Shown piece by piece: positions 1-54,072 of a stretch of 54,072 nt of DNA. The stretch is taken from the NCBI GenBank assembly GCA_018401295.1, contig JAGYLJ010000004.1:1-54072 (forward strand). Direction: 5' to 3'. The translations under genes were made by a program, and so were the position numbers. This DNA comes from a bacterium (GTDB lineage Bacteria; Patescibacteriota; Minisyncoccia; Phycocordibacterales; UBA12079). Positions within the stretch are counted from its first letter, which is position 1. The number at the start of each line of letters is the position of its first letter. The notes under the pieces are model-generated. The model searched no databases. It was given only the letters and a program-made list of their open reading frames with translations, and was not told the origin of the DNA.

Positions 1-81
1 TAACAGGGTAAATTAGGTTTTTTGCTTAGAAGCTCGGCTTCTAAGTGGGTTTTTTGTGGTTTTGTTAAATTTGGTGTCTTT

Positions 82-102
82 TTGACATTTTTCTGTTATA
101 AT
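82..102 (+). promoter_or_regulatory. candidate promoter (extended -10 TGTTATAAT) of the efflux operon
   Basis: TGTTATAAT at 94-102. A TTGACA at 82-87 is only 9 nt upstream, so activity would rest on the extended -10. Lies ~170 nt upstream of ATG 270. Confidence 0.4.
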
Positions 103-130
103 GCCTCGGTAATTTTTATAAAAACAAAGG

Positions 131-262
131 GCTAAAACATCTTCGATGTTCGCCCGATCAAAAAAATGCTTTGATTTAGGACTAAAACATCTTCGATGTT
201 CGCCCGATCAAAAAAATGCTTTGATTTAGGGCTAAAACACACTAAAGAATGTTTGCCTAAAG
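131..262 (+). repeat. 2.5 tandem copies of a 50-bp hairpin-rich unit in the efflux-operon leader
   Basis: 131-180 and 181-230 are identical except for the first base. 231-262 is a degenerate third copy running into the RBS. Confidence 0.9.
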
Positions 263-269
263 GAAAAAT

Positions 270-1913
270 ATGTCAAATTTCAACAATATTCAATCTGATA
301 CAAGGAAAATTAAGACCTCTCGTCGTAATGGGGTGATTTTAGTGTTGGTTATTCTAACTATTTTGACTGTTGTTTTTTATCAGCAAATGGTAGCTAAAGA
401 AAGTCCTGTGGATAATTCAACCCTTTCTGATATTAGACAGGTGTTTCTTGCTTCTGTTGGAGACTTATCTTTAAATAAAGACCCTCTTCCTCTTTTGGGA
501 GAAGTTCAATCTCAATCTTCTGCTACTCTCCATTCTCAAACCTCTGGAGAAATAATTGGAGTTTATAAAAAGATAGGTGATTTAGTTTACGCTAACCAAG
601 TTATTGCAGAGATTGAAAATAGGTCTCAAAGAGCTACCGTATCCCAAGCTGATGCAAGTGTAGAAATTGCTCAGGCTAGTTTAGATAAAATAAAAAAGGG
701 CGGAACAGACACCCAAACTTCTATTTTAAAGACTACTTTAGATAATGCCCAAAAAACTTTGGACCAAACAAAAGCATCTGCTGTTAGTGTTTTAAATGAT
801 ACCTTTGCTAAAGCAGATGATTCTGTGAGGAATAAAGTGGATATTATGTTTAGAGATTCTCGTGGAGATAATCCGCAAGTGCTTTTTTCTGTGGCTGATT
901 CCCAATTAGAGATTGATATTGAATGGAGTAGATTAATTATAGAAGAGATGTTGAATAAGTGGGGTAGTGTTTTAGCTACTTTGGATGCTTCTGATGATTT
1001 AATTAGTGAATTAGATGTAAGAAAAGCTGATATGAATTCTATTAGAGTTTTTCTTGATAATTTGGCTTTAGCGGTGAATGTTTTAAGTCCGAATTCTAAT
1101 TTATCAGAGACAACTATTAGTCTTTGGAAGGCTAATATTAGTGCTACTCGAGCCGTGGTTAACGGAGCTATTACGGCTTTGTCTGCTGCAAAAAGTAGTT
1201 TAAATGGGGCACAATCAGGTTTAGAAATTGCTCAATTAAATTACGACCAAGCTCAAATAGGAGGAAGATCAGAGGATGTGACTACAGCAGAAGCTCAGTT
1301 AAGACAAGCTGAAGCAGGTTTACAATCAGCCTACGCTAATCTAGAGAAAACTATTATTCGAGCTTCTATTAGCGGGACTATTAATACTTTAAATTTGGAG
1401 AAAGGAGACTTTGTGTCAGCTTTTGCACCTGTTGCGAGTATCGCTAATAATAAATCTCTTGAAGTGATTACCTACATAACAGAAGAAGATAGGAACGATA
1501 TAAAAATCGGTTCCAAGGTGGCTGTTGGTTCTGAATGGCAAGGAGAGGTTAAAAATATTTCTCCTGCTATTGATGCTAAAACAAAAAAAATAAAAGTTGA
1601 GATAAGTGTAAAAAGTTCAGATGCGATTTTGACCAATGGACAGTCAGTTGCTTTGTTGGTGGAAAGAATTTCTCAAAAAGGTGAGGAGGAATTAGTTGAT
1701 TTTTCTATCCCTATTTCAGCTATCAAAATTGGCTCTGGTGATTCAGTTGTTTTCACAGTGGACGAAGAAAATAAATTGGTTTCCCACCCTGTGGTTTTAG
1801 GACCAATTTTGGGTGAAAAGATAATTATAAAAGAGGGGTTAACTGCTGAGATGAAAATTGTGGTAGATGCGAGAGGGTTGAAAGAAGGGGAAGTAGTTAG
1901 CATTATTGAGTAG
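270..1913 (+). CDS. HlyD/AcrA-family periplasmic adaptor (membrane fusion protein) of an efflux system
   Basis: N-terminal TM anchor, lipoyl-like SGEIIGVYKKIGDLV..VIAEIE, long coiled-coil hairpin, IRASISGTINTLNLEKGDFV barrel motif. Immediately upstream of an RND pump gene. Confidence 0.8.
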   Translation: MSNFNNIQSDTRKIKTSRRNGVILVLVILTILTVVFYQQMVAKESPVDNSTLSDIRQVFLASVGDLSLNKDPLPLLGEVQSQSSATLHSQTSGEIIGVYKKIGDLVYANQVIAEIENRSQRATVSQADASVEIAQASLDKIKKGGTDTQTSILKTTLDNAQKTLDQTKASAVSVLNDTFAKADDSVRNKVDIMFRDSRGDNPQVLFSVADSQLEIDIEWSRLIIEEMLNKWGSVLATLDASDDLISELDVRKADMNSIRVFLDNLALAVNVLSPNSNLSETTISLWKANISATRAVVNGAITALSAAKSSLNGAQSGLEIAQLNYDQAQIGGRSEDVTTAEAQLRQAEAGLQSAYANLEKTIIRASISGTINTLNLEKGDFVSAFAPVASIANNKSLEVITYITEEDRNDIKIGSKVAVGSEWQGEVKNISPAIDAKTKKIKVEISVKSSDAILTNGQSVALLVERISQKGEEELVDFSIPISAIKIGSGDSVVFTVDEENKLVSHPVVLGPILGEKIIIKEGLTAEMKIVVDARGLKEGEVVSIIE

Positions 1914-1986
1914 TTTGGAGGGTGAGCGGGTTAGCAACCCCAGTGAAATATCATCTAAATTAAAAATTTAGATGGTTCAAATTCTG

Positions 1987-2045
1987 ACTAAAACATTTTT
2001 TTAAAAAAATGTTCGTCCGACCAAAACTTTGTTTTGATTTTAGGA
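1987..2045 (+). repeat. fourth, diverged copy of the 50-bp leader unit, between the adaptor and RND genes
   Basis: ACTAAAACAT...TGTTCGTCCGA...TTTTGATTTTAGG keeps the outer closure and linker of the 131-230 units. Both internal hairpins differ in sequence but still pair. Confidence 0.8.
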
Positions 2046-2066
2046 GGAATTTGAATTTCACGGGGT

Positions 2067-2105
2067 AATATTTTACTAATTCGCTTCGCTCATAAGAAAA
2101 ATATT
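2067..2105 (+). promoter_or_regulatory. leader hairpin abutting the start codon (copy 1 of the GAGCGAAGCGAA-loop hairpin, seen here as its complement)
   Basis: AATATTTTACT / AGAAAAATATT arms around AATTCGCTTCGCTCATA. ATG follows directly. Near-identical to 7845-7883 and 40697-40735. Confidence 0.7.
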
Positions 2106-5100
2106 ATGGAAAAATTTTGGATTTTTTTTATAAAGAAAAAAAGCTTTACGATATTGTTAATTACATCCTTGATTCTTTCTGGTGTTTTTTCATTGGTAAA
2201 TATTACAAAAGAATCAGCCCCTGAGATACAAATTCCGTTGGCAATTGTTTCAACATTTTTGCCTGGATCTTCAGCGTTGGACACAGAAAGATTGATTACT
2301 AATAAGATTGAAGATCAATTAATTAATAATTTAGATTCTCTAAATAAGATCACATCTACTTCAGGGGAAGGGTTTTCTTCTATTGTTGCTGAATTTAATG
2401 CCGATGCTGATATTCAATTGTCTATCCAAAAGGTAAAAGACGAAGTAGATAAAGTGAAGTTTGAGTTACCCTCTGAAGCAGAAGATCCTGTTATTTCAGA
2501 TATAAACTTTGCCGATCAACCTATCTTGATGTTATCTATTTCTAGTGATTTACCAGCCACTGAATTCATTAAATTATCTGAAGATGTGAAGGATGGATTA
2601 AAATCTATCAGTGGTGTTTCAAAGATAAATTTAAGTGGAATTTCTGAGAGGGAAGTTCAAGTGATTGCTAATCAATCAGCGTTATCTAAATTTAATTTAT
2701 CAATTTCTGATCTAGTTAGTGCTATTTCTCAAGCCAATTCTTCTTTACCAATAGGTAATATAGAAATACAAGGGATTAAATATCCGTTAAAATTTAAAGG
2801 TGATGTTATTGACCCTGAAGAGATTAAAGATATTCCGGTTTCAAATATCGGCGGGCAAGTTATTTATGTTAGGGATTTAGCTTTCGTTTCCAACGGCGTA
2901 AGTCAAACATCTTCATTTTCTAGAGTGAGTGTAAATGGACAACCTTCTCAACAGGCTGTTTCATTATCGGTTTTCAAAAAAAGAGGTAGTGATATTACTG
3001 GTATTGTGAATAAGGTGAAAGCAGAGCTAAAAAGTATGCAGGAGGGTGGGATTCTAGAGGGGACTGATGTATTGATTTCAATAGACATGGCTGAGTATCT
3101 GAATGATGATTTGAAGAATTTGTCCATGTCTGGTTTAGCAACTGTTTTATTGGTTACCTTAATTTTATTTTTTGCCATCGGTTGGAGGGAAGCTTTAATT
3201 GCCGGTTTGGCCGTACCCCTTTCATTTTTAGTAGCTTTTTCTGGATTATATTTTACTGGCAATACTCTTAATTTTATTTCATTGTTTGCTTTGATTTTAG
3301 CTGTGGGAATTTTAGTTGATTCCGCTATTGTGGTGACTGAAGCGATGCACGTCAAAATAAAACAGGGAATGAGTGGAAATGATTCAGCTATCAATACTAT
3401 TAAAGAATTTTATGTTCCGCTAACTTCTGGGATGTTGACCACCGTAGCTGCTTTTTTCCCTTTGTTTTTCTTATCTGGGATAATGGGGGCATTTGTTAAA
3501 GGTATTCCCTATACTTTAATTTTCGTTTTGTTTGCTTCTTTGTTTGTGGCTTTAGGGATAGTGCCTTTGATTGCTTTGGTTGTTCTAAAAAGAAATGGGA
3601 ACAGCAATGGTAAATTGTTTCAAAAACAGAAAAAGTATAATGAATTGTTGAGAGAATGGTATAGAGGTAAATTAGAATATATTTTGAGTAACAAAAAATT
3701 TCAGAAAGGTTTTTTGTGGCTGATGGCGGCGGCTTTAATTTTTTCCTTTGTCTTACCTATTTCCGGTTTATTAAAAACAGCATTATTTCCTCTGGAAGAT
3801 TCAAAATTTATTTATATAGATGTGGAGACGTTGCAGGGGACGGTCTTGGCTGAAACAGATTTAGCTGTGAGAGCTGTGGAAGAAATTCTATATGAACAAC
3901 CTTATATTGAGTCTTTTGCTACTTCGGTGGGTTCTTCTAACGTTTTTAGCAATTCAGGAAGTGGTTCTGGCGAAAAACTTGGGAATATTACTGTCATTTT
4001 AAAAAAGGAGAGAGATAAGGGTAGTTTGGAATTGATAGAGGATTTAAGAGTTGAGTTAGCTGGTATAAAAATGGCTAAGGTAACTGTGGCTCAACCAAGT
4101 AACGGTCCTCCTTCTGGAGCTCCTGTTTTGATAAAGTTTTTTGGAGAAAACTTAGATGATTTGGAGAAGGTGGTAATTAAAGCTGAGGATATTCTGAAAA
4201 ATATTCCTGGAACAGTTGATACGACCAATAGTATGAAGGATAATATCACTGAATTTGTTTTGAAAATAAATAGATCTAAATTAACAGAGAATAATTTGTC
4301 ACCTGTTAGAGTGGCTTCAATTTTGAGAACTGCTGTTTATGGGGTGGATGCTACTACTATCAAAACAGGAGGTGAAGATATCGATGTTTTAGTTAAATTA
4401 AATCTTAATACAGATAGCGTTGATCCAAATTTAACTTCTAGAACGACAGTTGATTCAATTAGACAGATGGAAATTAACACACCTAGCGGAGTTGTTTTGT
4501 TGGGTTCTTTGGTGGATGTTACCATCCAGAAAAATAACGCCTCTATTAGCCATGAGGAAGGCGAAAGGATCGCCACTGTGTCAGCTCAATTGAAGAAGGG
4601 GGCTAATGCTGTTGAAATTAATGGAGCATTTCAATCTGAGATGAAGAAAGATCAAACATTTCTTCCTGAGGGAATTTCCTTGAAAACAGGTGGTGAAAAT
4701 GAAGATATTGCGAAGACATTTACAGAGATGCTAATGGCCTTGGTGGCTGGCTTATTGTTGGTGATTGTTGTTTTGATATTACAGTTTAATTCCTATCGTC
4801 AGACTTTCTTTATTGTGGTAGGAGTGTTGATGTCTTTAATTGGTGTTTTGTTTGGTTTGACGATTATTGGGAGTACTTTTTCGTTTCCTTCTTTTATTGG
4901 GGTGATAGCTTTGGCGGGGATTGTGGTGAATAACGCAATTATTTTGATTGATACTATGAATACTATGAGAAAAGAAAAGGTGGGGGTTAGTCTTAGAAAT
5001 ATTGTGATAGAATCTTCGGTTCTTCGTTTAAGACCGATTCTCTTAACCACTTTGACTACAGTTATTGGAATGGCTCCTTTGATTTTTGCTTCCGGTATGT

Positions 5101-5201
5101 GGGGTCCTTTGGCCTATTCAATTATTTTTGGTTTATCTTTTGCAACGGTGATTACTTTGATTTTGATTCCTATTTTGTATTTGAGAGCGTATTCAAAATA
5201 G
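2106..5201 (+). CDS. RND (AcrB/AcrD/AcrF family) efflux permease
   Basis: 1031 aa with a 12-TM layout and two large periplasmic loops, typical AcrB-like sequence throughout. Paired with the upstream adaptor gene. Confidence 0.9.
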   Translation: MEKFWIFFIKKKSFTILLITSLILSGVFSLVNITKESAPEIQIPLAIVSTFLPGSSALDTERLITNKIEDQLINNLDSLNKITSTSGEGFSSIVAEFNADADIQLSIQKVKDEVDKVKFELPSEAEDPVISDINFADQPILMLSISSDLPATEFIKLSEDVKDGLKSISGVSKINLSGISEREVQVIANQSALSKFNLSISDLVSAISQANSSLPIGNIEIQGIKYPLKFKGDVIDPEEIKDIPVSNIGGQVIYVRDLAFVSNGVSQTSSFSRVSVNGQPSQQAVSLSVFKKRGSDITGIVNKVKAELKSMQEGGILEGTDVLISIDMAEYLNDDLKNLSMSGLATVLLVTLILFFAIGWREALIAGLAVPLSFLVAFSGLYFTGNTLNFISLFALILAVGILVDSAIVVTEAMHVKIKQGMSGNDSAINTIKEFYVPLTSGMLTTVAAFFPLFFLSGIMGAFVKGIPYTLIFVLFASLFVALGIVPLIALVVLKRNGNSNGKLFQKQKKYNELLREWYRGKLEYILSNKKFQKGFLWLMAAALIFSFVLPISGLLKTALFPLEDSKFIYIDVETLQGTVLAETDLAVRAVEEILYEQPYIESFATSVGSSNVFSNSGSGSGEKLGNITVILKKERDKGSLELIEDLRVELAGIKMAKVTVAQPSNGPPSGAPVLIKFFGENLDDLEKVVIKAEDILKNIPGTVDTTNSMKDNITEFVLKINRSKLTENNLSPVRVASILRTAVYGVDATTIKTGGEDIDVLVKLNLNTDSVDPNLTSRTTVDSIRQMEINTPSGVVLLGSLVDVTIQKNNASISHEEGERIATVSAQLKKGANAVEINGAFQSEMKKDQTFLPEGISLKTGGENEDIAKTFTEMLMALVAGLLLVIVVLILQFNSYRQTFFIVVGVLMSLIGVLFGLTIIGSTFSFPSFIGVIALAGIVVNNAIILIDTMNTMRKEKVGVSLRNIVIESSVLRLRPILLTTLTTVIGMAPLIFASGMWGPLAYSIIFGLSFATVITLILIPILYLRAYSK

Positions 5202-5253
5202 TCAAAAGTCTATAAAGTCTATAAAGTCGAAAGTTTGTCTAACGACAAGTTGA

Positions 5254-5310
5254 CCCTGTTAGAGATCACAGAAGTCTTTAACTTCTTATCTCTAACGGGG
5301 TTGACTTTTT
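5254..5310 (+). terminator. Rho-independent terminator after the RND gene
   Basis: CCCTGTTAGAGAT (5254-5266) pairs with ATCTCTAACGGGG (5288-5300), with inner AGAAGT/ACTTCT pairing. Followed by TTGACTTTTTG. Confidence 0.6.
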
Positions 5311-5384
5311 GTGGGGTCTTGTTAATATGTAGATATAAGTGGCTTCGGCCTCCACCCTCGTAAGAGGGCGAACAGAAAAAACCG

Positions 5385-5768
5385 TTAGAATAAATTTCTA
5401 ACGGTTTTTCTTAATATCGAATAATTATCTTTATTTAAAACCCCTATTTTTTCAAGTAGTCTTTTTGTGTCAATTACTTTTATTTGCGATAAAACAGCGA
5501 CAGCCTCGTTGTTTTCAACTTTCCCAATGGAGACTCGCAGAGGATGTTTTTTGGTAGATTTGGTCAAAGGGACTATTAGACAAGAAGACGGACCAAAGTC
5601 ACGAATAATAATAACGGGTCTTAAAAATTTTTTTTCACTTCCATCTTGTTCGCATCCTACATTTAAACCTAAATAACACCACCAGATTTCTCGCGGGTGG
5701 TAATATAATTTAACTTCTTTTATATGAATTTCTTTTTTCTTTATGTTCCAATTATCGAAATCTTTCAT
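5385..5768 (-). CDS. MazF/PemK-like toxin-fold protein (solitary)
   Basis: REIWWCYLGLNVGCEQDG...RPVIIIR...LIVPLTKS pattern typical of the PemK/MazF SH3-like barrel. No partner ORF upstream. Confidence 0.65.
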   Translation of the reverse strand: MKDFDNWNIKKKEIHIKEVKLYYHPREIWWCYLGLNVGCEQDGSEKKFLRPVIIIRDFGPSSCLIVPLTKSTKKHPLRVSIGKVENNEAVAVLSQIKVIDTKRLLEKIGVLNKDNYSILRKTVRNLF

Positions 5769-5783
5769 AATGGAATTATAACA
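5769..5783 (-). promoter_or_regulatory. extended -10 (TGTTATAAT) placed 6 nt from the ATG: near-leaderless promoter
   Basis: minus strand reads TGTTATAATTCCATTATG, with no Shine-Dalgarno. Confidence 0.45.
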
Positions 5784-5933
5784 TTTTTATTGAAGAACTA
5801 TTATTTTTGGGTTGTTTCGCTAGACGTTCTCCCATGGTGGACAGGTTTGGGCGGTGGTTCTAAGAAAGGTACCTCTATTAATAGGTACGACCTAGCTGGC
5901 GGTAAAAGAATACTTTATGAGCTTTTGAATTGT

Positions 5934-6761
5934 TTAAACTATATCAGCGAAGTATCTTTCGGTTTTTTTGAAAAAGATAAAACCGATTATTAGAATAACA
6001 AAACAAGTAGCTCCAGAGATAAGTAGTAACGTCCAGTTTATCGGAGCATTACCTAGGAGGGCAGCGCGGGCTGCTTTAATAACACCTGTCATTGGGTTGA
6101 GGGCTAGGATCCAAGAATATTTACCAGCCAAACTAGCAGGATAGATAACTGGAGTTAGATACATCATGATTGAAATGAAGAAAGGTAAAGCATAACGGAC
6201 GTCACGGTATTTGACGTTGATGGAGGCTAGAAAAAGTCCACCACCTACGGAAGCCATAAAGGTAATCAAAAGGAGGAGGGGAAGAATTAAGAGTCCCATT
6301 AGGTTAGGGGTGTATTGATAATAAACCATCATTGCTACTAAAATTGTAGAAGCAATAGCAAAATCAACAAACTTTGTAATAGTTGAGGAAATTGGTAAAA
6401 GTAGACGAGGAAAATATACTTTAGTGATTATCCCTTGATTACTAATAAGACAACTACTGGTGTCAGATAAAGCTCCTGAGAAAAATTGCCAAAGTAAAAG
6501 ACCTGTATATACGAAAATTGGATAGGGAACGCCATCCGATGGCATTTTAGCTAATCCACCAAAGAAGACGCTAAAGACTACCATGGTCATAAATGGTTGA
6601 AAGAGTGCCCAAAGGATTCCGATGGCGGTTTGTTTGTAGCGAACTTTGATGTCTCGCCAAGTAAAGAAATAAAGCAATTCTTTAAATTTCCATAGTTCTT
6701 TGATGTCGTCCCAGCTGATGGTTTTCTTTGGCTTGATAACTGTTACTTTTAAATTTTCCAT
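5934..6761 (-). CDS. ABC-2 type (Wzm/TagG-like) polysaccharide/teichoic-acid export permease
   Basis: 6 TM, KVRYKQTAIGILWALFQP and VYFPRLLLP signatures of the ABC-2 permease family. No ATPase partner in the window. Confidence 0.8.
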   Translation of the reverse strand: MENLKVTVIKPKKTISWDDIKELWKFKELLYFFTWRDIKVRYKQTAIGILWALFQPFMTMVVFSVFFGGLAKMPSDGVPYPIFVYTGLLLWQFFSGALSDTSSCLISNQGIITKVYFPRLLLPISSTITKFVDFAIASTILVAMMVYYQYTPNLMGLLILPLLLLITFMASVGGGLFLASINVKYRDVRYALPFFISIMMYLTPVIYPASLAGKYSWILALNPMTGVIKAARAALLGNAPINWTLLLISGATCFVILIIGFIFFKKTERYFADIV

Positions 6762-6875
6762 TGTTATTAATCTTATCTAATTTTTCATTTTTTTGCTACC
6801 TTTTTTACTTGCTTTTCTAAAAGGGTTTGTTATACTAATAGTAGATTAGTTCTTGTTTTAAAAGAAGGAAAAATT

Positions 6876-6975
6876 TTGAGTTACCACTCAACCCGCAGCC
6901 TTGGAGAATCGTTCTCCACTCATTACTCATTCTTTTCCTCCTTAAGGGCCTTTCTTCGGAAGGGCCCTTTACTTA
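6876..6975 (+). ncRNA. candidate small RNA antisense to the ABC-2 permease 5' region (alternative: 31-aa minus-strand leader ORF 6835-6930)
   Basis: hairpins TTGAGT-TACC-ACTCAA (6876-6891) and GGAGAA-TCG-TTCTCC (6903-6917), then a single-stranded UUUUCCUCCUU stretch. Final hairpin GGGCCTTTC-TTCG-GAAGGGCCC (6946-6967) has a C(UUCG)G loop and a G.U pair that works only on the plus strand. Confidence 0.3.
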
Positions 6976-7027
6976 TTACTTTTTTCTTGTTCACCCTGTA
7001 TAAATAGCTTTAAATTCTTATAGAGAT

Positions 7028-7207
7028 ATGTTTTACTTATATGTGTTACAATTATGGCAAGATTTGAAGTTTTATACATAGGTTATACCAAAAATTTAAA
7101 GTTAAGATTTGACAGAAGTAGCAAATAAAAATAAAGTAATTAAGAAAAATGTATTTAATAATTAAGTTGTTGATTAAGTAAATGCCAAATCTTATTTAAC
7201 AGGGTAA
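7028..7207 (+). pseudogene. decayed GIY-YIG nuclease gene
   Basis: MFYLYVLQLWQDLKFYT then stop/frameshift, then GYTKNLKLRFD, all matching MFYVYVLQSQQDKKFYTGYTKNLKLRFD of 11174-11428. Terminal KSYLTG-stop (7187-7207) matches its KSYLIG-stop. Confidence 0.8.
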
Positions 7208-7213
7208 ATAAAC

Positions 7214-7651
7214 ATGCAAAGAAGATATTTTATAATTATTCTTGTTTCTCTCGTTTATCTGATATTTATTTTGGATATTTTTGCTGCTCAATATTTTTTG
7301 TATTGGCGTTTTTGGTGGATGGATATGGTTATGCATTTTTTAGGTGGTCTTTGGATCGCTTTGCTATCCTATTATGTTTTCTTTTTGTCTGGGTATTTTA
7401 AGAAAATATCTGAGAGACTTTCTTTATTTTATACGTCTTTGTTTTTCTTGTTGTTCGTAGGTATTTCTTGGGAGATTTTTGAATATGTAACAAAAGTTTC
7501 TGTGGCTCAGCCAAATTATATTTTAGATACCTATTTAGATTTATTGATGGACATGATCGGTTGGTTGGTGGCTTATTTTTTCCTTTTAAGGTTCCATAGA
7601 AAAGAGCTTATGGTTGCTAAAGGTGAAAAAATTGATATTATTATAGAATAA
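7214..7651 (+). CDS. hypothetical integral membrane protein (about 4 TM)
   Basis: hydrophobic segments throughout, no recognisable motif. Confidence 0.6.
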   Translation: MQRRYFIIILVSLVYLIFILDIFAAQYFLYWRFWWMDMVMHFLGGLWIALLSYYVFFLSGYFKKISERLSLFYTSLFFLLFVGISWEIFEYVTKVSVAQPNYILDTYLDLLMDMIGWLVAYFFLLRFHRKELMVAKGEKIDIIIE

Positions 7652-7692
7652 ACGTAAATTATAAATTATTGGGTTTAGTGTTTTTATGAAAT

Positions 7693-7883
7693 GACCCATG
7701 TTAAATACCATTTGAGTTTTTAGAACTCAAATGCAAAAGATTTCAGTACTACGACTACTTTAGATTAAAGATCTTAATCTTTAGGTAAAGTCATGTTAGT
7801 GTAAGTTTAGTAGTCGGAGTACTGAAATCTTTTATTAACAGGGTAATATTTTTCTAATTCGCTTCGCTCATAAGAAAAATATT
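7693..7883 (+). promoter_or_regulatory. three-hairpin leader module shared with 40623-40735
   Basis: hairpin 7709-7733 (CATTTGAG..CTCAAATG) and long hairpin 7738-7759/7809-7830, then TTATTAACAGGGTAAT. Final hairpin 7845-7883 ends at the ATG. Confidence 0.7.
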
Positions 7884-8507
7884 ATGGATGACAAAGGAAT
7901 TTATTTAAAACCCAAACTTTGTGTTTCTGGTGCAGCTGACACAACTCATCTAACTCCCGATGCTGTTGTAAAAACAGAAATATTAGGAGAAGAAATTATT
8001 AAACAAGGTGGTATTTTGGTAACAGGGGCTACTACGGGGTTACCTCTCTGGGCGGCTAAAGGGGCTAAAAGTGTCGGAGGGATGTCCATTGGTTTTTCAC
8101 CAGCTTCCACTGAAGTTGAACATATTCATTCATATAAATTACCAACAGAACATATGGATTTAATCATCTATACTGGTTTTGGTTATCCAGGGAGAGATTT
8201 AATTTTAACTAGATCCGTTGATGCTGTCTTTATTACAGCAGGAAGAGTCGGTACAATCCATGAGTTTACCATTGCTTTCGAGGACGGTAAACCACTCGGC
8301 ATTTTGGAGGGAGATTGGGCTACTGACGAAATTATTCAGCTTATTATAGAAAAAGCCCATCGACCAAACGATAAAATTGTATTTGATTCTGATCCTAAAA
8401 GATTAGTTGAAAGAGTTTTAGAAATTGTAAAGGCAGATAAAGAGGAGGTTTATAAGAATTATAAGAAAACTATCCTAGAGGATCCTAGCGGTGGTAATAA
8501 AGAATAG
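7884..8507 (+). CDS. LOG/SLOG-type Rossmann-fold protein (TIGR00725/DprA-related-like)
   Basis: VTGATTGLPLWAAKGAKSVGGMSIGFSP and AGRVGTIHEF resemble the GGxxGxM..GA..GG..IG and PGGxGTxxE motifs of LOG-like proteins. Confidence 0.6.
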   Translation: MDDKGIYLKPKLCVSGAADTTHLTPDAVVKTEILGEEIIKQGGILVTGATTGLPLWAAKGAKSVGGMSIGFSPASTEVEHIHSYKLPTEHMDLIIYTGFGYPGRDLILTRSVDAVFITAGRVGTIHEFTIAFEDGKPLGILEGDWATDEIIQLIIEKAHRPNDKIVFDSDPKRLVERVLEIVKADKEEVYKNYKKTILEDPSGGNKE

Positions 8508-8530
8508 AATTCTTTTAAATTTTAGAGTTA

Positions 8531-10057
8531 TTAGCGGTTTCTATCTTCTTCAAATTGTTTTTTTAGAGAAGACTTGATGTGTCTTTTTGCATCAGCAGTT
8601 TTTGCTATATTTAACCATTTGGCTGTGGGAGTAATTTCTTTTTTTGTAATTATATCTACAATATCACCGTTTTTTAACTTGGTATCAAGTGAGACTAGTT
8701 TCCCGTGGACTTTAGCTCCAGACATGTGGTTACCTATATCTGAGTGAACTGCGTAGGCAAAATCAATCGGGCTTGAATCCACAGGTAAGTCAATAACATC
8801 TCCATTAGGGGTAAAGATAAAAATTCTATGTTCAAAAAAATCTTTTTTTAATTCTTCTACAAATTCTTGTGATTGAACATCGTTTGGATTTTCGGCTAAT
8901 TTTTTAATCCAAACTGGGACATCAGCTAAGTTTTGGTTTTTTCCGTTATTGTTTAGTTTTTGGATATTAGGGAGGAGTTTCTTAATCCAAATATTATTAG
9001 TAGGGATGAATCCATTCTTTGTTTTTTTTGTTTTATATGATAAATGGGAAGCAATTCCATATTCGGCGTTTCCATGCATTTCGGCTGTTCTTAGTTGAAC
9101 TTCCACTACGTTTCCAAATCTAGTAAAAATTGTGGTATGAATACTTTGATAGCCATTGGGTTTTGAAAAAGCAATATAGTCTTTTATTCTTCCTGGCATT
9201 GGTCTTCTAAAACTATGAATAATCCCGAGAGCTTTATAACAATCATTGACAGTTGGAACGATGATTCTGAGAGCAAAGATATCATAAATTTTATTAACAT
9301 CCCAATCTTTTCTTTCAAGTTTTTTGTATAAACTGTAGGCACCTTTTTTCCTATAGCTTGTCTCTATGTTTGTTATACCTTCCTTGGCTAATTTTTTTAT
9401 AATAGTCTGATTTACTTTCTTTAATAATTCTATATCCTCATTGTTTTTTTCTTTTACAATCGCTAATACTTTTTCGTGTTCCTTTGGGTAAACAAAAGGA
9501 AAAGATAGGTCTTCTAACTTTCGATTTAATATCCCCATTCCAAGCCGATAGGCTAGGGGGGCAAAAATTTCTAATGTTTCCGTGGCAATACGTAGTTGCT
9601 TTTCTTCGGGTACGTGTTTTAGCGTTTCCATATTATGAATACGGTCGGCTAATTTGATGATGATTACCCTGATATCTTGTGATGAAGCTATGAATAGTTT
9701 TCTTAAACTTTCCGCGTGTCGTTTAAGACCGTGGAAACGTATTTTACCTAATTTTGTTACGCCGTTAATAAGGAAGAGAATTTCATCACCAAACTCTTTT
9801 CTGATTTCTTCTTCATCAATATCTGCATCTTCGATGACATCGTGTAAAAGACCTGCAGTAATAACGGTTGCCCCCATACCTAAGAGAGCTAAGTTTTTGC
9901 CTGTTTCATAGGAGTGAATAAAATAGGGTTCACCTGAGTAACGTAATTGGTTAGAATGGGCTTTTTGAGCGAAATTAAAAGCTCGAGTTATTAGCTCGAT
10001 GTCTTCTTTACTAGGTGAATCCATCATGTTCGTAAGTTCTTTGATGCTTCCAATCAT
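8531..10057 (-). CDS. rel: bifunctional RelA/SpoT-homolog (p)ppGpp synthetase/hydrolase
   Basis: HD hydrolase motif LHDVIEDA, synthetase core YQSIHTT, C-terminal TGS domain (FTPNGDVIDLP..GDIVDIIT). The ORF extends to 10111, and start choice among 10111/10057/10027 is uncertain. Confidence 0.9.
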   Translation of the reverse strand: MIGSIKELTNMMDSPSKEDIELITRAFNFAQKAHSNQLRYSGEPYFIHSYETGKNLALLGMGATVITAGLLHDVIEDADIDEEEIRKEFGDEILFLINGVTKLGKIRFHGLKRHAESLRKLFIASSQDIRVIIIKLADRIHNMETLKHVPEEKQLRIATETLEIFAPLAYRLGMGILNRKLEDLSFPFVYPKEHEKVLAIVKEKNNEDIELLKKVNQTIIKKLAKEGITNIETSYRKKGAYSLYKKLERKDWDVNKIYDIFALRIIVPTVNDCYKALGIIHSFRRPMPGRIKDYIAFSKPNGYQSIHTTIFTRFGNVVEVQLRTAEMHGNAEYGIASHLSYKTKKTKNGFIPTNNIWIKKLLPNIQKLNNNGKNQNLADVPVWIKKLAENPNDVQSQEFVEELKKDFFEHRIFIFTPNGDVIDLPVDSSPIDFAYAVHSDIGNHMSGAKVHGKLVSLDTKLKNGDIVDIITKKEITPTAKWLNIAKTADAKRHIKSSLKKQFEEDRNR

Positions 10058-10207
10058 TCTAATAGAATAGCTCTTTGTTTTTAAAAAAACAACATGGGAG
10101 GTTATCCACATACAAAGGGTTGATAAATACTGGGAGAGGTAGATACTTAAATTGGGTAGTTCTTTATGTTAATTTTTATTAATTTCCCCTAGGGAGGAGG
10201 AAGAATT

Positions 10208-10345
10208 ATGGACATAAGACGGAGGTGTGAATTGTGTAATACTCGGCTAGTGTTTGCATCAGAATATCAAGATAAAGACGTTGAATGTTTGTGTTGTGTC
10301 TGTCCAAAATGTGGACAAGTTGTTGTTTTTAAGAATCAAGGATGA
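10208..10345 (+). CDS. 45-aa zinc-ribbon protein (not in ORF track)
   Basis: GGGAGGAGG SD 7 nt upstream. MDIRRRCELCNTR...CLCCVCPKCGQVVVFKNQG with CxxC ... CxxC. ATGA overlap with the next ORF. Confidence 0.5.
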   Translation: MDIRRRCELCNTRLVFASEYQDKDVECLCCVCPKCGQVVVFKNQG

Positions 10346-10368
10346 TTCTTGTGATAGGAGGGGATAAA

Positions 10369-10629
10369 ATGGAAAGGAAGGTTTTGATTATTGCTAAAGA
10401 GAAAACATCTCGGATTGATGATTTGGCTAAGGCTATTGAAGGCTGGTTAGGTCAGGAAAATTTCGTCTCAGTTGATGTCAGCGTTACGACAGATGAAACT
10501 GTCAAAAGAATGTTGTCTCACGGGTATGACAAAATTGTCTCGGTTTTTTTCAAACCGGATAGCTTTTCTCCTCAGGAGGTATCTGCTAAAATTTTTGCAG
10601 GAGGAACTCAAACATGTTTTGTTATTTAG
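10369..10629 (+). CDS. hypothetical protein
   Basis: ATG 10369 preceded by GGAGGGG. The track ORF starts at 10342. No motif recognised. Confidence 0.5.
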   Translation: MERKVLIIAKEKTSRIDDLAKAIEGWLGQENFVSVDVSVTTDETVKRMLSHGYDKIVSVFFKPDSFSPQEVSAKIFAGGTQTCFVI

Positions 10630-11170
10630 AACCAGTGTTTTTGGAGCGGATCGACTTTGTCGATTCGCTCCTCTTTTTTTGTAAAAACCAAAAGATTAAA
10701 GGTATAACTATTCCGAGAATAGACCCTGCTAAAATATCAAGTGGCCAATGGATACCCACAATAACACGGGACAAGCTGATTAAAATTGCGCTGATGAAAA
10801 GTAGAATTCCAATTTTGTAGCTCTTAAAAAGAGAAACTGCCATTGCGAGAGCAAAAGTAAATGTTGCGTGTCCAGAAGGGAATGAGTCATTAAGCCCGTG
10901 GTTGAAGAGCATTTTAACATCGTCTAGTAAGACGAAGGGGCGAGGACTAAAGTAAAAATATTTGATAATTTTGGAAATTAACCAAGCCAAAAGTGTGGCA
11001 ATAAGAATTTTTGTAATTAATTTCAAAGTTATTTTTTTTAGAAAAAACAAAACAACTACATAAAAAATAACCCACCAAATTAACCAGTCAGCTAGAAATA
11101 TAAAAATAGTATCAAGGGATTCACTATTGAGTGCAAAGTTATTTAAAAAATAAAAAATGTCTTGATTCAT
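10622..11170 (-). CDS. PAP2-family phosphatase (undecaprenyl-diphosphatase-like)
   Basis: PAP2 motifs SPRP, PSGHAT and SRVIVGIHWPLD, multi-TM. Confidence 0.85.
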   Translation of the reverse strand: MNQDIFYFLNNFALNSESLDTIFIFLADWLIWWVIFYVVVLFFLKKITLKLITKILIATLLAWLISKIIKYFYFSPRPFVLLDDVKMLFNHGLNDSFPSGHATFTFALAMAVSLFKSYKIGILLFISAILISLSRVIVGIHWPLDILAGSILGIVIPLIFWFLQKKRSESTKSIRSKNTGSK

Positions 11171-11172
11171 GG

Positions 11173-11465
11173 TTCACCCTATTAAATATGATTTGACTCT
11201 TTTTTTGATAAATGTTTTTCCATGGTAAGTTTTTAAGTATTTTTCTCTGTGTGTTGCATCTTGTTGATTTAAACAAGCTTCATAATAAATTAATTTCATT
11301 GGCAGTCTTTCCTTTGTTGAACAAATTTTTCCTTTATTATGGCCGTCAAATCTTAACTTTAAATTTTTAGTATAACCCGTATAAAATTTCTTATCTTGCT
11401 GTGATTGTAACACATATACGTAAAACATATCTCTATAAAAATTTAAAGTTATTTAACAGGGTAAA
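11173..11465 (-). mobile_element. GIY-YIG gene bracketed by 16-bp imperfect inverted repeats
   Basis: TTCACCCTATTAAATA (11173-11188, covers the last codons and the stop) versus TATTTAACAGGGTAAA (11450-11465): 14/16 complementary. Confidence 0.45.
11174..11428 (-). CDS. GIY-YIG nuclease family protein
   Basis: FYVYVLQS...KFYTGYTKNLKLRFDGHN...ATHREKYLK = GIY..YIG..R..H.. E/N core. Confidence 0.85.
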   Translation of the reverse strand: MFYVYVLQSQQDKKFYTGYTKNLKLRFDGHNKGKICSTKERLPMKLIYYEACLNQQDATHREKYLKTYHGKTFIKKRVKSYLIG

Positions 11466-11492
11466 TTATAACACAATTTTATTTTAAGAAGA

Positions 11493-12845
11493 TTAAGAGC
11501 CGTTGTGAGAGATAAGAGTTTTGATAGTTTTTAAAGCAATTTTTAAATCAATAAGAAATGATTGATTTTTTATATAAAATAAATCATAGGAAAGTTTTAC
11601 TTTGGTTTGTTTAACATCTACAGCGTGACGAGGAGCTTCTTGGTGATAAATTTGGGCCCAACCAGACAATCCTGGTTTGATTAAATGGCGAATACCATAG
11701 TGTGAAATTTTCTTTTCGTATTGTTCTACTGCTGCTAGAAATTCAGGACGAGGACCAATAAGGGATATGTCTCCTTTTAAAACATTTAAAATTTGAGGTA
11801 ATTCATCGATTCTCCATTTTCTTAGAAAACCTCCAACTCGAGTAATCTTATTTTCCCCATTTCCCCAGATCCCTCCATCTGATGGAGTCTGTGTCATCGT
11901 ACGGAATTTAATTAATTTAATGATGCTGTTGTTTCTCCCAACTCTTTCTGGGAAATAAAATAGAGGACCTTTGCCATCTGTTTTCATTGCAAACCAAACG
12001 AATGGGGTAATGATGATAAGTATTAAGGTCAAAGGTAAAGCAATAAAAATATCCATCAGCCTTTTTGAAAACATATAAAAGTGTCTTTTTGAGGAGTTTA
12101 TGTTTTCTAAAAACCAATGGTATTTGATGAGAGAAATAGGAATTCTGTCAAAAATATCTTCGTAGGTTTTATGAATATCTAGAAATTTGATTTTAGAAAA
12201 GATGAGATTATAAAAATAAGGAATAGTTGTTTGTAATTCAGAATCATTTAGGTCTGTCACGATGGTTGATACGTTGTGTTCATAGATTGGGTTGAGGATA
12301 TCTTTTTGAAAATCTATTTTGGTTGTTTTGTCTAGATTGATTGATAGAACAAACTGGAGATTATACCAAGGGTTGTTATTAACTTCTTTTTTAATTTTGG
12401 ATAACTCTTCATCTCTTCCTATAATCATTGCATTCGTCTTGTTTTTTACTCCTAGGGAAGGAACAATATAGGTTCTCCATAGAAGAATTAGAGTTAAGGA
12501 AATTATTAGATAGATGAAAATAATTGTTTTTGGTGCTAGTCCAAATATTGGTATAAGATAAAAGAAGATGATAGCAATAATACTATTAACAATTTGAGTA
12601 TTAATAATATTTGAAAAAAAGGATCTACGCCGTACCAGTGCCTGTCTCTCATAAAGACCTGCTATAAAGAAAGAAATTATCCAAAAAAAGAATAGAATGG
12701 AAAACGGTATTAAGTGTTCTATAAAAAAAGACTGACTTGGGATTTTTGCGTAACGAATAAGAAGGGTTAACCAAAGGGAGATTGTAAAAAACAAAACATC
12801 ACCAATGAAAAGGAATATAGGTTCTTTTTTGTTTAAAATTAGCAT
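11493..12845 (-). CDS. polyprenyl glycosylphosphotransferase (bacterial sugar transferase, WbaP/EpsB-like)
   Basis: N-terminal TM bundle and C-terminal DELPQILNVLKGDISLIGPRPE sugar-transferase signature. Confidence 0.9.
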   Translation of the reverse strand: MLILNKKEPIFLFIGDVLFFTISLWLTLLIRYAKIPSQSFFIEHLIPFSILFFFWIISFFIAGLYERQALVRRRSFFSNIINTQIVNSIIAIIFFYLIPIFGLAPKTIIFIYLIISLTLILLWRTYIVPSLGVKNKTNAMIIGRDEELSKIKKEVNNNPWYNLQFVLSINLDKTTKIDFQKDILNPIYEHNVSTIVTDLNDSELQTTIPYFYNLIFSKIKFLDIHKTYEDIFDRIPISLIKYHWFLENINSSKRHFYMFSKRLMDIFIALPLTLILIIITPFVWFAMKTDGKGPLFYFPERVGRNNSIIKLIKFRTMTQTPSDGGIWGNGENKITRVGGFLRKWRIDELPQILNVLKGDISLIGPRPEFLAAVEQYEKKISHYGIRHLIKPGLSGWAQIYHQEAPRHAVDVKQTKVKLSYDLFYIKNQSFLIDLKIALKTIKTLISHNGS

Positions 12846-12959
12846 TGTTTTTTATTTTGAACAAATTATACAATAATTTACTAAAAAAGCGATAGCTCTA
12901 ATAGAGTTCCATCTGAGATGGTCTATTGATTTTTTTATTTAAATTGTTAAAATTGTTCT

Positions 12960-13140
12960 AGAGCCTATTCAAGATTTCACCGCAAATTAAAAAATAGAGG
13001 CTTGTCGATCGAAATTCCGAAATTTTTGCTACAAATTGTCTTTTTTCCCTCAACATACTTAAGTATGTTTCGTCAAAAAAGAAAATTTTCGCTAAAAATT
13101 TAGAAAATTTCAGTCAGACATGAGATATTGAACAGGCTCT
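12960..13140. repeat. 181-bp imperfect palindrome (MITE-like) in a divergent intergenic region
   Basis: ends AGAGCCTATTCAA / TTGAACAGGCTCT. Perfect 18-bp centre AACATACTTAAGTATGTT (13052-13069). Arms are alignable with one ~24-nt indel. Confidence 0.7.
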
Positions 13141-13216
13141 TGGCAGTGGTCGACAACTGCTTTTGTTTTAAAAGATTATGAATTATTGTTAATAAATCCT
13201 GACCTGCCTCAGGCAG

Positions 13217-13579
13217 ATGGATAAGATAATTATGTCAGAAGTTAAAGATGTAGAGTTTTTGGAATATGTCGTCAAAGAATTAGTTGATGTCCCAGAAGCA
13301 GTAAAAGTTGATAGAAAAGTAGATGAGATGGGAGTTTTAATTACTCTTGATGTTGATCCAACAGATATGGGTAAAATTATTGGTAAGAGTGGAAACACCG
13401 CTAAAGCTATTAGAACCCTACTAAGAGTAGTTGGAATGAAAAACAATTCTCGTGTTAATTTAAAAATTAACGAACCAGAAGGAAGCAGTAGACCTATGCC
13501 AAATATGTCTTCTGAGAGTTCTTCAAGAGAGAGTTTCAGTAGCGTTGACGACGCTATAGAAGATCTTAAATCATTGTAA
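13217..13579 (+). CDS. KH-domain RNA-binding protein (UPF0109/KhpA-like) with acidic/Ser-rich tail
   Basis: VKELVDVPEAVKVD...LDVDPTDMGKIIGKSGNTAKAIRTLLRVVG with the GxxG KH signature. Confidence 0.8.
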   Translation: MDKIIMSEVKDVEFLEYVVKELVDVPEAVKVDRKVDEMGVLITLDVDPTDMGKIIGKSGNTAKAIRTLLRVVGMKNNSRVNLKINEPEGSSRPMPNMSSESSSRESFSSVDDAIEDLKSL

Positions 13580-13610
13580 TTTAAAATTTTTAAAATAAAC
13601 AAAATAAAAA

Positions 13611-13640
13611 ACTGTTGGGTCTAGTCCAGCAGTTTTTTAT
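13611..13640 (+). terminator. Rho-independent terminator of the KH gene
   Basis: ACTGTTGG-GTCTAGT-CCAGCAGT followed by TTTTTT. Confidence 0.65.
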
Positions 13641-13652
13641 TTTTGGTGTTTT

Positions 13653-13681
13653 TTAACTTTCAATTTAATGTTGTTTAGAAT
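13653..13681 (+). promoter_or_regulatory. sigma70-type promoter now driving only a 14-codon stub (likely native ychF promoter)
   Basis: TTAACT (13653-13658), 17-nt spacer, TAGAAT (13676-13681). ATG at 13695. Confidence 0.5.
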
Positions 13682-13694
13682 ATACTAATTCATT

Positions 13695-13739
13695 ATGTTA
13701 TCAATCGGCATGGCTGGAACGCAAGACAACATAATTTGA
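13695..13739 (+). pseudogene. ychF: orphaned 5' stub of ychF (MLSIG...) left at the element junction
   Basis: ATG TTA TCA ATC GGC AT.. encodes MLSIG(M), versus ..VLSIGIVGLPNVGKST of the ychF ORF at 39036. Joining 13695-13711 to 39065 onward gives MLSIGIVGLPNVGKST. Confidence 0.55.
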
Positions 13740-13866
13740 GGTTTATAAAAATACCCTTTGAATTTAAGATTAAATTACCTGCACCTAAAAAGAGATTTGG
13801 GAATAAGTGAGTTTGTTTGTGTTGTTTGTAGAATCTTTAATACTTTAGTGTTATTATTTTTGTATT

Positions 13867-14715
13867 ATGAATAATATTCCCACAATAACCGTAATTAAAG
13901 ATTTGGAAAAAGAAGCGGATGTTTTCGTTAGTTTTTTGAATCATCCACATTTTCCTCAACATCGTCTAAACATTTTTAAGATCTATCCAAAACTGGAGGA
14001 ACAAATTGCTGAGAGCCAAGATGAGAAAATGGCAGTGGTTGAATTTATCAAGTCTTTTTATCAAAAACATCAAGATAAATTAAACATAATTGTAGATGAA
14101 AGTGAGAAGTCATTAGATGAATCGGGTGAGGCATTGAAGCAGTTAGGTGAATTGATGGAATATCAATGGGCGGAAAATACAAATTATAAAGCGTATCCTA
14201 CAATTCTGCCTTTTTCTCCTTTCAATGGAGATGAGTTTTTCTTTTCTATATTGAATTCTTTGTTCAAAAATGAGCCTGTCGATGTTTTGTATGTAGCAAT
14301 TCACGAGATATCTCACTTTATCTTTTTTGATCAAATGGCGGTGATTGAGAATAAAAATAATGTTAAATTTAATGATGACATAGTCTATTATTTCAAGGAA
14401 TCTTTGACGGCAATGATTCTTAATCAAGCCCCCCTTAAAGTGCTTTTGGGTAAAAAAGATATCTTGGGAAATCCAAATATTCGTGATATTCGAGTAAAGA
14501 CAGGGGAGGAGGAAATAAGTTTGGTTGAATTTTTAAGGAAAGAATTTGAAGCTAAAGAAAATTTTGTTGATTTTTTGGAAAAAACTTTGCTGTTATTAAG
14601 AAAATCGGAAGCGGAATTTAATAATAAAAGGGACTTTTGGAATAAAAACGGTCCAAAAATTTTTGAATCTAAAGAAATGTTAGATGAGTATCGAGCACCT
14701 ATTTTAATAAAATAG
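13867..14715 (+). CDS. hypothetical HExxH protein (putative zinc metallopeptidase)
   Basis: single VAIHEISHFIFF HExxH motif, no other recognisable domain. Convergent with the RiPP cassette. Confidence 0.4.
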   Translation: MNNIPTITVIKDLEKEADVFVSFLNHPHFPQHRLNIFKIYPKLEEQIAESQDEKMAVVEFIKSFYQKHQDKLNIIVDESEKSLDESGEALKQLGELMEYQWAENTNYKAYPTILPFSPFNGDEFFFSILNSLFKNEPVDVLYVAIHEISHFIFFDQMAVIENKNNVKFNDDIVYYFKESLTAMILNQAPLKVLLGKKDILGNPNIRDIRVKTGEEEISLVEFLRKEFEAKENFVDFLEKTLLLLRKSEAEFNNKRDFWNKNGPKIFESKEMLDEYRAPILIK

Positions 14716-14739
14716 CCCCCTTACATAAGTAAGAGGGCT
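14714..14739 (-). terminator. terminator of the RiPP cassette (shared convergent hairpin)
   Basis: AGCCCCCTTAC-ATAA-GTAAGAGGGCT. The one non-Watson-Crick position is G.U on the minus-strand RNA but C.A on the plus strand. U-rich tail on the minus strand. Confidence 0.6.
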
Positions 14740-14762
14740 GGTTTGATGTGACCGCTTTGGTT

Positions 14763-14897
14763 TTAAGAGCTGTCACATTCTTCGCAGTTGAAGTCGCAAT
14801 CGTAACAGCCACCCAAAGAATCAGCATGTCTTGATTCCTGAGAGTCATCAGCACTGAATGCTGACATGTCCAATATGCTTTCAAATCCTGCTGGCAT
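14763..14897 (-). CDS. 44-aa RiPP precursor peptide: MPAGFESILDMSAFSADDSQESRHADSLGG-CYDCDFNCEECDSS
   Basis: GGAAGGAGG SD 8 nt before the ATG, 20 nt after the rSAM stop, terminator after it. Double-glycine junction followed by a 14-aa core with 4 Cys and 6 Asp/Glu/Asn. Too short for the ORF track, which lists a wrong-frame 61-aa ORF here. Confidence 0.75.
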   Translation of the reverse strand: MPAGFESILDMSAFSADDSQESRHADSLGGCYDCDFNCEECDSS

Positions 14898-14917
14898 TAT
14901 AATCACCTCCTTCCGTT

Positions 14918-16240
14918 TTAGTTTGTAGATGGCATCATAACCTTTTTATGAACCAAACCTTCTGCAAAGCCCTCTCCGATGATGTTACATTTTTCAATGA
15001 ACACTTCTCGAGTTAGATCTTTGTATTCGGCTAATTCAGTAAAAAGTTTGATGCCATCGTTGTTTAGGTAACACGCAAGGCGCGTACCTAAGAACATAGC
15101 TGCACCGAATGATTCGGGACGCCAACGTATCTTGGGGTTAACTTTAACTTTTGGTGGAATTTCAATTTCTTCCACCTTTCTTTTTTTAAGGAGGTTGTAC
15201 ACCGTATCGGAGTTTTCTGGTAATGAGTATGGATCTAATTCAGAAAGTGACCCAGATCGCATTTTTGCCTCCATACGACATCCACCACCACACCAGGGTA
15301 ATACTTTACATGCTTTGCATATACTTGGAATAAGAGAACCGTCTCTCCATTCAGTCATCCTGTCCCAGATTTCATCCAGATTTTCAGCAAGCATATTTCC
15401 ATAATCCTTATCAAGATGTGTGCAAGGGCGGACATCCCCAGTTGCTGAGATAGCCACTGTGTTTATACCAGCCATACATCGGCGTTTTGACAAATTTTTG
15501 TACTCATCTATTTCCTTTACTCCACAAAACGGGTAACTGCTTAGGGCATCCGTATTCAAACCTTCTTCAAGACCATAAGATCTTAAATCTTTGAGATATT
15601 GACGAAATTCCGTCACATCCAATGAATACTTATTGAAATCTTTACAGTTACCTGGGCAACCAGCTCTGGTACAGTTGAAACTTTTTAGTCCCAACTCTTT
15701 AGCAAGATGCATAGTTTCTAATATATACATCTTGTTCTTTTTGGTTACAACCATGTTTATGGCCACAGGAACATTGAACTTTTGCAACAAATTGATTCCT
15801 TCTACAGTTTGTTGAAAGGCACCGTGTTTCTCAACCAACTGGTCGTGAATTCCTGGGTTAGGGCCTAGAATAGAAGTCATAACGATGGACACTTCTAATT
15901 TTTTAAGCTTGGCACAGTCCCTGTCATTCAAAGTAGTCAAAGTTGAATTAATAGATGTTGTTATTCCGTTTTCTTTTGCTTTCTCGATTGCTCGGAAGAG
16001 AACATTCTTATTGAGAAGAGGCTCTCCTCCAGTTAAGATGATATGGAATATACGATACTCGATTAATTGATCCATGATTGCTTCAATTTGGTTGATTGAC
16101 ATATTTGGTGAACCTTCCAACGAGCATCCCTTGTTGTCTCCTTTGTTTCTCCAAAAATTATAGCAATGCTGACAATTATTGGGGCATAAGGATGATAGTT
16201 CAATCTGAACTACTTGTGGCGCACTTAATTTTTTGTACAT
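14918..16240 (-). CDS. radical SAM / SPASM-domain peptide maturase with C-terminal PqqD-like (RRE-type) extension
   Basis: CPNNCQHC (Cx3Cx2C) at residues 19-26. SPASM cysteines CMAGINTVAISATGDVRPC and CKACKVLPWCGGGC. Tail RWRPESFGAAMFLGTRLACYLNNDGIKLFTEL resembles PqqD-family peptide-binding domains. Confidence 0.85.
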   Translation of the reverse strand: MYKKLSAPQVVQIELSSLCPNNCQHCYNFWRNKGDNKGCSLEGSPNMSINQIEAIMDQLIEYRIFHIILTGGEPLLNKNVLFRAIEKAKENGITTSINSTLTTLNDRDCAKLKKLEVSIVMTSILGPNPGIHDQLVEKHGAFQQTVEGINLLQKFNVPVAINMVVTKKNKMYILETMHLAKELGLKSFNCTRAGCPGNCKDFNKYSLDVTEFRQYLKDLRSYGLEEGLNTDALSSYPFCGVKEIDEYKNLSKRRCMAGINTVAISATGDVRPCTHLDKDYGNMLAENLDEIWDRMTEWRDGSLIPSICKACKVLPWCGGGCRMEAKMRSGSLSELDPYSLPENSDTVYNLLKKRKVEEIEIPPKVKVNPKIRWRPESFGAAMFLGTRLACYLNNDGIKLFTELAEYKDLTREVFIEKCNIIGEGFAEGLVHKKVMMPSTN

Positions 16241-16282
16241 GTTTATTCCTCCTTTTTATTTAAAGGTACATATCTACAAATC

Positions 16283-16310
16283 ATCATACAATAAGTTTGG
16301 AATTAGTCAA
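16283..16310 (-). promoter_or_regulatory. sigma70-type promoter of the rSAM-precursor cassette
   Basis: minus strand TTGACT, 16 nt, TATGAT. AAAGGAGGA SD before ATG 16240. Confidence 0.5.
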
Positions 16311-16386
16311 TGTTTGTGTGACAGCCTAAATTTAATAAATAACTTGCCCTTTTTCTTTTTATGAGGTTTTGATAGAATCTTTATAT

Positions 16387-16548
16387 ATGATATTTATTAA
16401 AGAAGCACGAGAAATACTTGGCAAGGATTATGAAAACTGCTCTGATGAAGAAATAGAGAAAGTAATAGATGGAGCTTATATGTTCGCTGATATTTTTTTG
16501 GAAGGAGTAATAGACAAAGAAGAAAGATCATCTAATGATTTAACTTAA
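16387..16548 (+). CDS. 53-aa acidic hypothetical protein (not in ORF track)
   Basis: open frame MIFIKEAREILGKDYENCSDEEIEKVIDG..., no SD. Confidence 0.3.
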   Translation: MIFIKEAREILGKDYENCSDEEIEKVIDGAYMFADIFLEGVIDKEERSSNDLT

Positions 16549-16595
16549 TTAAGTATATCAAGACCTATTTTTGTGGTATATTTAATTTAAATATC

Positions 16596-17234
16596 ATGGC
16601 GACAACAACTGATTTAATTTTATTGCAATATTTAGAGATTTTAGAGAAGACTAATCAGCAGTTAGGTCTTTGGACTAATCCTTATGGGGTTATGGTAACG
16701 GTCTTATCTTTTATAATTGCTGTTTTGGCTGTGGTGTTTGCTTTTTATTTATGGAAACAAAGTAAGGATTACCAAGAAAAATTTGATAGTTTTTTGAAAA
16801 AACTACAAAACAATTTTGATGTTGAAATTAAGAAAAATTTAAAACTTAGATCTAAGCAAAATAAACAGTTAGAAAAAATTATGTCTGAAAAGAAGAAAGA
16901 AATGGAAGATTTAACAGGAGAAGCTAAAAATAAGGTAGAAAAGGAAGTTAAAGAAATTCAAGAAATAAAAAAAACTCTAAACAGACAGTCTATAGTCCCT
17001 CTTTCTTCGGTAGGTGAATACGGAGATCGTTTTTATGGGGAAGATATAAATATTCGTTCTTCGTGTGGTTTGGAACCAATAATTGGCTCTTCTTTAAATA
17101 CTTCATGTGTTAAAAAATGTGAAAAATGTGGGAATATTTATTTGGATCCTAGTACCAACTGTGGACCTGGTATTGCTCTTGTTTCTTTAGAAACAAAAGA
17201 ATCAAAATGTCCTTATTGTGGCAATCTAAATTAA
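16596..17234 (+). CDS. membrane-anchored coiled-coil protein with C-terminal Cys4 zinc ribbon
   Basis: one TM (VMVTVLSFIIAVLAVVFAFYLW), K/E-rich coiled coil, CVKKCEKC...CPYC. Confidence 0.55.
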   Translation: MATTTDLILLQYLEILEKTNQQLGLWTNPYGVMVTVLSFIIAVLAVVFAFYLWKQSKDYQEKFDSFLKKLQNNFDVEIKKNLKLRSKQNKQLEKIMSEKKKEMEDLTGEAKNKVEKEVKEIQEIKKTLNRQSIVPLSSVGEYGDRFYGEDINIRSSCGLEPIIGSSLNTSCVKKCEKCGNIYLDPSTNCGPGIALVSLETKESKCPYCGNLN

Positions 17235-17241
17235 ATAATTA

Positions 17242-17424
17242 ATGATAGAACTAAGTAAAAAAGCAAAGGATGATTTGAAAAAAGTTTTGATTAAAGATGC
17301 TGGTTTAGATGTAGTTAATAAGCTTACAGATGAACAAATGAATAGGTTTGGTGTACTTTGTTTGACTGCTGTTAGAGAGGGCATAAAAATAGATGCTCAA
17401 GGAGAGGATTCAGAAGGAATTTAG
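17242..17424 (+). CDS. 60-aa hypothetical protein
   Basis: ORF tightly follows 16596-17234, no motif. Confidence 0.4.
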   Translation: MIELSKKAKDDLKKVLIKDAGLDVVNKLTDEQMNRFGVLCLTAVREGIKIDAQGEDSEGI

Positions 17425-17461
17425 TTTTTCATGGTTTTTGGAGTAAAATTAAAATAATAAA

Positions 17462-18058
17462 ATGCACAAGCGAAAGATAATAAAAAAGTTAACAGGGAAA
17501 GAGCAATTCAAGAATAGCGGGAATAAAAGTTTCTCTGTGGTTGATTTTTGGCAGTACGGATTCTCAAATTTAAATTCTAATATTCTTAGAGGAGTATTAG
17601 CAGAATTTTTGGTTGAAAACGCTTTGAAAGATAAAAGAGATATTAATATTAGAAATCCTTGGGATGATTATGATGTATTATCACCTCAAGGGAAGAAAAT
17701 AGAAGTGAAATGTTCTTCTTATCTCCAAGATTGGGATCAAGATAAATTATCGAAAATAGTTTGGTCTGGTTTAAAAGCTCGAGAACTATATTGCTCCTCT
17801 ATTGTAGAAGAATCTCCAAAAAACGATAAAGATTATAAAGCTGACATTTATATTTTTGCTCTCTTAAAAAACAAAGACACGGAAACTTTAGATATCCTCG
17901 ATATGGATCAGTGGGGATTCTTTGTTTTATCTAAAGACGAAGTTAAAAAGATTACTAAAAATGGAAGTAGTTTATCTTTAAAGACTTTGGAAAAAACAGA
18001 TATTAGAGAAGTTCATTTTAATGATTTGGTTGAGAGTATCAATAAGCTTTTAATTTAA
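17462..18058 (+). CDS. PD-(D/E)xK-fold nuclease-like protein
   Basis: WDDYDVLSPQGKKIEVKCSS fits D-x(n)-E-x-K. DIYIFALL strand follows. Confidence 0.5.
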   Translation: MHKRKIIKKLTGKEQFKNSGNKSFSVVDFWQYGFSNLNSNILRGVLAEFLVENALKDKRDINIRNPWDDYDVLSPQGKKIEVKCSSYLQDWDQDKLSKIVWSGLKARELYCSSIVEESPKNDKDYKADIYIFALLKNKDTETLDILDMDQWGFFVLSKDEVKKITKNGSSLSLKTLEKTDIREVHFNDLVESINKLLI

Positions 18059-18197
18059 TTGAAGATAAAAAATAAGTCTATATACTCCCGTGACTATTCA
18101 TGTTTGGTAAGTTTATCTCTTGTGAGGTAAAGGCAACTAATTCAATAGTCGTGGGAGTATGTAGGTTTATATAAGTGTAATATTTAATTATAAACAA

Positions 18198-18953
18198 ATG
18201 CTAAGTAAAGAATTAATTCAAAACAGAATAAATAATTTTTGGGGATATGGCAGTTTAGAATCTCCTGTCTGGCTTGTTGGTATGGATGAACGTTTTGATC
18301 CATCAGAAAGTCAAGAAATGCTTGAGGATCAATTCCTTTATGCAGAAGCCAATATGGTTGATGGAATGTTAAATGCCAGTCGTTCTAAAATTGACGAGTG
18401 GAGACATCTTGCTAATATGGAGCCGTTTCTTGTGAACGGTGATTTACAATCAACATGGAAATATCCAATCGCCTTGTATTTGTATCTCCATTCTGGCATA
18501 CCACTTACAATAGACGAGCGAAGTAATGTAATAAAAGAATATCAAAGAAATATACTTGCGGATGCAAACAAAAGGGAAACAGCGACATTAGAATTATCGC
18601 CACTTCCTTGTCCAAGCACAAAAGAAGAAGATTGGATTTATGGAAGTTTAGATATTGAGGGGATTTCTTCTCGTAAGGAATATGAAAAGAATTATTTGCA
18701 GGGCAGAGCAGAAAAATTAAAAGGATTGGTACAAAGACATAAACCAAAACTTGTTATTTTTTATTCAATGAAATACTTGAATTATTGGGAAAAGATTATC
18801 GGAGAAATGCCACAAATAGTTACTGTCCGAACACGGTTTGCATCAAATAAAGATACAGCTTTTTGTGTTATTCCAAATGGTGGTCAATCAGGTCTATCTT
18901 ACAATGAATTGTATGAATATGCTGATAGAGTTAAAGATAGAATCAATTTATAA
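18198..18953 (+). CDS. hypothetical protein
   Basis: 251-aa ORF. SPVWLVGMDERF faintly resembles UDG-fold motif A, but this is not supported further. Confidence 0.5.
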   Translation: MLSKELIQNRINNFWGYGSLESPVWLVGMDERFDPSESQEMLEDQFLYAEANMVDGMLNASRSKIDEWRHLANMEPFLVNGDLQSTWKYPIALYLYLHSGIPLTIDERSNVIKEYQRNILADANKRETATLELSPLPCPSTKEEDWIYGSLDIEGISSRKEYEKNYLQGRAEKLKGLVQRHKPKLVIFYSMKYLNYWEKIIGEMPQIVTVRTRFASNKDTAFCVIPNGGQSGLSYNELYEYADRVKDRINL

Positions 18954-18993
18954 AACTCTATTAAAACTGTTTTAGAACATGATAACGGCGTTT

Positions 18994-19251
18994 TTATTTT
19001 GAAGATTGTTTAGTAAATAATTTATATAGATATTCTCCGAAAACTATTATTCGATATTTAATGATTAAAATAATACGATAACTTTGTAGTATTTTCGTAA
19101 TTACATAATTTTGAATAATTCCGTGTATCAGGATAATACGTTTAGTGAATGTATCTTGTATACCTAATCTCCTATAGGCATCAGCCGGCATAATTTGTTT
19201 TTGTAATCTTTCGATTAAGGTTTGTTTTTTCATGTTAATTTTTATAGTCAT
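18994..19251 (-). CDS. hypothetical 85-aa ORF
   Basis: track ORF downstream of 19235-19417, very AT-rich and may be spurious. Confidence 0.2.
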   Translation of the reverse strand: MTIKINMKKQTLIERLQKQIMPADAYRRLGIQDTFTKRIILIHGIIQNYVITKILQSYRIILIIKYRIIVFGEYLYKLFTKQSSK

Positions 19252-19417
19252 CTCCCATAATTCGTGAAAATGTTTCTGTTGGGGACTCGAAACTCTTTTT
19301 TGTTAACATTTCTTCTTTTATTTCATCTATTTTAGTAGAGTTATTTTTACATATTCTATAAATTCTCCATAAAGCAAAAACGATAAAAACTAGAATTATT
19401 ATTAAAAATGTCTCCAT
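19235..19417 (-). CDS. 60-aa single-TM protein
   Basis: METFLIIILVFIVFALWRIY TM helix, directly downstream of 19473-20726. Confidence 0.4.
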   Translation of the reverse strand: METFLIIILVFIVFALWRIYRICKNNSTKIDEIKEEMLTKKSFESPTETFSRIMGDDYKN

Positions 19418-19472
19418 AATTTTTTAATTTAAATTAAAAATAAAAATAAGTATCTTTATATTTGAGATTTTT

Positions 19473-20726
19473 TTATGGTTTTGTAATTTGAAAAGCCATT
19501 AGTGTCAGATAAATTTCTTTGTTGGGGTCTGATGGGTGCTCAAACTTGTAGCTAAAGATTGTATCTGACCCTTCCAGTTCTGCATTAGTCAAAGAATATT
19601 CTGATTTGAAGTTTGTATGAGTATTCAAAGTTTCTCTAGCCTTCTCTAAAATAGCCGATAGGTCATTTTGTTTGTTAAATAGAACAATTGAGGTTTTGGT
19701 ATCTCTCCAAGTCACGTATCCGAATAATTGCTTTATTGTTTCCTCCAAATTCCTTTTTCCCTTCCAAAATTTACATTCAGCAATAAAGGCGTTCGCATTC
19801 TGGTGACGAATAAGTATGTCTGTTTTACCTATACCATTGAATGTCTCACCTGTAGCTGTTCCTTTATAATGCCCATTGAGGAGTATCAAAAAGAAATCTC
19901 TTATTTCCTCCTCTGTCAGTTTAGAGAATGTGGCGGGACTACGTTCCATTGCGACTGCCATATCTTTCATAATAGTGAGAATATTTTCGTATTCTGAAAC
20001 ATCAAGTGTCGGTTCAGGTGTATATTTTTTTACCTTTGGAGGTAGTACTATTTTTGGTTTTCTTTGAATTTCTGGAATGCAATATGTTTCTGGTACGTTA
20101 TCATGCTTCTTGATAGGTATTTTTAAAGACTGTATAAGGGTCTGGCTTTTTGAAGCAGTGTTCCGTCTCTCATTCAATTTTTCCTTTATAATGCCTGGTA
20201 TTTGAGCATTGAGCCTACCTATGTCAGCATTCAACCTCTCCGCATTTGTTGAAATCATACTTACATCTTGGTTGTAGTGACCTTCCAAATTTGCGTTGTC
20301 TCCAGCTTCAACTCTGTATGGTAGATGTATTTCATTTCCATTTACAAAGCCATCCATTTTGCGACTCATATTCATTGCACGAGAGGTTGGCTGGATTTCA
20401 AACAATGAGGGGTCTCCTTCAAAAGGGACGTGCACTGTGAAGTTAATATAATTTCGGTTTATGTTGATGTATTCATTTTGCCATATTCGGTCTTGTACTC
20501 GCTCTCTTACACTTTCTTCGCGTGGATATTCTGGCAAGTAAACTTCATTGGATTTTATAACAATTGGCTGTACAAGAAATCGCTCCTCAAAATATTTTAC
20601 TAACTCTTCAACAGGGGTATTCAATACATCATCTGCATTGTATCCGTGAATAGCAGATATAAGAGAATTCTTTTTCCCTTGTTCAAAGTCATGAAAAGAT
20701 TGTCCAAAAAATAGTTCTCCCCTCAT
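19473..20726 (-). CDS. 417-aa protein with C-terminal PD-(D/E)xK (restriction-endonuclease-like) domain
   Basis: GKTDILIRHQNANAFIAECKFWKGK = D-x13-E-x-K. The N-terminal ~250 aa has no recognisable motif. Confidence 0.5.
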   Translation of the reverse strand: MRGELFFGQSFHDFEQGKKNSLISAIHGYNADDVLNTPVEELVKYFEERFLVQPIVIKSNEVYLPEYPREESVRERVQDRIWQNEYININRNYINFTVHVPFEGDPSLFEIQPTSRAMNMSRKMDGFVNGNEIHLPYRVEAGDNANLEGHYNQDVSMISTNAERLNADIGRLNAQIPGIIKEKLNERRNTASKSQTLIQSLKIPIKKHDNVPETYCIPEIQRKPKIVLPPKVKKYTPEPTLDVSEYENILTIMKDMAVAMERSPATFSKLTEEEIRDFFLILLNGHYKGTATGETFNGIGKTDILIRHQNANAFIAECKFWKGKRNLEETIKQLFGYVTWRDTKTSIVLFNKQNDLSAILEKARETLNTHTNFKSEYSLTNAELEGSDTIFSYKFEHPSDPNKEIYLTLMAFQITKP

Positions 20727-21020
20727 ATTTGTTTGAAGTTACCTTGTAAAAATTTTTTCATAAATTATTTTAATTAATTATTACTTACTGTAAAAGTATA
20801 ACTCGTAAAACTAATATAAATATTATATTATAATCTTATAACTTTTACGAGGGATTTATTATTAAAAAATAACGATAAAATGAAAGTAGAAAAAGATTTT
20901 TACACAATTCGAGATTTGGTTAAAAGTATTAATAAATTTGTATTGTGAGACAAGGGTTTTTGAGGTAAAATAGGGGGTAATTGATTTTAATAGTTTAATT
21001 CTATATTTCTCTTAAATAAT

Positions 21021-21878
21021 GTGAAAAAGATAATAGAACCTGAAAAAATAATATTAAAAAATAGTTCTGATATTTCTGAGAAAATTATACAGGATAAAAT
21101 AGCCTCTGACCCTTCGATTTTGGGTCTTGGCGATTTAATTTTGAAAGACAAAGAAAGAATCCAACCCAGAGCCGGTAGACTAGATTTATTATTACAGGAC
21201 TCAGATACCAAAAGAAGGTACGAAGTGGAAATTCAATTAGGCAAAACAGACGAGAGCCATATAATAAGAACTTTGGAATATTGGGATATTGAAAGAAAAA
21301 GGTACCCTCAATATGATCATTGTGCTGTTATTATCGCTGAGGACATAACAACTCGTTTTCATAATATAATAAGTTTATTTAACGGAAATATACCAATTAT
21401 TGCTATTCAGATGAATGCGTATAAATTTGGAGATGATATTGCCCTTATTTTTAATACTGTATTAGATGAGTTAACTCTTGGTTTTGATGATGAAGAAGAA
21501 AAAGAAGCCACAGATCGTAAATACTGGATTGGTGTAGGTAGTGAATTAACTGTTAAAATGGCTGATAGTCTTTTAGAAATTATTAACGAATTTTCAGAGG
21601 GCTATTCTTTAAAATATAATAAATTTTATATTGGGTTATCCAAAGATGGACAACCTAATAATTTTGCTGTTTTTCGTCCAAGGAAAAAAGCTTTAAGTAT
21701 AGAAATTAAACTTCCTTTTTTAGAAGAAATACAAAAAATCATTGAGGATAATGATCTTGATGATATGGGTTATTTGAAGAGATGGGGTGTTTTTAGATTA
21801 AGATTAGATAAGGAAGATATCGCTAAAAAAAGAGACGTTCTGAAAGATTTGTTACAGAGAGCTTATGAAAATAAGTAG
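21021..21878 (+). CDS. hypothetical protein with N-terminal nuclease-fold-like segment
   Basis: RLDLLLQDSDTKRRYEVEIQLGKTDESH resembles a PD-(D/E)xK core with Q in place of K. First gene of the co-directional RM block. Confidence 0.4.
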   Translation: MKKIIEPEKIILKNSSDISEKIIQDKIASDPSILGLGDLILKDKERIQPRAGRLDLLLQDSDTKRRYEVEIQLGKTDESHIIRTLEYWDIERKRYPQYDHCAVIIAEDITTRFHNIISLFNGNIPIIAIQMNAYKFGDDIALIFNTVLDELTLGFDDEEEKEATDRKYWIGVGSELTVKMADSLLEIINEFSEGYSLKYNKFYIGLSKDGQPNNFAVFRPRKKALSIEIKLPFLEEIQKIIEDNDLDDMGYLKRWGVFRLRLDKEDIAKKRDVLKDLLQRAYENK

Positions 21879-21950
21879 CTATGAACGATAATGTGTTTAT
21901 TTAGCTAATTGAGGAAGACAAGAAACAAAATTTTTAAATAAAATAAAATT

Positions 21951-23981
21951 ATGCAAATATCAGAACTTATAAAATCCAGCGGTAAATACGATTTAACCGT
22001 ATTTTCAGAAGAAAGTATAGACAGGATTGAGGAAAATATCCTTGAAGACAAGGGTAAATTTTTCATTAAATGTCTTGTCAGAGAAAGAGATATTCAAGTA
22101 AAACCAGAGGAGATTGTTCGGCAGTTGATGATAGACAAACTTATCAATGAATATAATTATCCAAAAGATTTGCTTAGGGTTGAACATACCGTTACTTTCG
22201 GAAAGGAAAAGAAATCGGCTGATATTGTTATCTTAAACAAAGCAGACAAAACCAGTGTTTATTGTGTGCTTGAAATCAAAAAATATAATCTCAAAGAGGG
22301 TAAAGAACAATTAAAAAGTTATACCAATGCCACAGGAGCACCTTTGGCAGTCTGGACGAATGGGACAGAGATAGATTTTTATGAAAGGCTTGATCCTAAT
22401 TACTTTGAACCACTTTCAGATATTCCCAAAGCAAATGAAACGATTGATGATGTAAAAAACGAAAGGTTTACCTACCTCGGCTTAATGCAAAAAGATAGGT
22501 TGTTAGAAGAGAGAAAAAGTCTTAAAGCGTTGATACAGGAAATTGAAGATGAAGTTTTGGCTAATGCTGGAGTAGATGTTTTTGAAGAAGTTTTCAAACT
22601 TATTTTTACCAAACTTTATGATGAAATGGAAAGTTCTGAAGACAGAGTTTCTATTGAAAGAGATTTTAAGAGAATTAAAAAAGATAATCCTGATTTAACC
22701 GATAAAGAAGTTTTAGATAAAATTGATAATAGTGATTTTAGAAAACTTGAATTTAGAAGTCGTGGAGATGCTTATCATACCAAAGAAGTTATCAATGAAT
22801 TATTCAAGAAAGCCAAAAACAAATGGCAGGGTATTTTTGATCAAGGAGAACCATTAAGGATAACAGATGTGAACCATTTACAAATTTGTGTTGGTTTTTT
22901 GCAGAATGTAAAACTTTTTAACTCTAATCTTCAAGTTATTGATGAAGCCTTTGAGTATTTGGTAAATAAATCAGCCAAAGGAGAAAAGGGACAATACTTT
23001 ACACCAAGAAATGTAATTGATATGTGTGTCTATATGATGAACCCGAAGCCGAGTGAATATATGATAGATACGGCTTGTGGTTCTTGTGGTTTTACCGTCC
23101 ACACCCTCTTTAATGTCTGGAATAAATTACAAAATCAAGGTAAAGCCAATTTTCATAACTTCTCAAACCAAAAATTGACCCAAGAACAGAAAGATTATGT
23201 TGTTAAGGTGTTTGGTATTGATTTTGACGAAAAGTCCGTGCGTGTCGCCAGAACCCTTAATATGATTGCAGGAGACGGGAGAACCAATGTTTTGCACCTA
23301 AACACCCTTGATTACACCCGTTGGGAGGAAAAAATAAAGGATAGCGAATGGGGCAGGACTTATCTTGAAGGTTTTTATCGTTTGCTTGATTTAGCCAAAG
23401 ATAGAAAAAATCCAAAAGAATTTAATTTTGATATGGTTATGGCTAATCCGCCTTTTGCGGGAGATATAAAAGATGGACGTTTGATCTCTGATTATAATGT
23501 GGCTTTTAACAAAGGGAAAAAAGTAAATAAAATTTCAAGGGATATTTTATTTATTGAAAGAAATTTAGATTTCTTAAAAGACGGTGGAAGAATGGCAATT
23601 GTTTTACCACAAGGCAGATTTAACAATACATCAGATGAAAGAATACGAGAATTTGTAATGGAAAAGGCACGACTTATTGCAGTGGTTGGTTTAGATGGTA
23701 ATACTTTCAAACCTCACACAGGAACAAAGACTTCTGTTTTGTTTGTCCAAAAATGGGACGATAAAATCAATCCAAAAGTAGAAGACTACCCTGTGTTTAT
23801 GGCTGTATCAGAAAATTCTGGTAAAGATAATTCAGGAGAGGAAATTTATGAAGTTGACGAAAAGACAGGAGAAAGAAAGGTAGATGAACATAACCACTTA
23901 ATGCAAAAACACGACTTAGACGATATTGCTTTTGCTTTTGAAAAATGGGCAAAGGAGAATAAATTGAGTTTTTGGAAATAA
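21951..23981 (+). CDS. N6-adenine DNA methyltransferase fused to an N-terminal HSDR_N-type PD-(D/E)xK domain (BcgI-A-like / HsdM-like)
   Basis: N-terminus PEEIVRQL...ADIVILNK..VYCVLEIKK...AVWTNGTEIDFYER. MTase motif I DTACGSCGF and motif IV NPPFAG. Confidence 0.85.
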   Translation: MQISELIKSSGKYDLTVFSEESIDRIEENILEDKGKFFIKCLVRERDIQVKPEEIVRQLMIDKLINEYNYPKDLLRVEHTVTFGKEKKSADIVILNKADKTSVYCVLEIKKYNLKEGKEQLKSYTNATGAPLAVWTNGTEIDFYERLDPNYFEPLSDIPKANETIDDVKNERFTYLGLMQKDRLLEERKSLKALIQEIEDEVLANAGVDVFEEVFKLIFTKLYDEMESSEDRVSIERDFKRIKKDNPDLTDKEVLDKIDNSDFRKLEFRSRGDAYHTKEVINELFKKAKNKWQGIFDQGEPLRITDVNHLQICVGFLQNVKLFNSNLQVIDEAFEYLVNKSAKGEKGQYFTPRNVIDMCVYMMNPKPSEYMIDTACGSCGFTVHTLFNVWNKLQNQGKANFHNFSNQKLTQEQKDYVVKVFGIDFDEKSVRVARTLNMIAGDGRTNVLHLNTLDYTRWEEKIKDSEWGRTYLEGFYRLLDLAKDRKNPKEFNFDMVMANPPFAGDIKDGRLISDYNVAFNKGKKVNKISRDILFIERNLDFLKDGGRMAIVLPQGRFNNTSDERIREFVMEKARLIAVVGLDGNTFKPHTGTKTSVLFVQKWDDKINPKVEDYPVFMAVSENSGKDNSGEEIYEVDEKTGERKVDEHNHLMQKHDLDDIAFAFEKWAKENKLSFWK

Positions 23982-23985
23982 AAAA

Positions 23986-25026
23986 ATGACTAATGAACAA
24001 ATAACAACTGAAAATGTATTAAGTGTTGATATAAAAAAGTTAGCACTAAATTCTGATTTTGGAAAAATGATTTTTGAAAATGCAAATATAAAATTAACAA
24101 AAATCCAAAATTGGCTAAAGGAAGCAAAAGATTTAGAATATGAAAAACTTCTTATTGAGAAAGATAAAAAACAAATAATTACATTTATAAATCAACTTAT
24201 AGAACACTTAGAGTGGCTACGAAATTTTGATATTGGGAATGTCTCAAACACTCAGGCAGAGCACGATAATTTTGATAATAGAATAAATAGTTATTACGAT
24301 ACAGTTTATCAAAATTTAGTAATGAAATACCTACCTTTTTTAAGAGAGGAAAAAAGGAGACAAAATCCTAATGAAAAAAAATTGGAAGAAGAAGTTCGTA
24401 ATGTATCACAACTCCGCAAGAATTTAGAGAAAGAATTAGAAAATGTAAAAATTGATATTGAAAAAATAAGAACAACAGGTAAAGAGGTTGGGTCGGCTAA
24501 AGGAACTCGTGCTACTTTAGATACAGGGAAACATTTTAATGATGAAGTAACTCGTTATGAAAAATTAGCAAAAGTGTGGTTAATATCAGCCGTGTTTTGT
24601 TATTTTGTAATTATAGTGGTTCTTTTTTGGTTAGGAAGCGAAACTTTTTCTTATTTAGAAAAATTGATTAAATCATCTAATAATCCAGAAACTTCTTATA
24701 TAAGTTCTATTTGGGGAGTTGTAGTTTCTAAATTAGTTATTTTGGCAACTTTATGGTATGGGCTTTCTTTTGTTATAAAAAATTATAATGTAAATTCACA
24801 TCTTGCATCTGTAAATAGACATAGGGCAACTGTGGCTAAAACTTTGGAGGATTTTATTTCAGCCGAACAACAACAGGAAAAACCAAGATTATCAGAAATG
24901 TTACAAAACGCCACAGAAGCGATGTTCAAAAATGCTCCAATAGGTTTTATTTCAAAAACAGAAAAAGAAACAGGAAACCCTGTTTTGCAAATAGTAAATG
25001 ATATTATGGGGGCTAACGAGAAATAA
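23986..25026 (+). CDS. coiled-coil protein with two C-terminal TM helices, embedded in the RM operon
   Basis: long K/E-rich helical N-terminal part, TM1 VWLISAVFCYFVIIVVLFWLG, TM2 IWGVVVSKLVILATLWYGLSFVI. 5-nt gap from the methylase stop. Confidence 0.6.
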   Translation: MTNEQITTENVLSVDIKKLALNSDFGKMIFENANIKLTKIQNWLKEAKDLEYEKLLIEKDKKQIITFINQLIEHLEWLRNFDIGNVSNTQAEHDNFDNRINSYYDTVYQNLVMKYLPFLREEKRRQNPNEKKLEEEVRNVSQLRKNLEKELENVKIDIEKIRTTGKEVGSAKGTRATLDTGKHFNDEVTRYEKLAKVWLISAVFCYFVIIVVLFWLGSETFSYLEKLIKSSNNPETSYISSIWGVVVSKLVILATLWYGLSFVIKNYNVNSHLASVNRHRATVAKTLEDFISAEQQQEKPRLSEMLQNATEAMFKNAPIGFISKTEKETGNPVLQIVNDIMGANEK

Positions 25027-25043
25027 ACTAAGTTTAATAATTT

Positions 25044-25601
25044 ATGTCAGATTTAGTAGAAAAATTAAATAAAAATCACTCAGAGGAATTAAAAAAGATG
25101 AGTATTTTATTTTATCTATTAAATAGAATTGAAAATAATCTTAATATCATTATAGAAATTTTCTTTTGTGATTTTAATCAACTGAAAAATGTTATCTTAA
25201 ATCAAATCCTCTTGAATAAAAATATGAAATTAGAGACGAAAAGAATGATGTTTTTGAAAATAATTGAACACACTACAAGATACGCAGAAGAAGGTAATTT
25301 TGAATTTGAAGAGGATAAGTGGTTAAAATTTTGTAAAGACTTACAAAAAATTCAAGAAATTAGAAATAAGTTGGCTCATAAGTTTTTAGGGTTTAACCAA
25401 AATGTTGTTTCCTATCAAGAAACCTTAAAGAACAATAATAATAAAAATTATTCCTTTAATAAAAAAGAAATAAATTTAGATGAGGAAATAAAAAAGTTTG
25501 ATAAAATTTTTGATGAAAGTGAGTTATTGCTTACTGATTTTCTAAAACAGGTGTTGCCGATTGTTCGTGATTGTCAAAAATGTAATTTATCTGATATATA
25601 A
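25044..25601 (+). CDS. small HEPN-like protein (RNxxxH motif), embedded in the RM operon
   Basis: IQEIRNKLAHKF = R-N-x3-H in a predicted helical protein of 185 aa. 4-nt gap to hsdS. Confidence 0.5.
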   Translation: MSDLVEKLNKNHSEELKKMSILFYLLNRIENNLNIIIEIFFCDFNQLKNVILNQILLNKNMKLETKRMMFLKIIEHTTRYAEEGNFEFEEDKWLKFCKDLQKIQEIRNKLAHKFLGFNQNVVSYQETLKNNNNKNYSFNKKEINLDEEIKKFDKIFDESELLLTDFLKQVLPIVRDCQKCNLSDI

Positions 25602-25604
25602 AAT

Positions 25605-26945
25605 ATGCCACAAATAAGCACAGTTAAATACTCCGATATTCAAGAAGCAAAAAGATATGACGCTGAGTATTTTAAGCCTGAGTATATTGAAATATCAAAT
25701 AATTTAAAGAGATTAAAATCACAAGATTTAGAAAAATATTGTATTTTTGTAAAGAAAGGGATTTTTGACATATCCCCAACAAAATATAAAAATAAAGGGG
25801 TTCCATTTTTAAGAGTATCTAATACAAAATCATTTTTTATTAACAATGAAGATATGGTTTATCTTGATGAAGAAACGCACAATGAAAATAATAAAACTGA
25901 ATTAAGAAAAGGAGATATAGTTCTGTCTAAGGTTGGAACAATTGGAGATGCTGTAATAAATTTAGATTATGAAAAAATAAATTTTAGTCAAAATAATATC
26001 GGTATTAAAATTAAACAAGATGAAATTAACCCTGCTTACGTTATCGCTTTTTTCAATTCAAAATATGGGAGAAAACAAATTGAGAAACAGCAATCTGGTC
26101 AAGTTCAAGAAAAAATAGTCTTAGATGATATAAAATTTTTAAAAATTCCAAGGTTGAATAATGAAAATTTAATTGCATATAAAGTCTTAGAATCAAAACA
26201 AAAACAAAATAAATCAAAAGATTTATATAGGCAAGCCGAAGAATTGCTTTTGAAAGAATTGAATTTGCTGGATTATAAACTAAAACATAGTTTGTCTTTT
26301 GAAGCTACTGCAAAAGATATAAAAGAAGTTAAAAGGTTTGATAGTGAATATTTTCAACCAAAATATGAAGAAGTTATAAGTAAAGTTGAAAGTTATAAAA
26401 ATGGTTGGGATTTTGTTAAAAATCAGTTTAGCCAAAATAACTTTATTTTTAAAAGCGATAAAGATTATTATAACTATATAGAAATTAGTGATATAAACGT
26501 CTCAAATGGAGGAATAAGCCCCAACAAAGTCAGGACAGAAGACTTACCCGCTAATGCAAAAAGAAAACTAAACAAAGGCGATTTGCTAATTTCAAAAGTT
26601 AGACCTTACAGAGGGGCTGTATCTTTTATTGATTTTGAGTTAGAGAACCTTGTCGGAAGCGGTGCTTTTACTGTTTTGCGAGAAAAAACAAATTATAAAA
26701 AAGAAGTTTTGATGATTTTTTTGAGGACTTCTTTTATAAGGAATTTGTTGTTACGTTATAATTCAGGAACTTCTTATCCTGTGATTGTTGATAAAGATAT
26801 CTTGGATACGAAAATACCTTTGATTGATATAAAACTTCAAAAACAAATTTCAGAAAAGATAAAAGAAAGTTATGGATTAAGAAAAGAAAGTGAACAACTT
26901 CTTGAACAAGCCAAAAGAATGGTTGAGGAAGAAATTGAGAGGTAA
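25605..26945 (+). CDS. hsdS: restriction-modification specificity subunit (HsdS-like, two TRDs)
   Basis: duplicated architecture: RYDAEYFKPEY and RFDSEYFQPKY open each half, with conserved helical spacers (LYRQAEELLLKEL, LLEQAKRMVEEEI). Confidence 0.85.
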   Translation: MPQISTVKYSDIQEAKRYDAEYFKPEYIEISNNLKRLKSQDLEKYCIFVKKGIFDISPTKYKNKGVPFLRVSNTKSFFINNEDMVYLDEETHNENNKTELRKGDIVLSKVGTIGDAVINLDYEKINFSQNNIGIKIKQDEINPAYVIAFFNSKYGRKQIEKQQSGQVQEKIVLDDIKFLKIPRLNNENLIAYKVLESKQKQNKSKDLYRQAEELLLKELNLLDYKLKHSLSFEATAKDIKEVKRFDSEYFQPKYEEVISKVESYKNGWDFVKNQFSQNNFIFKSDKDYYNYIEISDINVSNGGISPNKVRTEDLPANAKRKLNKGDLLISKVRPYRGAVSFIDFELENLVGSGAFTVLREKTNYKKEVLMIFLRTSFIRNLLLRYNSGTSYPVIVDKDILDTKIPLIDIKLQKQISEKIKESYGLRKESEQLLEQAKRMVEEEIER

Positions 26946-26957
26946 TAATTAAACATT

Positions 26958-27431
26958 ATGGAAATAGGAATTTTATTTATAAGTGGCTTTGTAATCTTTC
27001 TTCTTTGGAAGATTGATAGCATTAAAAAAGTTGATTTAATAAAAAAAGATGAATATGTTAATGAATTGACGAAACATCCTGATTTATATCAGTCTTTTTT
27101 TGAAAAAATTGTGGGTGTCGCTAATAGTGAAGTTTGGGCTAGTTTAATTCTTAATCCTAAGTTTTTAACCTCTGATAAAAATGTTGTTATAATGAAAAAA
27201 GAAGAAGACAAAATTGGAAAAATTTATAAAGAAGCTACCAATAAAGGTCTTAATGAAACTGTTCTCATTATTTTATATTTACAATATGCGACATCAGATC
27301 CTTTGTTTGATCAAGGCAGAAGAGAGAGTGAGTGGGTTTCTGTTGTTATAAATAGACAAGAAATTGATTCTTTCCCTGATCATAATGCCATAGCAAGATA
27401 TCTGCAAAAAATAGATTATCTTGAAAAATAA
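26958..27431 (+). CDS. hypothetical protein with N-terminal TM anchor
   Basis: MEIGILFISGFVIFLLWKI, co-directional, 12 nt after hsdS. Confidence 0.5.
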   Translation: MEIGILFISGFVIFLLWKIDSIKKVDLIKKDEYVNELTKHPDLYQSFFEKIVGVANSEVWASLILNPKFLTSDKNVVIMKKEEDKIGKIYKEATNKGLNETVLIILYLQYATSDPLFDQGRRESEWVSVVINRQEIDSFPDHNAIARYLQKIDYLEK

Positions 27432-27494
27432 TTATGAGCAAACAAATAGACATCAAAAGATGTCCTGGGAAAATAAATTAAAAATAGATTTAAT

Positions 27495-27764
27495 ATGAAC
27501 GAAACACTCTTAATATTTATTATATTTATAATGTTGCCATTTGTATGGTTGATCATTAAGAAAGTAGAACATATGGAGTATGATAGGTTCGTTAAGGATT
27601 TGGAAAAAGCACAACAAATTGCTGATGGAAAAATTTTAGTAAGCAAAAAAGAATTGGATAAACTTTGTTCAAAAATTAAGTTAAAATTATATGTTCACCA
27701 ATACGATACAAAATATATGAATAAGGAATCGGCAGAAATCTTTTCTCAAGTTTGTTCTTTATAA
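27495..27764 (+). CDS. 89-aa protein with N-terminal TM anchor
   Basis: LLIFIIFIMLPFVWLII TM. Confidence 0.45.
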   Translation: MNETLLIFIIFIMLPFVWLIIKKVEHMEYDRFVKDLEKAQQIADGKILVSKKELDKLCSKIKLKLYVHQYDTKYMNKESAEIFSQVCSL

Positions 27765-27832
27765 AGTATAGATGGATTTGATGATTTTTAATTAGATGAT
27801 AATATAAAAAAACAGTTATAAATGAAATTATT

Positions 27833-28294
27833 ATGAGTAAGAGAGAAAAGAAAAATAAATTTCTAGAGCATCTTTCTTTAGAAGATAAGAAAAAAGCTGT
27901 AGACTCACAGCTTGATATATATAAATCTGCTGCTGAAAGAAAAATGGCAATTTTACCTCAGACAGCAGCTTTAACAGCAACTCTAATTATTGTTGCCACT
28001 TTAAATAAAAATTTAGTTCCTATAAACCTGATTGAATCAAAGGTGTTGTTATCTCTACTTTTGTTTCTTGTTCCTTTCGCCCTTCATATATATGCTTATG
28101 ATATAGAAAAATCTGGGTTTAATGCAGTTAAATCTATTAAGTCTTATCTTGGTGATGAAATTTTTAAAGATATTGAAAAAAATAAGTCATTTATAGATAA
28201 AGTGGTCGCATATTCGCCAATTTCAATTATTATCATTTTTGATTTAATAATCCTTTTCCTTATTTTTAAAATATGGATAGATCTAATTATGTAA
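27833..28294 (+). CDS. 153-aa membrane protein (3 TM)
   Basis: three hydrophobic helices, basic N-terminus. Confidence 0.5.
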   Translation: MSKREKKNKFLEHLSLEDKKKAVDSQLDIYKSAAERKMAILPQTAALTATLIIVATLNKNLVPINLIESKVLLSLLLFLVPFALHIYAYDIEKSGFNAVKSIKSYLGDEIFKDIEKNKSFIDKVVAYSPISIIIIFDLIILFLIFKIWIDLIM

Positions 28295-28357
28295 AAAAAT
28301 AAATTTAATTTAATTAAAGAAAGGAAATTTCTTTTGACATAGATTTACAAAAAAAAT

Positions 28358-28942
28358 ATGAAATGTTATCAATGTAACAACAATGCGATGTTTGAAGTTG
28401 GGCCACAAAAAATACCATTGTGTTTAAGTTGCAATACACTTTTTCAACAAGCCCTTAATAGACAAAATGAAATGTTGAGAGAAGAGATTAATTATATTCA
28501 AGATAGTGTTGACGCAATGTTTGGAATTAGAACAGGGGCTCGTTATCCTATTAAACAATCTGTGGTAGTTTCAGGCGGTACCGTGAATAACAACCATATC
28601 GCTATTAGTAATAGTCAAATAGGTATTCTTAACACTGGCACTATCCATAGTTTGAACCAGGTTATTGATAGCTTATACTCGACATCTCAAAAGGAATTGG
28701 CAGATGTATTAAAGAAATTCACTGAAACTATTTTGGCTGAGAATTCTCTTGCTAAGGATGAAAAAAGCGAGGTACTTGAAAGTTTAGATATAATTACAAA
28801 GGAACTCTATCAAAAGCCTGAAAATCGAAAAAAATCAGTCGTTAAAACTCTCATGATTGGTATTTCTAGTATGGTTGAAGTAACAGCAAACTCATTAACT
28901 GTCTGGAATATTTTGTCTCCATTACTTCAAAAATTTTTCTAA
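28358..28942 (+). CDS. 194-aa protein with N-terminal CxxC...CxxC zinc ribbon
   Basis: MKCYQCNN...CLSCN, remainder helical. Confidence 0.5.
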   Translation: MKCYQCNNNAMFEVGPQKIPLCLSCNTLFQQALNRQNEMLREEINYIQDSVDAMFGIRTGARYPIKQSVVVSGGTVNNNHIAISNSQIGILNTGTIHSLNQVIDSLYSTSQKELADVLKKFTETILAENSLAKDEKSEVLESLDIITKELYQKPENRKKSVVKTLMIGISSMVEVTANSLTVWNILSPLLQKFF

Positions 28943-29027
28943 TTATGAAAATAGCCAAAAATAAAAGTATCATAAAAAAAGCCCCTCAAAATGAATTGAA
29001 GGACTTTTTTAGATTATTTAATAATGT

Positions 29028-29609
29028 TTAACCTTTAAATTTTTGAATAGCTTCACTGGCTTCGATTCTGCTGAAGTCACTGATATTTGAAAGATAGCCC
29101 CTTCGCTCATCTTCATCGATATTACTGGAATCCAACAACTCTTGCAGATAAATTTTTTGTTTGGGAGTAATAGGTTCCGCCTTTTTCGCAACATACGCCT
29201 CTTCGATAAGGTCATCAGATTCTTTTTTGTTTGGATACAAGACGTCAGAAGTTTTAACTGTCTTGGCTACTGCGTCTAAAATTGCGGCATTAAAGGCATA
29301 GCGAACAGATCGTTCTATGTATCTATTGTTTTGATCTAAACAAGAAGTTCCTCTCCCTGTTCCGACAACTTTTTGCCCTATTTTTAGTAAACATAGAAAT
29401 GAAATTAAGCCAGGTGTTTTAAGTAAAGATAATGTTTCTTTGTCTTCTTCTATTGTTATATTAAGACTAAAGTTTCCAATATTCTTGTTTATCTCTTCTC
29501 GCACAGGATTTTTGGGATTTGAATAATCAAAGACCTTATCCTGCATCTTTTTATGAAAAGGAGATAAAGCACTTTTGTAATTTGAACGATAATTTGTTTT
29601 TGTTTCCAT
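29028..29609 (-). CDS. hypothetical protein
   Basis: 193-aa ORF, last gene of a three-gene minus-strand unit. Confidence 0.5.
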   Translation of the reverse strand: METKTNYRSNYKSALSPFHKKMQDKVFDYSNPKNPVREEINKNIGNFSLNITIEEDKETLSLLKTPGLISFLCLLKIGQKVVGTGRGTSCLDQNNRYIERSVRYAFNAAILDAVAKTVKTSDVLYPNKKESDDLIEEAYVAKKAEPITPKQKIYLQELLDSSNIDEDERRGYLSNISDFSRIEASEAIQKFKG

Positions 29610-29615
29610 ATTTTT

Positions 29616-29798
29616 TTAATTAATTTGTTTAGTAATAATAATTTGGTTATGTAAATAGTGAACTGTTATTTGATCACCAATTGAAAAACCACTTTTCCTT
29701 AAAAATTGGTTAGCTAAGGTTATCTTAGAAACAGATTGATAATCTCTTTTAACACCTGTTCTGTTTTGATAACCTACTGTCATTTGTTTTATTAACAT
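29616..29798 (-). CDS. SymE-family (AbrB-fold) toxin-like protein
   Basis: MTVGYQNRTG..DYQSVSKITLANQFLRKSGFSIGDQITVHYLHNQIIIT aligns with the SymE pattern TVsY..R...Y...P.ItLkG.WLe.aGF..G..v.V....g.ivLT. Confidence 0.65.
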   Translation of the reverse strand: MLIKQMTVGYQNRTGVKRDYQSVSKITLANQFLRKSGFSIGDQITVHYLHNQIIITKQIN

Positions 29799-29803
29799 CT
29801 TAA

Positions 29804-30127
29804 TTATTTGTCAGTGAGAGGTTCGACTGATTTGTAATAAAACAGATTGATCTTTTTGGGATAAGTTTCTATCACTTCTCCCTTATCATCCTTTTTCTCT
29901 ATGTAAGCAATGGTTTGCAAAGCCTTGCTACCTTTTTTAGGACGGTAACCTAAGCTAATCCATTTTGCGAAAGTGAAAGTCTTGTAGGGGTCATAATGTT
30001 TAACCTCTTTAGCTCCGTAGATGGTTCTAATTTGTTCTTTAACCATTTCTCTTGTCTTTTCTGATCCTTTGTAGGAAGAGATAATGGAATCATCTTCTAA
30101 GATCTCCTTAATACTTAATATGCTCAT
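29804..30127 (-). CDS. 107-aa protein, weak ArdC-N/ssDNA-binding-like motif
   Basis: start moved to ATG 30127 (MSILSIKE...). TFAKWISLGYRPKKGSKAL resembles the F..W..LGR.VkKGEKg motif of ArdC N-terminal domains. Confidence 0.35.
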   Translation of the reverse strand: MSILSIKEILEDDSIISSYKGSEKTREMVKEQIRTIYGAKEVKHYDPYKTFTFAKWISLGYRPKKGSKALQTIAYIEKKDDKGEVIETYPKKINLFYYKSVEPLTDK

Positions 30128-30478
30128 AATTAGTAGTTTGTTTAATGAATAAAAAGCACGAGAGACTAACTCGTGCTGTGAGAAGACTAATATCGACCTT
30201 GTCTTCATTAACTTAGTTTTAATTGTTTTGGATGTCGGGGGGGGAGTTGTTTGATTTAACATCCACCCATCAGAAAGAGATGTTAAGGTAACGGTATTAT
30301 CTGTGTCCGCGACTACTTTTTTGAAAAAGTTGGGGTTTTGAAAGAGAGGGACCTAAAAATTTTTCTCAAAAATTTTGAGGAAAATGGGCAGGTTGCGAGA
30401 TTAGATTAAACGGGATATTATTAAGATACAACTAAATATGACCTAACCCTTTTGAACTTCAAAAGGTATGGTTGAAAA

Positions 30479-30580
30479 ACACAAGCGAGATAAAAAACCT
30501 ATCATTAGGGCACTCGCTTGTGTTATACGGGGAAACCTGTATATGAGCTTCGGCTCTCCTAGTGGTAGGCTTTTTGTTTG
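30479..30580 (+). ncRNA. candidate ~100-nt structured small RNA or attenuator
   Basis: four consecutive hairpins. 30479-30523 is an 11-bp stem. 30524-30543 closes on a GAAA loop with a plus-strand-only G.U pair. 30545-30556 is GAGC-UUCG-GCUC. 30558-30569 is CCTA-GTGG-TAGG, followed by CTTTTTG. Confidence 0.4.
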
Positions 30581-30581
30581 C

Positions 30582-30601
30582 TACTAGATTAATACTAGTA
30601 G
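30582..30601. repeat. two TACTAG(A/T)(T/A) boxes upstream of gene 30629
   Basis: TACTAGATTAATACTAGTAG, same box as the 36433-36492 array. Confidence 0.6.
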
Positions 30602-30628
30602 TTTTATTTTTATGAATAAATTATTTTA

Positions 30629-31525
30629 ATGAAAACATATGATATCGAAAATAAAATAAAATCTTCTAAATGGAATGCTTTTTTGTTAAGACAAAAAGAT
30701 GTTGAGGAATATCTAGAAGACGGTAAATTTTCTCCGAGTGAAGGTTTTTTTTCTAGATTTTCTAAAATAAAAAAAGAGAATGATGCCAGAAGAAATAAAA
30801 GGATGGTTGATTTACTTACACCACGAATTATTGATGACAAAATAGAGTGGGAAGAATATGTAAAACATAATATAGTAAAACTAGACAAGGAAATTACTTC
30901 AATGATTATAGAGCCAATGAAGAATGTATTTAATCGTGAAGCATCTTTTATTTTTAAAGGTATAAAAGAAGATAACAATACAAAACTAAAAAAATTAGTT
31001 AATGAAGGCAAAATAGAATCGGGGGATATTGTGGCAATTTATCCAATTTCGGTTATTCAAAATGGAGTATCAAAAGGAGTGTTGTTTATAACAACAACAG
31101 GAATTTGTTTTGTTTCAATAAACGCAGGTAATAAATCCACAATTGCTCCTTATGCGGTAGCTAATGCTTTTGGTGGTTTAGGGGCTATTGCTATAGGAGT
31201 TTCTGCTATGGCATCAAAATACATTTCTCACTCTATTGAAAACTATAAAATGGATAAGGAGCAAAAAACAATCATTGAACTATCAGATAAATATTCACCG
31301 TGTCTTATTGCTAAATGTTTTGAGGATAGCCAATTTATTCCCTATAAAATGATTAATGCATTTATACATGGAACAAAAACGGAAAAAAATAAATTTGCAT
31401 TTATTTGCATATACCAAAATATTCAAAAGAAAGTTATCTTTGAAGTGGATCAAAATATAATGGATAAGGTTGTTAAAAATTTATCTGGAGATCTGCCCCC
31501 TAAAGCTAAAAAATATAAAAAATAA
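30629..31525 (+). CDS. hypothetical protein
   Basis: 298-aa ORF, Gly/Ala-rich hydrophobic segment AFGGLGAIAIGVSAMA. Confidence 0.55.
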   Translation: MKTYDIENKIKSSKWNAFLLRQKDVEEYLEDGKFSPSEGFFSRFSKIKKENDARRNKRMVDLLTPRIIDDKIEWEEYVKHNIVKLDKEITSMIIEPMKNVFNREASFIFKGIKEDNNTKLKKLVNEGKIESGDIVAIYPISVIQNGVSKGVLFITTTGICFVSINAGNKSTIAPYAVANAFGGLGAIAIGVSAMASKYISHSIENYKMDKEQKTIIELSDKYSPCLIAKCFEDSQFIPYKMINAFIHGTKTEKNKFAFICIYQNIQKKVIFEVDQNIMDKVVKNLSGDLPPKAKKYKK

Positions 31526-31529
31526 AATT

Positions 31530-32078
31530 ATGGGATTATTATATAATATGGCACTAAAAGGATTACTTAATCCTTTGATAAAAGAAAAAACTAAACTTAC
31601 TTATGAACAGCAAGAAAATATTAGTGAATATTGGATTTTTGTTGTGCCTTTTTTGAGACTATTTTTTCAAGGAATAATGAACGATGACAAATCTAAAGTT
31701 TTTTTAAAAGCATTAGCACAGTGTGATAAAAATATATTTAGAGAGATAGTTAATCTGTTTGTAATTTGGTTTTTTTATAATTTAGATAGAATAGTTTTAA
31801 GGGGGGTCAATGATTTATTTGATGAACAAAAATTAAGAACTTATCTTGTTAAAATTTGGTTTGTTGATTATGTTAATCTTCGCGAGATTACAGACTTACT
31901 TGATAATACAAAACTTGAAGAGAGACAACAAGTTTTTTGTAAATTAATTTTTGAAAAATTAAATAATCATGAATTGTTAGGTACTCTTATGGTGGTTTTT
32001 GTTTCTGCTCACATGTTTGGTAATTTAAAAATAGTATTGTCTTTAGATGAAGATAAGTTAACAAAAATTAGTTTTTAA
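31530..32078 (+). CDS. hypothetical protein
   Basis: start moved to ATG 31530 (MGLLYNMALKG), just after the upstream stop at 31525. Confidence 0.5.
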   Translation: MGLLYNMALKGLLNPLIKEKTKLTYEQQENISEYWIFVVPFLRLFFQGIMNDDKSKVFLKALAQCDKNIFREIVNLFVIWFFYNLDRIVLRGVNDLFDEQKLRTYLVKIWFVDYVNLREITDLLDNTKLEERQQVFCKLIFEKLNNHELLGTLMVVFVSAHMFGNLKIVLSLDEDKLTKISF

Positions 32079-32122
32079 TATAAAGCAATATTAAATTTAA
32101 AAACAATAATTAAGTAAAAAAA

Positions 32123-32332
32123 ATGACCACAAAAAAGTTCAAAATAATAACCATCTTAAGCAACTTAGCAGTTATAGTAGTTTTTGCATGGCTACTTATC
32201 ACAGATCCTTTTGAATCTACTTCAGGTGTTCTTCTCATCTTCATTGTTCTATCAATGTCTAATCTATACTTAATTTTGAAAGACGATGATTTTAAAGAAA
32301 GTAGGTTGTGTTTTTGGCGAAAAAGGAAATAA
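32123..32332 (+). CDS. 69-aa two-TM protein
   Basis: two hydrophobic helices. Confidence 0.45.
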   Translation: MTTKKFKIITILSNLAVIVVFAWLLITDPFESTSGVLLIFIVLSMSNLYLILKDDDFKESRLCFWRKRK

Positions 32333-32352
32333 AAAGGTAAGATATAAACATA

Positions 32353-33195
32353 ATGAAATTTAAACTATTTGACAGAGCAATGGATATAAAAATTATAAAA
32401 ATAATTATCGTTATCATTGTTTTAGTAGGTTGTTCTATTATCATTAAAGATGAAATTGTATGGCAATTTGGAAGTGATGATTATTACGATGATTCTTCCT
32501 ATTCCTCAGGCTATTCAGATTATCAAGATTGTAATGTAGCCAAGATAGATATTAAGAGCTTCATAGATGTAGAGAATTATGACGGAGAAAGCGTTTCTTC
32601 TAGCGAAGTAGTTTCTGCTATAGAGGATGCTAATTATTCTGAAAACATTCAAGGTCTTATCTTAGACATCGATAGTTATGGAGGTTTGCCTGTCTCAGCA
32701 GAAGAAATAGCTGATGCTTTAGTTCGTGCTGATATTCCAACAGTTGCTTTAATTAGAGGAACAGGTACTTCAGCTGCTTATTGGGCCTCTACTGGAGCAG
32801 ATGTCATCTTCGCTTCAGCTTTATCTGATGTAGGAAGCATTGGAGTTACTATTTCATATCTTGATAACGTAGCCCAAAATCAAATGGAAGGGCTTCATTT
32901 CAATCAATTAAGCACAGGCCAATACAAAGATATGTTAAGTTCAGATAAAACCCTCACTTATAACGAAAGACTTTTAGTTGAAAGGGATTTAGATATTACT
33001 TTAGATAATTTCATTCAAGCAGTTGCAGATAACAGAAACTTAGATATTGATAAGGTCAGATCTTTAGCAGACGGCTCAAGTTTTATGGGCCAAATGGCTC
33101 TTGATAATGGTTTAATAGATTATATTGGTAGTTTGTATGATGTTAAAGAATATCTCTCAAATTTAATAGGTGAAGAAGTGGTTATTTGTGAATAA
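32353..33195 (+). CDS. S49-family serine peptidase (SppA-like / prophage protease-like)
   Basis: N-terminal TM. RGTGTSAAYWASTGADVIFA (nucleophile Ser context), VGSIGV, GQYKDMLSS (general-base Lys context). Confidence 0.75.
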   Translation: MKFKLFDRAMDIKIIKIIIVIIVLVGCSIIIKDEIVWQFGSDDYYDDSSYSSGYSDYQDCNVAKIDIKSFIDVENYDGESVSSSEVVSAIEDANYSENIQGLILDIDSYGGLPVSAEEIADALVRADIPTVALIRGTGTSAAYWASTGADVIFASALSDVGSIGVTISYLDNVAQNQMEGLHFNQLSTGQYKDMLSSDKTLTYNERLLVERDLDITLDNFIQAVADNRNLDIDKVRSLADGSSFMGQMALDNGLIDYIGSLYDVKEYLSNLIGEEVVICE

Positions 33196-33402
33196 AACCT
33201 TTATTTTAGAACATAAATTGTAGGTTGTTTAACATTATAATGCATTATGTAGGAAGACATCTTTTGTTGCTAGATTTTTCTTGATTAACAATGTAGGGCA
33301 TTATGTGAGAAGGGTTTTTTTCGGATTTATCCGAAGGTGTGTTTGAACGTGTCTGGGGTTTTTGTATTGACCTCCTTAAATATTTTGTTATAGAATAAGT
33401 GT

Positions 33403-34119
33403 ATGGATGCATATACTAAAAGAGTACAAAATCAATTAAAGTGGTTTGTTGAAAAGATTTTGTCTTTAGAACCTATTATTTTTGAAATGTACGAAGAAGT
33501 TATTTTCTTTCCTTTTGATTTAGTGAAAGAACGTTCTGACCTATTTCCTTTAGGTAGATATGCTTCAGCAACTGATTTTCTAAATGAAGAAGACGAATAC
33601 GCTAGTTATTGTATAGAAATGTTAACACAGATTAAAAAAGATGTTTCTTTTTTAAATAAAGACTTGAAAGTTTTAGAATGGGATGAGGATGATGGTCGCT
33701 ATAGTTTGGGGAATATTTTTCTTATAGATAGTAAATTTAGACCAGTTTTTCAAGAATATCTTGAGTTTATGGAAAATAAAATAAGATCTACAAAAATTAT
33801 TAGTTTAAAAAATAAGAATATAGAATTTGATGATGTTGTCTCCTCTATTTTCATTGATGGGGTTGAATGTCCTTTGCCCCCGGCTAAAAATGAAGATTGT
33901 TTAGCTAAAGCTATGTTCAAAAGGGAAATTAATGAAACTGTTGACTGGTCTATCATTTATAAAGAAATGACAGGAAGTGAAGATGTTGTAGGAGAAGAAA
34001 AAAACCATAGAACTGTTAAAGATACTGTACGAAGAATAAACCAACGAGTAAAAAATAGATTTAAAACAAATGATGATTTAATTACTTGTGAGCTTAAGAT
34101 GGTAAGAAGAAATTTTTAA
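33403..34119 (+). CDS. hypothetical protein, possibly DNA-binding C-terminus
   Basis: 238-aa ORF behind TTGACC-17-TATAGA. Basic C-terminal TVKDTVRRINQRVKNRF segment. Confidence 0.5.
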   Translation: MDAYTKRVQNQLKWFVEKILSLEPIIFEMYEEVIFFPFDLVKERSDLFPLGRYASATDFLNEEDEYASYCIEMLTQIKKDVSFLNKDLKVLEWDEDDGRYSLGNIFLIDSKFRPVFQEYLEFMENKIRSTKIISLKNKNIEFDDVVSSIFIDGVECPLPPAKNEDCLAKAMFKREINETVDWSIIYKEMTGSEDVVGEEKNHRTVKDTVRRINQRVKNRFKTNDDLITCELKMVRRNF

Positions 34120-34142
34120 ATTGTTTTTATATAAAATCCTTA

Positions 34143-34178
34143 AGAGAGTGAGTCGCCAGTGACTCACTCTCTTTTTTA
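34143..34178 (+). terminator. Rho-independent terminator
   Basis: AGAGAGTGAGTC-GCCAGT-GACTCACTCTCT followed by TTTTTT. Confidence 0.75.
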
Positions 34179-34290
34179 TTAGGATAGCTTAAGAAGAATC
34201 TTAAGCTGATTTTTTTATAAAAATAGCAAACGAGATTTTTCTCTAACAAAGGTCGAAAAATATTATTAACAAATAATTAATTTAAAAAAA

Positions 34291-34548
34291 ATGAAAACAA
34301 TTAAAAACAACGACGAGTCAAAGAAAACTATAATTTTACCAGGCTTAAAAAATGATATTGAGGACATTAAGAAAAAAAGTTCTATTTCGGAGGATCTTAT
34401 TATTCTCCATTTTTATTCAGTTGAGAGTTCTCTCATATCAGGAGAGTTAACCTTAGACGACACTTTTATAAGTGGAATCGGTGACTTGCACGCTATCAAA
34501 CAGTATCTATCAGAAATAGCTGGTGAAGAAGTTGTGCTTTTTTGGTAG
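34291..34548 (+). CDS. 85-aa ORF whose C-terminus duplicates the S49 peptidase C-terminus
   Basis: LDDTFISGIGDLHAIKQYLSEIAGEEVVLFW versus LDNGLIDYIGSLYDVKEYLSNLIGEEVVICE of 32353-33195. Confidence 0.45.
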   Translation: MKTIKNNDESKKTIILPGLKNDIEDIKKKSSISEDLIILHFYSVESSLISGELTLDDTFISGIGDLHAIKQYLSEIAGEEVVLFW

Positions 34549-34580
34549 GTATCTCTTATTAGAAATTTAAGTAAAAAAAT

Positions 34581-34772
34581 ATGAAAACACTAAAAGTAAA
34601 AAAAATTTATAAAAAATATTCTCTGAAAGACACTTCTTTGTTCGGTAAAGAATTGAAAAAAGGAGATACGATGTTCGAAGTTATAAAGTATTTTGAAAAA
34701 CACAATCAAAGAAGAAATAAAGCTACTGACGACATCTTAAGGGCAATAGCAACAAAAATGGGAGCATTATAA
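34581..34772 (+). CDS. 63-aa basic hypothetical protein
   Basis: track ORF, no motif. Confidence 0.35.
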   Translation: MKTLKVKKIYKKYSLKDTSLFGKELKKGDTMFEVIKYFEKHNQRRNKATDDILRAIATKMGAL

Positions 34773-34842
34773 TTAAAAAAATCAGTGATTCTGTAAAAAA
34801 CAATGAGAAGAAGAAAGGATCACTAAAACTAATTCAAAAAAA

Positions 34843-35091
34843 ATGAAATCAATTAAAGCTCGTTACGAGCAGGTTAGGAGAAAACTTTCAGAATCTTACT
34901 CAACTTATATTTGTTTTTCTAGGACGATAGAAGGACAAAAATTTAGTTATGAATCTATAAGTAAAAACTTTAGTTTTTTGGTCGACAAAGATGATTACGC
35001 TAAAAATGAAAGAAACCAGATTTTAAGACACTTGCATTGTCTTTCAAATACCCTTGAGGAGCACGAGTTAGGGCAAAAAAATCGTTTATAA
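34843..35091 (+). CDS. 82-aa hypothetical protein
   Basis: track ORF, no motif. Confidence 0.35.
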   Translation: MKSIKARYEQVRRKLSESYSTYICFSRTIEGQKFSYESISKNFSFLVDKDDYAKNERNQILRHLHCLSNTLEEHELGQKNRL

Positions 35092-35246
35092 GAGCCTAAA
35101 ACACTGAAGGTCATAGATTGTGTTATGTCACTAGAAAGCACCATTAAAAATAGAAAAAATGCTGTAAAAACTGGTTTTGACATAAACCACTTGAATAAGG
35201 TTTTGATTTGAACAGATTATTAGAACTAAATTAAAAATAATTTATT

Positions 35247-35514
35247 ATGGAAGAAAAAATAAAAACACCGGAGGAGTATTTAAAACTCTTTCCTAATACG
35301 CGGCTTCGTTACCTTCATGATGTTAATAAAACAGTCATACAAGGTAAGTGACAAACTTGACATGTCGTGGAATGAAAAAGGATATGGGGTTTTCTTTACT
35401 GTTAATGGATTTCCACCTACAGGTAAAACAGACCAAGCCCATCTTTTATCTTTGAACGGTAATTATGTTGATTTTGATACAGATGATGCTTTGGAGATTT
35501 TAGAATGTTTGTAG
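35247..35514 (+). pseudogene. frameshifted, truncated primase-polymerase (AEP/prim-pol) gene remnant
   Basis: MEEKIKTPEEYLKLFP... (35247-35351), then a +1 frame gives KGYGVFFTVNGF...KTDQAHLLSLNGNYVDFD (the GxxFTxNxF ... hhhhDxD motif I region). Stop after ~65 aa. Confidence 0.5.
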
Positions 35515-36432
35515 AGTTATTTTATAAACAAAAAAGGGACTGTGTTATAATGGAAAAGTTAGTTAATTTGACTAACCAGGATGAAGAGTTATGTGAGCAT
35601 CTAGAAAACCTTTTCAAGATGTTCTCATAACTCGGGAACATCCTGAAAGGGTTTTTTATTTAAATAGTAACTTGCTTTCAAAAAAGTTTAAAACATTTAA
35701 ATTTACCCATTGAAAATTGAAAAATGTTTGAACCTCTGGACTCTTATCTAAAAGCCTTCGGGCCCAGTTCAAACTACATACAAAGAACCCTTTGCTGGAA
35801 GGTTGAGGTAATTCTTTAACAATTAGCGGTAATAAGAGAGTCCGTAGTGGCAAAGATACGGCAAGATTCGGACTTAAATCTTTAGACAATATAGCGAAGC
35901 ATTAAACAGGATCTTCTAATGTAATTTTTCTCAAACTATATTGAATGGGTTACAAATTGTAACCAAGTCACCAAGATTGATGTTTTTACATCACATCCTT
36001 CGTCGCCGAGAAAACTTAGACAGCGAAAAGGAAGAGGAACTATGATCCTCCTCAATAAAACACTGGAAATTTACTAGTCAATAGGTTGTACTAACAAAAT
36101 TGACCAAAAACACTGCTAATTGGACAAACCCGAAAAAAGGGAGTCATTTTTAAATTGTTTTATTTAAACCAATTTAATTTAGACCAATTTATCTTTTTTA
36201 GATGATTTGGTCTAAAAAAAGAATGGCCCTCCGGGCTTGTCCGTTCAAAGACTACTTAGAACTTAACAAGTAGCAAGTAAATGATTGATACAATGTTATA
36301 TTTTTGTAGTTTCTTGTTCGCAACTATCAAATGTATGTTTATTGTTAGTTGTTAATTTGAAATAATAAATAAGTTTTATATTAATGCATTATACATAATG
36401 TTTGGGCATATCTATTGGTTTATGGTCATTTA

Positions 36433-36492
36433 TACTAGTATAAATACTAGTATTGATACTAGTATAAATAGTAGTATCAATACTACTAAGAA
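36433..36492. repeat. five 12-bp-periodic boxes with palindromic core TACTAGTA (iteron/operator array)
   Basis: TACTAGTAT at 36433, 36445 and 36457, TAGTAGTAT at 36469, TACTACTAA at 36481. Exact 12-bp spacing. Confidence 0.85.
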
Positions 36493-36724
36493 TAAAGAAT
36501 GAAGGAAGGTAGAATTCTCAAATGCCATAGCCAAATTCCAGCAATAGAGATTATTAAATAATTTAAAAAGGCAGTTGTTCTAATTTCAGAATGACTGCCT
36601 TTTTTTATGGATAGAGGTATTTTTTTATTTAAATAGTTATCCCACAGACGAAAATTGGGACTGGCGTATACTGTAGTAAACAATATGATATGAAATTCCT
36701 TATTATTAATTTAAGAAAACGAAC

Positions 36725-36934
36725 ATGTCAGAAAATAAAAAGACTGTGGTTTCGTTTAAGGATAAAGATAAAGTTAAAGATGAGCATAAGTTTAGAGATA
36801 CGGTTATGTTAAGAGTTAGTCGTAGTTTAAGGGATGAATTAAAAAAAGAATCGGAAAGAACTTTTATAACTATGTCGCAATTAGGAGACTGGGCATTAAA
36901 AGATTATCTTGATTCAGTTAAATCTTTAGATTAG
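36725..36934 (+). CDS. ribbon-helix-helix (CopG/Arc-like) DNA-binding protein
   Basis: VMLRVSRSLRDELKKESERTFITMSQLGDWALKDYL = beta-strand plus two helices, the RHH pattern. Confidence 0.55.
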   Translation: MSENKKTVVSFKDKDKVKDEHKFRDTVMLRVSRSLRDELKKESERTFITMSQLGDWALKDYLDSVKSLD

Positions 36935-37098
36935 TAGGTTGTGGAGTTTTGTAAACAAAATTTCTCTACAAAGCTTCATTTAAGAAGGATTTTTCTTAAA
37001 TGATATCTTGTCTACCTTTGATCTATTTCGGGCATAAAAACCTGATTTTGGCTCTCCGGGAGGGATAAGATACTTTTTTAGGAAAAATAAAAACAGAA

Positions 37099-37187
37099 TT
37101 ATATGAAGCGAGCATATAATTTCATCATTCGGATTATATAAAAACATATTATTACTTAATCGTTTTTATAAATCCTCACTCGAAATT
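37099..37187 (+). repeat. ~90-bp conserved upstream region, copy A (copy B at 48335-48424)
   Basis: TTATATGAAGCGAGCATATAATT...TTCGGATTATATAAAAACAT..TTATTACTTAATCGTTTTTATAAATCCTCACTCGAAATT-ATG. Roughly 85-90 percent identical by eye to copy B. Confidence 0.85.
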
Positions 37188-37403
37188 ATGAACAAAATTA
37201 ATGAAAAAGAAGAAAATCCGACTCTTTCCATCAATGTATTTGATACTTTGAAGATACAGGCCAAAATGACTTTTGATACTTGTTTTGTTGATGGCATTCA
37301 GTTTACTTATTGGATGGAAGACGAAGACCAAATTAAAGAACGCATAGACGGTATTTTTGATATTCTTTTTGATGAGATAATTAGAGGTGAAAATAGTAAT
37401 TAA
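37188..37403 (+). CDS. 71-aa acidic hypothetical protein upstream of the recombinase
   Basis: track ORF, possible recombination directionality factor by position only. Confidence 0.4.
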   Translation: MNKINEKEENPTLSINVFDTLKIQAKMTFDTCFVDGIQFTYWMEDEDQIKERIDGIFDILFDEIIRGENSN

Positions 37404-37432
37404 TCAGATAACGGGGTAAAATAAAAATAAAT

Positions 37433-39103
37433 ATGGAAACTAAAATTGAAAGAGAAATAAAGTTTATTGCTACTTATTCGAGGGTGTCTACTTCTGCACA
37501 GGAAGTGCAAGAAACAATTCAAAATCAGATTAACTCTTTAAAAGAATATGCTAAGAAAAATAATTGGGAAATAATTCATGAGTATAAAGATGAGGGTTGG
37601 AGTGGGGATGTTCTTAAACGTCCCGGATTAGATCAATTAAGAATCGATGCTAAAAGAAAAGTTTGGGATGCTGTTCTCATTTATGACCCTGACAGATTAG
37701 CGCGAAGATATTCTTATCAAGAGTTAGTGATGGATGAATTAAAAGAAGCGGGAGTGCAAGTGCTTTTTGTTACTGTCGGAACTCCTCAAAATAGTGAGGA
37801 TAAAATTCTTTATGGAGTGAGGGGGCTGTTTGCTGAATATGAAAGAACTAAGATTGCGGAGAGGTTTAGATTAGGGAAGGTCAGTCGAGTAAAGAACGGA
37901 CATATTTTAACCACAGAGGCTCCTTATGGTTATACCTATATTCTCAATCAAGGAAAAAAAGGAGATGCTAATTATATACCAGGCCATCTAGAGATTAATG
38001 AAGATGAAGCTAAGGTAGTGAGAGAAATATTTTCTTGGGTAGCAGATAAAGGGCTGACTGTTCGAGGTGTGGTGAAAAAATTGCAGAAATTAGGCATTCA
38101 GCCAAGAAAAAGTAAGCGAGGAGTGTGGAGCACCAGCTCTCTCAGCACAATGTTACGAAGAGAAACATATATCGGGACGGCTTATTGGAGGAGATCAGAG
38201 GCAATAATACCTGCACATCCTTTAAAGGATGAGAAGTATAAGAAAGTGAAAAAAACTAGTAGACGCTTGAGATCTAAAGAAGAATGGGTCCCGATAACAG
38301 GTATTCCCAAAATTATTGATGAGGATTTATTTAACAGAGCGGGGGAAAGATTAAAAAGTAATTTTGCTACTTTAGGGAGGAATCGGAAATATGAGTATTT
38401 GCTCTCAGGGAAAGTGCGTTGTGGTTGTGGTTGTACAAGAACCGGGAGCGCTACCCAAAAAGGTAAGCATTTGTATTATTGCTGTTCTAATAGGGTCCAT
38501 TCTTTTCCTTTACCTCCCACTTGTTCAGATAGGGCTGTCAATGCCAAAATAACAGATAGAGAATTATGGCACAGGGCTAAATTATTATTGACTTCACCAG
38601 ATTTAATCTTGCGACAAGTTGAGATATGGAATGCAAAATGTAAAAATATTAAATCCGGTGCTGGGTTGCTTGATATAAAGGACCTTCAGAACAAGATAGA
38701 TAAATTAAAAGCAGAAGAAGGTCGAATTGTGGATTTGTATTCTAAAGAAATGATTTCGTTAGAAATGTTTAAAGAAAAGGTTAAGCCAATTAGAGAGAAA
38801 ATTAAAGGGTATGAGGGACAAATCATTAAAGCTAAATTAGAGAAAAATTCTAAAGAAGATTTGTCGGTGGTGGTTAGTGAGAAAGATATTAAAACTTTTA
38901 CGGAGGGGATAAAATCTAAGTTAAACAACTTGAGTTTTACTGCAAAACAAGATATTGTTAGACGTATTACTAATGAAGTAACTATTAGTCACAATTCATT
39001 ACAGGCTTATGGTTGCTTTAATCTAAAAGAAATTTATGACGCGTTGTGTTCTAAGTATAGGAATTGTGGGGCTACCCAACGTTGGGAAATCGACCTTGTT
39101 TAA
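37433..39103 (+). CDS. large serine recombinase (integrase)
   Basis: resolvase catalytic domain ATYSRVSTSAQ...DAVLIYDPDRLAR, recombinase domain, Cys-rich zinc-ribbon CGCGCTRTG...YYCCSN, C-terminal coiled coil. The last ~22 codons overlap ychF out of frame. Confidence 0.9.
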   Translation: METKIEREIKFIATYSRVSTSAQEVQETIQNQINSLKEYAKKNNWEIIHEYKDEGWSGDVLKRPGLDQLRIDAKRKVWDAVLIYDPDRLARRYSYQELVMDELKEAGVQVLFVTVGTPQNSEDKILYGVRGLFAEYERTKIAERFRLGKVSRVKNGHILTTEAPYGYTYILNQGKKGDANYIPGHLEINEDEAKVVREIFSWVADKGLTVRGVVKKLQKLGIQPRKSKRGVWSTSSLSTMLRRETYIGTAYWRRSEAIIPAHPLKDEKYKKVKKTSRRLRSKEEWVPITGIPKIIDEDLFNRAGERLKSNFATLGRNRKYEYLLSGKVRCGCGCTRTGSATQKGKHLYYCCSNRVHSFPLPPTCSDRAVNAKITDRELWHRAKLLLTSPDLILRQVEIWNAKCKNIKSGAGLLDIKDLQNKIDKLKAEEGRIVDLYSKEMISLEMFKEKVKPIREKIKGYEGQIIKAKLEKNSKEDLSVVVSEKDIKTFTEGIKSKLNNLSFTAKQDIVRRITNEVTISHNSLQAYGCFNLKEIYDALCSKYRNCGATQRWEIDLV

Positions 39104-40166
39104 CGCTTTGACAGAAAAAGCTGTTTCGGCCGAGAATTATCCTTTTTGTACTATTGATCCTTCAATAGGTGTGGTGTCTGTGCCTGACGATCGTTTAGAA
39201 AAATTAAGTAAATTTTCAAAATCAGCTAAGACCGTTCACGCAGCGGTTGAATTTGTGGATATTGCTGGTTTGGTAAAAGGGGCTCATTCAGGTGAAGGGT
39301 TGGGTAATAAATTTTTAGCTAATATTAGAGAGGTGGATGCCATTATTGAGATGGTGCGTATTTTTGAAGATGGGGAAATTATTCATGTGGATGGGAAGAT
39401 CAGTCCAATGGATGATATTGAAGTAATTAATTTAGAGTTGATAATGGCTGATTTCCAAACAGTTACGAAGAGAATTGCTAATCTCTCTAGAGATATTAAG
39501 AGACAGGATAAAAAGGCGGTGGCTGAAAATAATGTTTTAGTGAAAATTGAAAAAACTCTTGATGCTGGGCAGTTGGCTTCATCTTTAGCTTTGAGTGAAG
39601 AAGAATTAGTAATAGTAAAAAGTTTACATCTTTTGACCATGAAGCCAATTTTGTATGTTTTTAATAAAAAAATGGGAGGAAAAAACTTGGATGAGTTAGA
39701 CCCTAACCCTCCGGACGGGCAAAGTGATCCTCGTTGGTTGGAAGTTGAGGATTTTTTAGAAAAAAGTAATTCTAAATGGATAAAGGTTGATGCTCAAATT
39801 GAACATGAGCTTAAAGGATTACCTGAGGATGAGAGAGATGATTATAAACAAACATTGGGTGGGTCTTGTGATGATGTTGATTATTTGATCAGGAAGGGTT
39901 ATGAGCTTTTGGACCTTATTACTTATTTTACAACAGGGGAGGATGAATCAAGGGCTTGGAATACCAGAAGAGATTCTACTGCTCCAGAAGCAGGGAGAGC
40001 TATTCATAATGATTTTAAAGATAAATTTATAAAAGCAGATGTGATTAATTGGCAGGATTTGTTGAATGCTGGTTCTCGGGGTAAAGCTCGTGAGGAAGGT
40101 TTAATTCGAACGGAAGGGAAGGGTTATGTTGTTCAGGACGGTGACGTGATTGAGTTTAAAATATAA
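39036..40166 (+). CDS. ychF: ribosome-binding ATPase YchF (Obg-like GTPase family), N-terminus supplied by the element
   Basis: GIVGLPNVGKSTLFNALT P-loop, DIAGLVKGA, coiled-coil insert, C-terminal TGS-like YVVQDGDVIEF. Confidence 0.93.
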   Translation: MTRCVLSIGIVGLPNVGKSTLFNALTEKAVSAENYPFCTIDPSIGVVSVPDDRLEKLSKFSKSAKTVHAAVEFVDIAGLVKGAHSGEGLGNKFLANIREVDAIIEMVRIFEDGEIIHVDGKISPMDDIEVINLELIMADFQTVTKRIANLSRDIKRQDKKAVAENNVLVKIEKTLDAGQLASSLALSEEELVIVKSLHLLTMKPILYVFNKKMGGKNLDELDPNPPDGQSDPRWLEVEDFLEKSNSKWIKVDAQIEHELKGLPEDERDDYKQTLGGSCDDVDYLIRKGYELLDLITYFTTGEDESRAWNTRRDSTAPEAGRAIHNDFKDKFIKADVINWQDLLNAGSRGKAREEGLIRTEGKGYVVQDGDVIEFKI

Positions 40167-40277
40167 ACATCTAGTGGTTGACTTAATTATTTTTATGCCG
40201 TATAGTTTTATTAGTGTAATTCGCTAGTGGGGCGGATAAATTTGTTCTTTTTGTTTTTTCTAGAAAGGAGAATGAAA

Positions 40278-40499
40278 ATGGTAGAGACGGAACTACAGAA
40301 AGGTGATGAGTTCAGGGGAGATTGCTTGGGTAATATTAGACTTTTTAGGAAGGGAGGGAATATGGGGGTTCTTGCCTCGGGGATGAGGATAACCCAGAAC
40401 CTCGAAGGTTTCCATTGTTTTGCCGAAAAACTCGCAAAAAGGTTTGGTCCTTTCAACGTCCGTCCTCGCAAGGATCCTTGGATCCTGGAACTGGAGTGA
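40278..40499 (+). CDS. 73-aa hypothetical protein in a G+C-richer patch
   Basis: AAAGGAG 7 nt before ATG 40278, strong terminator after the stop. Long ORFs on both strands here, so coding status is uncertain. Confidence 0.4.
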   Translation: MVETELQKGDEFRGDCLGNIRLFRKGGNMGVLASGMRITQNLEGFHCFAEKLAKRFGPFNVRPRKDPWILELE

Positions 40500-40512
40500 C
40501 ATTCCACTTTTG

Positions 40513-40546
40513 GCCTCGTGCGCTGTTTGCACGAGGCTGTTTTTTT
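40513..40546 (+). terminator. Rho-independent terminator
   Basis: GCCTCGTGC-GCTGTTT-GCACGAGGC followed by TGTTTTTTT. Confidence 0.8.
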
Positions 40547-40622
40547 GTATTGTGTTTAAAATTGCCACTTGCTATCATTAATATATAGATATTAATAATT
40601 AATAAAAGTTAATTAGAGAAAA

Positions 40623-40735
40623 ACCCATATTAAATATCATTTGAGTTTAAAAAACTCAAATGATTCAAATTTCTACGAAATTTGATTTAACAGGGTAATA
40701 TTTTTCTAATTCGCTTTGCTCATAAGAAAAATATT
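40623..40735 (+). promoter_or_regulatory. three-hairpin leader module (second full copy)
   Basis: hairpin 40638-40662 and hairpin 40666-40684, then ATTTAACAGGGTAAT (40685-40699). Hairpin 40697-40735 ends at ATG 40736. Confidence 0.7.
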
Positions 40736-41293
40736 ATGCAAACCAAACAAATTTTAAAGTGGCCGTTAATAATTGGGATTGTAGTTGTTCTCAATTTATT
40801 CTTTTTGTACGCGGTCAAAGTAGTTTATCCCACTCCAGAATATACTAATTTCTGTGAAGAAAAGCCTATTGTCAAAGATATAAATAATCAAGACGAATGC
40901 TTAACTGAGGGGGGACAATGGGTTGAGGATAATTATAGGTTAAAACCACCTGTTTCCCAGGTGATAAATGAAGAATTGGTGGTGACCGAGCCGAACGGTT
41001 ACTGCAATCAGCGATTTACTTGTAGTCAAGAATATCAGACGGCTCGAGAGGATTATGAAAGAAATGTTTTTATTGCTTTGATTATTTTTGGAGTTATTTC
41101 GGTAGTGATTGGTTTCGCAACTATGGGTAAAGAAGTTATTTCAGTTGCCATGTCTCTTGGTGGAGTTTTATCTTTTATTATCGCTTCTGTTCGTTATTGG
41201 CAATATGCCAGTGATTGGTTGCATTTAGGGATATTAGGATTAGGTTTGGCTGTTCTAATATATCTTGGGATAAAAAAGTTCACTGATAATTAA
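40736..41293 (+). CDS. hypothetical membrane protein (N-terminal TM, Cys-containing ectodomain, 3 C-terminal TM)
   Basis: hydrophobicity pattern only. Confidence 0.6.
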   Translation: MQTKQILKWPLIIGIVVVLNLFFLYAVKVVYPTPEYTNFCEEKPIVKDINNQDECLTEGGQWVEDNYRLKPPVSQVINEELVVTEPNGYCNQRFTCSQEYQTAREDYERNVFIALIIFGVISVVIGFATMGKEVISVAMSLGGVLSFIIASVRYWQYASDWLHLGILGLGLAVLIYLGIKKFTDN

Positions 41294-41422
41294 TTTAAAA
41301 TTAGCGTAGAACTTCGTTGATTTCGAAAAAATTATTTTCGTCGTATGCTCGATACACCTCAAATAATTTTTTCTTATCGCCTCGTTCTACATCTAATTTA
41401 AGATTAATTAAGTATAAAAAAA

Positions 41423-41457
41423 GGGTGGCTCGCGTAAGCGAGCCACTCTTTTTTTAT
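41423..41457 (+). terminator. Rho-independent terminator
   Basis: GGGTGGCTCGC-GTAA-GCGAGCCACTC followed by TTTTTTT. Confidence 0.85.
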
Positions 41458-41490
41458 TTCCATTTTTTAGGTATGATATTAGTTAACTTT

Positions 41491-43911
41491 ATGAGAAAAT
41501 ACAATCATAAAAAAATAGAGGAGAAATGGCAGAAAAAGTGGGAAGACGACCATGTTGTTAAGATAGATAAGGATGACACAAAGAAAAAATTTTATATGTT
41601 AGACATGTTTCCTTATCCTTCTGGAGAGGGTTTGCATATGGGACATACTGAATCTTATACTGCCAGTGATGTTTTTACACGTTTTAAGACTATGCAGGGT
41701 TTCAATGTGTTACATCCACAAGGTTTTGATGCTTTTGGATTGCCGGCAGAGAATTATGCGATTAAAACTGGAATTGATCCTAAAACTAGTACAGCCCAGA
41801 ACATTAGTAACTTTATTGTACAGATGAAGTCTTTGGGTTTGAGATATGATTTTGACGAAAAAGTTGTTACCTACGAACCAGAATATTATAAATGGACTCA
41901 GTGGCTGTTTGGAAAGTTTTTTGATAACAATTTGGTCTATAAAAAAACTTCTAAAATAAATTGGTGTGAATCTTGTCAGACTGGAATTGCTAATGAACAA
42001 GTGATTGGGGGAGAATGTGAAAGATGTGGAACTCAAATTGTACAAAAAGAAATTCCAGGTTGGTTTTTTAAGATTACAGATTTTGCCGATGCTTTGATAA
42101 ATGATTTAGATACGGTTGATTGGCCAGAGCATACTAAGAAAAATCAAAGAAACTGGATAGGAAAGAGTGAAGGAGCACTTATTAAATTTTCAATTTCTAA
42201 TTTTCAATTTTCAAAAGAAAAAACAGAAGAAAAACAAATCAAAGTTTTTACTACAAGACCAGATACACTTTTTGGGGCGACTTATATGGTGTTGGCTCCT
42301 GAACATCCGCTCGTGCAAGATTTGGTAATCGGATTACCAAATAAGGTTGAGGTAGAGAAATATATTTTAGATTCTCGAAAAAAGACAGAAATGGATAGAA
42401 TAGAAGGAAAAGAAAAAACAGGTGTAAAGTTGGAAGGAATTTTTGCCATTAATCCAGCTATTGCCCGATCCGAAGGATTTAGGGCCAATTCAGAAGAGAT
42501 TCCTATTTTTATAGCTGACTATGTCTTAAGTGGTTATGGAACTGGGGCGATTATGGCTGTACCAGCTCATGATGAAAGAGATTTTGAGTTTGCGACTAAA
42601 TTTGGGGTAGAAATTAAGGAGGTTATTTCTGGTGGAATTATTAAAGAAAGAGCTTATTCTGGTGATGGAATTTTAGTAAATTCAGGTCAGTTTGATGGGA
42701 TGGATTCAGAAGAAGCTAAAAAGAAAATTACTGAATTTGTGGGTGGGGAATTAACTACAAATTATAGGTTGAGGGATTGGTCAATGTCTCGTCAGAGATA
42801 TTGGGGATGTCCTATTCCGATTGTTTATTCACCAGAAGGTGAAGCTAAATGTATTCCTGAAGAACATTTACCTTGGTTGTTGCCAACTGATGTGGATTTT
42901 GTGCCATCCGGAAAATCACCACTAGAAAAATCCGTAGAATTTAGAGAACGAACGGAAAAGATTTTTGGGGAAGGTTGGACTCCAGAATTTGATACCATGG
43001 ATACTTTTGTAGATTCATCTTGGTATTTTTTGCGTTATCCTGATGTTCATAATGAGAAAGAATTTTGTTCAGAGAAACGTAAAGAATGGTTGCCAGTAGA
43101 TTTGTATATTGGTGGGGCAGAGCATACCTATATGCATCTTTTGTTTTCAAGATTTTTTGTAAAGGCGATGAATAAAATTGGTTTGTTAGATTTTAATGAA
43201 CCTTTTTTGAAATTACGACATCAAGGAATGGTATTGGATGGGGAAGGAAAGAAAATGTCAAAGTCAAAAGGGAATGTGACCAATCCCGACGAAATGGTGG
43301 AAAGGTTTGGCGCGGACTCAACTCGTACTTATATGTTATTTGCTGCGCCGTTAGAAGATGAAGTTATGTGGAACGAAGACAATATTGTCGGAGTGTATAG
43401 ATTTTTAGAAAAAGTTTTTTATCAAGTAGATAAATTAGAAAAAGAAAGTTCTAAAGAAGTTCAAAATTCTTTGCATAAAACTATTAGGAAAGTTGGGAAT
43501 GATATTGATGAATTGAAATACAATACTGCTGTTTCAGAGATGATGAAGTTTATGAACGTGGTAAAAAATTATCAAATTTCTCAAGAAGATTTTGAAAAAT
43601 TTTTGAAAATTTTAGCGCCATTTGCTCCGCACATTGCTGAAGAAATTTGGGAGAGCTTAGGTAATAAATCCTCGATTCATCTTGAAAAGTGGCCAGAATA
43701 TGATGTAAAATTAGCTAAGGATGATACTTATGTTATTGCTGTCCAGGTGAACGGAAAAGTTAGGGCTGAAATTGAGATTGGAGACGGAGCTTCCGAAGAA
43801 GATGTTAAGGAAATGGTTTTTTCTGACCTTCAAATTAAAAAATGGATTGGCGAGCATGAGGTTAAGAAAAGTATTTATATAAAAAATAAGATTTTTAATA
43901 TAGTGGTTTAA
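41491..43911 (+). CDS. leuS: leucyl-tRNA synthetase
   Basis: MRKYNHKKIEEKWQKKWE start, HIGH-type LHMGHTESY, KMSKS (GKKMSKSKGN), CP1 editing domain. The track ORF start 41317 reads through the upstream terminator and is rejected. Confidence 0.95.
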   Translation: MRKYNHKKIEEKWQKKWEDDHVVKIDKDDTKKKFYMLDMFPYPSGEGLHMGHTESYTASDVFTRFKTMQGFNVLHPQGFDAFGLPAENYAIKTGIDPKTSTAQNISNFIVQMKSLGLRYDFDEKVVTYEPEYYKWTQWLFGKFFDNNLVYKKTSKINWCESCQTGIANEQVIGGECERCGTQIVQKEIPGWFFKITDFADALINDLDTVDWPEHTKKNQRNWIGKSEGALIKFSISNFQFSKEKTEEKQIKVFTTRPDTLFGATYMVLAPEHPLVQDLVIGLPNKVEVEKYILDSRKKTEMDRIEGKEKTGVKLEGIFAINPAIARSEGFRANSEEIPIFIADYVLSGYGTGAIMAVPAHDERDFEFATKFGVEIKEVISGGIIKERAYSGDGILVNSGQFDGMDSEEAKKKITEFVGGELTTNYRLRDWSMSRQRYWGCPIPIVYSPEGEAKCIPEEHLPWLLPTDVDFVPSGKSPLEKSVEFRERTEKIFGEGWTPEFDTMDTFVDSSWYFLRYPDVHNEKEFCSEKRKEWLPVDLYIGGAEHTYMHLLFSRFFVKAMNKIGLLDFNEPFLKLRHQGMVLDGEGKKMSKSKGNVTNPDEMVERFGADSTRTYMLFAAPLEDEVMWNEDNIVGVYRFLEKVFYQVDKLEKESSKEVQNSLHKTIRKVGNDIDELKYNTAVSEMMKFMNVVKNYQISQEDFEKFLKILAPFAPHIAEEIWESLGNKSSIHLEKWPEYDVKLAKDDTYVIAVQVNGKVRAEIEIGDGASEEDVKEMVFSDLQIKKWIGEHEVKKSIYIKNKIFNIVV

Positions 43912-44015
43912 AATTATAAACATAAAAATTTGACTTTTCCCGAAAAAAATGCTAAAAATAGACATACGTTAATCCACCAGATAATCCTTAAAATTAAGCT
44001 TATATTGAGATAGGC

Positions 44016-45062
44016 ATGGTTTTAGAAGATAAAAATATGACAATCAAATTTAACCCAAAACAAATAAGTAGGAAACTTCTAGTTGAATTACCTGAGAGAT
44101 CTCAGGATATTATTATGCGTAGGTATGGTTTGGATAAGGATGCCAAAAAAAATACCTTAGACGCTATTGGTAAACAATACGGAGTTACTAGAGAGAGGGT
44201 TAGACAAATAGAGAATTATTCTATTAAAAATATAAAGAAATCAGATTCTTTTAAGAGCCCTGAAACGGAGGCTGTTTTTAATGAATTGGCTGAAGTCATA
44301 AAATCTCTGGGGGAAATTGTTTCTGAAGACCAATTGCTTAATCACTTATCAGAGGATAAACAAACACAAAATCATTTGTTGTTGCTGTTAATTTTAGGTG
44401 ATGCTTTTATTAGGGAAAAAGAAAGTTCAGAATTTAAAAGTAGATGGTTTGTTGATAAAAAATTATCTAAAGATATTCTTAATATACTAAAAAAATTACA
44501 CAAAGAATTTGATGAAAGTCGATTACTTCCAGAAAAAGAAGTTGTTGCTTTGGTTTACAAAAATGCTAAACATCGCGAAAGAAACGAGGATCACGTAAAA
44601 AGATGGTTGTCTTTGTCTAAAGTGATAGGTAAAAATCCTTTTGATGAATGGGGTTTGGCAAAATCACCAGACGTTAAAGTTAAAGGTATTCGTAGTCACG
44701 CCTATTTAGTTGTTAAACAAAATGGATCTCCAATGCATTTTAAGGAGGTGGCTAATATGATTCAAAAACATTTCAATAAGAAAGTACATGTAGCAACTTG
44801 CCATAACGAGTTAATAAAAGACAAAAGGTTTATCTTAGTTGGAAGAGGTCTTTATGCTTTGTCAGAATGGGGTTATACAGAAGGTATCGTAAAAGATGTT
44901 ATTAGAGATATTTTACAAAAAGAAAGTCCTCTTTCGAGGGAAGAAATCATAGATAGAGTATTGAAAGAAAGATATGTAAAGGGAAATACTGTTATTGTAA
45001 ACTTGCAAAATTCAGACTTTTTTAAGAGGGATGAAAACGGTTTATATTACATCTCTTCCTAA
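44016..45062 (+). CDS. sigma-70 region-4-like HTH protein with C-terminal HARE-HTH-like domain
   Basis: ERSQDIIMRRYGLD...TLDAIGKQYGVTRERVRQIENYSIKNI (r4 pattern). GSPMHFKEVANMI...GRGLYALSEWGY (HARE-HTH/RpoE-N-like). Confidence 0.6.
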   Translation: MVLEDKNMTIKFNPKQISRKLLVELPERSQDIIMRRYGLDKDAKKNTLDAIGKQYGVTRERVRQIENYSIKNIKKSDSFKSPETEAVFNELAEVIKSLGEIVSEDQLLNHLSEDKQTQNHLLLLLILGDAFIREKESSEFKSRWFVDKKLSKDILNILKKLHKEFDESRLLPEKEVVALVYKNAKHRERNEDHVKRWLSLSKVIGKNPFDEWGLAKSPDVKVKGIRSHAYLVVKQNGSPMHFKEVANMIQKHFNKKVHVATCHNELIKDKRFILVGRGLYALSEWGYTEGIVKDVIRDILQKESPLSREEIIDRVLKERYVKGNTVIVNLQNSDFFKRDENGLYYISS

Positions 45063-45136
45063 GCTAACTCCTGAAGTAGTTAAATATGATGAAAAAATAA
45101 AAAGTGCCCGAAGTGCTGTTATTTGGATATTATAAA

Positions 45137-45365
45137 AGAAAAATTATTAGATGTTGTCTCTCAAAACACTACTTATATAAACACAAAAGGAATAGAAAGA
45201 ACTATTCATCATATTGGGATTATTTATTCTGTTGAAGTAAAGTCTGATGAGGGTCAATTAAAAGAGTCTGCTGATGGGGAAGATTCCTTGGGAGCGGAAT
45301 GGGTGGAGATTTCTTCTTTGAAAAAGGAAGAGCTGTCGCCTTTTGCTGAAAGGGGAATTATTTGA
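45137..45365 (+). pseudogene. 3' fragment of a NUDIX hydrolase paralog
   Basis: EKLLDVVSQNTTYINTKGIERTIHHIGIIY...GEDSLGAEWVEISSLKKEELSPFA matches the C-terminal half of 51926-52339. Lacks the Nudix box. Confidence 0.8.
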
Positions 45366-45378
45366 TAGCATATAAAAT

Positions 45379-46119
45379 ATGATTTTAAAATTAAAACAAT
45401 TAGGGTTATCTGATAAAGAAGCTAAAGTTTATTTGGCAGCTTTAGAATTGGGGGAAGCGACTGTGCAAGAAATTGCCAAACAGGCGAGCGTTAATCGTCC
45501 TACTACCTATGTTCAGATAGAGAGATTGATTAAATTGGGATTAATGAGCTCGGTGGAAAAAAAAGGGAAGATACATTTTATTGCAGAAGATCCGGTTCAA
45601 TTGTCAAAATTGTTGGATGAACAAAAGAGAGAAATAGAAGAAAAAGTGAAGTTTTTTCAAAGAATATTACCAGAAATAAAGAATGTTTGTAATTTAGATG
45701 GAAAGAAATCAAGAGTGAGGTTTTTTGAAGGGTTAGAGGGTTTGAGATCAATAAAAGATGAAATATTAAAAACAAAAGATAAAGAAATTAAAGCTTTTTT
45801 TTCTGTGGATGACTTTAATAATATTTTCTCTGAAGAAGAAAGGAGTAAATATCTTAATAGAAGATTAAAAAAAGGAATAAAAGTAAAAGGACTTTATACG
45901 AGATCTGAAGGTCCTTTTGAGAAAATTACGAAGGGGGATGATGTGAGAATGATTCCGAAGAAGGATTTCCCGATTTCTTCTGATGTCACTATTTTTAGTG
46001 ATAGGGTAGCTATTTCGGCATTGAAGGACGAAATAGTGGGAGTTATTATAGAAAATAAAGAAATTGCAAATGTTTTCCGATCTATTTTTAATCTTGTTTG
46101 GGAAAATACAAAAAAATAA
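45379..46119 (+). CDS. TrmB-family transcriptional regulator
   Basis: LGLSDKEAKVYLAALELGEATVQEIAKQASVNRPTTYVQIERLIKLGLM winged-HTH typical of TrmB. Confidence 0.8.
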   Translation: MILKLKQLGLSDKEAKVYLAALELGEATVQEIAKQASVNRPTTYVQIERLIKLGLMSSVEKKGKIHFIAEDPVQLSKLLDEQKREIEEKVKFFQRILPEIKNVCNLDGKKSRVRFFEGLEGLRSIKDEILKTKDKEIKAFFSVDDFNNIFSEEERSKYLNRRLKKGIKVKGLYTRSEGPFEKITKGDDVRMIPKKDFPISSDVTIFSDRVAISALKDEIVGVIIENKEIANVFRSIFNLVWENTKK

Positions 46120-46153
46120 AATTTCTAATTTATTATTTTATTGTCAAAACTTA

Positions 46154-46183
46154 TTGACATAAATAATTATCTAAAAATAATAT
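46154..46183 (+). promoter_or_regulatory. promoter P1 of the G+C-rich islet
   Basis: TTGACA (46154-46159), 18 nt, TAATAT (46178-46183). The surrounding 27-nt box TGTCAAAACTTATTGACATAAATAATT is repeated at 46218. Confidence 0.5.
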
Positions 46184-46229
46184 ATTTAAACATCCAAATA
46201 GGGTGTTTTATTTAAAATGTCAAAATGTA

Positions 46230-46257
46230 TTGACAAATAATTTTGGATGTGTATACT
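46230..46257 (+). promoter_or_regulatory. promoter P2 of the G+C-rich islet
   Basis: TTGACA (46230-46235), 16 nt, TATACT (46252-46257). Confidence 0.5.
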
Positions 46258-46261
46258 ATGG

Positions 46262-46620
46262 GCAGTTCTTTGAAGAAGGTTCGGGGTCTTGAGAAGGGTC
46301 TCTTATCGCTCCTTCCTAATTAAGGGGGGTAAGGCTTTCCATGGTGGAAAGCAAGGAGCTGAACTAAGTTACAGCCTAAGTTAAGAGGCGTGCATGTAGC
46401 TTGATTCAGTAATCTAAAGTGGAAATTGCACTTTCCGTATTCTCGAAAAAGCCATCTATTCGGTGGATAGCTTTTAATAACAAAGCCGAAGGTGTGACGA
46501 GCCTCATGACGTCAAGGTCACTGCGACAGCCTAGGGATAAAGGCCGTCGTGTAAAACCAGTGGCCTCCCTTTCAGAGATTATTTAACTAAGTAGTTTCTG
46601 AAAGGGAAGTTGGTTCCCTA
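46262..46620 (+). ncRNA. ~360-nt ORF-free, G+C-rich structured leader or unclassified ncRNA
   Basis: starts just after P2, with no ORF of 60 aa or more on either strand despite higher G+C. Many local hairpins, e.g. GCTTTCC-ATGGT-GGAAAGC (46334-46352) and CCCTTTCAGA...TCTGAAAGGG (46567-46606). Confidence 0.35.
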
Positions 46621-46663
46621 AAGTTCTTTTTTAAAAAATCTTTAGAAGAAAGGAGGTGAGAAA

Positions 46664-46843
46664 ATGGGAGATGTAAAGGTCAAGACTTTTCATGTCGGAT
46701 TCGTTTGTGAGACGGCGTCCTCTTCGTTGAAGGTGCTGGATCGTCAGACGGAGGAGATTGAAGGGACGATTCTTCAGATTGAGGATACATATTGTCTGGA
46801 GAAAGACATCCTCGTCAGGGCTGTTGTGTATAAGCCTTGGTAG
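46664..46843 (+). CDS. 59-aa hypothetical protein (not in ORF track)
   Basis: AAAGGAGGTGA SD 5 nt before the ATG. MGDVKVKTFHVGFVCETASSSLKVLDRQTEEIEGTILQIEDTYCLEKDILVRAVVYKPW. Confidence 0.55.
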   Translation: MGDVKVKTFHVGFVCETASSSLKVLDRQTEEIEGTILQIEDTYCLEKDILVRAVVYKPW

Positions 46844-47101
46844 AGATGTTCGGTATAGTCGGTGCCTGCTGTGTCCGACGATAAATCTGCTGAAAACGCG
46901 GACTTCCATTCTGGAAGAAAACAGGCTAGAGGTGGTGAGACATTAGACCAGGCAAACCCACCCATAAGGATGAATCAATCCTTTCTTACCTAAGAGGAAG
47001 TCAAAAAAGATTTCCTCTCCCGTCAGAGTTCATAAAATATTTGTGAATTGTGACGGGAGAAGTTTGAAAATAAAATTTAATAAAGAAAGGAGGTGATTTC
47101 T

Positions 47102-47494
47102 ATGAAAGTCGAATGGAGTCGTTACTTTAGGGGCGACAGAAAAGGTCAGATTTTCGGAGCAAAGATTTGGGGAGATAACAGAGAATACCCCATTGCAGTA
47201 CTTTACTTCGGGAACGGGGCGACGGACAGCCACAGCTTCATTAAGGTAGAAGCTGTGCGAGCTCTGGGGCTTATAAGAAGACCGCAACGTACATGCTACA
47301 CTTGTACGGAGCCAGGTTCACATAATCTGGCGTATGGTCCTGTAGATCAAGTGATTTACAGTAAAGCTCCAGTTTTCGAAGGTGAGAAAGTTTCTTTACC
47401 AACTTTTTCTCTCTCAGAGATGAGGGATATCATAGAGAAAGAGTTTGGGCTTGAAGCTCCTCCTTTTGAAGCCGCTGACATCGGCCAGGAGTAG
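47102..47494 (+). CDS. 130-aa hypothetical protein
   Basis: AAAGGAGGTGA SD before ATG 47102 (MKVEWSRYF...), no motif recognised. Confidence 0.6.
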   Translation: MKVEWSRYFRGDRKGQIFGAKIWGDNREYPIAVLYFGNGATDSHSFIKVEAVRALGLIRRPQRTCYTCTEPGSHNLAYGPVDQVIYSKAPVFEGEKVSLPTFSLSEMRDIIEKEFGLEAPPFEAADIGQE

Positions 47495-47618
47495 ACCTTC
47501 CTGGAGCTTAGGGTTTGTGGAAGAGCCCTATTTGACAAAATCTTCTTTGGTACCGGAGATAAATATCCGGAAAAACAAAAAAATTTTAGCATAAGGTTCG
47601 GGATCCTTTAAAAAATCC

Positions 47619-47682
47619 TTCTGTTTCAGCCCAAGGCTGACTGATGAGTCTTCCGATTTAATATCGGCAAGACGAAACAGAG
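47619..47682 (+). ncRNA. hammerhead self-cleaving ribozyme, type III topology
   Basis: stem III TTCTGT (47619-24) / ACAGAG (47677-82), site GUU with cleavage predicted after 47625. Stem I TCAGCC-CAA-GGCTGA (47626-40). CUGAUGA (47641-47). Stem II GTCTTCCGAT-TTAAT-ATCGG(C)AAGAC (47648-73). GAAA (47674-77). Confidence 0.85.
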
Positions 47683-47720
47683 TGTTCTTTTAAAAAATAC
47701 AAATTAAATAGTTTTTTTAA

Positions 47721-47779
47721 AAATTCATTTATCATCTGAAGTAGTAGAAAGTTTGCTATTTGAGATGATAAATGAATTT
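47721..47779 (+). repeat. perfect 17-bp inverted repeat (hairpin) downstream of the ribozyme
   Basis: AAATTCATTTATCATCT (47721-37) / AGATGATAAATGAATTT (47763-79), 25-nt loop. Confidence 0.85.
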
Positions 47780-47827
47780 AAAACCTTTTGACCCACCTCA
47801 GGGGTAAAGCTGAGGGAGGAGGAAGTT

Positions 47828-48214
47828 ATGTCTAAGAAAAGGCTGGTGGATCAAGAGGGTTTGAAGTATGCGGTAGAAGGGATCGTTGCCTCTGGTAAAG
47901 TGGTAAACGGTCAACTTTTGGCCCGATTGATCGGGGTTAACAAATCAACCATCTGTCGGAATTTGAGGCAGATCGGGATTATCGTCCCGAGGGGTAAGGT
48001 TGGTTGGGTTGAACCCAGCCAAGATGATGAACCTCGTCATCACGACGAAATCGCACGCGCCATGCAAGAGGCCATCTCTATGGAGAACCCTTGTAAACCA
48101 CTATCTGACCCAAAGCTTATGGTGGCAATCGATTTCAGGGGCGAGGTTCGCAACTTCACAAAAATTCGCAATAAGTACGGTATCCCTAGTAGCCGTCAGC
48201 GGAAAAGGAGGTAA
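47828..48214 (+). CDS. 128-aa HTH protein with sigma-54 C-terminal DNA-binding-domain-like tail
   Basis: GGGAGGAGG SD. GQLLARLIGVNKSTICRNLRQIG HTH. KPLSDPKLMVAIDFRGEVRNFTKIRNKYGIPSSRQRKRR parallels the RpoN C-terminus (PLSD..i...L...G..iaRRTVaKYRe.lgIpsS..RK). Confidence 0.55.
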   Translation: MSKKRLVDQEGLKYAVEGIVASGKVVNGQLLARLIGVNKSTICRNLRQIGIIVPRGKVGWVEPSQDDEPRHHDEIARAMQEAISMENPCKPLSDPKLMVAIDFRGEVRNFTKIRNKYGIPSSRQRKRR

Positions 48215-48267
48215 AAATACTGGGACAATCGAAGAATTCACAAGGGTGGTTCTTCGAGTAGGTCGCG

Positions 48268-48307
48268 GGGCGGGGAGTGATTAGTTCAATCACCTCCGCC
48301 TTTTTTG
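48268..48307 (+). terminator. Rho-independent terminator closing the G+C-rich islet
   Basis: GGCGGGGAGTGATT-AGTTC-AATCACCTCCGCC followed by TTTTTT. Confidence 0.75.
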
Positions 48308-48334
48308 TTTGTCTAATTTTTTGATATAATTGAT

Positions 48335-48424
48335 TTATATGAAGCAAGCATATAATTCCTGCGTTCGGATTATATAAAGACATCTTATTACTATAATCGT
48401 TTTTACAAATCCTCATTTGAAATT
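48335..48424 (+). repeat. ~90-bp conserved upstream region, copy B (copy A at 37099-37187)
   Basis: TTATATGAAGCAAGCATATAATT...TTCGGATTATATAAAGACAT..TTATTACTATAATCGTTTTTACAAATCCTCATTTGAAATT-ATG. Confidence 0.85.
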
Positions 48425-49267
48425 ATGAAAAAAGATAATTCAATAGTTTTATTTAATCAAAAACGAATTCGTCGTCATTGGGATGATGAAAAAGAGCTGT
48501 GGTATTTTTCGATTATTGATATTGTAGCGGTTCTGACGGAGCAGATGGATTTTCAATTAGCAAGAAATTATTGGAAAGTTCTGAAAATTCGCTTAAAAAA
48601 GGAAGGAAGTGAAGTGGTTACAAAATGTAACCGGTTGAAAATGATGGCTCAAGACGGCAAGATGAGAGAAACCGATGTTGCCGATGTGGAAACTATTCTG
48701 CGGCTCATTCAATCAGTGCCAAGCAAAAAAGCAGAACCAATTAAGCTTTGGTTAGCCAAGGTAGGATACGAAAGAGTGCAGGAAATGAGCGATCCAGAAA
48801 AAGCATTGAACAGGTCACGCGATTATTGGCAGAGAATGGGACGAAGTCAAAAATGGATTCAACAAAGAATGATGGGGCAAGAAATTAGGAATAAACTCAC
48901 GGATTATTGGAAAGATAATAAGGTGAAAGAAAAAGACGAATATGCTATTTTGACCAACATTATTCATCAAGAATGGAGCGATTTGTCAGTTAAAGAACAT
49001 AAGAGTATAAAAAATTTGAAACGGGAAAATTTGCGTGATCATATGACTGATGCGGAATTGGTCTTTACCGCTTTAGCCGAACTTTCCACCCGCCAAATCG
49101 CGGAAACCATGGAAGCTAAAGGGTTGGAAGAAAATAAAATACCGGCGAAAAAAGGTGGACGAATTGCCAAAGACGCAAGAAAAGCACTGGAAGAAAAAAC
49201 AGGCGAGTCGGTTGTAACCAAGACAAATTATTTATCAAATAAAAAATCTGTTAAAAAATTGAAATAA
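48425..49267 (+). CDS. Bro-N domain protein (phage antirepressor / DinD-like)
   Basis: IRRHWDDEKELWYFSIIDIVAVLTEQ N-terminal Bro-N-like segment, basic C-terminus. Confidence 0.55.
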   Translation: MKKDNSIVLFNQKRIRRHWDDEKELWYFSIIDIVAVLTEQMDFQLARNYWKVLKIRLKKEGSEVVTKCNRLKMMAQDGKMRETDVADVETILRLIQSVPSKKAEPIKLWLAKVGYERVQEMSDPEKALNRSRDYWQRMGRSQKWIQQRMMGQEIRNKLTDYWKDNKVKEKDEYAILTNIIHQEWSDLSVKEHKSIKNLKRENLRDHMTDAELVFTALAELSTRQIAETMEAKGLEENKIPAKKGGRIAKDARKALEEKTGESVVTKTNYLSNKKSVKKLK

Positions 49268-49373
49268 TATGAAAACAATTTTAAAAATTAACCTCTAAAT
49301 TTTAAACCCTAACAACTAAAAAAGACTAATTTCAGATTTTGGTTGGTTTTTATTTTGTGATATAATTATTTCA

Positions 49374-50330
49374 ATGTTAAGAAAAAAGATTGCTGTATTA
49401 AGAGGTGGTCCTAGTTCTGAATACGAAGTTTCTTTAAAGACAGGGGCTGAAATACTAAAAAACTTATCTGATGATAAGTATGATTTGTCTGATGTTTGTA
49501 TTACTCGAGATGGAGATTGGTATTTGAAGGGTATGAAAGTTCGTCCTGCTGATATCTTGCCTCAGGTTGATGCGGTTTTTAATGCTATGCATGGTGAATA
49601 TGGTGAGGACGGAAAAGTTCAAAGAATTTTAGAAACTTTTGGGGTGCCTTTTACTGGTTCTCAATCGATTCCTTCAGCTCTGGCTATGAATAAAATGTTA
49701 GCTAAACAGGAATTTAAAAAAGGAGGAATTAAAGTGCCTATTGATATTGTTTTGAAGAGGGGAGATTATAATGTTGCTGAAATATTTAGGACCTTCCCGA
49801 TTCCGGCTATTGTAAAACCTATCAGTGCCGGTTCTTCTGTGGGAATTGGGTTAGCTAGAACAGCTCTTGAATTACAACAAGCTATTGAAAATGCTTTTGA
49901 GGTTTCAGACAAGGTCTTGGTTGAAGAATTCATTGGCGGGAGAGAGGCGACTTGTGGGGTGATTGATGATTTTAGAGGGGAAAGTATTTATACTTTATTA
50001 CCGGTTGAAATCAGGCCCAAATCAGTTAATAATTTTTTTGATTATGAGGCTAAATATAGTGGGGAATCTGAGGAAATTTGTCCGGGCAATTTTACCGAAG
50101 AAGAGAAGGGCCAAATACAAGAATTAGCTAGACAAGCTCACCAATTGTTAGGTTTGCGTCATTATTCTCGTTCGGATTTTATTATTTCACCTCGTAGAGG
50201 GATTTATCTTTTGGAAACGAATTCCTTGTCTGGTTTAACAGCCAATTCTCTTTTACCGGTATCGTTGAAGGCTATCGGTTGTGATTTATCCGATTTTCTT
50301 GATCACTTGATTCAATTAACTGAAAAGTAA
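49374..50330 (+). CDS. ddl: D-alanine--D-alanine ligase
   Basis: KIAVLRGGPSSEYEVSLKTG, HGEYGEDGKVQ, ATP-grasp EEFIGGREATCGVI, ...SRSDFII...LETNSLSGLT. Confidence 0.93.
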   Translation: MLRKKIAVLRGGPSSEYEVSLKTGAEILKNLSDDKYDLSDVCITRDGDWYLKGMKVRPADILPQVDAVFNAMHGEYGEDGKVQRILETFGVPFTGSQSIPSALAMNKMLAKQEFKKGGIKVPIDIVLKRGDYNVAEIFRTFPIPAIVKPISAGSSVGIGLARTALELQQAIENAFEVSDKVLVEEFIGGREATCGVIDDFRGESIYTLLPVEIRPKSVNNFFDYEAKYSGESEEICPGNFTEEEKGQIQELARQAHQLLGLRHYSRSDFIISPRRGIYLLETNSLSGLTANSLLPVSLKAIGCDLSDFLDHLIQLTEK

Positions 50331-50386
50331 AGGGATTTATTTACTTTTTGGTGTGGTTGTGTATAATTTACCTTGTATTTAGTTTA

Positions 50387-50709
50387 GGTGAGGGGCCAGT
50401 AGCCCCTCACCCAGAACCTTTATATTATGTTCTTTGTTTATATTTTAAAAAGTAAAAAAGATAACAGTATTTATATAGGTTATACAAGTGATTTGAAAAG
50501 GCGTTTTGAAGAACATAACGGTGGAAAAAATAAGTCTACCAAATTCAAGGTTCCTTTTGAGCTCATTTATTATGAAGCTTACAGATCTGAATCTGATGCC
50601 AAATATAGGGAGTCAAATTTGAAAAGATTTGCTCAGGCATATTCTGCTCTCAAGGGTAGAATTAAAAATAGTTTGGCATCATAAAGGTTCTGGGTGAGGG
50701 GCCAGTAGC
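50387..50709 (+). mobile_element. GIY-YIG gene cassette with 21-bp perfect terminal inverted repeats and a 17-bp direct duplication of the tRNA-Ala 5' junction
   Basis: IR CCCCTCACCCAGAACCTTTAT (50403-50423) / ATAAAGGTTCTGGGTGAGGGG (50681-50701). DR GGTGAGGGGCCAGTAGC at 50387-50403 and 50693-50709. Confidence 0.6.
50427..50684 (+). CDS. GIY-YIG nuclease family protein
   Basis: FFVYILKSKKDNSIYIGYTSDLKRRFEEHN...AKYRESNLK. Confidence 0.85.
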   Translation: MFFVYILKSKKDNSIYIGYTSDLKRRFEEHNGGKNKSTKFKVPFELIYYEAYRSESDAKYRESNLKRFAQAYSALKGRIKNSLAS

Positions 50710-50771
50710 TCACCTGGTAGAGCGCCGCACTTGCACTGCGGAGGTAGCGGGTTCGAGTCCTGTCTGGTCCA
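50699..50771 (+). tRNA. tRNA-Ala (anticodon UGC), no encoded CCA
   Basis: cloverleaf folded by hand: acceptor GGGCCAG/CTGGTCC with G3:U70, D arm GCTC/GAGC, anticodon stem CCGCA/TGCGG with loop CTTGCAC, T arm GCGGG-TTCGAGT-CCTGT (two G.U), discriminator A. Confidence 0.9.
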
Positions 50772-50778
50772 CAAAAAC

Positions 50779-50816
50779 ACAAAAGAACGCGAAAGCGTTC
50801 TTTTGTTTTGTTTTTG
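50779..50816 (+). terminator. Rho-independent terminator after tRNA-Ala
   Basis: ACAAAAGAACGC-GAAA-GCGTTCTTTTGT followed by TTTGTTTTT. Confidence 0.8.
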
Positions 50817-50836
50817 TGGACCAGACAGGACTCGAA
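50817..50836 (-). repeat. perfect 20-bp inverted copy of the tRNA-Ala 3' end
   Basis: TGGACCAGACAGGACTCGAA is the reverse complement of 50752-50771. Confidence 0.9.
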
Positions 50837-50906
50837 ACGAAGGAGTATATTTTTTCATAATGTAATGGAGAAAAAATACGACTGAGCGGGGTCGAGAGTT
50901 CTTGGT

Positions 50907-50932
50907 ATTTTAGGAGCGAAGCGAACTAAAAT
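50907..50932 (+). repeat. hairpin with invariant GAGCGAAGCGAA loop (plus orientation)
   Basis: ATTTTAG-GAGCGAAGCGAA-CTAAAAT. Second plus-orientation copy ATTTT-GAGCGAAGCGAA-AAAAT at 52582-52603. Confidence 0.8.
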
Positions 50933-51033
50933 AGTTAGAACTGGTGACCGAGTCCTGAGATATGTAGAATTCTCGCTGGGGTCATTTAGTTGAAAGAGTA
51001 GAGATTTTTGGAGGAGGAGTGTAGAATTAAGAT

Positions 51034-51795
51034 ATGTTTACTCCTAAAACAAAAAGAATAGAAAAACTTGCTGAACTGTATCCTGAAATTATTTCAGATT
51101 TGGAATGTATTTTTGACAAACCAACGAACATTTATATTGATTGGCAGAACGTTATTCATTGGCAGAAAAAATTAAGGTGGAATTTTGATTTGAAAAGAAT
51201 AAAACGGTTTTTTGATTCTTTTGACAATATAAAAACAGTAAAAATATATACAGGAACATTGGAGGGGAATGACAAATCAGAACAAAATATTCCTGATTTA
51301 GAATCTTGGGGTTATGTTGTTATAACAAAGCCAGTTAAAAAGATGAAGTTATCCGTTGATACTTCCAGTGTCTCTGATAATTCCCCAACTTTGTTGCAAC
51401 AATTTATTAAAAAATCTCTGTTAGACACTTTAGATATTTCTACTATCATCTCTTTAAATAAAAAACTTTCAGAGTTAAACGAAAAAAATATTTTATTTTT
51501 AACAGAAGAAAAGTGTAATTTTGATGTTGAAATGGGGAGGGATCTGCTAAAAGATTTTGAGTTTAATGGGATAGAGAATTTTATTTTGTGGACGACTGAC
51601 AGTGATTTTGAAGACCCGATAAAACAAATTAGAGATGATGGTAAAAAAGCGATTATTTTTGCTTTCTCAGGTAAAGTTGCACCTGAATTAGATGGCACTG
51701 GAGTTTATGTTTTTGATATAAAGAAAATAAAAGAATTTGTGTGTTGGTCTAAGCATTTACCAAAGGATATAAAGGATAGAGTTGATGAGGTATAA
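51034..51795 (+). CDS. NYN/LabA-like (PIN-fold) domain protein
   Basis: NIYIDWQNV... and ILWTTDSDFEDPIKQIRDDGKKAIIF match the D.N ... SgDsDF.p....r..Gk.v pattern of NYN domains. Confidence 0.55.
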   Translation: MFTPKTKRIEKLAELYPEIISDLECIFDKPTNIYIDWQNVIHWQKKLRWNFDLKRIKRFFDSFDNIKTVKIYTGTLEGNDKSEQNIPDLESWGYVVITKPVKKMKLSVDTSSVSDNSPTLLQQFIKKSLLDTLDISTIISLNKKLSELNEKNILFLTEEKCNFDVEMGRDLLKDFEFNGIENFILWTTDSDFEDPIKQIRDDGKKAIIFAFSGKVAPELDGTGVYVFDIKKIKEFVCWSKHLPKDIKDRVDEV

Positions 51796-51925
51796 AATGC
51801 CAAAGGGACTCCGTGAGGAGCCCCTAAGCATTAGTGATTTTTAACCTTTCGGTTACAGTTAATACTATACAAATTGTTAACTAAAGTCAATAACGGTTGG
51901 GGATAGAGTATAATATAACAAAAAA

Positions 51926-52339
51926 ATGGATAAATATACATATGTTGGCGTTTACGCCTTGATTAAAAAAGACGATAAAATACTTTTGATTAAAAAATCG
52001 AGAGGTCCGTATCTTGGTAAATTGGATTTGCCTGGGGGTGGTTTTGAATTTGGTGAGACTCCTTTGGAAACTTTACATAGAGAAGTGAAAGAAGAGACAG
52101 GTTTGGTTGTTTTGGAGGAGAAACTATTAGATGTCGCATCTCAAAATACTACTTATATCAATACAAAAGGGGAAGAAAGAACCATTCATCATATTGGGAT
52201 AATTTATGATGTTGAAGTAGAAGCTGGTGTGGAATTAAAAGGTAATAGTGATGGAGAAGACTCTTTAGGTGCTAAGTGGGTAGAGATTTCTTCTTTGAAG
52301 AAAGAAGAGTTGTCGCCTTTTGCTGGGAAATTTTTGTAA
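51926..52339 (+). CDS. NUDIX hydrolase
   Basis: Nudix box GGGFEFGETPLETLHREVKEETGL. Confidence 0.9.
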   Translation: MDKYTYVGVYALIKKDDKILLIKKSRGPYLGKLDLPGGGFEFGETPLETLHREVKEETGLVVLEEKLLDVASQNTTYINTKGEERTIHHIGIIYDVEVEAGVELKGNSDGEDSLGAKWVEISSLKKEELSPFAGKFL

Positions 52340-52460
52340 AATCAAAAACAGGTAGGCGTAAACCCTTGACGATAGCATACATATCCTTACTTAACTGATA
52401 CCACTCGCTTAATTCCTGTATGATTCGGTTCCAGTCAAAACCAATGAGGTCCACCATAAT

Positions 52461-52496
52461 AAAAAATACCCAATTTTCAAATTGGGTATTTTTTAT
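52461..52496. terminator. bidirectional Rho-independent terminator
   Basis: AAAAAATACCCAATTT-TC-AAATTGGGTATTTTTT. Confidence 0.75.
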
Positions 52497-52504
52497 TATT
52501 TATG

Positions 52505-52665
52505 CATCTGTCAGGACTCGAACGGTGATAGTAAACAGTCCTGTGGACTGTTTACGAGCCGCGACCAGCAGTACTTAGTAGATTTTGAGCGAAGCGAAAA
52601 AATATACTTAGTAACTGCGGGTCGAGTCCTGTGATTTTGTAGGACCAGACAGGAATCGAATATCC
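52505..52665. repeat. cluster of tRNA-Ala T-arm/3'-end-derived fragments in both orientations plus a GAGCGAAGCGAA hairpin
   Basis: CAGGACTCGAAC (52512-23, minus sense). GCGGGTCGAGTCCTGT (52617-32, plus sense, 16 of 17 versus tRNA 50747-63). AGGACCAGACAGGAATCGAA (52641-60, minus sense). Confidence 0.75.
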
Positions 52666-52832
52666 GTGATTATTTTTAAGAGGGTATCTTAGGAAAATGG
52701 TTTTAACATTTTTAATATTGTAATGATATCTATTTTGTAACGGCATAGGATATATCGTTTAAAACATAGATAAAAAGTCGATTATGTACAATTTATTAAT
52801 AAACCGTAAAAATTAATCTCTAAATAAAAAAT

Positions 52833-54072
52833 ATGAGGAAATTTAATAGAAGTTCAATAGTAGTCGTGTCAGCTGTTTTCTTGATGTTTTCTGTTTTTTC
52901 AATCACTACGTTTGCGGCTGGTCCAGCAACGGTCAATCTTGGTTCAGCGGGTGATTTTGTTGTTTTGGCAAAGTCTGGAATTTCAACAACTGGAACAACC
53001 CTAATTACTGGAGATATTGGAGTAAGCCCAATTAACGCGGTTGCTATAACTGGTTTTGGGTTAACGATGGATACCTCAAGTACATTTTCAACGTCAGCCT
53101 TGGTAAATGGAAAAGTATACGCAGCTGATTACACAGCTCCTACTCCAACTAAAATGACCACAGCTATAAGCGATATGGAAACTGCTTATACAGATGCTGC
53201 TGGAAGAACAAGTCCTATTGAGACTGGATTAGGTGCCGGAGACATTGGTGGAATGACACTCGCTCCAGGGCTTTATAAATGGGGTACTAACGTGATAATT
53301 CCAACGGATGTTACTCTCTCTGGTGGTGCGAATGATGTTTGGATCTTTCAGATAGCACAAAATCTTACCATAAGTTCAGATATAGAAGTTGTCTTGAGTG
53401 GTGGTGCACAGGCTTCTAATATTTTCTGGCAGGTTGCTGGTCAAACAACGCTTGGGACAAACTCTGTCTTTAATGGAAATATATTGGATCAAACAGCAAT
53501 TGTGTTGAACACGGGGGCAACACTAAATGGTAGGGCCTTGGCGCAGACTGCAGTTACGCTTGACGCTGATATTGTCTCCCTTCCTGTTGTTTCCGTAACA
53601 ACTCCAGTTAACGGTTCTTGTTCTACTACTCACTACAGTTGTAACACCGGCACCAGTGTGAGTAACGTTGATGGTTCTACTACTTGGACTTGGTCTTGTA
53701 CAGGTTTAAATAGTGGTACCACCGCTTCATGTTCAGAAACAAAACCAGTGACAACTACTCCAGTTAATGGTTCTTGTTCTACTACCCACTACAGTTGTAA
53801 TACTGGCACCAGTGCGAGCAACGTTGATGGTTCTACTACTTGGACGTGGTCTTGTACAGGTTTAGATGGTGGTACCACTGCTTCATGTTCAGAAACAAAA
53901 CCAGTGACAACTACTCCAGTTAACGGTTCTTGTTCTACTACTCACTACAGTTGTAACACCGGCACCAGTGTGAGCAACGTTGATGGTTCTATTACTTGGA
54001 CTTGGTCTTGTACAGGTTTAAATAGTGGTACCACTGCTTCATGTTCAGAAACAAAACCAGTGACAACTACCC
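52833..54072 (+). CDS. secreted DUF3494/ice-binding-like beta-solenoid protein with C-terminal Cys-containing tandem repeats (3' partial)
   Basis: signal peptide MRKFNRSSIVVVSAVFLMFSVFSITTFA. LGSAGDFVVLAKSGISTTGTTLITGDIGVSP typical of DUF3494. The ORF runs off the window end. Confidence 0.75.
   Translation, partial: MRKFNRSSIVVVSAVFLMFSVFSITTFAAGPATVNLGSAGDFVVLAKSGISTTGTTLITGDIGVSPINAVAITGFGLTMDTSSTFSTSALVNGKVYAADYTAPTPTKMTTAISDMETAYTDAAGRTSPIETGLGAGDIGGMTLAPGLYKWGTNVIIPTDVTLSGGANDVWIFQIAQNLTISSDIEVVLSGGAQASNIFWQVAGQTTLGTNSVFNGNILDQTAIVLNTGATLNGRALAQTAVTLDADIVSLPVVSVTTPVNGSCSTTHYSCNTGTSVSNVDGSTTWTWSCTGLNSGTTASCSETKPVTTTPVNGSCSTTHYSCNTGTSASNVDGSTTWTWSCTGLDGGTTASCSETKPVTTTPVNGSCSTTHYSCNTGTSVSNVDGSITWTWSCTGLNSGTTASCSETKPVTTT
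53598..54072 (+). repeat. at least 3 near-identical tandem repeats of 156 bp (52 aa, 4 Cys each)
   Basis: units start at 53598 (153 bp), 53751, 53907 and 54063. Each encodes TTPVNGSCSTTHYSCNTGTS.SNVDGS.TWTWSCTGL.(S/G)GTTASCSETKPV. Confidence 0.9.

What the first reader, a model, noticed from the sequence alone, without database searches (positions are those of the whole stretch)
13653..39103. ~25.3-kb integrated element splits the 5' end of ychF; orphaned native start and promoter remain 25 kb upstream
At 13653-13739 a good promoter (TTAACT-17-TAGAAT) drives only ATG TTA TCA ATC GGC ATG GCT..., giving MLSIGMAGTQDNII-stop. The ychF ORF at 39036 begins MTRCVLSIGIVGLPNVGKST. Splicing 13695-13711 onto 39065 onward gives MLSIGIVGLPNVGKST, a canonical YchF N-terminus. 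The two junctions share ATmGGmATkGnnGG (ATCGGCATGGCTGG versus ATAGGAATTGTGGG). A 556-aa large serine recombinase gene ends inside the present ychF 5' end (the frames overlap by 68 nt). Everything between is accessory: RiPP cassette, nuclease-fold genes, RM, SymE-like toxin, S49 peptidase, prim-pol remnant, RHH. The element supplies a replacement N-terminus that again encodes LSIG with different codons, so ychF stays intact. This resembles gene-targeting serine-integrase elements such as skin and SPbeta, but without gene disruption.
Basis: partly seen in the sequence, partly recalled or inferred. Interest (0 to 1): 0.78.

Follow-up and report, generated by a model that had tools for sequence, protein, structure and literature searches.

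The report
Serine-integrase island inserted in ychF start
A 25-kb mobile island sits inside the first codons of the conserved GTPase gene ychF of a candidate-phyla-radiation bacterium, repairs that gene with its own start codons, and belongs to a large, apparently undescribed family of small integrating plasmids whose recombinase gene is itself cut and re-tailed by each integration.

Summary
A related genome (L006) has the same gene order with the KH gene followed directly by ychF and no 25-kb insert. The crossover is the GG at 13707-8 (attL) and 39060-1 (attR), and the element is 25,353 bp. Site models built only from other genomes pick exactly these two positions as the top hits in the window.

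The recombinase is a large serine recombinase (LSR). In 52 of 71 related loci, across many CPR lineages, a homologue is also fused to the 5' end of ychF. The start codon lies exactly 24 nt before the GG in 47 of 53 sites. Eighteen further elements (4.4-11.5 kb) could be delimited.

Integration therefore replaces a conserved 29-53-residue C-terminal tail (IPFxFxIKLPxP) with out-of-frame ychF sequence. The orphaned tail codons survive at 13706-13810. Intact attP forms exist, including a closed 8.4-kb circle (L097).

The window's copy is a large, defence-laden and partly decayed member. Whether it still moves is unknown.

The parts
13217..13579 (+). KhpA/B-type KH-domain gene, the last host gene to the left of the insertion
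   Evidence: Pfam PF13083, 3.9e-21. It is 85% identical to the KH gene that directly precedes ychF in the empty-site loci L006-L008.
13601..13681 (+). KH-gene terminator-like hairpin (13601-13643) and the orphaned native ychF promoter-like site (13653-13681, TTAACT-17-TAGAAT)
   Evidence: Consensus scan. The equivalent intergenic layout is present in the empty site L006. Promoter function is inferred.
13695..13739 (+). Orphaned native ychF start: ATG TTA TCA ATC GG (MLSI|G), running on into element DNA to a stop (MLSIGMAGTQDNII*)
   Evidence: Sequence. Native relatives start MLSIG. Eighteen other attL sites carry the same kind of stub.
13687..13734 (+). attL: host B arm (to 13706), crossover GG (13707-13708), element P' arm (13709-13734, CATGGCTGGAACGCAAGACAACATAA)
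   Evidence: Top hit of a P'-arm PWM built without the window (23.7 bits). 16 of 26 dyad matches to the P arm.
13706..13810 (+). Orphaned 3' end of the recombinase gene. In the recombinase frame it reads RHGWNARQHNLRFIKIPFEFKIKLPAPKKRFGNK*, the tail the enzyme would carry in the excised circle.
   Evidence: This frame is open for 29-53 codons at all 19 attL sites, with the conserved motif IPFxFxIKLPxP. Identity by codon position is 0.70/0.78/0.36.
13709..39059 (.). Body of the integrated element (25,351 bp; 25,353 bp counting one GG)
   Evidence: Absent from the syntenic L006 locus. Bounded by attL and attR.
14918..16240 (-). Cargo: radical SAM/SPASM enzyme
   Evidence: Pfam PF04055 5.9e-22 and PF13186 7.8e-07.
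19473..20726 (-). Cargo: candidate defence gene PDC-S54
   Evidence: PADLOC PDLC05036, 3e-128, full length.
21951..26945 (+). Cargo: type I-like restriction-modification module. Methyltransferase 21951-23981 and specificity subunit 25605-26945, with two unknown ORFs between them. No R subunit was identified.
   Evidence: PADLOC MTase_I 3.8e-258 and Specificity_I 1.2e-31. Pfam N6_Mtase and HSDR_N_2. Homologous pair in element L021.
29616..29798 (-). Cargo: SymE-like toxin-fold ORF
   Evidence: Pfam PF08845, 2.7e-09.
32353..33195 (+). Cargo: S49 (SppA/ClpP-type) peptidase. A 40-residue C-terminal duplicate fragment lies at 34291-34548.
   Evidence: Pfam PF01343, 9.9e-31. phrog_53, 5.4e-37. The fragment is 43% identical over 40 aa.
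35265..35493 (+). Frameshifted remnant (residues 17-92 of 642) of the prim-pol/helicase replication gene that is intact in related elements
   Evidence: tblastn with the L036 prim-pol gives 59% and 75% identity in two frames, and nothing beyond.
36432..36485 (.). 12-bp repeat, 4.5 copies (ATACTAGTATAA), in a 1.2-kb non-coding stretch. Iteron-like; possibly an origin or regulator-binding site.
   Evidence: Tandem Repeats Finder score 80. The function is inferred.
36725..37403 (+). Two small ORFs upstream of the recombinase: an Arc/RHH-like ORF (36725-36934) and a 71-aa ORF (37188-37403). They are candidate regulator and directionality factor.
   Evidence: phrog_3180, 4.9e-05. The 71-aa ORF has homologues in the same position in L015, L014 and L009. 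The roles are inferred.
37433..39103 (+). Large serine recombinase, integrated isoform (556 aa). Its last 14 codons and stop (39062-39103) are read from host ychF DNA in another frame.
   Evidence: Pfam PF00239 1.8e-31, PF07508 6.3e-20, PF13408 7.8e-08. All family-invariant residues are present, including the RVS19 nucleophile motif. The fold of a homologue matches LSR-DNA complexes.
39034..39087 (+). attR: element P arm (39034-39059, TTATGACGCGTTGTGTTCTAAGTATA), crossover GG (39060-39061), host B' arm
   Evidence: Top hit of a P-arm PWM built from 52 other loci (19.9 bits, next best 6.3).
39036..40166 (+). ychF as it now stands. Codons 1-8 (39036-39059, MTRCVLSI) are supplied by the element; the rest is host.
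   Evidence: Pfam MMR_HSR1 + YchF-GTPase_C. 81-86% identical to relatives over the full length. ATG at -24 in 47 of 53 family attR sites.

Best explanation
The window comes from a CPR (Patescibacteria) chromosome. A plasmid-like integrative element has recombined into codon 5 of ychF through its own large serine recombinase (LSR).

The crossover is a non-palindromic GG that lies at the dyad centre of a roughly 54-bp attP. Integration had three consequences.

1. The native ychF promoter, start codon and first four codons were left at attL, 25.35 kb upstream.
2. The P arm of attP carries an ATG exactly 24 nt before the GG plus codons for ..LSI. ychF is therefore rebuilt with a four-residue-longer N-terminus. 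It is now most likely transcribed from within the element, by read-through from the recombinase gene (inferred).
3. attP lies inside the recombinase ORF. The enzyme therefore loses a conserved C-terminal tail, whose codons are stranded at 13706-13810. It ends instead in 14 residues read out of frame from ychF.

Excision would reverse all three changes.

Shown by sequence comparison: the empty site, attL/attR/attP/attB, family-wide ychF specificity, the tail swap, and a circular relative.

Inferred: that the restored ychF is expressed and functional; that the tail swap changes recombinase activity, stability or directionality; and that this particular copy can still excise. This copy has a degraded replication gene and lacks the family's usual HTH_17 excisionase-like gene.
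For: Empty site with identical flanking synteny in L006-L008. L005, a more distant relative, has the KH gene upstream of ychF with three other genes between them.

ychF relatives start MLSIG, which equals stub plus present gene.

LSR domains are present and all invariant residues are kept. A homologue's model matches LSR-DNA complexes 9y66, 9dxh, Bxb1, PhiC31 and 4kis.

Site models built without the window hit 13707 and 39060 as clear top scores. Dyad symmetry is 16/26 and unique among 2,503 GG sites.

52 of 71 LSR-homologue loci have ychF fused in the same way. ATG lies at -24 in 47 of 53 sites.

18 more elements have both ends, each with a native stub and an element-supplied N-terminus. In L022 and L038 the GG is the only identity between attL and attR.

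The tail ORF is open at 19 of 19 attL sites and shows third-position wobble: 0.70/0.78/0.36, against 0.61/0.82/0.79 in the P' arm.

Seven database LSRs carry the tail as one continuous ORF. The 8,445-nt contig L097 closes on itself, with a 16-nt terminal overlap and an ORF running across the ends, and it carries intact attP.
Against: No empty site or circle junction of this exact strain was found. Exact 24- and 26-mers for attB and attP gave 0 hits in JGI metagenome contigs, and the exact KH protein is not on record elsewhere.

The window copy looks partly decayed. The prim-pol gene is reduced to 76 frameshifted codons. There is no HTH_17 gene. It is 2-6 times larger than the other delimited elements.

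No convincing promoter was found for the rebuilt ychF.

The original gene caller started ychF at the GTG at 39066 (P0001), so use of the ATG at 39036 is inferred.

Nearly all comparison data come from metagenome assemblies.
Confidence: 0.92

Rival explanations
1. The element did integrate as described, but this copy is now a fixed, immobile genomic island. It would be a decaying defence island retained for its cargo, and the recombinase and att sites are relics.
For: The prim-pol replication gene is a 76-codon frameshifted remnant. There is no HTH_17 excisionase-like gene, although 11 of 19 delimited elements have one. It is 25 kb against 4.4-11.5 kb for the others. It contains an internal duplicated gene fragment. 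No circle or empty-site sequence of this strain was found.
Against: The recombinase ORF is intact, with every family-invariant residue. Both att sites are the top PWM hits. The stranded tail ORF is still open with the motif intact. A conserved 71-aa ORF sits where other elements have their small upstream gene.
Confidence: 0.35
2. The element acts as a reversible switch for ychF ('active lysogeny'). Integration and excision would toggle ychF between its own promoter and element-driven expression, to the host's benefit.
For: Integration separates ychF from its promoter and native start. There is no terminator between the recombinase gene and ychF. In S. pneumoniae, a prophage integrated just upstream of ychF lowers ychF expression and its excision raises it (PMC6375853).
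Against: There are no expression data. The family has variable selfish-element cargo and replication genes, and empty sites are the common state among ychF homologues. Both fit a parasite that merely avoids harming its target. ychF is rebuilt rather than inactivated.
Confidence: 0.1
3. It is a prophage.
For: The S49 peptidase matches a phage 'head maturation protease' family (phrog_53, 5.4e-37). Serine integrases are common in temperate phages.
Against: No capsid, portal, terminase or tail hit appeared among the 20 ORFs (18 of the window, 2 of related loci) scanned against PHROGs. No relative above 33% identity was found in IMG/VR. The best match in 50,697 phage records is 31.5%. Related elements are 4-11 kb with plasmid-type replication genes.
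Confidence: 0.03
4. There was no insertion. The 25-kb block is ancestral and relatives such as L006 deleted it; or the stub is an independent small gene.
For: None beyond the bare fact that only some genomes carry the block.
Against: A deletion would not recreate a perfect MLSIGIVG start. The block is bounded by two half-sites that together form a dyad-symmetric attP, and that attP is found intact in circular relatives. The same architecture recurs with unrelated cargo in 18 other genomes. The stub's codons are the native ychF start.
Confidence: 0.01

Closest known systems
Large serine recombinase (serine integrase) integrative elements, e.g. PhiC31, Bxb1, A118/LI integrase, TP901-1
   Same: Same three-domain enzyme (resolvase, recombinase and zinc-ribbon with coiled coil). 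Short att sites with imperfect dyad symmetry around a 2-bp non-palindromic crossover. No long direct repeats. The recombinase gene lies at the element edge next to attP.
   Different: At most about 32% identical to any recombinase in the phage or plasmid collections. attP lies inside the recombinase ORF, so the enzyme's C-terminus depends on the integration state. I found no report of this for a serine integrase (limited search).
LSR-encoding pipolins of Actinomycetota that use ychF as integration site (PMC11551731)
   Same: An LSR-driven defence-rich island integrated at ychF.
   Different: No piPolB gene was recognised in the window, and piPolB is the sole hallmark of pipolins. The host phylum is different. 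That paper inferred the site from gene context and does not describe start-codon replacement or a split recombinase gene. I did not compare the recombinases.
Myxophage Mx8 IntP/IntX and fusellovirus SSV integrases (PMC6070905, PMC4383910)
   Same: attP lies within the integrase coding sequence, so integration gives the integrase a new 3' end. For Mx8 this is reported to modify integrase activity.
   Different: Those are tyrosine recombinases integrating at tRNA genes. Here the enzyme is a serine recombinase, and the partner gene that is cut and repaired is a protein-coding gene at its 5' end.
Islands that regenerate their target gene (tRNA/tmRNA islands, PMC4383910; phage 21/e14 at icd, from memory)
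   Same: The element carries a replacement copy of the displaced gene end, so the target stays functional. The displaced fragment marks the far end of the island.
   Different: The replaced part is the 5' end (start codon and, in effect, the promoter), not the 3' end. Only 8 codons are supplied, and they are not a duplicate of the host sequence.
skin (SpoIVCA) and SPbeta (SprA) elements of Bacillus
   Same: An LSR element inserted inside a protein-coding gene.
   Different: Those insertions inactivate the target until developmentally programmed excision. Here the ORF is restored on integration.
Pneumococcal prophage between dnaN and ychF (PMC6375853)
   Same: A mobile element with its integrase gene immediately upstream of ychF, altering ychF promoter context and expression.
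   Different: That element has 14-bp direct repeats in the promoter region rather than the coding sequence. The recombinase class was not compared. ychF's coding sequence is untouched.

Membership tests
Large serine recombinase (serine integrase) | N-terminal resolvase catalytic domain with the serine nucleophile | tested here: met
   PF00239, 1.8e-31, residues 13-157. Y15, R17, V18 and S19 are invariant across 23 and 42 homologues, with the window protein in both alignments.
Large serine recombinase (serine integrase) | Recombinase domain plus zinc-ribbon domain with embedded coiled coil | tested here: met
   PF07508 6.3e-20 and PF13408 7.8e-08. The AF2 model of homologue P0240 has long helices at 364-468. 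Foldseek top hits are full-length LSR-DNA complexes, E about 4e-21.
Large serine recombinase (serine integrase) | Short attP/attB with imperfect dyad symmetry around a 2-bp crossover; hybrid attL/attR without long direct repeats | tested here: met
   The attP arms match 16/26 around the GG; the range is 11-20/26 in 19 elements. The GG is the only identity between attL and attR in L022 and L038.
Large serine recombinase (serine integrase) | Catalyses attP x attB recombination | not testable with these tools
   Needs an in vitro or in vivo assay.
Site-specific integrative element (genomic island) | Empty target site in related genomes with conserved flanks | tested here: met
   L006-L008 have KH directly followed by ychF with the same neighbours on both sides.
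Site-specific integrative element (genomic island) | Existence of the excised circular form | tested here: inconclusive
   Shown for a relative: L097 is an 8.4-kb circle with intact attP. Other attP-form ORFs exist. For the window's own element the attP 26-mer gave 0 hits.
Prophage | Virion structural and packaging genes (capsid, portal, terminase, tail) | tested here: not met
   PHROGs on 20 ORFs (18 of the window, 2 of related loci) gave only an S49 protease match. Pfam on 27 element ORFs gave none. There are no close relatives in IMG/VR.
Integrative conjugative element | Relaxase and type IV secretion/coupling genes | tested here: not met
   None among the Pfam hits in the window; there is only a sub-threshold ArdC-N match. 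A relative, L098, has a weak TrwB-like hit. Small ORFs were not all scanned.
Pipolin | Primer-independent family-B DNA polymerase (piPolB) | tested here: not met
   No PolB-like hit in any scanned ORF. The only replication relic is a prim-pol/helicase fragment.
Integrases whose gene spans attP (Mx8 IntP, SSV Int) | attP inside the integrase ORF, so that integration changes the integrase C-terminus | tested here: met
Integrases whose gene spans attP (Mx8 IntP, SSV Int) | Tyrosine recombinase chemistry | tested here: not met
   The enzyme is a serine recombinase. It works like these systems in gene layout but is not a member.
skin/SPbeta-type gene-interrupting LSR elements | Target gene is non-functional while the element is integrated | tested here: not met
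   A full-length ychF ORF with an intact P-loop strand is rebuilt.

The most novel reading that the evidence does not exclude
The family embodies an integration-state switch that has not been described for serine integrases. The episomal form makes a full-length recombinase with a conserved beta-strand tail (IPFxFxIKLPxP). The integrated form makes a tail-less enzyme ending in arbitrary host-encoded residues. The two isoforms would differ in directionality, stability or site choice. For example, the tail might be needed for attP x attB or might block attL x attR, which would give the element a built-in memory of its state. One 26-bp arm simultaneously encodes a recombinase binding site, the recombinase C-terminal region and the start of an unrelated host GTPase. 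Because the target is a universally conserved P-loop-coding sequence, these enzymes could also serve as ready-made integration tools for CPR bacteria.
Probability: 0.35. Interest if true: 0.8.

Novelty: new variant of a known kind. Interest (0 to 1): 0.62.

Why it matters
Mobile elements of CPR/Patescibacteria are poorly known. This analysis defines what may be one of their main integrative element families, with all four att site types, a consensus target inside a universal gene, and a size range from 4 to 25 kb.

The family shows how an element can use the 5' end of a conserved protein gene as safely as others use tRNA 3' ends. It does this by carrying a start codon and a few codons inside its own recombinase-binding arm.

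The reciprocal cutting of the recombinase gene gives a directly testable hypothesis for state-dependent control of a serine integrase, an enzyme class widely used in genome engineering.

In practice, recombinases with a natural attB in ychF could be tried as integration tools in CPR bacteria. The cargo also deserves attention: defence genes here, and a phosphotransferase plus an rRNA methyltransferase in the Saccharibacteria elements.

Tried and rejected
- Exact look-up of the window's KH protein to find the same strain elsewhere: not on record.
- Exact attB (24-mer) and attP (26-mer) searches in JGI metagenome contigs: 0 hits each. Population polymorphism of this copy therefore remains untested.
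- IMG/VR scans with the recombinase and with a family alignment: only 24-33% identical recombinases. Prophage reading rejected.
- Phage and plasmid record collections: best match about 32% identity (Wolbachia phage WO, Skermanella plasmids). There is no close annotated relative.
- Search for D5-type primase, the 388-aa core protein or the HTH_17 gene in the window by tblastn: none, only the prim-pol fragment.
- Rfam at relaxed threshold on the non-coding stretch 35500-37200 and on 40150-40750: nothing credible.
- GC content: the element averages slightly lower than the flanks, but the profiles overlap, so this was not used as evidence.
- Promoter scan for the rebuilt ychF: matches no more frequent than in shuffles. 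No promoter is claimed.
- 'Native ychF promoter drives the first element gene': the first gene is co-oriented in about 12 of 19 elements, often about 160 nt from attL. Part of that spacing is explained by the stranded recombinase tail ORF, so the idea was not pursued.
- Terminal-overlap test for circularity was negative for L098, L099 and L100.

Full report
**1. The observation**

- After the KhpA/B-type KH gene (13217-13579; PF13083) come a terminator-like hairpin (13601-13643) and a promoter-like TTAACT-17-TAGAAT (13653-13681).
- ATG 13695 then opens a 14-codon ORF, MLSIGMAGTQDNII*.
- ychF (39036-40166; MMR_HSR1 + YchF-GTPase_C) begins MTRCVLSIGIVGLPNVGKST.
- The 556-aa ORF 37433-39103 has the three domains of a large serine recombinase (LSR): Resolvase 1.8e-31, Recombinase 6.3e-20, Zn_ribbon_recom 7.8e-08. 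It overlaps ychF by 68 nt in a different frame.
- Of the 120 best ychF homologues, nearly all start M(x0-2)LSIGIVGLPNVGKST. That is exactly the stub joined to the present gene.

**2. Empty site**

The ychF protein P0004 (81% identical) lies on a 52.5-kb contig, L006. Its gene order is PAP2, GIY-YIG, sugar transferase, KH, ychF, 183-aa ORF, LeuRS, sigma factor, DUF8128.
- This is the order of window genes 10622-45062 with the 25 kb removed.
- The KH proteins are 85% identical.
- KH and ychF are about 125 bp apart in L006, with a terminator and an A/T-rich leader.
- Two further samples show the same arrangement (L007, L008).
It excludes both a conserved 25-kb block and an independent small ORF.

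**3. The junctions**

attL reads ...ATGTTATCAATC GG CATGGCTGGAACGCAAGACAACATAA. attR reads TTATGACGCGTTGTGTTCTAAGTATA GG AATTGTGGGGCTACCC...
- Joining the element-side arms gives an attP whose arms match each other as an inverted repeat at 16 of 26 positions, centred on the GG.
- Among the 2,503 GG dinucleotides in the window, no other reaches 15 matches (mean 7.0, sd 2.2).
- In relatives L022 and L038 the GG is the only base identity between attL and attR.
- The element measures 25,353 bp.

**4. A family, not a single case**

A scan of one genome per species with the recombinase returned 71 loci with 42-65% identical homologues.
- In 52 of them ychF follows immediately and overlaps the recombinase 3' end. 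The ychF proteins themselves are only 43-65% identical to the window's.
- The hosts span many CPR groups by record title: Saccharibacteria, Paceibacterota, Nomura-, Yanofsky-, Kaiser-, Doudna-, Levy-, Jorgensen-, Moranii- and Gracilibacteria.
- The element-side arm is conserved, with consensus aaattATGTCgngTtcaaaaCtnnCnATC|GG.
- ATG lies exactly 24 nt before the GG in 47 of 53 sites, and the frame is open in 52 of 53.
- A dyad-symmetry scan followed by a position weight matrix found the far end (attL) in 18 other loci. Each has the host's own ychF start (MSFQI|G, MLSI|G, MKLSI|G and others) followed by GG and a conserved P' arm, [CT]ATGGnGnGAACACAACCnGACAT.
- These elements are 4.4-11.5 kb.
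- Matrices built without the window then identify 13707 (23.7 bits; runner-up 10.8, which is attR on the opposite strand) and 39060 (19.9 bits; runner-up 6.3) as the best sites in all 54 kb.
- Among the 120 closest recombinases in the protein database, 89 end in the peptide expected from reading ychF out of frame. Most of the 24 unclassified ones are shorter versions of the same peptide.
- The closest homologue (80%, L080) is again joined to ychF. That ychF belongs to the lineage whose empty sites are L002-L005.

**5. attP lies inside the recombinase gene**

- In the recombinase frame (codon xGG), the DNA to the right of attL stays open for 29-53 codons in all 19 delimited elements. The other two frames close quickly.
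- This frame encodes a conserved tail, R[HY]GxNTTRH...K[LF]IPFxFxIK[LI]PxP.
- In the window this is 13706-13810: RHGWNARQHNLRFIKIPFEFKIKLPAPKKRFGNK*.
- Across 25 elements the 14-codon core shows mean pairwise identity of 0.70/0.78/0.36 at codon positions 1/2/3, which is a protein-coding signature.
- The adjacent P' arm shows 0.61/0.82/0.79, as expected for a DNA-binding site.
- Seven database recombinases carry the tail as one uninterrupted ORF. Loci L029, L032 and L054 and contigs L097, L098 and L100 have P arm, GG, P' arm and tail contiguous.
- L097 (8,445 nt) has a 16-nt terminal overlap, and an HTH_17 ORF continues across its ends. It is therefore a closed circle of about 8.43 kb with plasmid-type genes (HTH_36, DnaC/IstB-like ATPase).
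- All four site types (attB, attP, attL, attR) are thus documented for the family.
- Integration cuts two genes and re-ends both. ychF receives an element-encoded N-terminus. The recombinase receives a host-encoded C-terminus, read out of frame from ychF (median 14 codons, counting the junction codon).
- An AlphaFold model of the full-length form P0240 (mean pLDDT 77.8) predicts the att-core-encoded segment (525-547) as disordered. It predicts LIPFEFIIKL (550-559) as a beta strand with pLDDT of about 86.
- The model as a whole matches LSR-DNA complexes.
- What the tail does is not known. The stranded tail ORF is intact at all 19 attL sites, which suggests the elements cycle through the episomal state often enough for selection to keep it (inference).

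**6. What the elements are**

- The recurrent genes are the recombinase and a 59-64-aa HTH_17 excisionase-like gene overlapping the recombinase start, present in 11 of 19 elements (PF12728 5.9e-14; phrog_66).
- Also recurrent are DUF5659, a 388-aa protein of unknown function, and in several elements a prim-pol/helicase or D5-type primase.
- Cargo is otherwise unrelated between elements.
- No virion genes were found, and there are no close relatives in IMG/VR or in the phage and plasmid record collections.
- I read them as small integrating plasmids.

**7. The window's copy**

It is the largest member found.
- Its cargo is a radical SAM/SPASM enzyme, a PDC-S54 candidate defence gene (3e-128), a type I-like methyltransferase and specificity subunit with no recognised R subunit, a SymE-like ORF, an S49 peptidase, and many unassigned ORFs.
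- Its prim-pol gene is reduced to residues 17-92 with a frameshift.
- The HTH_17 gene is missing.
- An Arc/RHH-like ORF and a 71-aa ORF conserved in three relatives lie upstream of the recombinase.
- The recombinase keeps every invariant residue.
- Whether this copy can still excise is open. I put roughly one chance in three on it being immobilised.

**8. Expression of ychF (inferred)**

- The native promoter now faces the element.
- No terminator separates the recombinase gene from ychF, and no convincing promoter precedes the new start.
- Read-through from the recombinase gene is therefore the simplest model.
- The gene caller behind the protein database started ychF at the GTG at 39066 (P0001). 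That start would remove the first beta strand.
- The family-wide ATG at -24 and the preserved L-[ST]-I codons argue for the longer product, but this is untested.

**9. Relation to what is known**

- LSR-driven integration, and regeneration of the target gene by the island, are both well known (PMC4383910).
- ychF has been named as an integration site of LSR-encoding pipolins in Actinomycetota (PMC11551731), but no piPolB is present here.
- A pneumococcal prophage beside ychF modulates its expression (PMC6375853).
- Integrase genes that span attP are known for the tyrosine recombinases of Mx8 and SSV (PMC6070905, PMC4383910).
- I found no report of the same layout for a serine integrase, nor of this family in CPR bacteria. 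Full-text searches cover open-access papers only.
- I therefore rate it a new variant of a known kind.

Noticed in passing
window 30440-30557 (+): A full-length match to the LOOT RNA motif (RF03000, 77 bits against a gathering score of 46). It lies inside the element, just upstream of ORF 30629-31525.
   Followed up: no
window 36432-36485, within non-coding 35520-36720: A 12-bp unit (ATACTAGTATAA) repeated 4.5 times, iteron-like, in a 1.2-kb gene-free stretch next to the prim-pol remnant. No Rfam family matches the stretch.
   Followed up: partly
L022 4723-6547, L038, L070 (Saccharibacteria MAGs): The 7-kb elements of this family in Saccharibacteria carry an APH-type phosphotransferase (PF01636) and an rRNA adenine dimethylase (PF00398, 1.8e-53) as cargo. 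This could be an aminoglycoside/macrolide resistance pair.
   Followed up: no
L029, L039, L050, L054, L032, L046, L073 (non-CPR bins; contigs up to 2.25 Mb): Recombinase homologues in Bacteroidota, Limisphaerales, Omnitrophota and alphaproteobacterial contigs are followed by an intact attP-like site rather than ychF, although they sit in long chromosomal-looking contigs. How they are resident there is unexplained.
   Followed up: partly
L046 1284 and 11571 (Bradyrhizobium manausense BR 3351, isolate genome): Two complete attP-like sites lie 10.3 kb apart in direct orientation, with one recombinase gene at the right end. The recombinase-proximal tail ORF is frameshifted. This may be a tandem array or an integration into another copy's attP.
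   Followed up: no
L024 2393 and 3427: A second attL-like site (ychF-type start + GG + P'-like arm, 24.5 bits) lies 1 kb inside the element. It may be a remnant of an earlier tandem insertion.
   Followed up: no
L080 2062-2202 versus L002 2037-2177: The occupied and empty ychF of the same lineage differ at 6 of the first 36 nt after the GG, but at only 2 of the next 105. This is an unexplained excess of changes in the host arm that the recombinase reads through.
   Followed up: no
L001 1533-2939: The closest ychF relative (85%) has a reverse transcriptase (RVT_1) and a bAvd gene directly downstream of ychF. This looks like a diversity-generating retroelement.
   Followed up: no
window 34291-34548 versus 32353-33195: An 85-aa ORF repeats the last 40 residues of the S49 peptidase (43% identity). 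This is evidence of internal duplication or rearrangement in the element.
   Followed up: yes
window 40200-40600: Just after ychF, a stretch of about 400 bp is open in several frames on both strands. It has no Pfam-annotated gene and no credible Rfam match. The syntenic spot in L006 also has only short unannotated ORFs. It may hold an unrecognised RNA gene.
   Followed up: partly

What the first reader, a model, noticed from the sequence alone, without database searches (positions are those of the whole stretch)
14714..16310. Self-contained radical SAM/SPASM cassette with an unannotated 44-aa double-glycine, Cys/Asp/Glu-rich precursor: candidate new thioether (ranthipeptide/sactipeptide-like) RiPP
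Seen directly: a promoter (TTGACT-16-TATGAT) is followed by a 440-aa rSAM gene with Cx3Cx2C and a full SPASM cysteine set. Twenty nt later comes a strong SD and a 44-codon ORF on the minus strand (14763-14897), then a terminator. The ORF is absent from the track. The peptide is MPAGFESILDMSAFSADDSQESRHADSLGG|CYDCDFNCEECDSS: an acidic leader ending in GG, and a 14-residue core with 4 Cys (CxxC-x3-CxxC) interleaved with Asp/Glu/Asn. Established knowledge: SPASM rSAM enzymes install Cys-to-carbon thioethers, on Asp/Glu in QhpD/QhpC, on Asp in PapB/PapA and on Thr in SCIFF-type peptides. An acidic, Cys-dense core is therefore the expected substrate type. Unusual points: the RRE/PqqD-like segment appears to sit at the C-terminus of the enzyme rather than the N-terminus. 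There is no C39 peptidase/ABC exporter, although the leader ends in GG. The cassette is the first cargo of a mobile element in what looks like a reduced genome.
Basis: partly seen in the sequence, partly recalled or inferred. Interest (0 to 1): 0.85.

Follow-up and report, generated by a model that had tools for sequence, protein, structure and literature searches.

The report
Three-gene Cys-rich peptide maturation cassette
A radical-SAM enzyme, a tiny unannotated cysteine/aspartate-rich peptide gene and a previously unnoticed zinc-protease-like gene form a conserved cassette found in hundreds of ultra-small (Patescibacteria/CPR) bacteria, most likely making an undescribed cross-linked peptide.

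Summary
A 440-aa radical SAM/SPASM gene (14918-16240, minus strand) is followed after 20 nt by a Shine-Dalgarno site, a 44-codon ORF (14763-14897) and a terminator hairpin.

The small ORF is a genuine gene.
- In 52 of 75 related loci, a Cys-rich small ORF starts within -40 to +120 nt of the orthologous rSAM stop. About 0.3 loci would be expected by chance.
- 87 of 91 family peptides share the core D-C-[YHF]-D-C-[DN]-x-N-C-E-E-C-D, and 86 of 91 carry a leader motif G-F-E-[ST]-[IL]-L.

The enzyme reaches no curated family cut-off (anSME, AhbD/NirJ, PqqE and PapB are all far below).

- The "double-glycine" is not conserved (1 of 87).
- The cassette is not self-contained. The convergent neighbour (13867-14715, plus strand) is a conserved partner with an invariant HExxH...E and no Pfam family. 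A sister clade carries a Peptidase_MA_2 gene instead.
- The C-terminal RRE is supported only by predicted topology and a weak profile match.
- The mobile-element context is plausible, because a serine recombinase lies at 37433-39103.

The thioether chemistry is inferred, not shown. No paper or curated model describing this family was found.

The parts
16283..16310 (-). Sigma-70-like promoter candidate TTGACT-16-TATGAT upstream of the rSAM gene
   Evidence: 10 of 12 matches, the best site in 14400-16700. The count of such sites is not above shuffled expectation, so this is a candidate only.
14918..16240 (-). Radical SAM/SPASM peptide maturase, 440 aa (stop codon included)
   Evidence: Pfam finds Radical_SAM and SPASM. 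More than 300 homologues of 35-67% identity, mostly from Patescibacteria. AF2 pLDDT 93. Foldseek hits are anSME, SuiB, SkfB, TigE, PqqE and ChlB. No NCBIfam cut-off is reached.
16163..16186 (-). Cx3Cx2C motif (C19, C23, C26) for the SAM-binding [4Fe-4S] cluster
   Evidence: Invariant in 66 aligned homologues; read directly from the sequence.
15278..15526 (-). SPASM/auxiliary-cluster cysteines: C239, C255, C273, C308-x2-C311-x5-C317-x3-C321
   Evidence: All are invariant in alignment A2. Pfam SPASM covers residues 255-312.
14921..15163 (-). C-terminal winged-helix, RRE-like domain (residues about 360-440), the proposed leader-binding module. There is no N-terminal RRE, because the rSAM motif starts at residue 19.
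   Evidence: AF2 topology is four strands then three helices at pLDDT of at least 95. R374, E376 and G379 are invariant. hhalign against a PqqD alignment gives E 0.0036 and probability 9% over 78 colinear columns. No Pfam or PDB sequence hit.
14903..14911 (-). Shine-Dalgarno AGGAGGTGA, 5 nt upstream of the peptide ATG
   Evidence: read directly.
14763..14897 (-). Precursor peptide gene, 44 aa (stop codon included): MPAGFESILDMSAFSADDSQESRHADSLGGCYDCDFNCEECDSS
   Evidence: It belongs to a family of at least 91 peptides encoded beside orthologous rSAM genes. None has a Pfam or NCBIfam model.
14868..14888 (-). Conserved leader motif G-F-E-S-I-L-D (residues 4-10)
   Evidence: The motif G-F-E-[ST]-[IL]-L or a close variant occurs in 86 of 91 family peptides, 21-35 residues upstream of the core.
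14772..14807 (-). Conserved core C-Y-D-C-D-F-N-C-E-E-C-D (residues 31-42), which reads as two C-x-x-C-D units
   Evidence: The core motif is present in 87 of 91 peptides. C31, D33, C34 and C38 are invariant among those carrying the motif.
14714..14739 (-). Intrinsic-terminator hairpin (11 bp, 6 GC) with a T-run. It closes the rSAM-peptide operon and abuts the stop codon of the convergent gene.
13867..14715 (+). Conserved partner gene, 282 aa: a zincin-like protein with HExxH...E (H146, E147, H150, E178), the proposed leader peptidase
   Evidence: A homologue lies next to the rSAM and peptide in 36 loci. No Pfam, NCBIfam or PHROG hit. AF2 pLDDT 94.9 with no PDB neighbour at E<1e-3. hhalign against the Peptidase_MA_2-type partners aligns HExxH and E178 with the zinc-ligand Glu (E 8e-4).
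14302..14316 (+). HEISH motif of the partner protein. E178 is encoded at 14398-14400.
   Evidence: Invariant in 61 homologues.

Best explanation
This is a three-component RiPP (ribosomally made, post-translationally modified peptide) cassette. Patescibacteria-type genomes share it widely.

Proposed mechanism, with shown and inferred steps marked:
1. The rSAM gene and the 44-codon precursor are transcribed together and end at the hairpin. The gene arrangement is shown; co-transcription is inferred.
2. The precursor has an N-terminal leader with the conserved strand-like motif GFESILD. Its C-terminal core is CYDCDFNCEECD (shown).
3. The enzyme has no N-terminal recognition domain. Its C-terminal winged-helix domain (residues about 360-440) most likely docks the leader (inferred).
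4. The Cx3Cx2C cluster cleaves SAM to give a 5'-deoxyadenosyl radical. The radical abstracts a hydrogen from a core residue. A Cys thiolate, probably held at an auxiliary SPASM cluster, then closes a thioether ring (inferred).
5. By analogy with PapB, which links Cys to Asp/Glu in Cys-X3-Asp/Glu motifs, the two C-x-x-C-D units suggest C31->D35 and C38->D42 links (inferred).
6. The convergent HExxH...E protein then removes the leader (inferred from synteny and motif).
7. No exporter is part of the conserved unit. The product may therefore act inside the cell or leave by a general route.

My estimates: a real rSAM-plus-precursor pair, about 0.9. The HExxH protein as a functional partner, about 0.8, and as the leader peptidase, about 0.6. 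Cys-derived thioether chemistry, about 0.55. The specific Cys-to-Asp/Glu non-alpha links, about 0.35.
For: Anatomy.

Enzyme class:
- Radical_SAM plus SPASM, with invariant Cx3Cx2C and seven or more invariant auxiliary Cys.
- AF2 pLDDT 93. The nearest solved folds are peptide- or protein-modifying SPASM enzymes: anSME, SuiB, SkfB, TigE, PqqE and ChlB.

Precursor:
- Cys-rich ORF immediately downstream in 52 of 75 loci and within 1.5 kb in 60 of 75; background 0.057 per kb.
- 89 database peptides match a profile of the family.
- The core motif is in 87 of 91 and the leader motif in 86 of 91.
- The core stays nearly identical where the rSAM has diverged to about 40% identity, for example L010 and L013.

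Partner:
- The HExxH protein is found beside the pair by phmmer in 17 loci and by jackhmmer in about 37.
- Contig lengths are shared between the rSAM and HExxH hit lists.
- 65 of 82 loci carry family A or the Peptidase_MA_2-type family B.
- H146, E147, H150 and E178 are invariant. E178 aligns with the MA-clan Glu ligand.

C-terminal domain: topology, a weak PqqD profile match, and faster evolution than the catalytic core (28% against 48% mean column identity).

Chemistry analogy: PapB and Cys-X3-Asp/Glu (PMC9413430 abstract); ranthipeptide and SCIFF background (PMC8326336).
Against: - No modification has been observed; the chemistry rests on analogy.
- The enzyme is not a member of the PapB, SCIFF, sactisynthase or QhpD families by curated models. 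PapB scores 65 bits against a cut-off of 340.
- In distant clades of the same rSAM family the cores lack acidic residues, for example CYCHCACACH and PPPPC repeats. Asp/Glu acceptors therefore cannot be general to the family.
- Some close relatives lack the fourth Cys and final Asp (NCEESNSS, NCEEHG). That breaks the second proposed ring.
- RRE assignment failed by Pfam, by a PDB profile search and by single-sequence hhalign.
- The HExxH protein has no significant structural neighbour, and it is transcribed convergently, not in the operon.
- No exporter is conserved.
Confidence: 0.6

Rival explanations
1. Same cassette, different chemistry. The rSAM acts on the downstream peptide but does not make Cys-Asp/Glu thioethers. 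Possible alternatives are C-alpha sactionine links, oxidation at a Cys C-beta as in anSME, carbon-carbon or carbon-oxygen cross-links through the conserved aromatic residues, or epimerisation.
For: - The best structural neighbour is anSME (E 8e-18).
- The enzyme is about equally distant from all characterised SPASM families.
- Cys is the only feature common to the cores of all clades.
- Aromatic residues are frequent at core positions 2 and 6 (Y/H/F in 79 of 87; Y/F in 63 of 87).
Against: - D33 is invariant, and D/N35, N37, E39, E40 and D42 are strongly conserved in this clade. That fits acceptor roles of the PapB or NxxC type (PMC9413430; PMC8326336).
- The aromatic positions tolerate Val, Ile and Thr.
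Confidence: 0.22
2. The product is an intracellular functional peptide, such as a metal-binding peptide, a redox cofactor precursor or a signalling peptide. It is not a secreted antimicrobial. This concerns role rather than chemistry and can coexist with the best explanation.
For: - No exporter, C39 peptidase or immunity gene is conserved in the cassette; only the rSAM, the peptide and the HExxH families recur.
- The HExxH protein has no evident signal peptide or membrane segment (by reading).
- The core is almost invariant across deeply diverged hosts. The same is true of SCIFF peptides, and the review PMC8326336 uses that point to argue against an antimicrobial role.
- The core has 4-5 Cys and 5-6 carboxylates within 14 residues.
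Against: - The cassette is sporadic. There are 230 confirmed loci among 185,579 species genomes, and 440 representative clusters of the partner among 1.84 billion proteins.
- It sits in accessory, defence-rich regions in the window and in L081. This is more typical of conflict or competition cargo than of a cofactor.
- No client enzyme co-occurs.
Confidence: 0.3
3. The rSAM is a non-peptide SPASM enzyme, either AhbD/NirJ-like (tetrapyrrole) or a sulfatase maturase, and the small ORF is incidental.
For: The top NCBIfam E-values are for AhbD and NirJ2. The top Foldseek hit is anSME.
Against: - All these scores are far below cut-off: 117 against 500, 105 against 500, 68 against 349.
- There are no heme d1/siroheme or sulfatase genes nearby.
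- The precursor is conserved and syntenic across the family.
- An extra C-terminal winged-helix domain is present.
Confidence: 0.03
4. The 44-codon ORF is a chance reading frame.
For: It is short and was not called by gene finders.
Against: - A strong Shine-Dalgarno site lies at the correct spacing.
- 87 of 91 homologous peptides carry the same 13-residue core.
- The position is conserved in 52 of 75 loci, against about 0.3 expected.
Confidence: 0.01

Closest known systems
Ranthipeptides of the PapB/PapA (freyrasin) type
   Same: A radical SAM/SPASM maturase acts on a small, acidic, Cys-rich precursor. Cys-X3-Asp/Glu spacing is present twice in the core (C31..D35 and C38..D42). PapB links Cys to Asp/Glu in such motifs (PMC9413430).
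   Different: - The enzyme scores 65 bits against a PapB cut-off of 340.
- The core is a single 12-13-residue block with CxxC pairs, not six spaced CX3D repeats.
- The recognition-like domain is C-terminal.
- The partner is a novel HExxH protein.
- The hosts are Patescibacteria. The chemistry is untested.
[quoted passage not shown]
   Same: A precursor of about 45 aa with a Cys-rich C-terminus lies next to a SPASM maturase. The core is highly conserved across a whole lineage. A physiological rather than antibiotic role is suspected (PMC8326336).
   Different: - No SCIFF peptide or maturase model is matched.
- The gene order is enzyme then peptide.
- The core is rich in Asp/Glu/Asn and has no Thr acceptor.
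- CteB has an N-terminal RRE (from my own knowledge); here the N-terminus has none.
QhpD/QhpC (quinohemoprotein amine dehydrogenase gamma-subunit cross-linking)
   Different: QhpC is an enzyme subunit and sits with qhpA/B/E/F/G genes, none of which is present here. QhpD is not among the 25 best-scoring NCBIfam matches, none of which reached its cut-off.
PqqE/PqqD and other systems that depend on an RRE (RiPP recognition element)
   Same: The SPASM enzyme appears to need a PqqD-like winged-helix module to bind the precursor leader. The C-terminal domain shows the R-x-E, h-L-N-x-x-g-x-x-x-L and F-l-x-x-L pattern in register with PqqD.
   Different: - The module is fused to the C-terminus, rather than being a separate protein or an N-terminal domain.
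- No PqqD HMM hit.
- PqqE scores 74.5 against a cut-off of 381.
- C-terminal RREs are reported for proteusin epimerases, which lack SPASM clusters (PMC8326336).
MA-clan gluzincin peptidases (Pfam Peptidase_MA_2), and RiPP leader metalloproteases such as PqqF/G or AlbE/F
   Same: The signature is HExxH plus a downstream Glu on the next helix. A sister clade of the same rSAM family carries a bona fide Peptidase_MA_2 gene in the equivalent position.
   Different: The window's partner matches no Pfam, NCBIfam or PHROG model. It has no PDB structural neighbour at E<1e-3. It is only weakly alignable to family B (E 8e-4). PqqF and AlbE/F are M16 enzymes with an inverted HxxEH motif (from my own knowledge).

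Membership tests
Radical SAM / SPASM superfamily | Cx3Cx2C cluster motif within a Radical_SAM domain | tested here: met
   Pfam PF04055 at 5.9e-22. C19, C23 and C26 are invariant in 66 homologues.
Radical SAM / SPASM superfamily | SPASM domain with CX2CX5CX3C and further Cys for two auxiliary clusters | tested here: met
   PF13186 scores 29.7 bits against a cut-off of 21.5. C239, C255, C273, C308, C311, C317 and C321 are invariant.
PapB-type ranthipeptide maturase (NF047865) | Score above the curated equivalog cut-off | tested here: not met
   65 bits against a cut-off of 340.
Ranthipeptide (class definition) | Cys sulfur linked to a non-alpha carbon of an acceptor residue | not testable with these tools
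   This needs MS/MS and NMR of the modified peptide. Only the Cys-X3-Asp spacing is visible in the sequence.
SCIFF system (peptide plus maturase models) | The precursor matches the SCIFF peptide model and the maturase matches the SCIFF maturase model | tested here: not met
   The peptide has 0 NCBIfam hits at E<=0.1. No SCIFF maturase appears among the 25 best-scoring matches, and none of the matches shown reaches its cut-off.
Anaerobic sulfatase maturase | Score above the TIGR03942 / NF010321 cut-off | tested here: not met
   68.1 against 349 and 54.9 against 441. The structural similarity is generic to SPASM enzymes (20% identity).
AhbD / NirJ tetrapyrrole SPASM enzymes | Score above the equivalog cut-off, and a heme or siroheme pathway context | tested here: not met
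   117 against 500 and 105 against 500. No such genes are in the neighbourhood.
PqqD-like RRE (RiPP recognition element) | Detectable homology to PqqD/RRE profiles | tested here: inconclusive
   - Pfam: no PqqD hit for the window domain or for 36 homologous domains.
- PDB profile search: nothing.
- hhalign against one PqqD sequence: probability 0.4%.
- hhalign against an 11-sequence PqqD alignment: E 0.0036, probability 9%, full-length colinear.
PqqD-like RRE (RiPP recognition element) | Winged-helix fold: a three-stranded sheet followed by three helices | tested here: met
   The AF2 model has strands 371-376, 379-384 and 387-393 (plus 364-367), then helices 394-403, 411-418 and 425-431, at pLDDT of at least 95. 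This is predicted, not solved, and the isolated domain could not be fold-searched.
PqqD-like RRE (RiPP recognition element) | Binds the precursor leader | not testable with these tools
   This needs a binding assay or a complex prediction. No multimer prediction was available.
Double-glycine (C39/ABC-processed) leader peptides | A conserved GG/GA/GS cleavage motif at the leader-core junction, plus a C39-ABC transporter | tested here: not met
   GG directly precedes the core in 1 of 87 peptides. The closest relative has WDD. No C39/ABC gene is conserved in the loci.
Gluzincin / MA-clan metallopeptidase (partner protein) | HExxH plus a downstream Glu zinc ligand | tested here: met
   H146, E147, H150 and E178 are invariant in 61 sequences. 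They lie on consecutive predicted helices, 140-164 and 170-185. E178 aligns with the E-G-L-A Glu of the Peptidase_MA_2-type partners.
Gluzincin / MA-clan metallopeptidase (partner protein) | A significant match to a peptidase family model or structure | tested here: not met
   No Pfam, NCBIfam or PHROG hit. Only sub-threshold zincin hits (M78, DUF3267) in relatives. Best Foldseek hit is ERAP1 at E 0.21.

The most novel reading that the evidence does not exclude
The cassette makes a new class of modified peptide. The near-invariant DCYDCDYNCEECD core would be processed by a SPASM enzyme with a C-terminal recognition domain and by a new-fold zincin. The product would have a chemistry or role not covered by sactipeptides or ranthipeptides. 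One example is an intracellular metal-binding or cofactor-like molecule, or a host-interaction factor, specific to ultra-small episymbiotic or predatory lineages (Patescibacteria, with outliers labelled DPANN, Bdellovibrionota and Omnitrophota).
Probability: 0.2. Interest if true: 0.85.

Novelty: new variant of a known kind. Interest (0 to 1): 0.62.

Why it matters
Patescibacteria (the candidate phyla radiation) have tiny genomes, and routine genome mining usually reports few or no biosynthetic clusters in them. One survey read here found none in its Patescibacteria genomes (PMC11613949).

The precursor is often not called as a gene. The partner protein has no family. The enzyme is labelled only "radical SAM protein".

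The cassette nevertheless recurs in hundreds of genomes, with a precursor core conserved far more tightly than the enzyme. That gives a well-defined, testable entry point to a peptide natural product, or functional peptide, of organisms that cannot be cultured alone.

It would also add to the RiPP toolbox a SPASM architecture with a C-terminal recognition-like domain and a new putative leader peptidase.

Tried and rejected
1. Pfam and NCBIfam on the peptide, on the HExxH protein and on the isolated C-terminal domain gave no hits.
2. A PDB sequence-profile search with the C-terminal domain returned only chance-level hits.
3. hhalign of that domain against a single PqqD sequence was not significant. 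I then built an 11-sequence PqqD alignment from annotated plasmid pqqD genes. This raised the result only to E 0.0036, probability 9%.
4. Foldseek with the HExxH model against PDB found nothing at E<1e-3.
5. I looked for an integrase or transposase next to the cassette with Pfam, NCBIfam and PHROGs and found none. Clean att-like direct repeats were also absent. The only recombinase is 21 kb away.
6. Literature searches for Patescibacteria/CPR with ranthipeptide, SPASM, radical SAM or RiPP, and for the motif string NCEECD, found no description of this family. The supplementary precursor list of the rSAM-RiPP compendium (PMC10288494) is not held as text and could not be checked.
7. An exact-sequence look-up of the window's rSAM contig, to identify the sample, is not on record.
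8. I rejected the double-glycine reading, the chance-ORF reading and the anSME or AhbD membership readings.


Full report
**1. Checking the observation**

The minus strand of 14500-16500 was read directly and ORFs were listed.
- TTGACT-16-TATGAT lies at 16283-16310. It is the best promoter-like site in the region, although such sites are not enriched over shuffles.
- A 440-aa ORF lies at 14918-16240, with C19-x3-C23-x2-C26.
- A 20-nt spacer carries AGGAGGTGA, 5 nt before an ATG at 14897.
- A 44-codon ORF (14763-14897) encodes MPAGFESILDMSAFSADDSQESRHADSLGGCYDCDFNCEECDSS.
- An 11-bp hairpin with a T-run lies at 14714-14739.
- Pfam finds Radical_SAM (5.9e-22) and SPASM (7.8e-07) in the enzyme and nothing in the peptide.

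**2. Is the small ORF a gene?**

The enzyme has more than 300 database homologues of 35-67% identity. Almost all are 430-450 aa, and those that carry a name come from Patescibacteria/CPR bins. A scan of species-representative genomes returned 230 confirmed loci, of which 80 were fetched.

Scripted ORF scans gave these results:
- A Cys-rich ORF of 38-70 aa starts between -40 and +120 nt of the rSAM stop, on the same strand, in 52 of 75 evaluable loci.
- One lies within 1.5 kb in 60 of 75.
- ORFs meeting the same criteria occur at 0.057 per kb elsewhere in these loci. That predicts about 0.3 loci by chance.

A profile of 17 such peptides retrieved 89 database peptides. All are labelled hypothetical and none has a Pfam domain. 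Across 91 non-identical peptides:
- 87 contain the core D-C-[YHF]-D-C-[DN]-[YFV]-N-C-E-E-C-D.
- 86 carry a leader motif G-F-E-[ST]-[IL]-L or a close variant, 21-35 residues upstream of the core.

The closest relative (rSAM 67% identical, locus L081) encodes MPAGFESIIDMPERVSDNAQELVHVDSWDDCYDCNYNCEESNSS in the same position.

The core stays almost unchanged where the enzyme has diverged to about 40% identity. The window has a single copy. The exact peptide is absent from a 15-billion-protein collection, which fits its being uncalled. The ORF is therefore a real, conserved precursor-type gene.

**3.

In several loci a gene separates the peptide from the rSAM, and its product contains HExxH. The window's convergent neighbour (13867-14715, plus strand, 282 aa) also contains HEISH and is homologous to one of these products (27% identity over 169 aa).
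- phmmer finds this protein beside the rSAM and peptide in 17 loci, usually in the same convergent position. jackhmmer finds it in about 37 loci.
- A database search gave 68 homologues, all hypothetical and without Pfam domains. Many sit on contigs whose lengths match those in the rSAM hit list.
- H146, E147, H150 and E178 are invariant in 61 sequences.
- All-against-all clustering of neighbourhood ORFs found only three recurring families. These are the rSAM (80 loci), this HExxH family A (36 loci), and a second HExxH family B (31 loci).
- Family B members pass the Pfam Peptidase_MA_2 cut-off.
- In total 65 of 82 loci carry one of the two families. Several of the rest are truncated contigs.
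- Profile-profile alignment of A against B superposes the HExxH helices. It places E178 on the zinc-ligand Glu of the E-G-L-A motif (E 8e-4, probability 25%).
- The AF2 model is confident (pLDDT 94.9) but has no PDB neighbour at E<1e-3. The weak top hits are M1-type aminopeptidases.
- Family A is small: 440 representative clusters at E<=1e-3 among 1.84 billion proteins.

I read this protein as a divergent gluzincin-like leader peptidase. The synteny is shown; the activity is inferred.

**4. The enzyme**

No NCBIfam model reaches its cut-off.

| Model | Bits | Cut-off |
|---|---|---|
| AhbD | 117 | 500 |
| NirJ2 | 105 | 500 |
| WgkB | 102 | 650 |
| PqqE | 74.5 | 381 |
| anSME | 68 | 349 |
| PapB | 65 | 340 |
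| AlbA | 61 | 850 |
| MftC | 60.5 | 265 |

The AF2 model (pLDDT 93) matches SPASM enzymes generically at 14-22% identity: anSME, SuiB, SkfB, TigE, PqqE and ChlB. This is a separate, uncurated SPASM family.

The N-terminus starts directly with the rSAM motif, so there is no N-terminal recognition domain. Residues about 360-440 are predicted as four strands followed by three helices, which is the winged-helix layout of PqqD-like RREs.

Sequence tests of that assignment were mostly negative:
- No Pfam hit for this domain or for 36 homologous domains.
- No PDB profile hit.
- Not significant against one PqqD sequence (that sequence was validated as PqqD).

Against an 11-sequence PqqD alignment built from annotated plasmid genes, hhalign gives E 0.0036 and probability 9%. 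The 78 aligned columns are colinear and match the R-x-E, h-L-N-x-x-g-x-x-x-L and F-l-x-x-L elements.

The domain evolves faster than the catalytic core (28% against 48% mean column identity). That is expected if it tracks variable leaders. I rate the C-terminal RRE as likely but not demonstrated.

**5.

- Double-glycine: GG precedes the core in only 1 of 87 peptides, while Asp precedes it in 78 of 87. Many relatives have an additional Cys two or three residues upstream.
- Mobile element: there is no integrase or transposase near the cassette and no clean att repeats. However, the stretch from about 13.6 to 39.1 kb is low in GC (26-31%, against 37% in the cassette and 33-40% in the flanks). It is full of ORFans. 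It carries a type I R-M / MADS-like system at 21951-26945. It ends at a large serine recombinase at 37433-39103 (Resolvase + Recombinase + Zn_ribbon_recom).
- Core genes flank this stretch. RelA/SpoT, PAP2, a sugar transferase and KhpA lie on the left. YchF and LeuRS lie on the right. In L081 the cassette also sits among restriction and methylase genes. An accessory-island location is plausible, but the element's ends are not defined.
- Reduced genome: this fits the Patescibacteria affiliation of nearly all named homologues. The window's own taxon was not determined.

**6. Mechanism**

The steps below are inferred unless marked as shown.
1. The rSAM and the precursor are co-transcribed. The gene arrangement is shown.
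2. The leader motif GFESILD docks on the C-terminal winged-helix domain.
3. The SAM cluster generates a 5'-deoxyadenosyl radical, which abstracts a hydrogen from a core residue.
4. A Cys thiolate closes a thioether.
5. The HExxH protein removes the leader.

The core reads as two C-x-x-C-D units (C31-Y-D-C34-D35 and C38-E-E-C41-D42). Each contains the Cys-X3-Asp spacing that PapB cross-links (PMC9413430). Beta-carbon links to Asp and Asn are known in freyrasin and NxxcA (PMC8326336).

There are caveats:
- Distant clades of the same enzyme family have cores without acidic residues (CYCHCACACH, PPPPC repeats, GGCDSSGCDNCQSGCEGG). Cys is the only common denominator.
- Some close relatives lack C41 and D42.
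- No exporter or immunity gene is conserved.
- The core is nearly invariant, which resembles SCIFF peptides. Reviewers take that feature as arguing against an antibiotic role (PMC8326336).

**7. Comparison and novelty**

The system works like a ranthipeptide or sactipeptide pathway, but it fails the membership tests for the PapB, SCIFF, PqqE, anSME and AhbD/NirJ families. It differs from them in several ways:
- the position of the recognition-like domain;
- its HExxH partner;
- its precursor family;
- its host range.

No curated model and no paper in the searchable corpus describes it. One deadwood metagenome study reported no BGCs at all in its Patescibacteria genomes.

I class it as a new variant of a known kind. 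It is interesting mainly as a well-defined, widely conserved and experimentally tractable RiPP-type system of CPR bacteria.

Noticed in passing
window 37433-39103 (+): A large serine recombinase (Resolvase, Recombinase and Zn_ribbon_recom domains) is followed at once by YchF and LeuRS. It marks the right end of a low-GC region of about 24 kb, rich in ORFans and defence genes, whose left end is near the RiPP cassette.
   Followed up: partly
window 21951-26945 (+): A restriction-modification or defence cluster. It has an N6_Mtase/HSDR_N fusion (676 aa) and a specificity-subunit-like protein that matches the methylation-associated defence system model MAD5 below its cut-off (157 bits against 400).
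   Followed up: partly
window 30440-30557 (+): A full-length match to the Rfam LOOT RNA motif (77 bits, gathering score 46), inside the ORFan-rich island.
   Followed up: no
window 34275-35091 (+): Three copies of a 31-nt upstream sequence (AAxTAATTxAAAAAAAATGAAAxCAxTTAAA) are spaced about 270-290 nt apart. Each starts a small ORF (85, 63 and 82 aa, beginning MKT/MKS), giving a tandem set of small genes with a shared 5' end.
   Followed up: no
loci L033, L034, L036 (about 6050-6355) and L054: A sister clade of the rSAM family has the gene order rSAM, Peptidase_MA_2 gene, then a precursor. In L033, L034 and L036 the precursor core consists of Pro-rich repeats ending in Cys (for example PPPPCVGKPPPPCVGKPPPPCYG). 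This is a very different substrate type for a related enzyme.
   Followed up: partly
loci L050, L065, L038, L052, L031, L076, L072 (record titles): Outside Patescibacteria, related cassettes appear in bins labelled archaeon/Nanoarchaeota (DPANN), Bdellovibrionota/Bdellovibrionales and Omnitrophica. Many of these lineages are small-celled, symbiotic or predatory. The bin labels were not verified.
   Followed up: no
window 270-6761: A HlyD-family adaptor, an AcrB-type RND pump and an ABC-2 permease lie 8-14 kb from the cassette. They are not conserved next to the cassette in other loci, so no link is claimed.
   Followed up: partly
window 13012-13109: A 52-nt imperfect palindrome (75% complementary) lies in the intergenic region between the sugar-transferase gene and the KhpA-like gene, close to the left edge of the low-GC island.
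   Followed up: no
several loci (97 rSAM ORFs in 80 loci): Some loci carry two paralogous rSAM/SPASM genes of this family, and some carry two HExxH genes (for example L049 and L059). This suggests tandem duplication of the cassette.
   Followed up: no

What the first reader, a model, noticed from the sequence alone, without database searches (positions are those of the whole stretch)
21951..26945. HSDR_N-fused adenine methyltransferase and HsdS separated by a coiled-coil 2TM protein and an RNxxxH HEPN protein; no HsdR motor
The 676-aa protein combines an N-terminal HSDR_N-type PD-(D/E)xK domain (ADIVILNK...VLEIKK...TNG) with a gamma-class N6A methylase (DTACGSCGF, NPPF). The two-TRD specificity gene lies 1.6 kb downstream. 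No helicase/translocase subunit is present anywhere in the window. The layout is therefore either BcgI-like (type IIB: nuclease-methylase A subunit plus S-like B subunit) or an M.S-only system. Two genes sit between M and S with 4-17 nt gaps. One is a 346-aa coiled-coil protein ending in two TM helices. The other is a 185-aa helical protein with IRNKLAH, the HEPN RNase signature. Established precedent: abortive-infection RNases are embedded in type I RM operons, for example PrrC in EcoprrI and RloC. A HEPN plus 2TM-effector pair nested inside an RM operon would be a back-up suicide module guarded by the RM complex. I do not recognise this pairing as a described system.
Basis: partly seen in the sequence, partly recalled or inferred. 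Interest (0 to 1): 0.72.

Follow-up and report, generated by a model that had tools for sequence, protein, structure and literature searches.

The report
Motor-less restriction system with two cargo genes
A two-gene BcgI/BsaXI-like restriction-modification module in a Patescibacteria genomic island carries two unrelated, undescribed passenger genes in a slot between its genes that commonly holds other defence genes, so it is a new example of a known arrangement rather than a new paired system.

Summary
The 676-aa protein is a fused nuclease-methyltransferase. Its best solved relative is the type IIB enzyme RM.BsaXI, aligned over both domains. Its nuclease motif (E78, D91, E108-x-K110, Q120xxxY124) is 95-99% conserved in 79 relatives. 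No HsdR gene lies in the window, and none lies next to 77 related loci. A Zymomonas system of the same architecture restricts DNA without HsdR.

The 185-aa protein belongs to a small undescribed family of 42 proteins. Its only invariant residues are R107, N108 and H112. Members give weak but consistent matches to Csm6/Csx1-type HEPN domains. Structure search found no relative.

The 346-aa protein belongs to a Patescibacteria-only membrane family with no Pfam model. It sits directly after the methylase gene in four of eight contexts examined.

The "pair" reading fails. The two genes never co-occur elsewhere. In the closest relative the 346-aa gene is replaced cleanly by an AlbA_2 gene. The slot between the methylase and specificity genes holds varied cargo in 41 of 67 related loci, including RhuM, OLD-like ATPases, Fic, DUF1016 and a complete Pycsar system.

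Verdict: new members of a known kind, of moderate interest.

The parts
21951..23981 (+). RM subunit (676 aa): an N-terminal PD-(D/E)xK nuclease domain fused to a gamma-class N6-adenine methyltransferase
   Evidence: Pfam HSDR_N_2 plus N6_Mtase. PADLOC MTase_I PDLC03034 at 856 bits. The best PDB relative is RM.BsaXI 8w0p, E 2.9e-25, aligned in both domains.
22104..22427 (+). Nuclease domain (aa 52-159) with E78, D91, E108-x-K110 and Q120xxxY124
   Evidence: These residues are 95-99% conserved in 79 family members. E108/K110 align with the BsaXI catalytic residues E105/K107.
22935..23966 (+). Methyltransferase domain (aa 329-672) with DTACGSCGF (motif I) and NPPF (motif IV)
23986..25026 (+). X1 (346 aa): a cytoplasmic helical/coiled-coil N-domain, a 2-TM hairpin and a conserved C-terminal tail. 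It is cargo gene 1.
   Evidence: About 96 homologues, all from Patescibacteria and all without a Pfam model. It is replaced by another gene in L001-L003.
24574..24777 (+). The two TM helices of X1 (aa 197-217 and 243-264) with a poorly conserved outer loop
   Evidence: Hydropathy and column conservation
24778..25023 (+). Conserved X1 tail (aa 265-346) with invariant N266, N277, H279, R280 and D289; R278 is conserved in at least 90% of members
25044..25601 (+). X2 (185 aa): a stand-alone HEPN-like protein. It is cargo gene 2.
   Evidence: The family has 42 members. R107, N108 and H112 are the only invariant columns. Profile hits to HEPN families are weak but consistent.
25362..25379 (+). RNKLAH, the Rx4H motif (aa 107-112)
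   Evidence: Invariant R, N and H in 34 aligned members
25605..26945 (+). Specificity subunit (446 aa) with two TRDs and conserved regions
   Evidence: Against L001, only the conserved regions keep DNA homology and the TRDs differ (42% aa identity).
21021..21878 (+). Upstream DUF5655-like / PDC-S18-like gene on the same strand, 72 nt before M. It is probably further island cargo.
   Evidence: A homologue lies just downstream of S in L016.
19473..20726 (-). PDC-S54 candidate defence gene, which marks the region as a defence island
   Evidence: PADLOC PDLC05036, 427 bits, full length
37433..39103 (+). Large serine recombinase at the edge of the low-GC island (about 16.5-37.4 kb)
   Evidence: Pfam Resolvase, Recombinase and Zn_ribbon_recom. 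GC is 0.30 in the island against 0.34-0.36 in the flanks.

Best explanation
The locus is a motor-less, type IIB-like restriction-modification module: a fused nuclease-methyltransferase (RM) subunit plus a type I-like S subunit. By analogy with BsaXI and BcgI it probably assembles as (RM)2S. S would read a bipartite site, the RM subunit would methylate adenine on host DNA, and its N-terminal PD-(D/E)xK domain would cut unmethylated DNA near the site without ATP-driven translocation.

The module is highly mobile across bacteria and DPANN archaea. The junction between its two genes acts as a cargo slot. Unrelated defence genes are exchanged there, probably by recombination in the conserved 3' end of M and 5' end of S, and they are co-transcribed with the RM genes.

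In this window the slot holds two independent passengers.
- X2 is a minimal stand-alone HEPN protein of the Csm6/Csx1 sequence type. It is most likely a metal-independent RNase acting as an abortive-infection or toxin-type second line of defence.
- X1 is a Patescibacteria-specific inner-membrane protein with both ends in the cytoplasm. It is habitually placed and translationally coupled directly after hsdM-type genes. It is most likely a membrane-acting defence effector or sensor.

Shown: gene structure, domain content, conservation, absence of HsdR, cassette replacement and slot variability. Inferred: restriction activity, RNase activity, any role of X1, and the recombination route.
For: RM module:
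- Domains and motifs.
- The best solved relative is the type IIB RM.BsaXI, collinear in the nuclease domain (27-123) and the MTase domain (315-602). It scores E 2.9e-25, against 1.7e-15 or weaker for type I HsdM.
- The BsaXI catalytic residues E73, D90, E105 and K107 were established by mutagenesis (PMC11997821).
- Of the 664 ORFs of 150 aa or more flanking 77 related loci, none matches an HsdR query even at E<=10. No other partner recurs in more than 10 loci.
- Zymomonas ZMO1934/1933 has the same architecture and restricts plasmids independently of the strain's only HsdR (PMC8432527).

Cargo slot:
- Of 67 loci with both M and S, 26 have them adjacent and 41 hold 1-7 inserted genes, essentially all on the same strand.
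- The inserts include RhuM, DUF4357/GIY-YIG, OLD-like AAA_15(+TOPRIM), YhcG/DUF1016, DUF6119, AlbA_2+HATPase_c_4, Fic, PDDEXK_3, a DpnII-like domain, an SDH-type protease and a complete Pycsar cyclase+PycTM pair.
- A clean cassette swap against L001-L003 has its breakpoints at gene ends.
- GC steps down from M 0.33 to X1 0.29 to X2 0.23.

X2:
- Only R107, N108 and H112 are invariant in 34 members that average 36% column identity.
- Pfam sub-threshold hits go to HEPN_LA2681, Cas_Csm6_HEPN, RiboL-PSP and Swt1.
- PADLOC CARF_HEPN/Csx1/Csm6 hits reach E 2.2e-6 and map to the C-terminal HEPN part of those models.
- A distant X2-like protein with an RNxxxH motif sits right after M in an archaeal locus.

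X1:
- It lies directly after the methylase gene (gap -4 to +13 nt) in the window, L007, L099 and L100.
- It lies next to type III-like or type IV restriction genes in L008-10 and L093.
Against: - No biochemical or phenotypic data exist for any of the four proteins.
- The confident X2 model (pLDDT 91) found no structural relative in the PDB or BFVD (best E 0.89 and 0.095, TM below 0.25). The motif sits at the C-terminal end of a helix, before a beta-hairpin, so HEPN fold membership is unproven.
- Pfam hits to HEPN families are all below the gathering thresholds.
Two of its eight contexts have no restriction genes.
- An HsdR encoded elsewhere in this genome cannot be excluded from a 54-kb window.
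- Three of the four RM operons that carry X1 also carry a HEPN gene. This leaves room for some functional link between X1 and HEPN proteins.
Confidence: 0.6

Rival explanations
1. X1 (a 2-TM effector) and X2 (a HEPN RNase) form one two-gene abortive-infection module. The RM complex holds it in check, and it is released when a phage inhibits restriction, as in the PrrC-EcoprrI logic.
For: The genes are adjacent (17 nt apart), on the same strand and co-oriented with M and S. A solo HEPN RNase needs some restraint. Three of the four RM operons with X1 also encode a HEPN protein, although of another family (DUF3644) and in another position. PrrC is a precedent (PMC3710099).
Against: The two families never co-occur outside this window, in 7 other X1 contexts and 5 other X2-family contexts. 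In the nearest relative X2 keeps its place while X1 is replaced by an AlbA_2 gene. X1 has no conserved partner gene at all. Most X2 relatives are not near RM genes. X2 lacks the ABC ATPase regulatory domain that defines PrrC and RloC.
Confidence: 0.1
2. M+S is a methylase-only (epigenetic or orphan) system with a vestigial nuclease-like domain. In that case the inserted genes are simply hitch-hiking island genes.
For: No restriction partner is present in the window. PADLOC and REBASE-type models label the protein only as a type I methyltransferase.
Against: The nuclease motif residues are 95-99% conserved. The N-domain is as conserved as the rest of the protein (0.62, against 0.59 for the linker and 0.69 for the MTase). 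M has a dN/dS of 0.05. The protein is homologous to an active type IIB nuclease domain. A system of the same architecture restricts plasmids in Zymomonas.
Confidence: 0.12
3. The locus is a reduced or variant MADS-type system, in which the two genes between the methylase and S are integral components, as mad3 and mad4 are in Pseudomonas MADS.
For: The best NCBIfam matches of M and S are MAD2 (E 7e-88) and MAD5 (E 5e-46). MADS also has two genes between its M and S, and both are needed for defence (bioRxiv 10.1101/2023.03.30.534895).
Against: Both scores are far below the model cut-offs (295 against 720, and 157 against 400). MAD6-8, which are mandatory in the published detection model, are absent from the window. 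X1 and X2 match no NCBIfam or PADLOC MADS model. Relatives of this M have anything from 0 to 7 unrelated genes in the slot.
Confidence: 0.04
4. X1 is not a defence effector. It is a membrane adaptor that places RM complexes at the cell membrane or DNA-entry site of Patescibacteria, or a mobile-element membrane protein such as a superinfection-exclusion factor.
For: X1 is tightly and probably translationally coupled to two different methylase families. It also occurs in integrase- or recombinase-flanked elements without RM genes. It has no toxin-like domain.
Against: Nothing speaks directly against it. The slot it occupies is otherwise filled by autonomous defence genes.
Confidence: 0.2

Closest known systems
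Type IIB restriction-modification enzymes of the RM+S group (BsaXI, BcgI)
   Same: An N-terminal PD-(D/E)xK nuclease is fused to a gamma-class N6A methyltransferase. A separate HsdS-like subunit carries two TRDs. There is no translocase. BsaXI is the best solved-structure match, and it is collinear in both domains.
   Different: The window protein is only 676 aa, against 916 aa for BsaXI, and nothing aligns with the C-terminal part of BsaXI. Sequence similarity is remote. Bilateral cleavage is untested. Two foreign genes separate RM and S.
Zymomonas mobilis ZM4 HsdMSc (ZMO1934/ZMO1933)
   Same: An HsdR_N-HsdM fusion plus HsdS. It restricts incoming plasmids without HsdR (PMC8432527).
   Different: Direct sequence relatedness to the window protein was not tested here. 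No embedded genes were reported in the passages read.
Genes embedded in type I RM, BREX and Hma operons ('guilt by embedding', Payne et al. 2024; TgvAB in Vibrio cholerae; PrrC/RloC; RhuM, Abi2 and DUF3644 HEPN genes)
   Same: Same-strand defence genes are nested between the subunit genes of a methylation-based system. They include HEPN RNases whose Rx4-6H histidine is needed for defence.
   Different: X1 and X2 match none of the published HEC/PDC, Pfam or NCBIfam models. The host system is the motor-less RM+S kind, and the organisms are Patescibacteria.
HEPN domains of CARF-HEPN proteins (Csm6/Csx1)
   Same: An RNxxxH motif in a helical domain. These are the best profile hits for the X2 family.
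   Different: X2 has no CARF sensor domain and no CRISPR context. It carries a beta-hairpin insert after the motif and has no detectable structural match.
MADS (MAD2 methylase and MAD5 specificity subunit)
   Same: These are the closest named NCBIfam families for M and S. MADS also has two genes between its M and S.
   Different: The scores are below the cut-offs, there are no MAD6-8, and the inserted genes are unrelated.

Membership tests
Type IIB RM (RM+S group: BcgI, BsaXI) | One polypeptide with an N-terminal PD-(D/E)xK nuclease and an N6A methyltransferase | tested here: met
   Pfam HSDR_N_2 plus N6_Mtase. Both domains align to RM.BsaXI. The catalytic-type residues are conserved.
Type IIB RM (RM+S group: BcgI, BsaXI) | A separate HsdS-like subunit with two TRDs | tested here: met
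Type IIB RM (RM+S group: BcgI, BsaXI) | No ATP-dependent translocase subunit | tested here: met
   None in the window. None beside 77 related loci. The rest of the genome was not seen.
Type IIB RM (RM+S group: BcgI, BsaXI) | [quoted passage not shown] | not testable with these tools
   This needs in vitro cleavage mapping.
Classical type I RM | An HsdR subunit with an SF2 helicase/translocase | tested here: not met
HEPN superfamily (X2) | A conserved Rx4-6H motif | tested here: met
   R107, N108 and H112 are the only invariant columns in 34 members.
HEPN superfamily (X2) | Profile similarity to established HEPN families | tested here: inconclusive
   Pfam HEPN families are hit only below threshold, in 7 member-hits. 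PADLOC CARF_HEPN/Csx1/Csm6 hits reach E 2.2e-6 and map onto the HEPN part of the models. hhalign against DUF3644 aligns only the motif.
HEPN superfamily (X2) | A helical-bundle HEPN fold | tested here: inconclusive
   The AF2 model (pLDDT 91) is mostly helical with a beta-hairpin insert. Foldseek found no PDB or BFVD relative.
HEPN superfamily (X2) | Metal-independent RNase activity | not testable with these tools
   Needs a biochemical assay.
PrrC/RloC anticodon nucleases | An N-terminal ABC-type ATPase fused to the nuclease domain | tested here: not met
   X2 is 185 aa and has no ATPase domain.
MADS | MAD6, MAD7 and MAD8 present (mandatory in the published model), and M and S above the NCBIfam cut-offs | tested here: not met
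   The scores are 295 against 720, and 157 against 400.
Known 2-TM defence effectors (SLATT, PycTM and the like) (X1) | A match to the family profile | tested here: not met
   No such Pfam or PADLOC hit for X1 or for 53 relatives. The only hits are weak coiled-coil noise, DUF6161 in 4 members and one NNH7 hit.
Embedded defence cargo of RM operons | Same-strand genes lying between RM subunit genes, in a slot that is variably occupied in related operons | tested here: met

The most novel reading that the evidence does not exclude
X1 defines an undescribed, Patescibacteria-specific membrane component that is functionally coupled to methylation-based restriction. It is translationally coupled to hsdM-type genes of two different families. 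It would act as the membrane output or sensor of a second-line response, possibly together with whichever HEPN RNase shares the operon: X2 here, DUF3644 in L099 and L100.
Probability: 0.15. Interest if true: 0.6.

Novelty: new member of a known kind. Interest (0 to 1): 0.35.

Why it matters
- It documents that the junction between the RM and S genes of a very mobile, motor-less restriction module is a hot spot for swapping defence genes. This holds across bacteria and DPANN archaea.
- It yields two candidate defence families that no current database models: a minimal Csm6/Csx1-like HEPN protein and a methylase-coupled membrane protein confined to Patescibacteria.
- Defence in these ultra-small, largely uncultured bacteria is poorly known, so both families are cheap and well-motivated targets for surrogate-host testing.
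- It does not reveal a new kind of system.

Tried and rejected
- Foldseek of the confident X2 model against the PDB and BFVD gave no meaningful match.
- The first X2 model, built from 3 sequences, was poor (pLDDT 62).
- A profile search of the PDB with the X2 and X1 alignments returned only noise.
- hhalign of the X2 family against a 2-sequence DUF3644 alignment aligned only the motif, at probability 0.5%.
- The word-indexed protein search with the X2 profile added almost nothing.
- The metagenome scan for X2 loci recovered only the already known L004.
- Viral-contig scans for X1 and X2 found nothing.
- The promoter and terminator scan was at chance level in this AT-rich DNA.
- A search for a conserved partner gene of X1 among its neighbours found none. 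The recurring proteins of about 275 aa are unrelated to one another.
- MADS, PrrC/RloC and SLATT-type memberships were considered and rejected (see the membership tests).

Full report
**1. Observation**

| Gene | Coordinates | Length |
|---|---|---|
| M | 21951-23981 | 676 aa |
| X1 | 23986-25026 | 346 aa |
| X2 | 25044-25601 | 185 aa |
| S | 25605-26945 | 446 aa |

- The junctions were read from the sequence. The spacers are 4, 17 and 3 nt.
- M carries Pfam HSDR_N_2 (aa 52-159, E 7e-27) and N6_Mtase (aa 329-672, E 2e-34). The quoted motifs are at residues 89, 107, 373 and 499.
- S matches type I specificity models over its full length. It also matches the solved Thermoanaerobacter HsdS.
- The only ORFs above 700 aa in the window are an AcrB-type pump and LeuRS, so no HsdR is present.
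- One detail needs correcting. X1 does not end in its TM helices (aa 197-217 and 243-264). An 82-residue tail follows and is the best conserved part of the family. It holds invariant N266, N277, H279, R280 and D289, with R278 conserved in at least 90% of members.
- dN/dS against the nearest relatives is 0.05 for M, 0.15 for X1 and 0.09 for X2, so all three are real genes under selection.

**2. Setting**

- X1's relatives are all from Patescibacteria. The flanks encode housekeeping genes: RelA/SpoT, LeuRS and YchF.
- The genes lie in a low-GC stretch of about 16.5-37.4 kb. Its GC is 0.30, against 0.34-0.36 in the flanks. It ends at a large serine recombinase at 37433-39103.
- Just upstream are a strong match to the candidate defence gene PDC-S54 (19473-20726, minus strand, 427 bits) and a DUF5655/PDC-S18-like gene.
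- This is a defence island on a probable integrative element.

**3. The M-S module**

- PADLOC places M in a REBASE-derived 'type I methyltransferase' family at 856 bits.
- Among solved structures the best match is the type IIB enzyme RM.BsaXI (8w0p, E 2.9e-25). It is ahead of all type I HsdM proteins (1.7e-15 or weaker).
- The match is collinear in the N-terminal nuclease domain (query 27-123) and in the methyltransferase domain (315-602).
- The BsaXI catalytic residues E73, D90, E105 and K107 were defined by mutagenesis and are conserved across type IIB enzymes (PMC11997821). E108-x-K110 of M aligns with E105-x-K107.
- In 79 family members E78, D91, E108, K110, Q120 and Y124 are 95-99% conserved. 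The N-domain is about as conserved as the rest of the protein.
- The genome scan confirmed 566 relatives and returned the best 80 loci, at 55-85% identity. They come from many bacterial phyla and from DPANN archaea.
- Among 664 ORFs of 150 aa or more flanking 77 of these loci, none matched an HsdR query even at E<=10. No other gene family recurred in more than 10 loci.
- A system of the same architecture in Zymomonas mobilis ZM4 (ZMO1934/ZMO1933) restricts plasmids. Removing the strain's only HsdR does not affect this. The authors note that such fusions have been reclassified as type II (PMC8432527).
- I therefore read M+S as a self-sufficient BcgI/BsaXI-like (RM)2S enzyme. Cleavage itself is inferred, not shown.

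**4. The slot between M and S**

- In 67 related loci holding both genes, M and S are adjacent in 26. In the other 41 they are separated by one to seven same-strand genes.
- The inserted genes fall into many unrelated families. Representatives are listed here:
  - RhuM
  - DUF4357/GIY-YIG
  - OLD-like AAA_15/AAA_21 ATPases, some with TOPRIM
  - YhcG/DUF1016 nuclease
  - DUF6119
  - AlbA_2+HATPase_c_4
  - Fic/DOC
  - PDDEXK_3
  - a DpnII-like domain protein
  - an SDH-type protease
  - a complete Pycsar pair (cyclase plus PycTM), in L043
- These are the classic passengers of type I operons. They were described by Anantharaman et al. 2013 (PMC3710099), by the 'guilt by embedding' study (bioRxiv 10.1101/2024.01.29.577857) and in the TgvAB case (PMC11411939).

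**5. X1 and X2 are not a pair**

- The closest relative of the locus is L001-L003. Its M is 92% identical and its X2 86% identical in protein.
- DNA homology with L001 runs to 3 nt past the M stop codon (23984). It resumes 8 nt before the X2 start (25036).
- Between these points the window has X1. L001 has an unrelated 475-aa AlbA_2/HATPase_c_4 gene.
- S keeps only its conserved regions, and the TRDs are exchanged (42% identity).
- GC steps down from 0.33 (M) to 0.29 (X1) to 0.23 (X2).
- No X1 or X2 homologue occurs in the other 80 M-family loci.
- In none of seven further X1 contexts, and none of five further X2-family contexts, do the two families meet.

**6. X2**

- A word-indexed search of 5.8 billion proteins found only two relatives. 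An exhaustive profile search of 1.84 billion representatives found 42 family members, all 115-205 aa and single-domain.
- In an alignment of 34 full-length members with a mean column identity of 36%, the only invariant columns are R107, N108 and H112. This is the RNxxxH form of the HEPN Rx4-6H motif.
- Per-member Pfam scans give only sub-threshold hits. The two most recurrent families are HEPN_LA2681 and Cas_Csm6_HEPN, with RiboL-PSP and Swt1 HEPN also hit.
- PADLOC scans are dominated by CARF_HEPN, Csx1 and Csm6 models. The best E is 2.2e-6. The aligned part is the C-terminal HEPN region of those models and covers the motif-bearing helix.
- AlphaFold with the 34-sequence alignment gives a confident model (pLDDT 91.3). 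It has long helices with a three-stranded hairpin inserted right after the motif.
- Foldseek finds nothing similar in the PDB or BFVD.
- I conclude that X2 is very probably a divergent stand-alone HEPN protein. Fold membership remains unproven.
- Apart from the window and L001-L003, family members are not next to RM genes.
- The exception is a distant X2-like 164-aa protein with RNTFAH. It sits immediately after M in a Woesearchaeota locus, L032.

**7. X1**

- About 96 homologues were found. They are 330-355 aa, they come only from Patescibacteria, and none has a Pfam domain.
- Family-wide Pfam scans give only coiled-coil noise, DUF6161 in 4 of 53 members, and a single near-threshold NNH7 hit. 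There is no PDB relative by sequence.
- Topology was inferred from hydropathy and flanking charge. Both the roughly 195-aa helical N-domain and the conserved tail face the cytoplasm, and the outer loop is not conserved.
- Context is the informative feature. In four of eight distinct contexts X1 lies directly after a methylase gene and before S, with a gap of -4 to +13 nt:
  - the window;
  - L007: HsdM-X1-T5orf172-HsdS-218aa-HsdR;
  - L099: HsdM-X1-HsdS-DUF3644-275aa-HsdR;
  - L100: HsdM-X1-278aa-HsdS-DUF3644-HsdR.
- In the last three the methylase is the canonical HsdM_N type and an HsdR is present. X1 is therefore not tied to the motor-less module.
- Elsewhere X1 precedes a type III-like Mod/helicase pair or sits between SRA-HNH and Mrr nucleases.
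- Two contexts lack restriction genes. X1 has no conserved partner.
- Three of the four RM operons with X1 also encode a HEPN protein, either X2 or DUF3644. With such small numbers, and given how common HEPN genes are in type I operons, I treat this as a lead only.

**8. Mechanism and rivals**

The best-supported picture has three parts.
- Its inter-gene junction serves as a recombinational cargo slot.
- In this slot sit two independent, co-transcribed passengers: a HEPN RNase of abortive-infection or toxin type, and a methylase-coupled membrane protein of unknown action.

Rivals:
- A methylase-only reading is disfavoured by the conserved nuclease motif and the Zymomonas precedent.
- A MADS variant is excluded. 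The scores are below the cut-offs, MAD6-8 are absent, and the slot content is variable.
- A non-effector role for X1 (membrane adaptor, or an exclusion protein of mobile elements) remains open.

**9. Novelty**

- The architecture of M+S, the embedding of defence genes in RM operons and HEPN passengers are all known.
- New here are two unmodelled protein families, the observation that the RM-S junction of this particular mobile module is a cargo hot spot, and X1's habitual position after hsdM in Patescibacteria.
- Verdict: new member of a known kind, with an interest score of 0.35.

Noticed in passing
window 30440-30557 (+): A full-length match to the Rfam LOOT RNA motif (RF03000) at 77 bits, against a gathering score of 46. 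It lies inside the same low-GC island, in the intergenic space before the ORF at 30629.
   Followed up: no
window 19473-20726 (-): A 417-aa protein matches the PADLOC candidate defence family PDC-S54 over its full length (427 bits). By eye, its C-terminal part has a D...ExK-like pattern.
   Followed up: partly
window 21021-21878 (+); L016 15372-15954: A DUF5655 / PDC-S18-like gene lies 72 nt upstream of M. Its only homologue among the 80 related loci lies immediately downstream of S in L016, so it may be another passenger that travels with this RM module.
   Followed up: partly
window 34120-37430: About 3.3 kb just before the serine recombinase has no ORF above 85 aa. It contains short AT-rich tandem repeats at 36158-36191 and 36432-36485. 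It could hold the attachment or regulatory region of the element.
   Followed up: no
window 53597-54070: A 156-bp tandem repeat of 3 copies at 93% identity runs to the end of the window. It is probably a repeated protein domain in a cut-off gene.
   Followed up: no
window 128-239: A 50-bp tandem repeat (2.2 copies, 96% identity) lies upstream of the HlyD/AcrB efflux genes.
   Followed up: no
L043 2511-3830: A complete Pycsar system (nucleotide cyclase plus PycTM effector) is embedded between the M and S genes of a related RM module in a Fusobacteriales MAG.
   Followed up: partly
L032 8758-9252: In a Woesearchaeota MAG a 164-aa protein with RNTFAH sits directly after the related M gene. It gives weak hits to HEPN_Cthe2314, Csm6_HEPN and the X2 family profile (E 0.0014). 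Two unannotated genes lie between it and S.
   Followed up: partly
L099 9318-10313; L100 10153-11115: Canonical type I operons of Patescibacteria that carry X1 after hsdM also carry a DUF3644 (HEPN) gene between hsdS and hsdR.
   Followed up: partly
window 29804-30262 (-): A weak, sub-threshold similarity to the ArdC N-terminal anti-restriction domain (E 0.003). If real, it fits a mobile element.
   Followed up: no
L004 2457-4330: The 44%-identical X2 relative lies 3 nt after a Trypsin_2 protease gene and near a DUF87 (HerA-like) ATPase. This is a different, non-RM context for the family.
   Followed up: no

What the first reader, a model, noticed from the sequence alone, without database searches (positions are those of the whole stretch)
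47619..47682. Complete type III hammerhead ribozyme between two small ORFs of a G+C-rich islet
All invariant core positions can be read off: CUGAUGA (47641-47647), G10.1/C11.1 closing stem II, and GAAA (47674-47677) with A15.1 paired to U16.1. Stem I is 6 bp with a CAA loop. Stem II is 5 + 5 bp with a single C bulge and a UUAAU loop. Stem III is an open 5-6 bp helix. The cleavage triplet is GUU, less common than GUC but allowed (NUH), and predicts scission between 47625 and 47626. It lies on the coding strand between ORF 47102-47494 and ORF 47828-48214, so self-cleavage would sever the polycistronic RNA. Hammerheads in bacteria are mostly prophage-associated, which fits the foreign look of this islet.
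Basis: partly seen in the sequence, partly recalled or inferred. Interest (0 to 1): 0.8.

Follow-up and report, generated by a model that had tools for sequence, protein, structure and literature searches.

The report
Type III hammerhead ribozyme, genuine
The 64-base stretch is a real self-cleaving hammerhead ribozyme sitting between two small genes of a bacterial operon; it belongs to a recognisable subfamily found between small orphan genes in environmental bacteria, so it is a sound but fairly ordinary find.

Summary
Window 47619-47682 (+) holds every invariant hammerhead core position, three helices in type III topology and a GUU cleavage site (scission 47625|47626). Rfam's Hammerhead_3 model finds it (33.4 bits, E=0.002 for the window) but below its gathering score of 48.5. 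That threshold is uninformative here: 29 clear relatives all score 31-45 bits. A metagenome scan found 52 loci, with 38 distinct type III hammerheads of the same build: 6-bp stem I, NNA triloop with an invariant A, and stem II GUCUU/AAGAC extended by CC..GG with a bulged pyrimidine. Stems I and III covary strongly. Position 17 is C, U or A, never G. A model built without the window scores it at 70.9 bits. Relatives lie on the coding strand just upstream of small orphan genes, often in arrays of 3-6 ribozymes. Nearby genes are cellular, and named homologues of the neighbouring TrmB-like regulator come from candidate-phyla-radiation bacteria. I found no prophage. The closest relative genome shares the operon frame but lacks the segment carrying ORF130 and the ribozyme. 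The most likely role is constitutive cleavage of the operon RNA between the two ORFs. This is a new member of a known kind.

The parts
47619..47624 (+). Stem III, 5' strand (UUCUGU; U47624 = U16.1)
   Evidence: Pairs with 47677-47682. Five of the 7 stem III columns show double changes in 38 relatives.
47625..47626 (+). Cleavage site: U17 (47625) | U1.1 (47626), triplet GUU
   Evidence: Alignment column 8 is C 31, U 5, A 2, G 0 in 38 sequences. GUU is listed as an active NUH site and GUG as non-cleavable (PMC3138052).
47626..47640 (+). Stem I hairpin: UCAGCC / CAA / GGCUGA. A47634 is the family-invariant loop A.
   Evidence: All six pairs covary. The third loop base is A in 38/38. After cleavage the hairpin sits at the very 5' end of the 3' product.
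47641..47647 (+). Core C3-A9: CUGAUGA
47648..47673 (+). Stem II: GUCUU/AAGAC base, CCGAU/AUCGG extension, loop UUAAU, bulged C47668
   Evidence: CC..GG is present in about 33/38 relatives, and the bulge is C 20, U 15, A 3. The distal pairs covary.
47674..47682 (+). Core G12 A13 A14 A15.1 (GAAA) and stem III 3' strand (ACAGAG from A47677)
47684..47697 (+). Motif GUUCUUUUAAAAAA directly 3' of the ribozyme
   Evidence: GTTCTTT(T)[AG]AA follows the hammerhead in about 10 relatives. It recurs at window 46266 and 46623. Its function is unknown.
47102..47494 (+). Upstream ORF (130 aa), strong RBS, no homologue
   Evidence: only itself among 5.8 billion proteins; no Pfam or PADLOC hit
47721..47779 (+). 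AT-rich hairpin with 24-nt arms between ribozyme and next ORF
   Evidence: 92% complementary; -30.7 kcal/mol, z=-10
47828..48214 (+). Downstream ORF (128 aa), Sigma54_DBD-like HTH
   Evidence: Pfam PF04552 E=1.2e-7. One database homologue at 48% identity. An uncalled 34%-identical homologue lies at the same place in relative L257.
46154..46257 (+). Two sigma-70-like promoter matches (11/12 each) heading the islet
   Evidence: conserved in relative L257
48267..48308 (+). Terminator-like hairpin plus U-tract closing the islet
   Evidence: -21.5 kcal/mol, z=-3.9; 93% conserved in L257. The simple scan did not flag it because the stem is bulged.
45379..46119 (+). TrmB-like regulator (246 aa) immediately upstream of the islet
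   Evidence: Pfam PF01978. Full-length homologues lie next to hammerheads in five other locus groups.

Best explanation
Window 47619-47682 encodes a catalytically competent type III hammerhead ribozyme. It is transcribed as part of the small-gene operon, from promoter-like sites at 46154-46257 or 47048-47076 to the terminator at 48267-48308. The RNA folds into three helices around the conserved core. The 2'-OH of U47625 then attacks its own 3' phosphate (established hammerhead chemistry: G12 as general base, the 2'-OH of G8 as general acid). This leaves an upstream fragment ending ...CUUCUGUU with a 2',3'-cyclic phosphate. It also leaves a downstream fragment that starts with a 5'-OH at U47626 and carries the stem I hairpin at its very 5' end. 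The operon RNA is thereby cut between ORF130 and the Sigma54_DBD-like ORF, so the two messages can have separate fates. Shown: the motif, its family membership, covariation, and coding-strand placement just upstream of genes in relatives. Inferred: actual cleavage, co-transcription, and the effect on expression. A 5'-OH end with a terminal hairpin would be expected to protect the downstream mRNA from 5'-end-dependent decay. The opposite effect, as for glmS in Bacillus, cannot be excluded.
For: The core and helices are complete. Rfam RF00008 gives a full-length match with E=0.0021 for the window. The hammerhead fold is the MFE in 79-nt and 341-nt contexts. A scan with only the core plus 5 bp of stem II returned 52 metagenome loci. 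Of these, 45 carry a 5-7-bp stem I hairpin abutting the core, a non-G position 17 and at least 3 stem III pairs. That gives 38 distinct sequences including the window. On that alignment 91.1% of cells pair, against 71.6% in shuffles and 36-44% with slid partners. There are 155 double-change cells against 45 expected, and all six stem I pairs covary. N17 is C31/U5/A2/G0, as the NUH rule demands. Model R1, built without the window, scores it at 70.9 bits. Loci that contain the same 22-nt pattern but lack the stems score only 20-28 bits, and the next best window hit scores 14 bits. R1 finds nothing in 1.33 Mb of unrelated loci from bacterial genomes, many of them candidate-phyla-radiation (CPR) bacteria. 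The family-specific features are all intact in the window: loop A47634, CC/GG and bulged C47668. Relatives lie on the strand of the flanking ORFs, typically 4-120 nt upstream of an RBS and start codon. They also occur in arrays: L233 has 6, L210 has 5, L244 has 5 and L220 has 3. This is the arrangement shown to cleave polycistronic RNAs in vitro for other bacterial hammerheads (PMC3088659).
Against: There is no experimental cleavage data and no transcript data. The Rfam score is below the gathering threshold. GUU is a less favoured site than GUC. The tertiary contact that natural hammerheads need for fast cleavage at physiological Mg2+ is only guessed at here (loop I A with the CC/GG-bulge region). 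There is a single copy in the window. The ribozyme is absent at the syntenic site of the closest relative genome, so it is dispensable for the operon as such. The relatives were fished with 22 nt of the window's own sequence, which inflates the R1 E-value. My filter for stems slightly favours pairing in the covariation count.
Confidence: 0.8

Rival explanations
1. It is a passenger or relic. The hammerhead arrived with the ORF130 cassette from a mobile, ribozyme-punctuated gene array. It is intact in sequence but contributes nothing that selection sees in this genome.
For: The segment 47064-47781 (ORF130, hammerhead, AT hairpin) has no counterpart in the closest relative, which keeps the flanking joints at 92-95% identity. 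The window has a single copy, whereas relatives form arrays. The cleavage triplet is the weaker GUU. ORF130 is an orphan.
Against: All invariant core bases, all three helices and all subfamily-specific positions are intact, which decay would erode quickly. GUU occurs in 4 other distinct family members (5 of the 38 sequences including the window), so it is an accepted state. Even a passenger would still cleave, so this rival concerns benefit rather than mechanism.
Confidence: 0.12
2. It is a conditional ribozyme. Cleavage is gated by alternative pairing with the flanks, by translation of ORF130, or by a protein such as the neighbouring TrmB-like or HTH proteins. On this view the hammerhead acts as a regulator and not as a constitutive processor.
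For: The intergenic region is unusually structured (z=-6.7). A conserved GTTCTTTAAA-like motif abuts the ribozyme. A TrmB-like regulator neighbours hammerheads in six locus groups, counting the window.
Against: The hammerhead fold is already the MFE in the full intergenic context. No aptamer-like conserved extension is seen in the family, and the flanks of relatives are unrelated. Six groups of closer TrmB homologues have no hammerhead nearby.
Confidence: 0.05
3. The ribozyme serves excision or circularisation of a unit-length RNA, as in retrozyme-, viroid- or Obelisk-like elements. On this view it does not process mRNA.
For: Relatives occur as tandem arrays that would release gene-length RNAs with ligatable 5'-OH and cyclic-phosphate ends. 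Perreault et al. raised this possibility.
Against: The window has only one hammerhead, and no other self-cleaving ribozyme match with E<=1 between 46 and 48.3 kb (for 47500-47830 also none at E<=10) or by R1 with filters off, so no unit can be excised. Perreault et al. could not detect circular or spliced products.
Confidence: 0.02
4. It is a chance match to the hammerhead consensus.
For: The Rfam score is below the gathering threshold. The lenient descriptor occasionally hits shuffled sequence (11 of 1500).
Against: The strict descriptor hits 0 of 1500 shuffles. R1 gives 70.9 bits. The sequence is 88-91% identical over 63-66 nt to hammerheads in unrelated contigs (L237/L249, L254, L204) whose flanks do not match.
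Confidence: 0.01

Closest known systems
Rfam RF00008, Hammerhead ribozyme (type III)
   Same: Identical catalytic core, G10.1-C11.1, A15.1-U16.1, open stem III, and closed stems I and II. The alignment to the model is full length.
   Different: Stem II carries 18 nt where the model expects 8, forming a second 5-bp helix after a one-base bulge. Stem I is capped by a 3-nt loop. The site is GUU. The window and all 29 relatives tested score below the curated threshold (31-45 vs 48.5 bits), so Rfam annotation at the default threshold would miss this subfamily.
Phage-borne hammerheads with stem-loop II GUCUU-UGAAAAUU-AAGAC (IMG/VR contigs; mostly type I, a few type III such as L026, L051, L053, L060, L065)
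   Same: They have the same core and the same 5-bp base of stem II, GUCUU/AAGAC. They are intergenic and on the coding strand. GUU sites also occur among them.
   Different: Their stem II ends in an 8-nt loop, whereas here that loop is replaced by CC..GG, a further helix and a bulged pyrimidine. Most are type I (open stem I). The extended form gave 0 hits in viral contigs, but that collection holds about 80 times fewer records, so the zero says little.
Gene-flanking hammerheads in bacterial polycistronic RNAs (Clostridium scindens, Azorhizobium caulinodans, Agrobacterium tumefaciens; Perreault et al. 2011, PMC3088659)
   Same: The ribozymes lie between genes of varying identity on the coding strand, and several per operon are seen in the relatives found here. 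In that study such arrays cleaved about 2-kb native transcripts in vitro.
   Different: Those examples are in prophages near integrases. Here no prophage is evident, the window has a single ribozyme, and the hosts appear to be candidate-phyla-radiation bacteria. I found no paper linking hammerheads with that group.
glmS ribozyme (precedent for what a ribozyme-made 5'-OH end does to a bacterial mRNA; from my own knowledge, Collins et al. 2007)
   Same: Self-cleavage in a bacterial mRNA leaves a 5'-OH on the coding fragment.
   Different: glmS is metabolite-dependent and its product is degraded by RNase J1. Here no ligand is implied, and the 5' end of the product is buried in a hairpin, so stabilisation is at least as likely.

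Membership tests
Hammerhead ribozyme class | Core C3 U4 G5 A6 N7 G8 A9 | tested here: met
   CUGAUGA at 47641-47647
Hammerhead ribozyme class | Core G12 A13 A14 followed by the A15.1-U16.1 pair | tested here: met
   GAAA at 47674-47677; A47677 pairs with U47624. This pair is invariant in 38/38 relatives.
Hammerhead ribozyme class | Position 17 is not G (NUH rule) | tested here: met
   U47625. The family shows C31/U5/A2/G0.
Hammerhead ribozyme class | Three helices radiating from the core, with no mispair next to the core (1.1-2.1, 10.1-11.1, 15.1-16.1) | tested here: met
   U47626-A47640, G47648-C47673 and A47677-U47624. Stems I and III and distal stem II are supported by compensatory changes.
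Hammerhead type III topology | Stem III open; stems I and II closed by loops | tested here: met
Rfam RF00008 as curated | Bit score at or above the gathering score (48.5) | tested here: not met
   33.4 bits. This is an operational cut-off, not a property of the ribozyme, and all 29 relatives tested also fall below it.
Hammerhead ribozyme class | Tertiary contact between stems I and II that allows fast cleavage at physiological Mg2+ | not testable with these tools
   Candidate elements only: the invariant loop I A (38/38) and the conserved CC/GG plus bulged pyrimidine 5 bp from the core.
Hammerhead ribozyme class | Site-specific self-cleavage giving 2',3'-cyclic phosphate and 5'-OH ends | not testable with these tools
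   Needs in vitro transcription or end mapping.
Gene-flanking hammerheads of polycistronic RNAs (Perreault 2011) | Lies on the coding strand between genes of one transcription unit | tested here: inconclusive
   Same strand as both ORFs. The simple scan marks no intrinsic-terminator-like site in the intergenic region; its only match lies inside ORF130. Promoter-like sites lie upstream and a terminator downstream. There is no transcript evidence.
Gene-flanking hammerheads of polycistronic RNAs (Perreault 2011) | Several ribozymes flanking single genes or short gene blocks | tested here: not met
   One copy in the window (filters off). The feature is met in relatives L233, L210, L244, L220 and L203.
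Gene-flanking hammerheads of polycistronic RNAs (Perreault 2011) | Prophage or integrase neighbourhood | tested here: not met
   No phage genes lie within several kb. The neighbours are a TrmB-like gene, orphan ORFs, PDC-S13/Bro-N and Ddl. The nearest recombinase is 8.5 kb away, beyond YchF and LeuRS.

The most novel reading that the evidence does not exclude
The ribozyme may be the visible part of an undescribed expression platform of candidate-phyla-radiation bacteria. The platform would be a TrmB-like regulator heading a promoter, followed by a string of exchangeable orphan-gene cassettes. The joints between cassettes (conserved hairpin repeats, UTR pieces, terminator) are kept, while the ORFs are swapped between strains. 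Self-cleaving hammerheads of a distinct structural flavour (NNA triloop docking on a CC/GG-bulge receptor in a long stem II) would insulate each cassette's message. That would be loosely analogous to an integron array, but organised at the RNA level.
Probability: 0.15. Interest if true: 0.65.

Novelty: new member of a known kind. Interest (0 to 1): 0.35.

Why it matters
Hammerheads are well known in bacteria, so the ribozyme itself changes little. Three things are useful. First, this subfamily (38 distinct sequences here) falls systematically below Rfam's gathering score, so routine annotation misses it. A dedicated model would recover it. Second, it extends gene-flanking hammerheads from prophages to what look like chromosomal orphan-gene clusters of candidate-phyla-radiation bacteria, a group for which I found no published hammerhead report in the searched library. 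Third, the subfamily has an invariant loop I adenine and a conserved CC/GG-plus-bulge element in place of loop II. This suggests a different tertiary contact that could be tested with a few mutants.

Tried and rejected
- Rfam at gathering threshold: no hammerhead, only LOOT RNA and a tRNA.
- Other self-cleaving ribozyme classes near the site: no match in the whole window with E<=1, and none at 47500-47830 with E<=10.
- Homologues of the flanking ORFs, to look for a syntenic ribozyme. ORF130 has none. ORF128 has one at 48% identity, and there is no hammerhead in the 390 nt available upstream of it.
- LeuRS-anchored search of 185,579 species genomes. The best identity was only 50-52%, to Patescibacteria MAGs. 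There was no synteny and no hammerhead in 1.33 Mb.
- Phage record BLAST of 45-51 kb: only the tRNA matched.
- Viral-contig scan for the extended stem II form: 0 hits. I do not count this as evidence against a viral origin, because that collection holds about 80 times fewer records than the metagenome collection that gave 52 hits.
- Testing the TrmB link from the protein side. Contigs of six groups of TrmB homologues (92% to 49% identity) hold no hammerhead. The link is therefore one-directional and may only reflect that both mark variable orphan-gene regions.
- Shared gene families flanking the relatives' ribozymes: none, and none shared with the window except TrmB and a small GIY-YIG protein.
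- Alternative genetic code for the window: no gain in ORF coverage that would suggest one.
- Integron attC-like reading of the cassette-junction hairpins: I saw no GTTRRRY/RYYYAAC cores by eye and did not pursue it.
- Direct repeats CTTTAAAAAAT on either side of the ribozyme as a target-site duplication: not seen in relatives, so dropped.

Full report
**What is at the coordinates**

The sequence at 47619-47682 (+) reads, 5' to 3': UUCUGU U | UCAGCC CAA GGCUGA CUGAUGA GUCUU CCGAU UUAAU AUCGG C AAGAC GAAA CAGAG.
- CUGAUGA at 47641-47647 and GAAA at 47674-47677.
- G10.1-C11.1 as G47648-C47673, and A15.1-U16.1 as A47677-U47624.
- Stem I of 6 bp with a CAA loop.
- Stem II of 5 + 5 bp with the bulged C47668 and a UUAAU loop.
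- An open stem III of 6 pairs, one of them U.G.
- A GUU triplet that places scission between 47625 and 47626.

**Is it more than chance?**

- Rfam at its gathering thresholds reports only a LOOT RNA and a tRNA.
- With E-value reporting, RF00008 (Hammerhead_3) aligns over its full length at 33.4 bits. E is 1.3e-5 for the intergenic region and 0.0021 for the whole window on both strands against all families.
- The bare pattern CTGATGA-N(8-38)-CGAAA occurs twice in the window, against 0.24 expected. Only this copy has the helices.
- A type III descriptor of my own hits the window once. With lenient stems (at least 4/4/4 bp) it hits 11 of 1500 dinucleotide shuffles. With the observed stem lengths it hits 0 of 1500.
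- The hammerhead fold is the minimum-energy structure of the 79-nt stretch (z=-4.1). It survives in the fold of the whole 341-nt intergenic region.

**Relatives**

The flanking proteins were no help. ORF130 (47102-47494) has no homologue among 5.8 billion proteins. The Sigma54_DBD-like ORF128 (47828-48214) has one, without a hammerhead in the 390 nt available upstream.

I therefore searched by DNA with the core plus the five base pairs at the foot of stem II.
- With an 8-nt gap, this pattern is very common in viral contigs (more than 120 loci). Those are mostly type I hammerheads with loop II UGAAAAUU, and a few are type III.
- With a 10-34-nt gap, it gave no viral hit but 52 metagenome loci.

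Nothing in the pattern specifies stems I or III. Even so, 45 of the 52 loci carry a stem I hairpin of 5-7 bp abutting the core, a non-G position 17 and at least three stem III pairs. With the window this gives 38 distinct sequences of one build:
- Stem I of 6 bp (occasionally 7).
- A three-base loop NNA whose A is invariant (38/38).
- Stem II with GUCUU/AAGAC, then CC..GG (about 33/38) and a variable distal helix.
- A single bulged pyrimidine on the 3' side (C 20, U 15, A 3).

The window's copy is 88-91% identical over 63-66 nt to those of L237/L249, L254 and L204, whose flanks are unrelated.

**Covariation**

On the 38-sequence alignment, 91.1% of cells form standard pairs. The figure is 71.6% after shuffling partners and 36-44% when partners are slid by 1-3 columns. 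There are 155 cells with changes on both sides, against 45 expected (0 of 500 shuffles reach the observed value). Every stem I pair and five of seven stem III pairs show compensatory changes.

Two caveats apply. The five proximal stem II pairs are fixed by the search pattern. My filter also required some pairing, although it removed only seven loci.

Position 17 is C in 31 sequences, U in 5 and A in 2, and never G. This is what the catalytic requirement predicts. GUU is thus an accepted natural state in this family, and it also occurs among the phage hammerheads. The literature lists GUU as cleavable and GUG as not (PMC3138052).

**An independent model**

I built covariance model R1 from the 37 relatives without the window.
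- It scores the window's element at 70.9 bits. The next best hit in the window, with filters off, scores 14.1 bits.
- The E-value (about 1e-19) is inflated, because 22 nt are shared by construction. Loci that contain the same 22 nt without the type III stems score only 20-28 bits (L208, L213, L219, L234, L242). Some 45 bits therefore come from features that were not selected for.
- R1 finds nothing in 1.33 Mb of LeuRS-neighbourhood loci from 80 genomes, many of them candidate-phyla-radiation (CPR) bacteria.

**Why Rfam's threshold does not refute**

Across 19 relatives' loci, 23 hammerheads were reported by RF00008 at 31.3-45.1 bits. None reached 48.5. The subfamily as a whole is sub-threshold, so the window's score is typical for it.

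**Genomic setting of the window**

- The window is a low-G+C (about 33%) bacterial chromosome with AcrB/HlyD efflux, RelA/SpoT, YchF, LeuRS, a sigma-70-type protein, Ddl and NUDIX genes.
- LeuRS is at best 50-52% identical to proteins of Patescibacteria MAGs.
- Homologues of the neighbouring TrmB-like protein carry source names such as Kerfeldbacteria, Pacebacteria, Tagabacteria, Falkowbacteria and Sungbacteria. The organism is most likely a candidate-phyla-radiation bacterium without a close sequenced relative in the species collection.
- The islet looks like one transcription unit. It starts with two 11/12 promoter matches at 46154-46257 and a roughly 400-nt structured leader. Three small ORFs with strong Shine-Dalgarno sequences follow (46664-46843, 47102-47494, 47828-48214). 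A hairpin plus U-tract at 48267-48308 closes it.
- The simple scan marks no terminator-like site in the intergenic region; its only match lies inside ORF130.
- I found no phage genes. The next gene downstream (48425-49267) matches the candidate defence family PDC-S13 at E=1e-120 and has a Bro-N domain.

**Comparison with the nearest relative**

Contigs encoding a 92%-identical TrmB protein (for example L257, GCA_964459145.1) share the following with the window:
- the TrmB gene (87.5% nt identity);
- the promoters;
- a 45-nt hairpin repeat;
- the 207 nt before that hairpin (95%);
- the 40 nt ahead of the Sigma54_DBD-like ORF (92.5%);
- the terminator (93.5%).

The ORFs between these joints differ. 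The segment 47064-47781 (ORF130, the hammerhead and the AT-rich hairpin) is replaced by 211 unrelated bases. L257 has no hammerhead and no other Rfam ribozyme there. It does encode an uncalled 34%-identical homologue of ORF128 at the same place. The ribozyme therefore belongs to a strain-specific cassette within a conserved frame.

**Setting of the relatives**

- The hammerheads lie on the strand of the flanking ORFs, usually 4-120 nt upstream of an RBS and start codon.
- Many loci hold arrays. L233 has six over 4.8 kb, L210 and L244 have five each, and L220 and L203 have three each.
- The arrays mix this flavour with a more classical type III flavour that has loop I UGUGUA and a short stem II.
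- The flanked ORFs are almost all without Pfam matches. One is STIV_B116-like. They share no family with each other or with the window.
- The wider neighbourhoods are cellular, with 16S rRNA and tRNA genes, ClpP, SMC, S15, sortase and glycosyltransferases, and one integrase.
- Full-length homologues of the window's TrmB-like protein sit next to the hammerhead operon in L215, L216, L229, L233/L243 and L253. Contigs of six groups of closer TrmB homologues have no hammerhead. The link may only mean that both are typical of variable orphan-gene regions in these bacteria.

**How it most likely works**

The chemistry is that of every hammerhead: internal transesterification at U17, giving a 2',3'-cyclic phosphate and a 5'-OH. 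Because the ribozyme is type III, nearly all of it stays on the downstream product. That product would begin with the stem I hairpin at its first nucleotide. The arrangement matches the gene-flanking hammerheads that Perreault et al. showed to cut 2-kb polycistronic transcripts in vitro (PMC3088659).

I infer constitutive processing that uncouples ORF130 from ORF128. A protected 5' end on the ORF128 message is the likelier outcome. The glmS precedent shows that a 5'-OH end can also trigger decay. Cleavage itself, co-transcription and the effect on expression are not shown.

**Verdict**

This is a genuine hammerhead, correctly read by the first stage. It is a new member of a known kind and belongs to a coherent subfamily that default Rfam annotation misses. 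The prophage remark is not supported, while the 'foreign cassette' impression is. The interest is moderate to low for the ribozyme itself. It is somewhat higher for the subfamily's possible tertiary contact and for the cassette-like orphan-gene operons in which it sits.

Noticed in passing
window 30440-30557 (+): LOOT RNA (Rfam RF03000) at 77.1 bits, well above its gathering score of 46.4. It lies just upstream of ORF 30629-31525.
   Followed up: no
window 46262-46650 (+): A roughly 400-nt G+C-rich, strongly structured leader (z=-4.5) lies between two near-consensus promoters and the first small ORF. It has no Rfam match. About 300 nt of it (46277-46578) are absent from the closest relative L257, so it behaves like an inserted RNA element.
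   Followed up: partly
window 47016-47060, 46566-46607; L257 1569-1613 and 2388-2432; L263 2774-2845: A conserved hairpin repeat of about 45 nt (TCTCCCGTCAGAGTTCATAAAATATTTGTGAATTGTGACGGGAGA; -29.5 kcal/mol) marks the joints between small ORFs. Between strains the joints are conserved at 92-98% while the ORFs differ, giving a cassette-like mosaic.
   Followed up: partly
window 48425-49267 (+): A 280-aa protein with a Bro-N domain matches the PADLOC candidate defence family PDC-S13 over its full length (E=1.3e-120). It lies directly after the islet's terminator.
   Followed up: no
window 50699-50836 and 52630-52660; L257 238-330, 3836-4113: tRNA-Ala(TGC) is followed by a terminator-like hairpin and an inverted copy of the tRNA's own 3' end. 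A further copy lies at 52630-52660. In the relative L257 similar repeats bracket the TrmB gene plus the small-ORF operon, which hints at an integrative element.
   Followed up: partly
window 45379-46119 (+); L215, L216, L229, L233/L243, L253: A 246-aa TrmB-like regulator, from a family with more than 577 members named from candidate-phyla-radiation MAGs, neighbours hammerhead-containing operons in six locus groups counting the window. In many strains it is followed by a long non-coding stretch and strain-variable orphan ORFs (L265-L274).
   Followed up: partly
window 46266-46275, 46623-46639, 47684-47697; L205, L209, L210, L220, L223, L233, L244, L253: The motif GTTCTTT(T)[AG]AA recurs at three kinds of place: right after hammerheads, near the predicted transcription start, and a few bases ahead of ribosome-binding sites. 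Its function is unknown.
   Followed up: partly
L233 4289-9100; L210 2421-4864; L244 3084-4724; L220; L203: Arrays of 3-6 type III hammerheads flank single orphan genes. Two structural flavours are mixed in them. Some copies carry core variants (CCGACGA, CCGAUGA, CUGAGGA) that may or may not be active.
   Followed up: partly
window 37433-39103 and 34120-37430: A large serine recombinase (Resolvase + Recombinase + zinc ribbon) lies next to 3.3 kb that holds only ORFs shorter than 100 aa, downstream of an S49 peptidase gene. This may be a small integrated element.
   Followed up: no
window 41310-41560 (+): Several weak Rfam hits (L20 leader, ylbH, FopS; all far below threshold) pile up on a hairpin-plus-U-tract just upstream of leuS. 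This is probably a terminator or a leader or attenuator.
   Followed up: no
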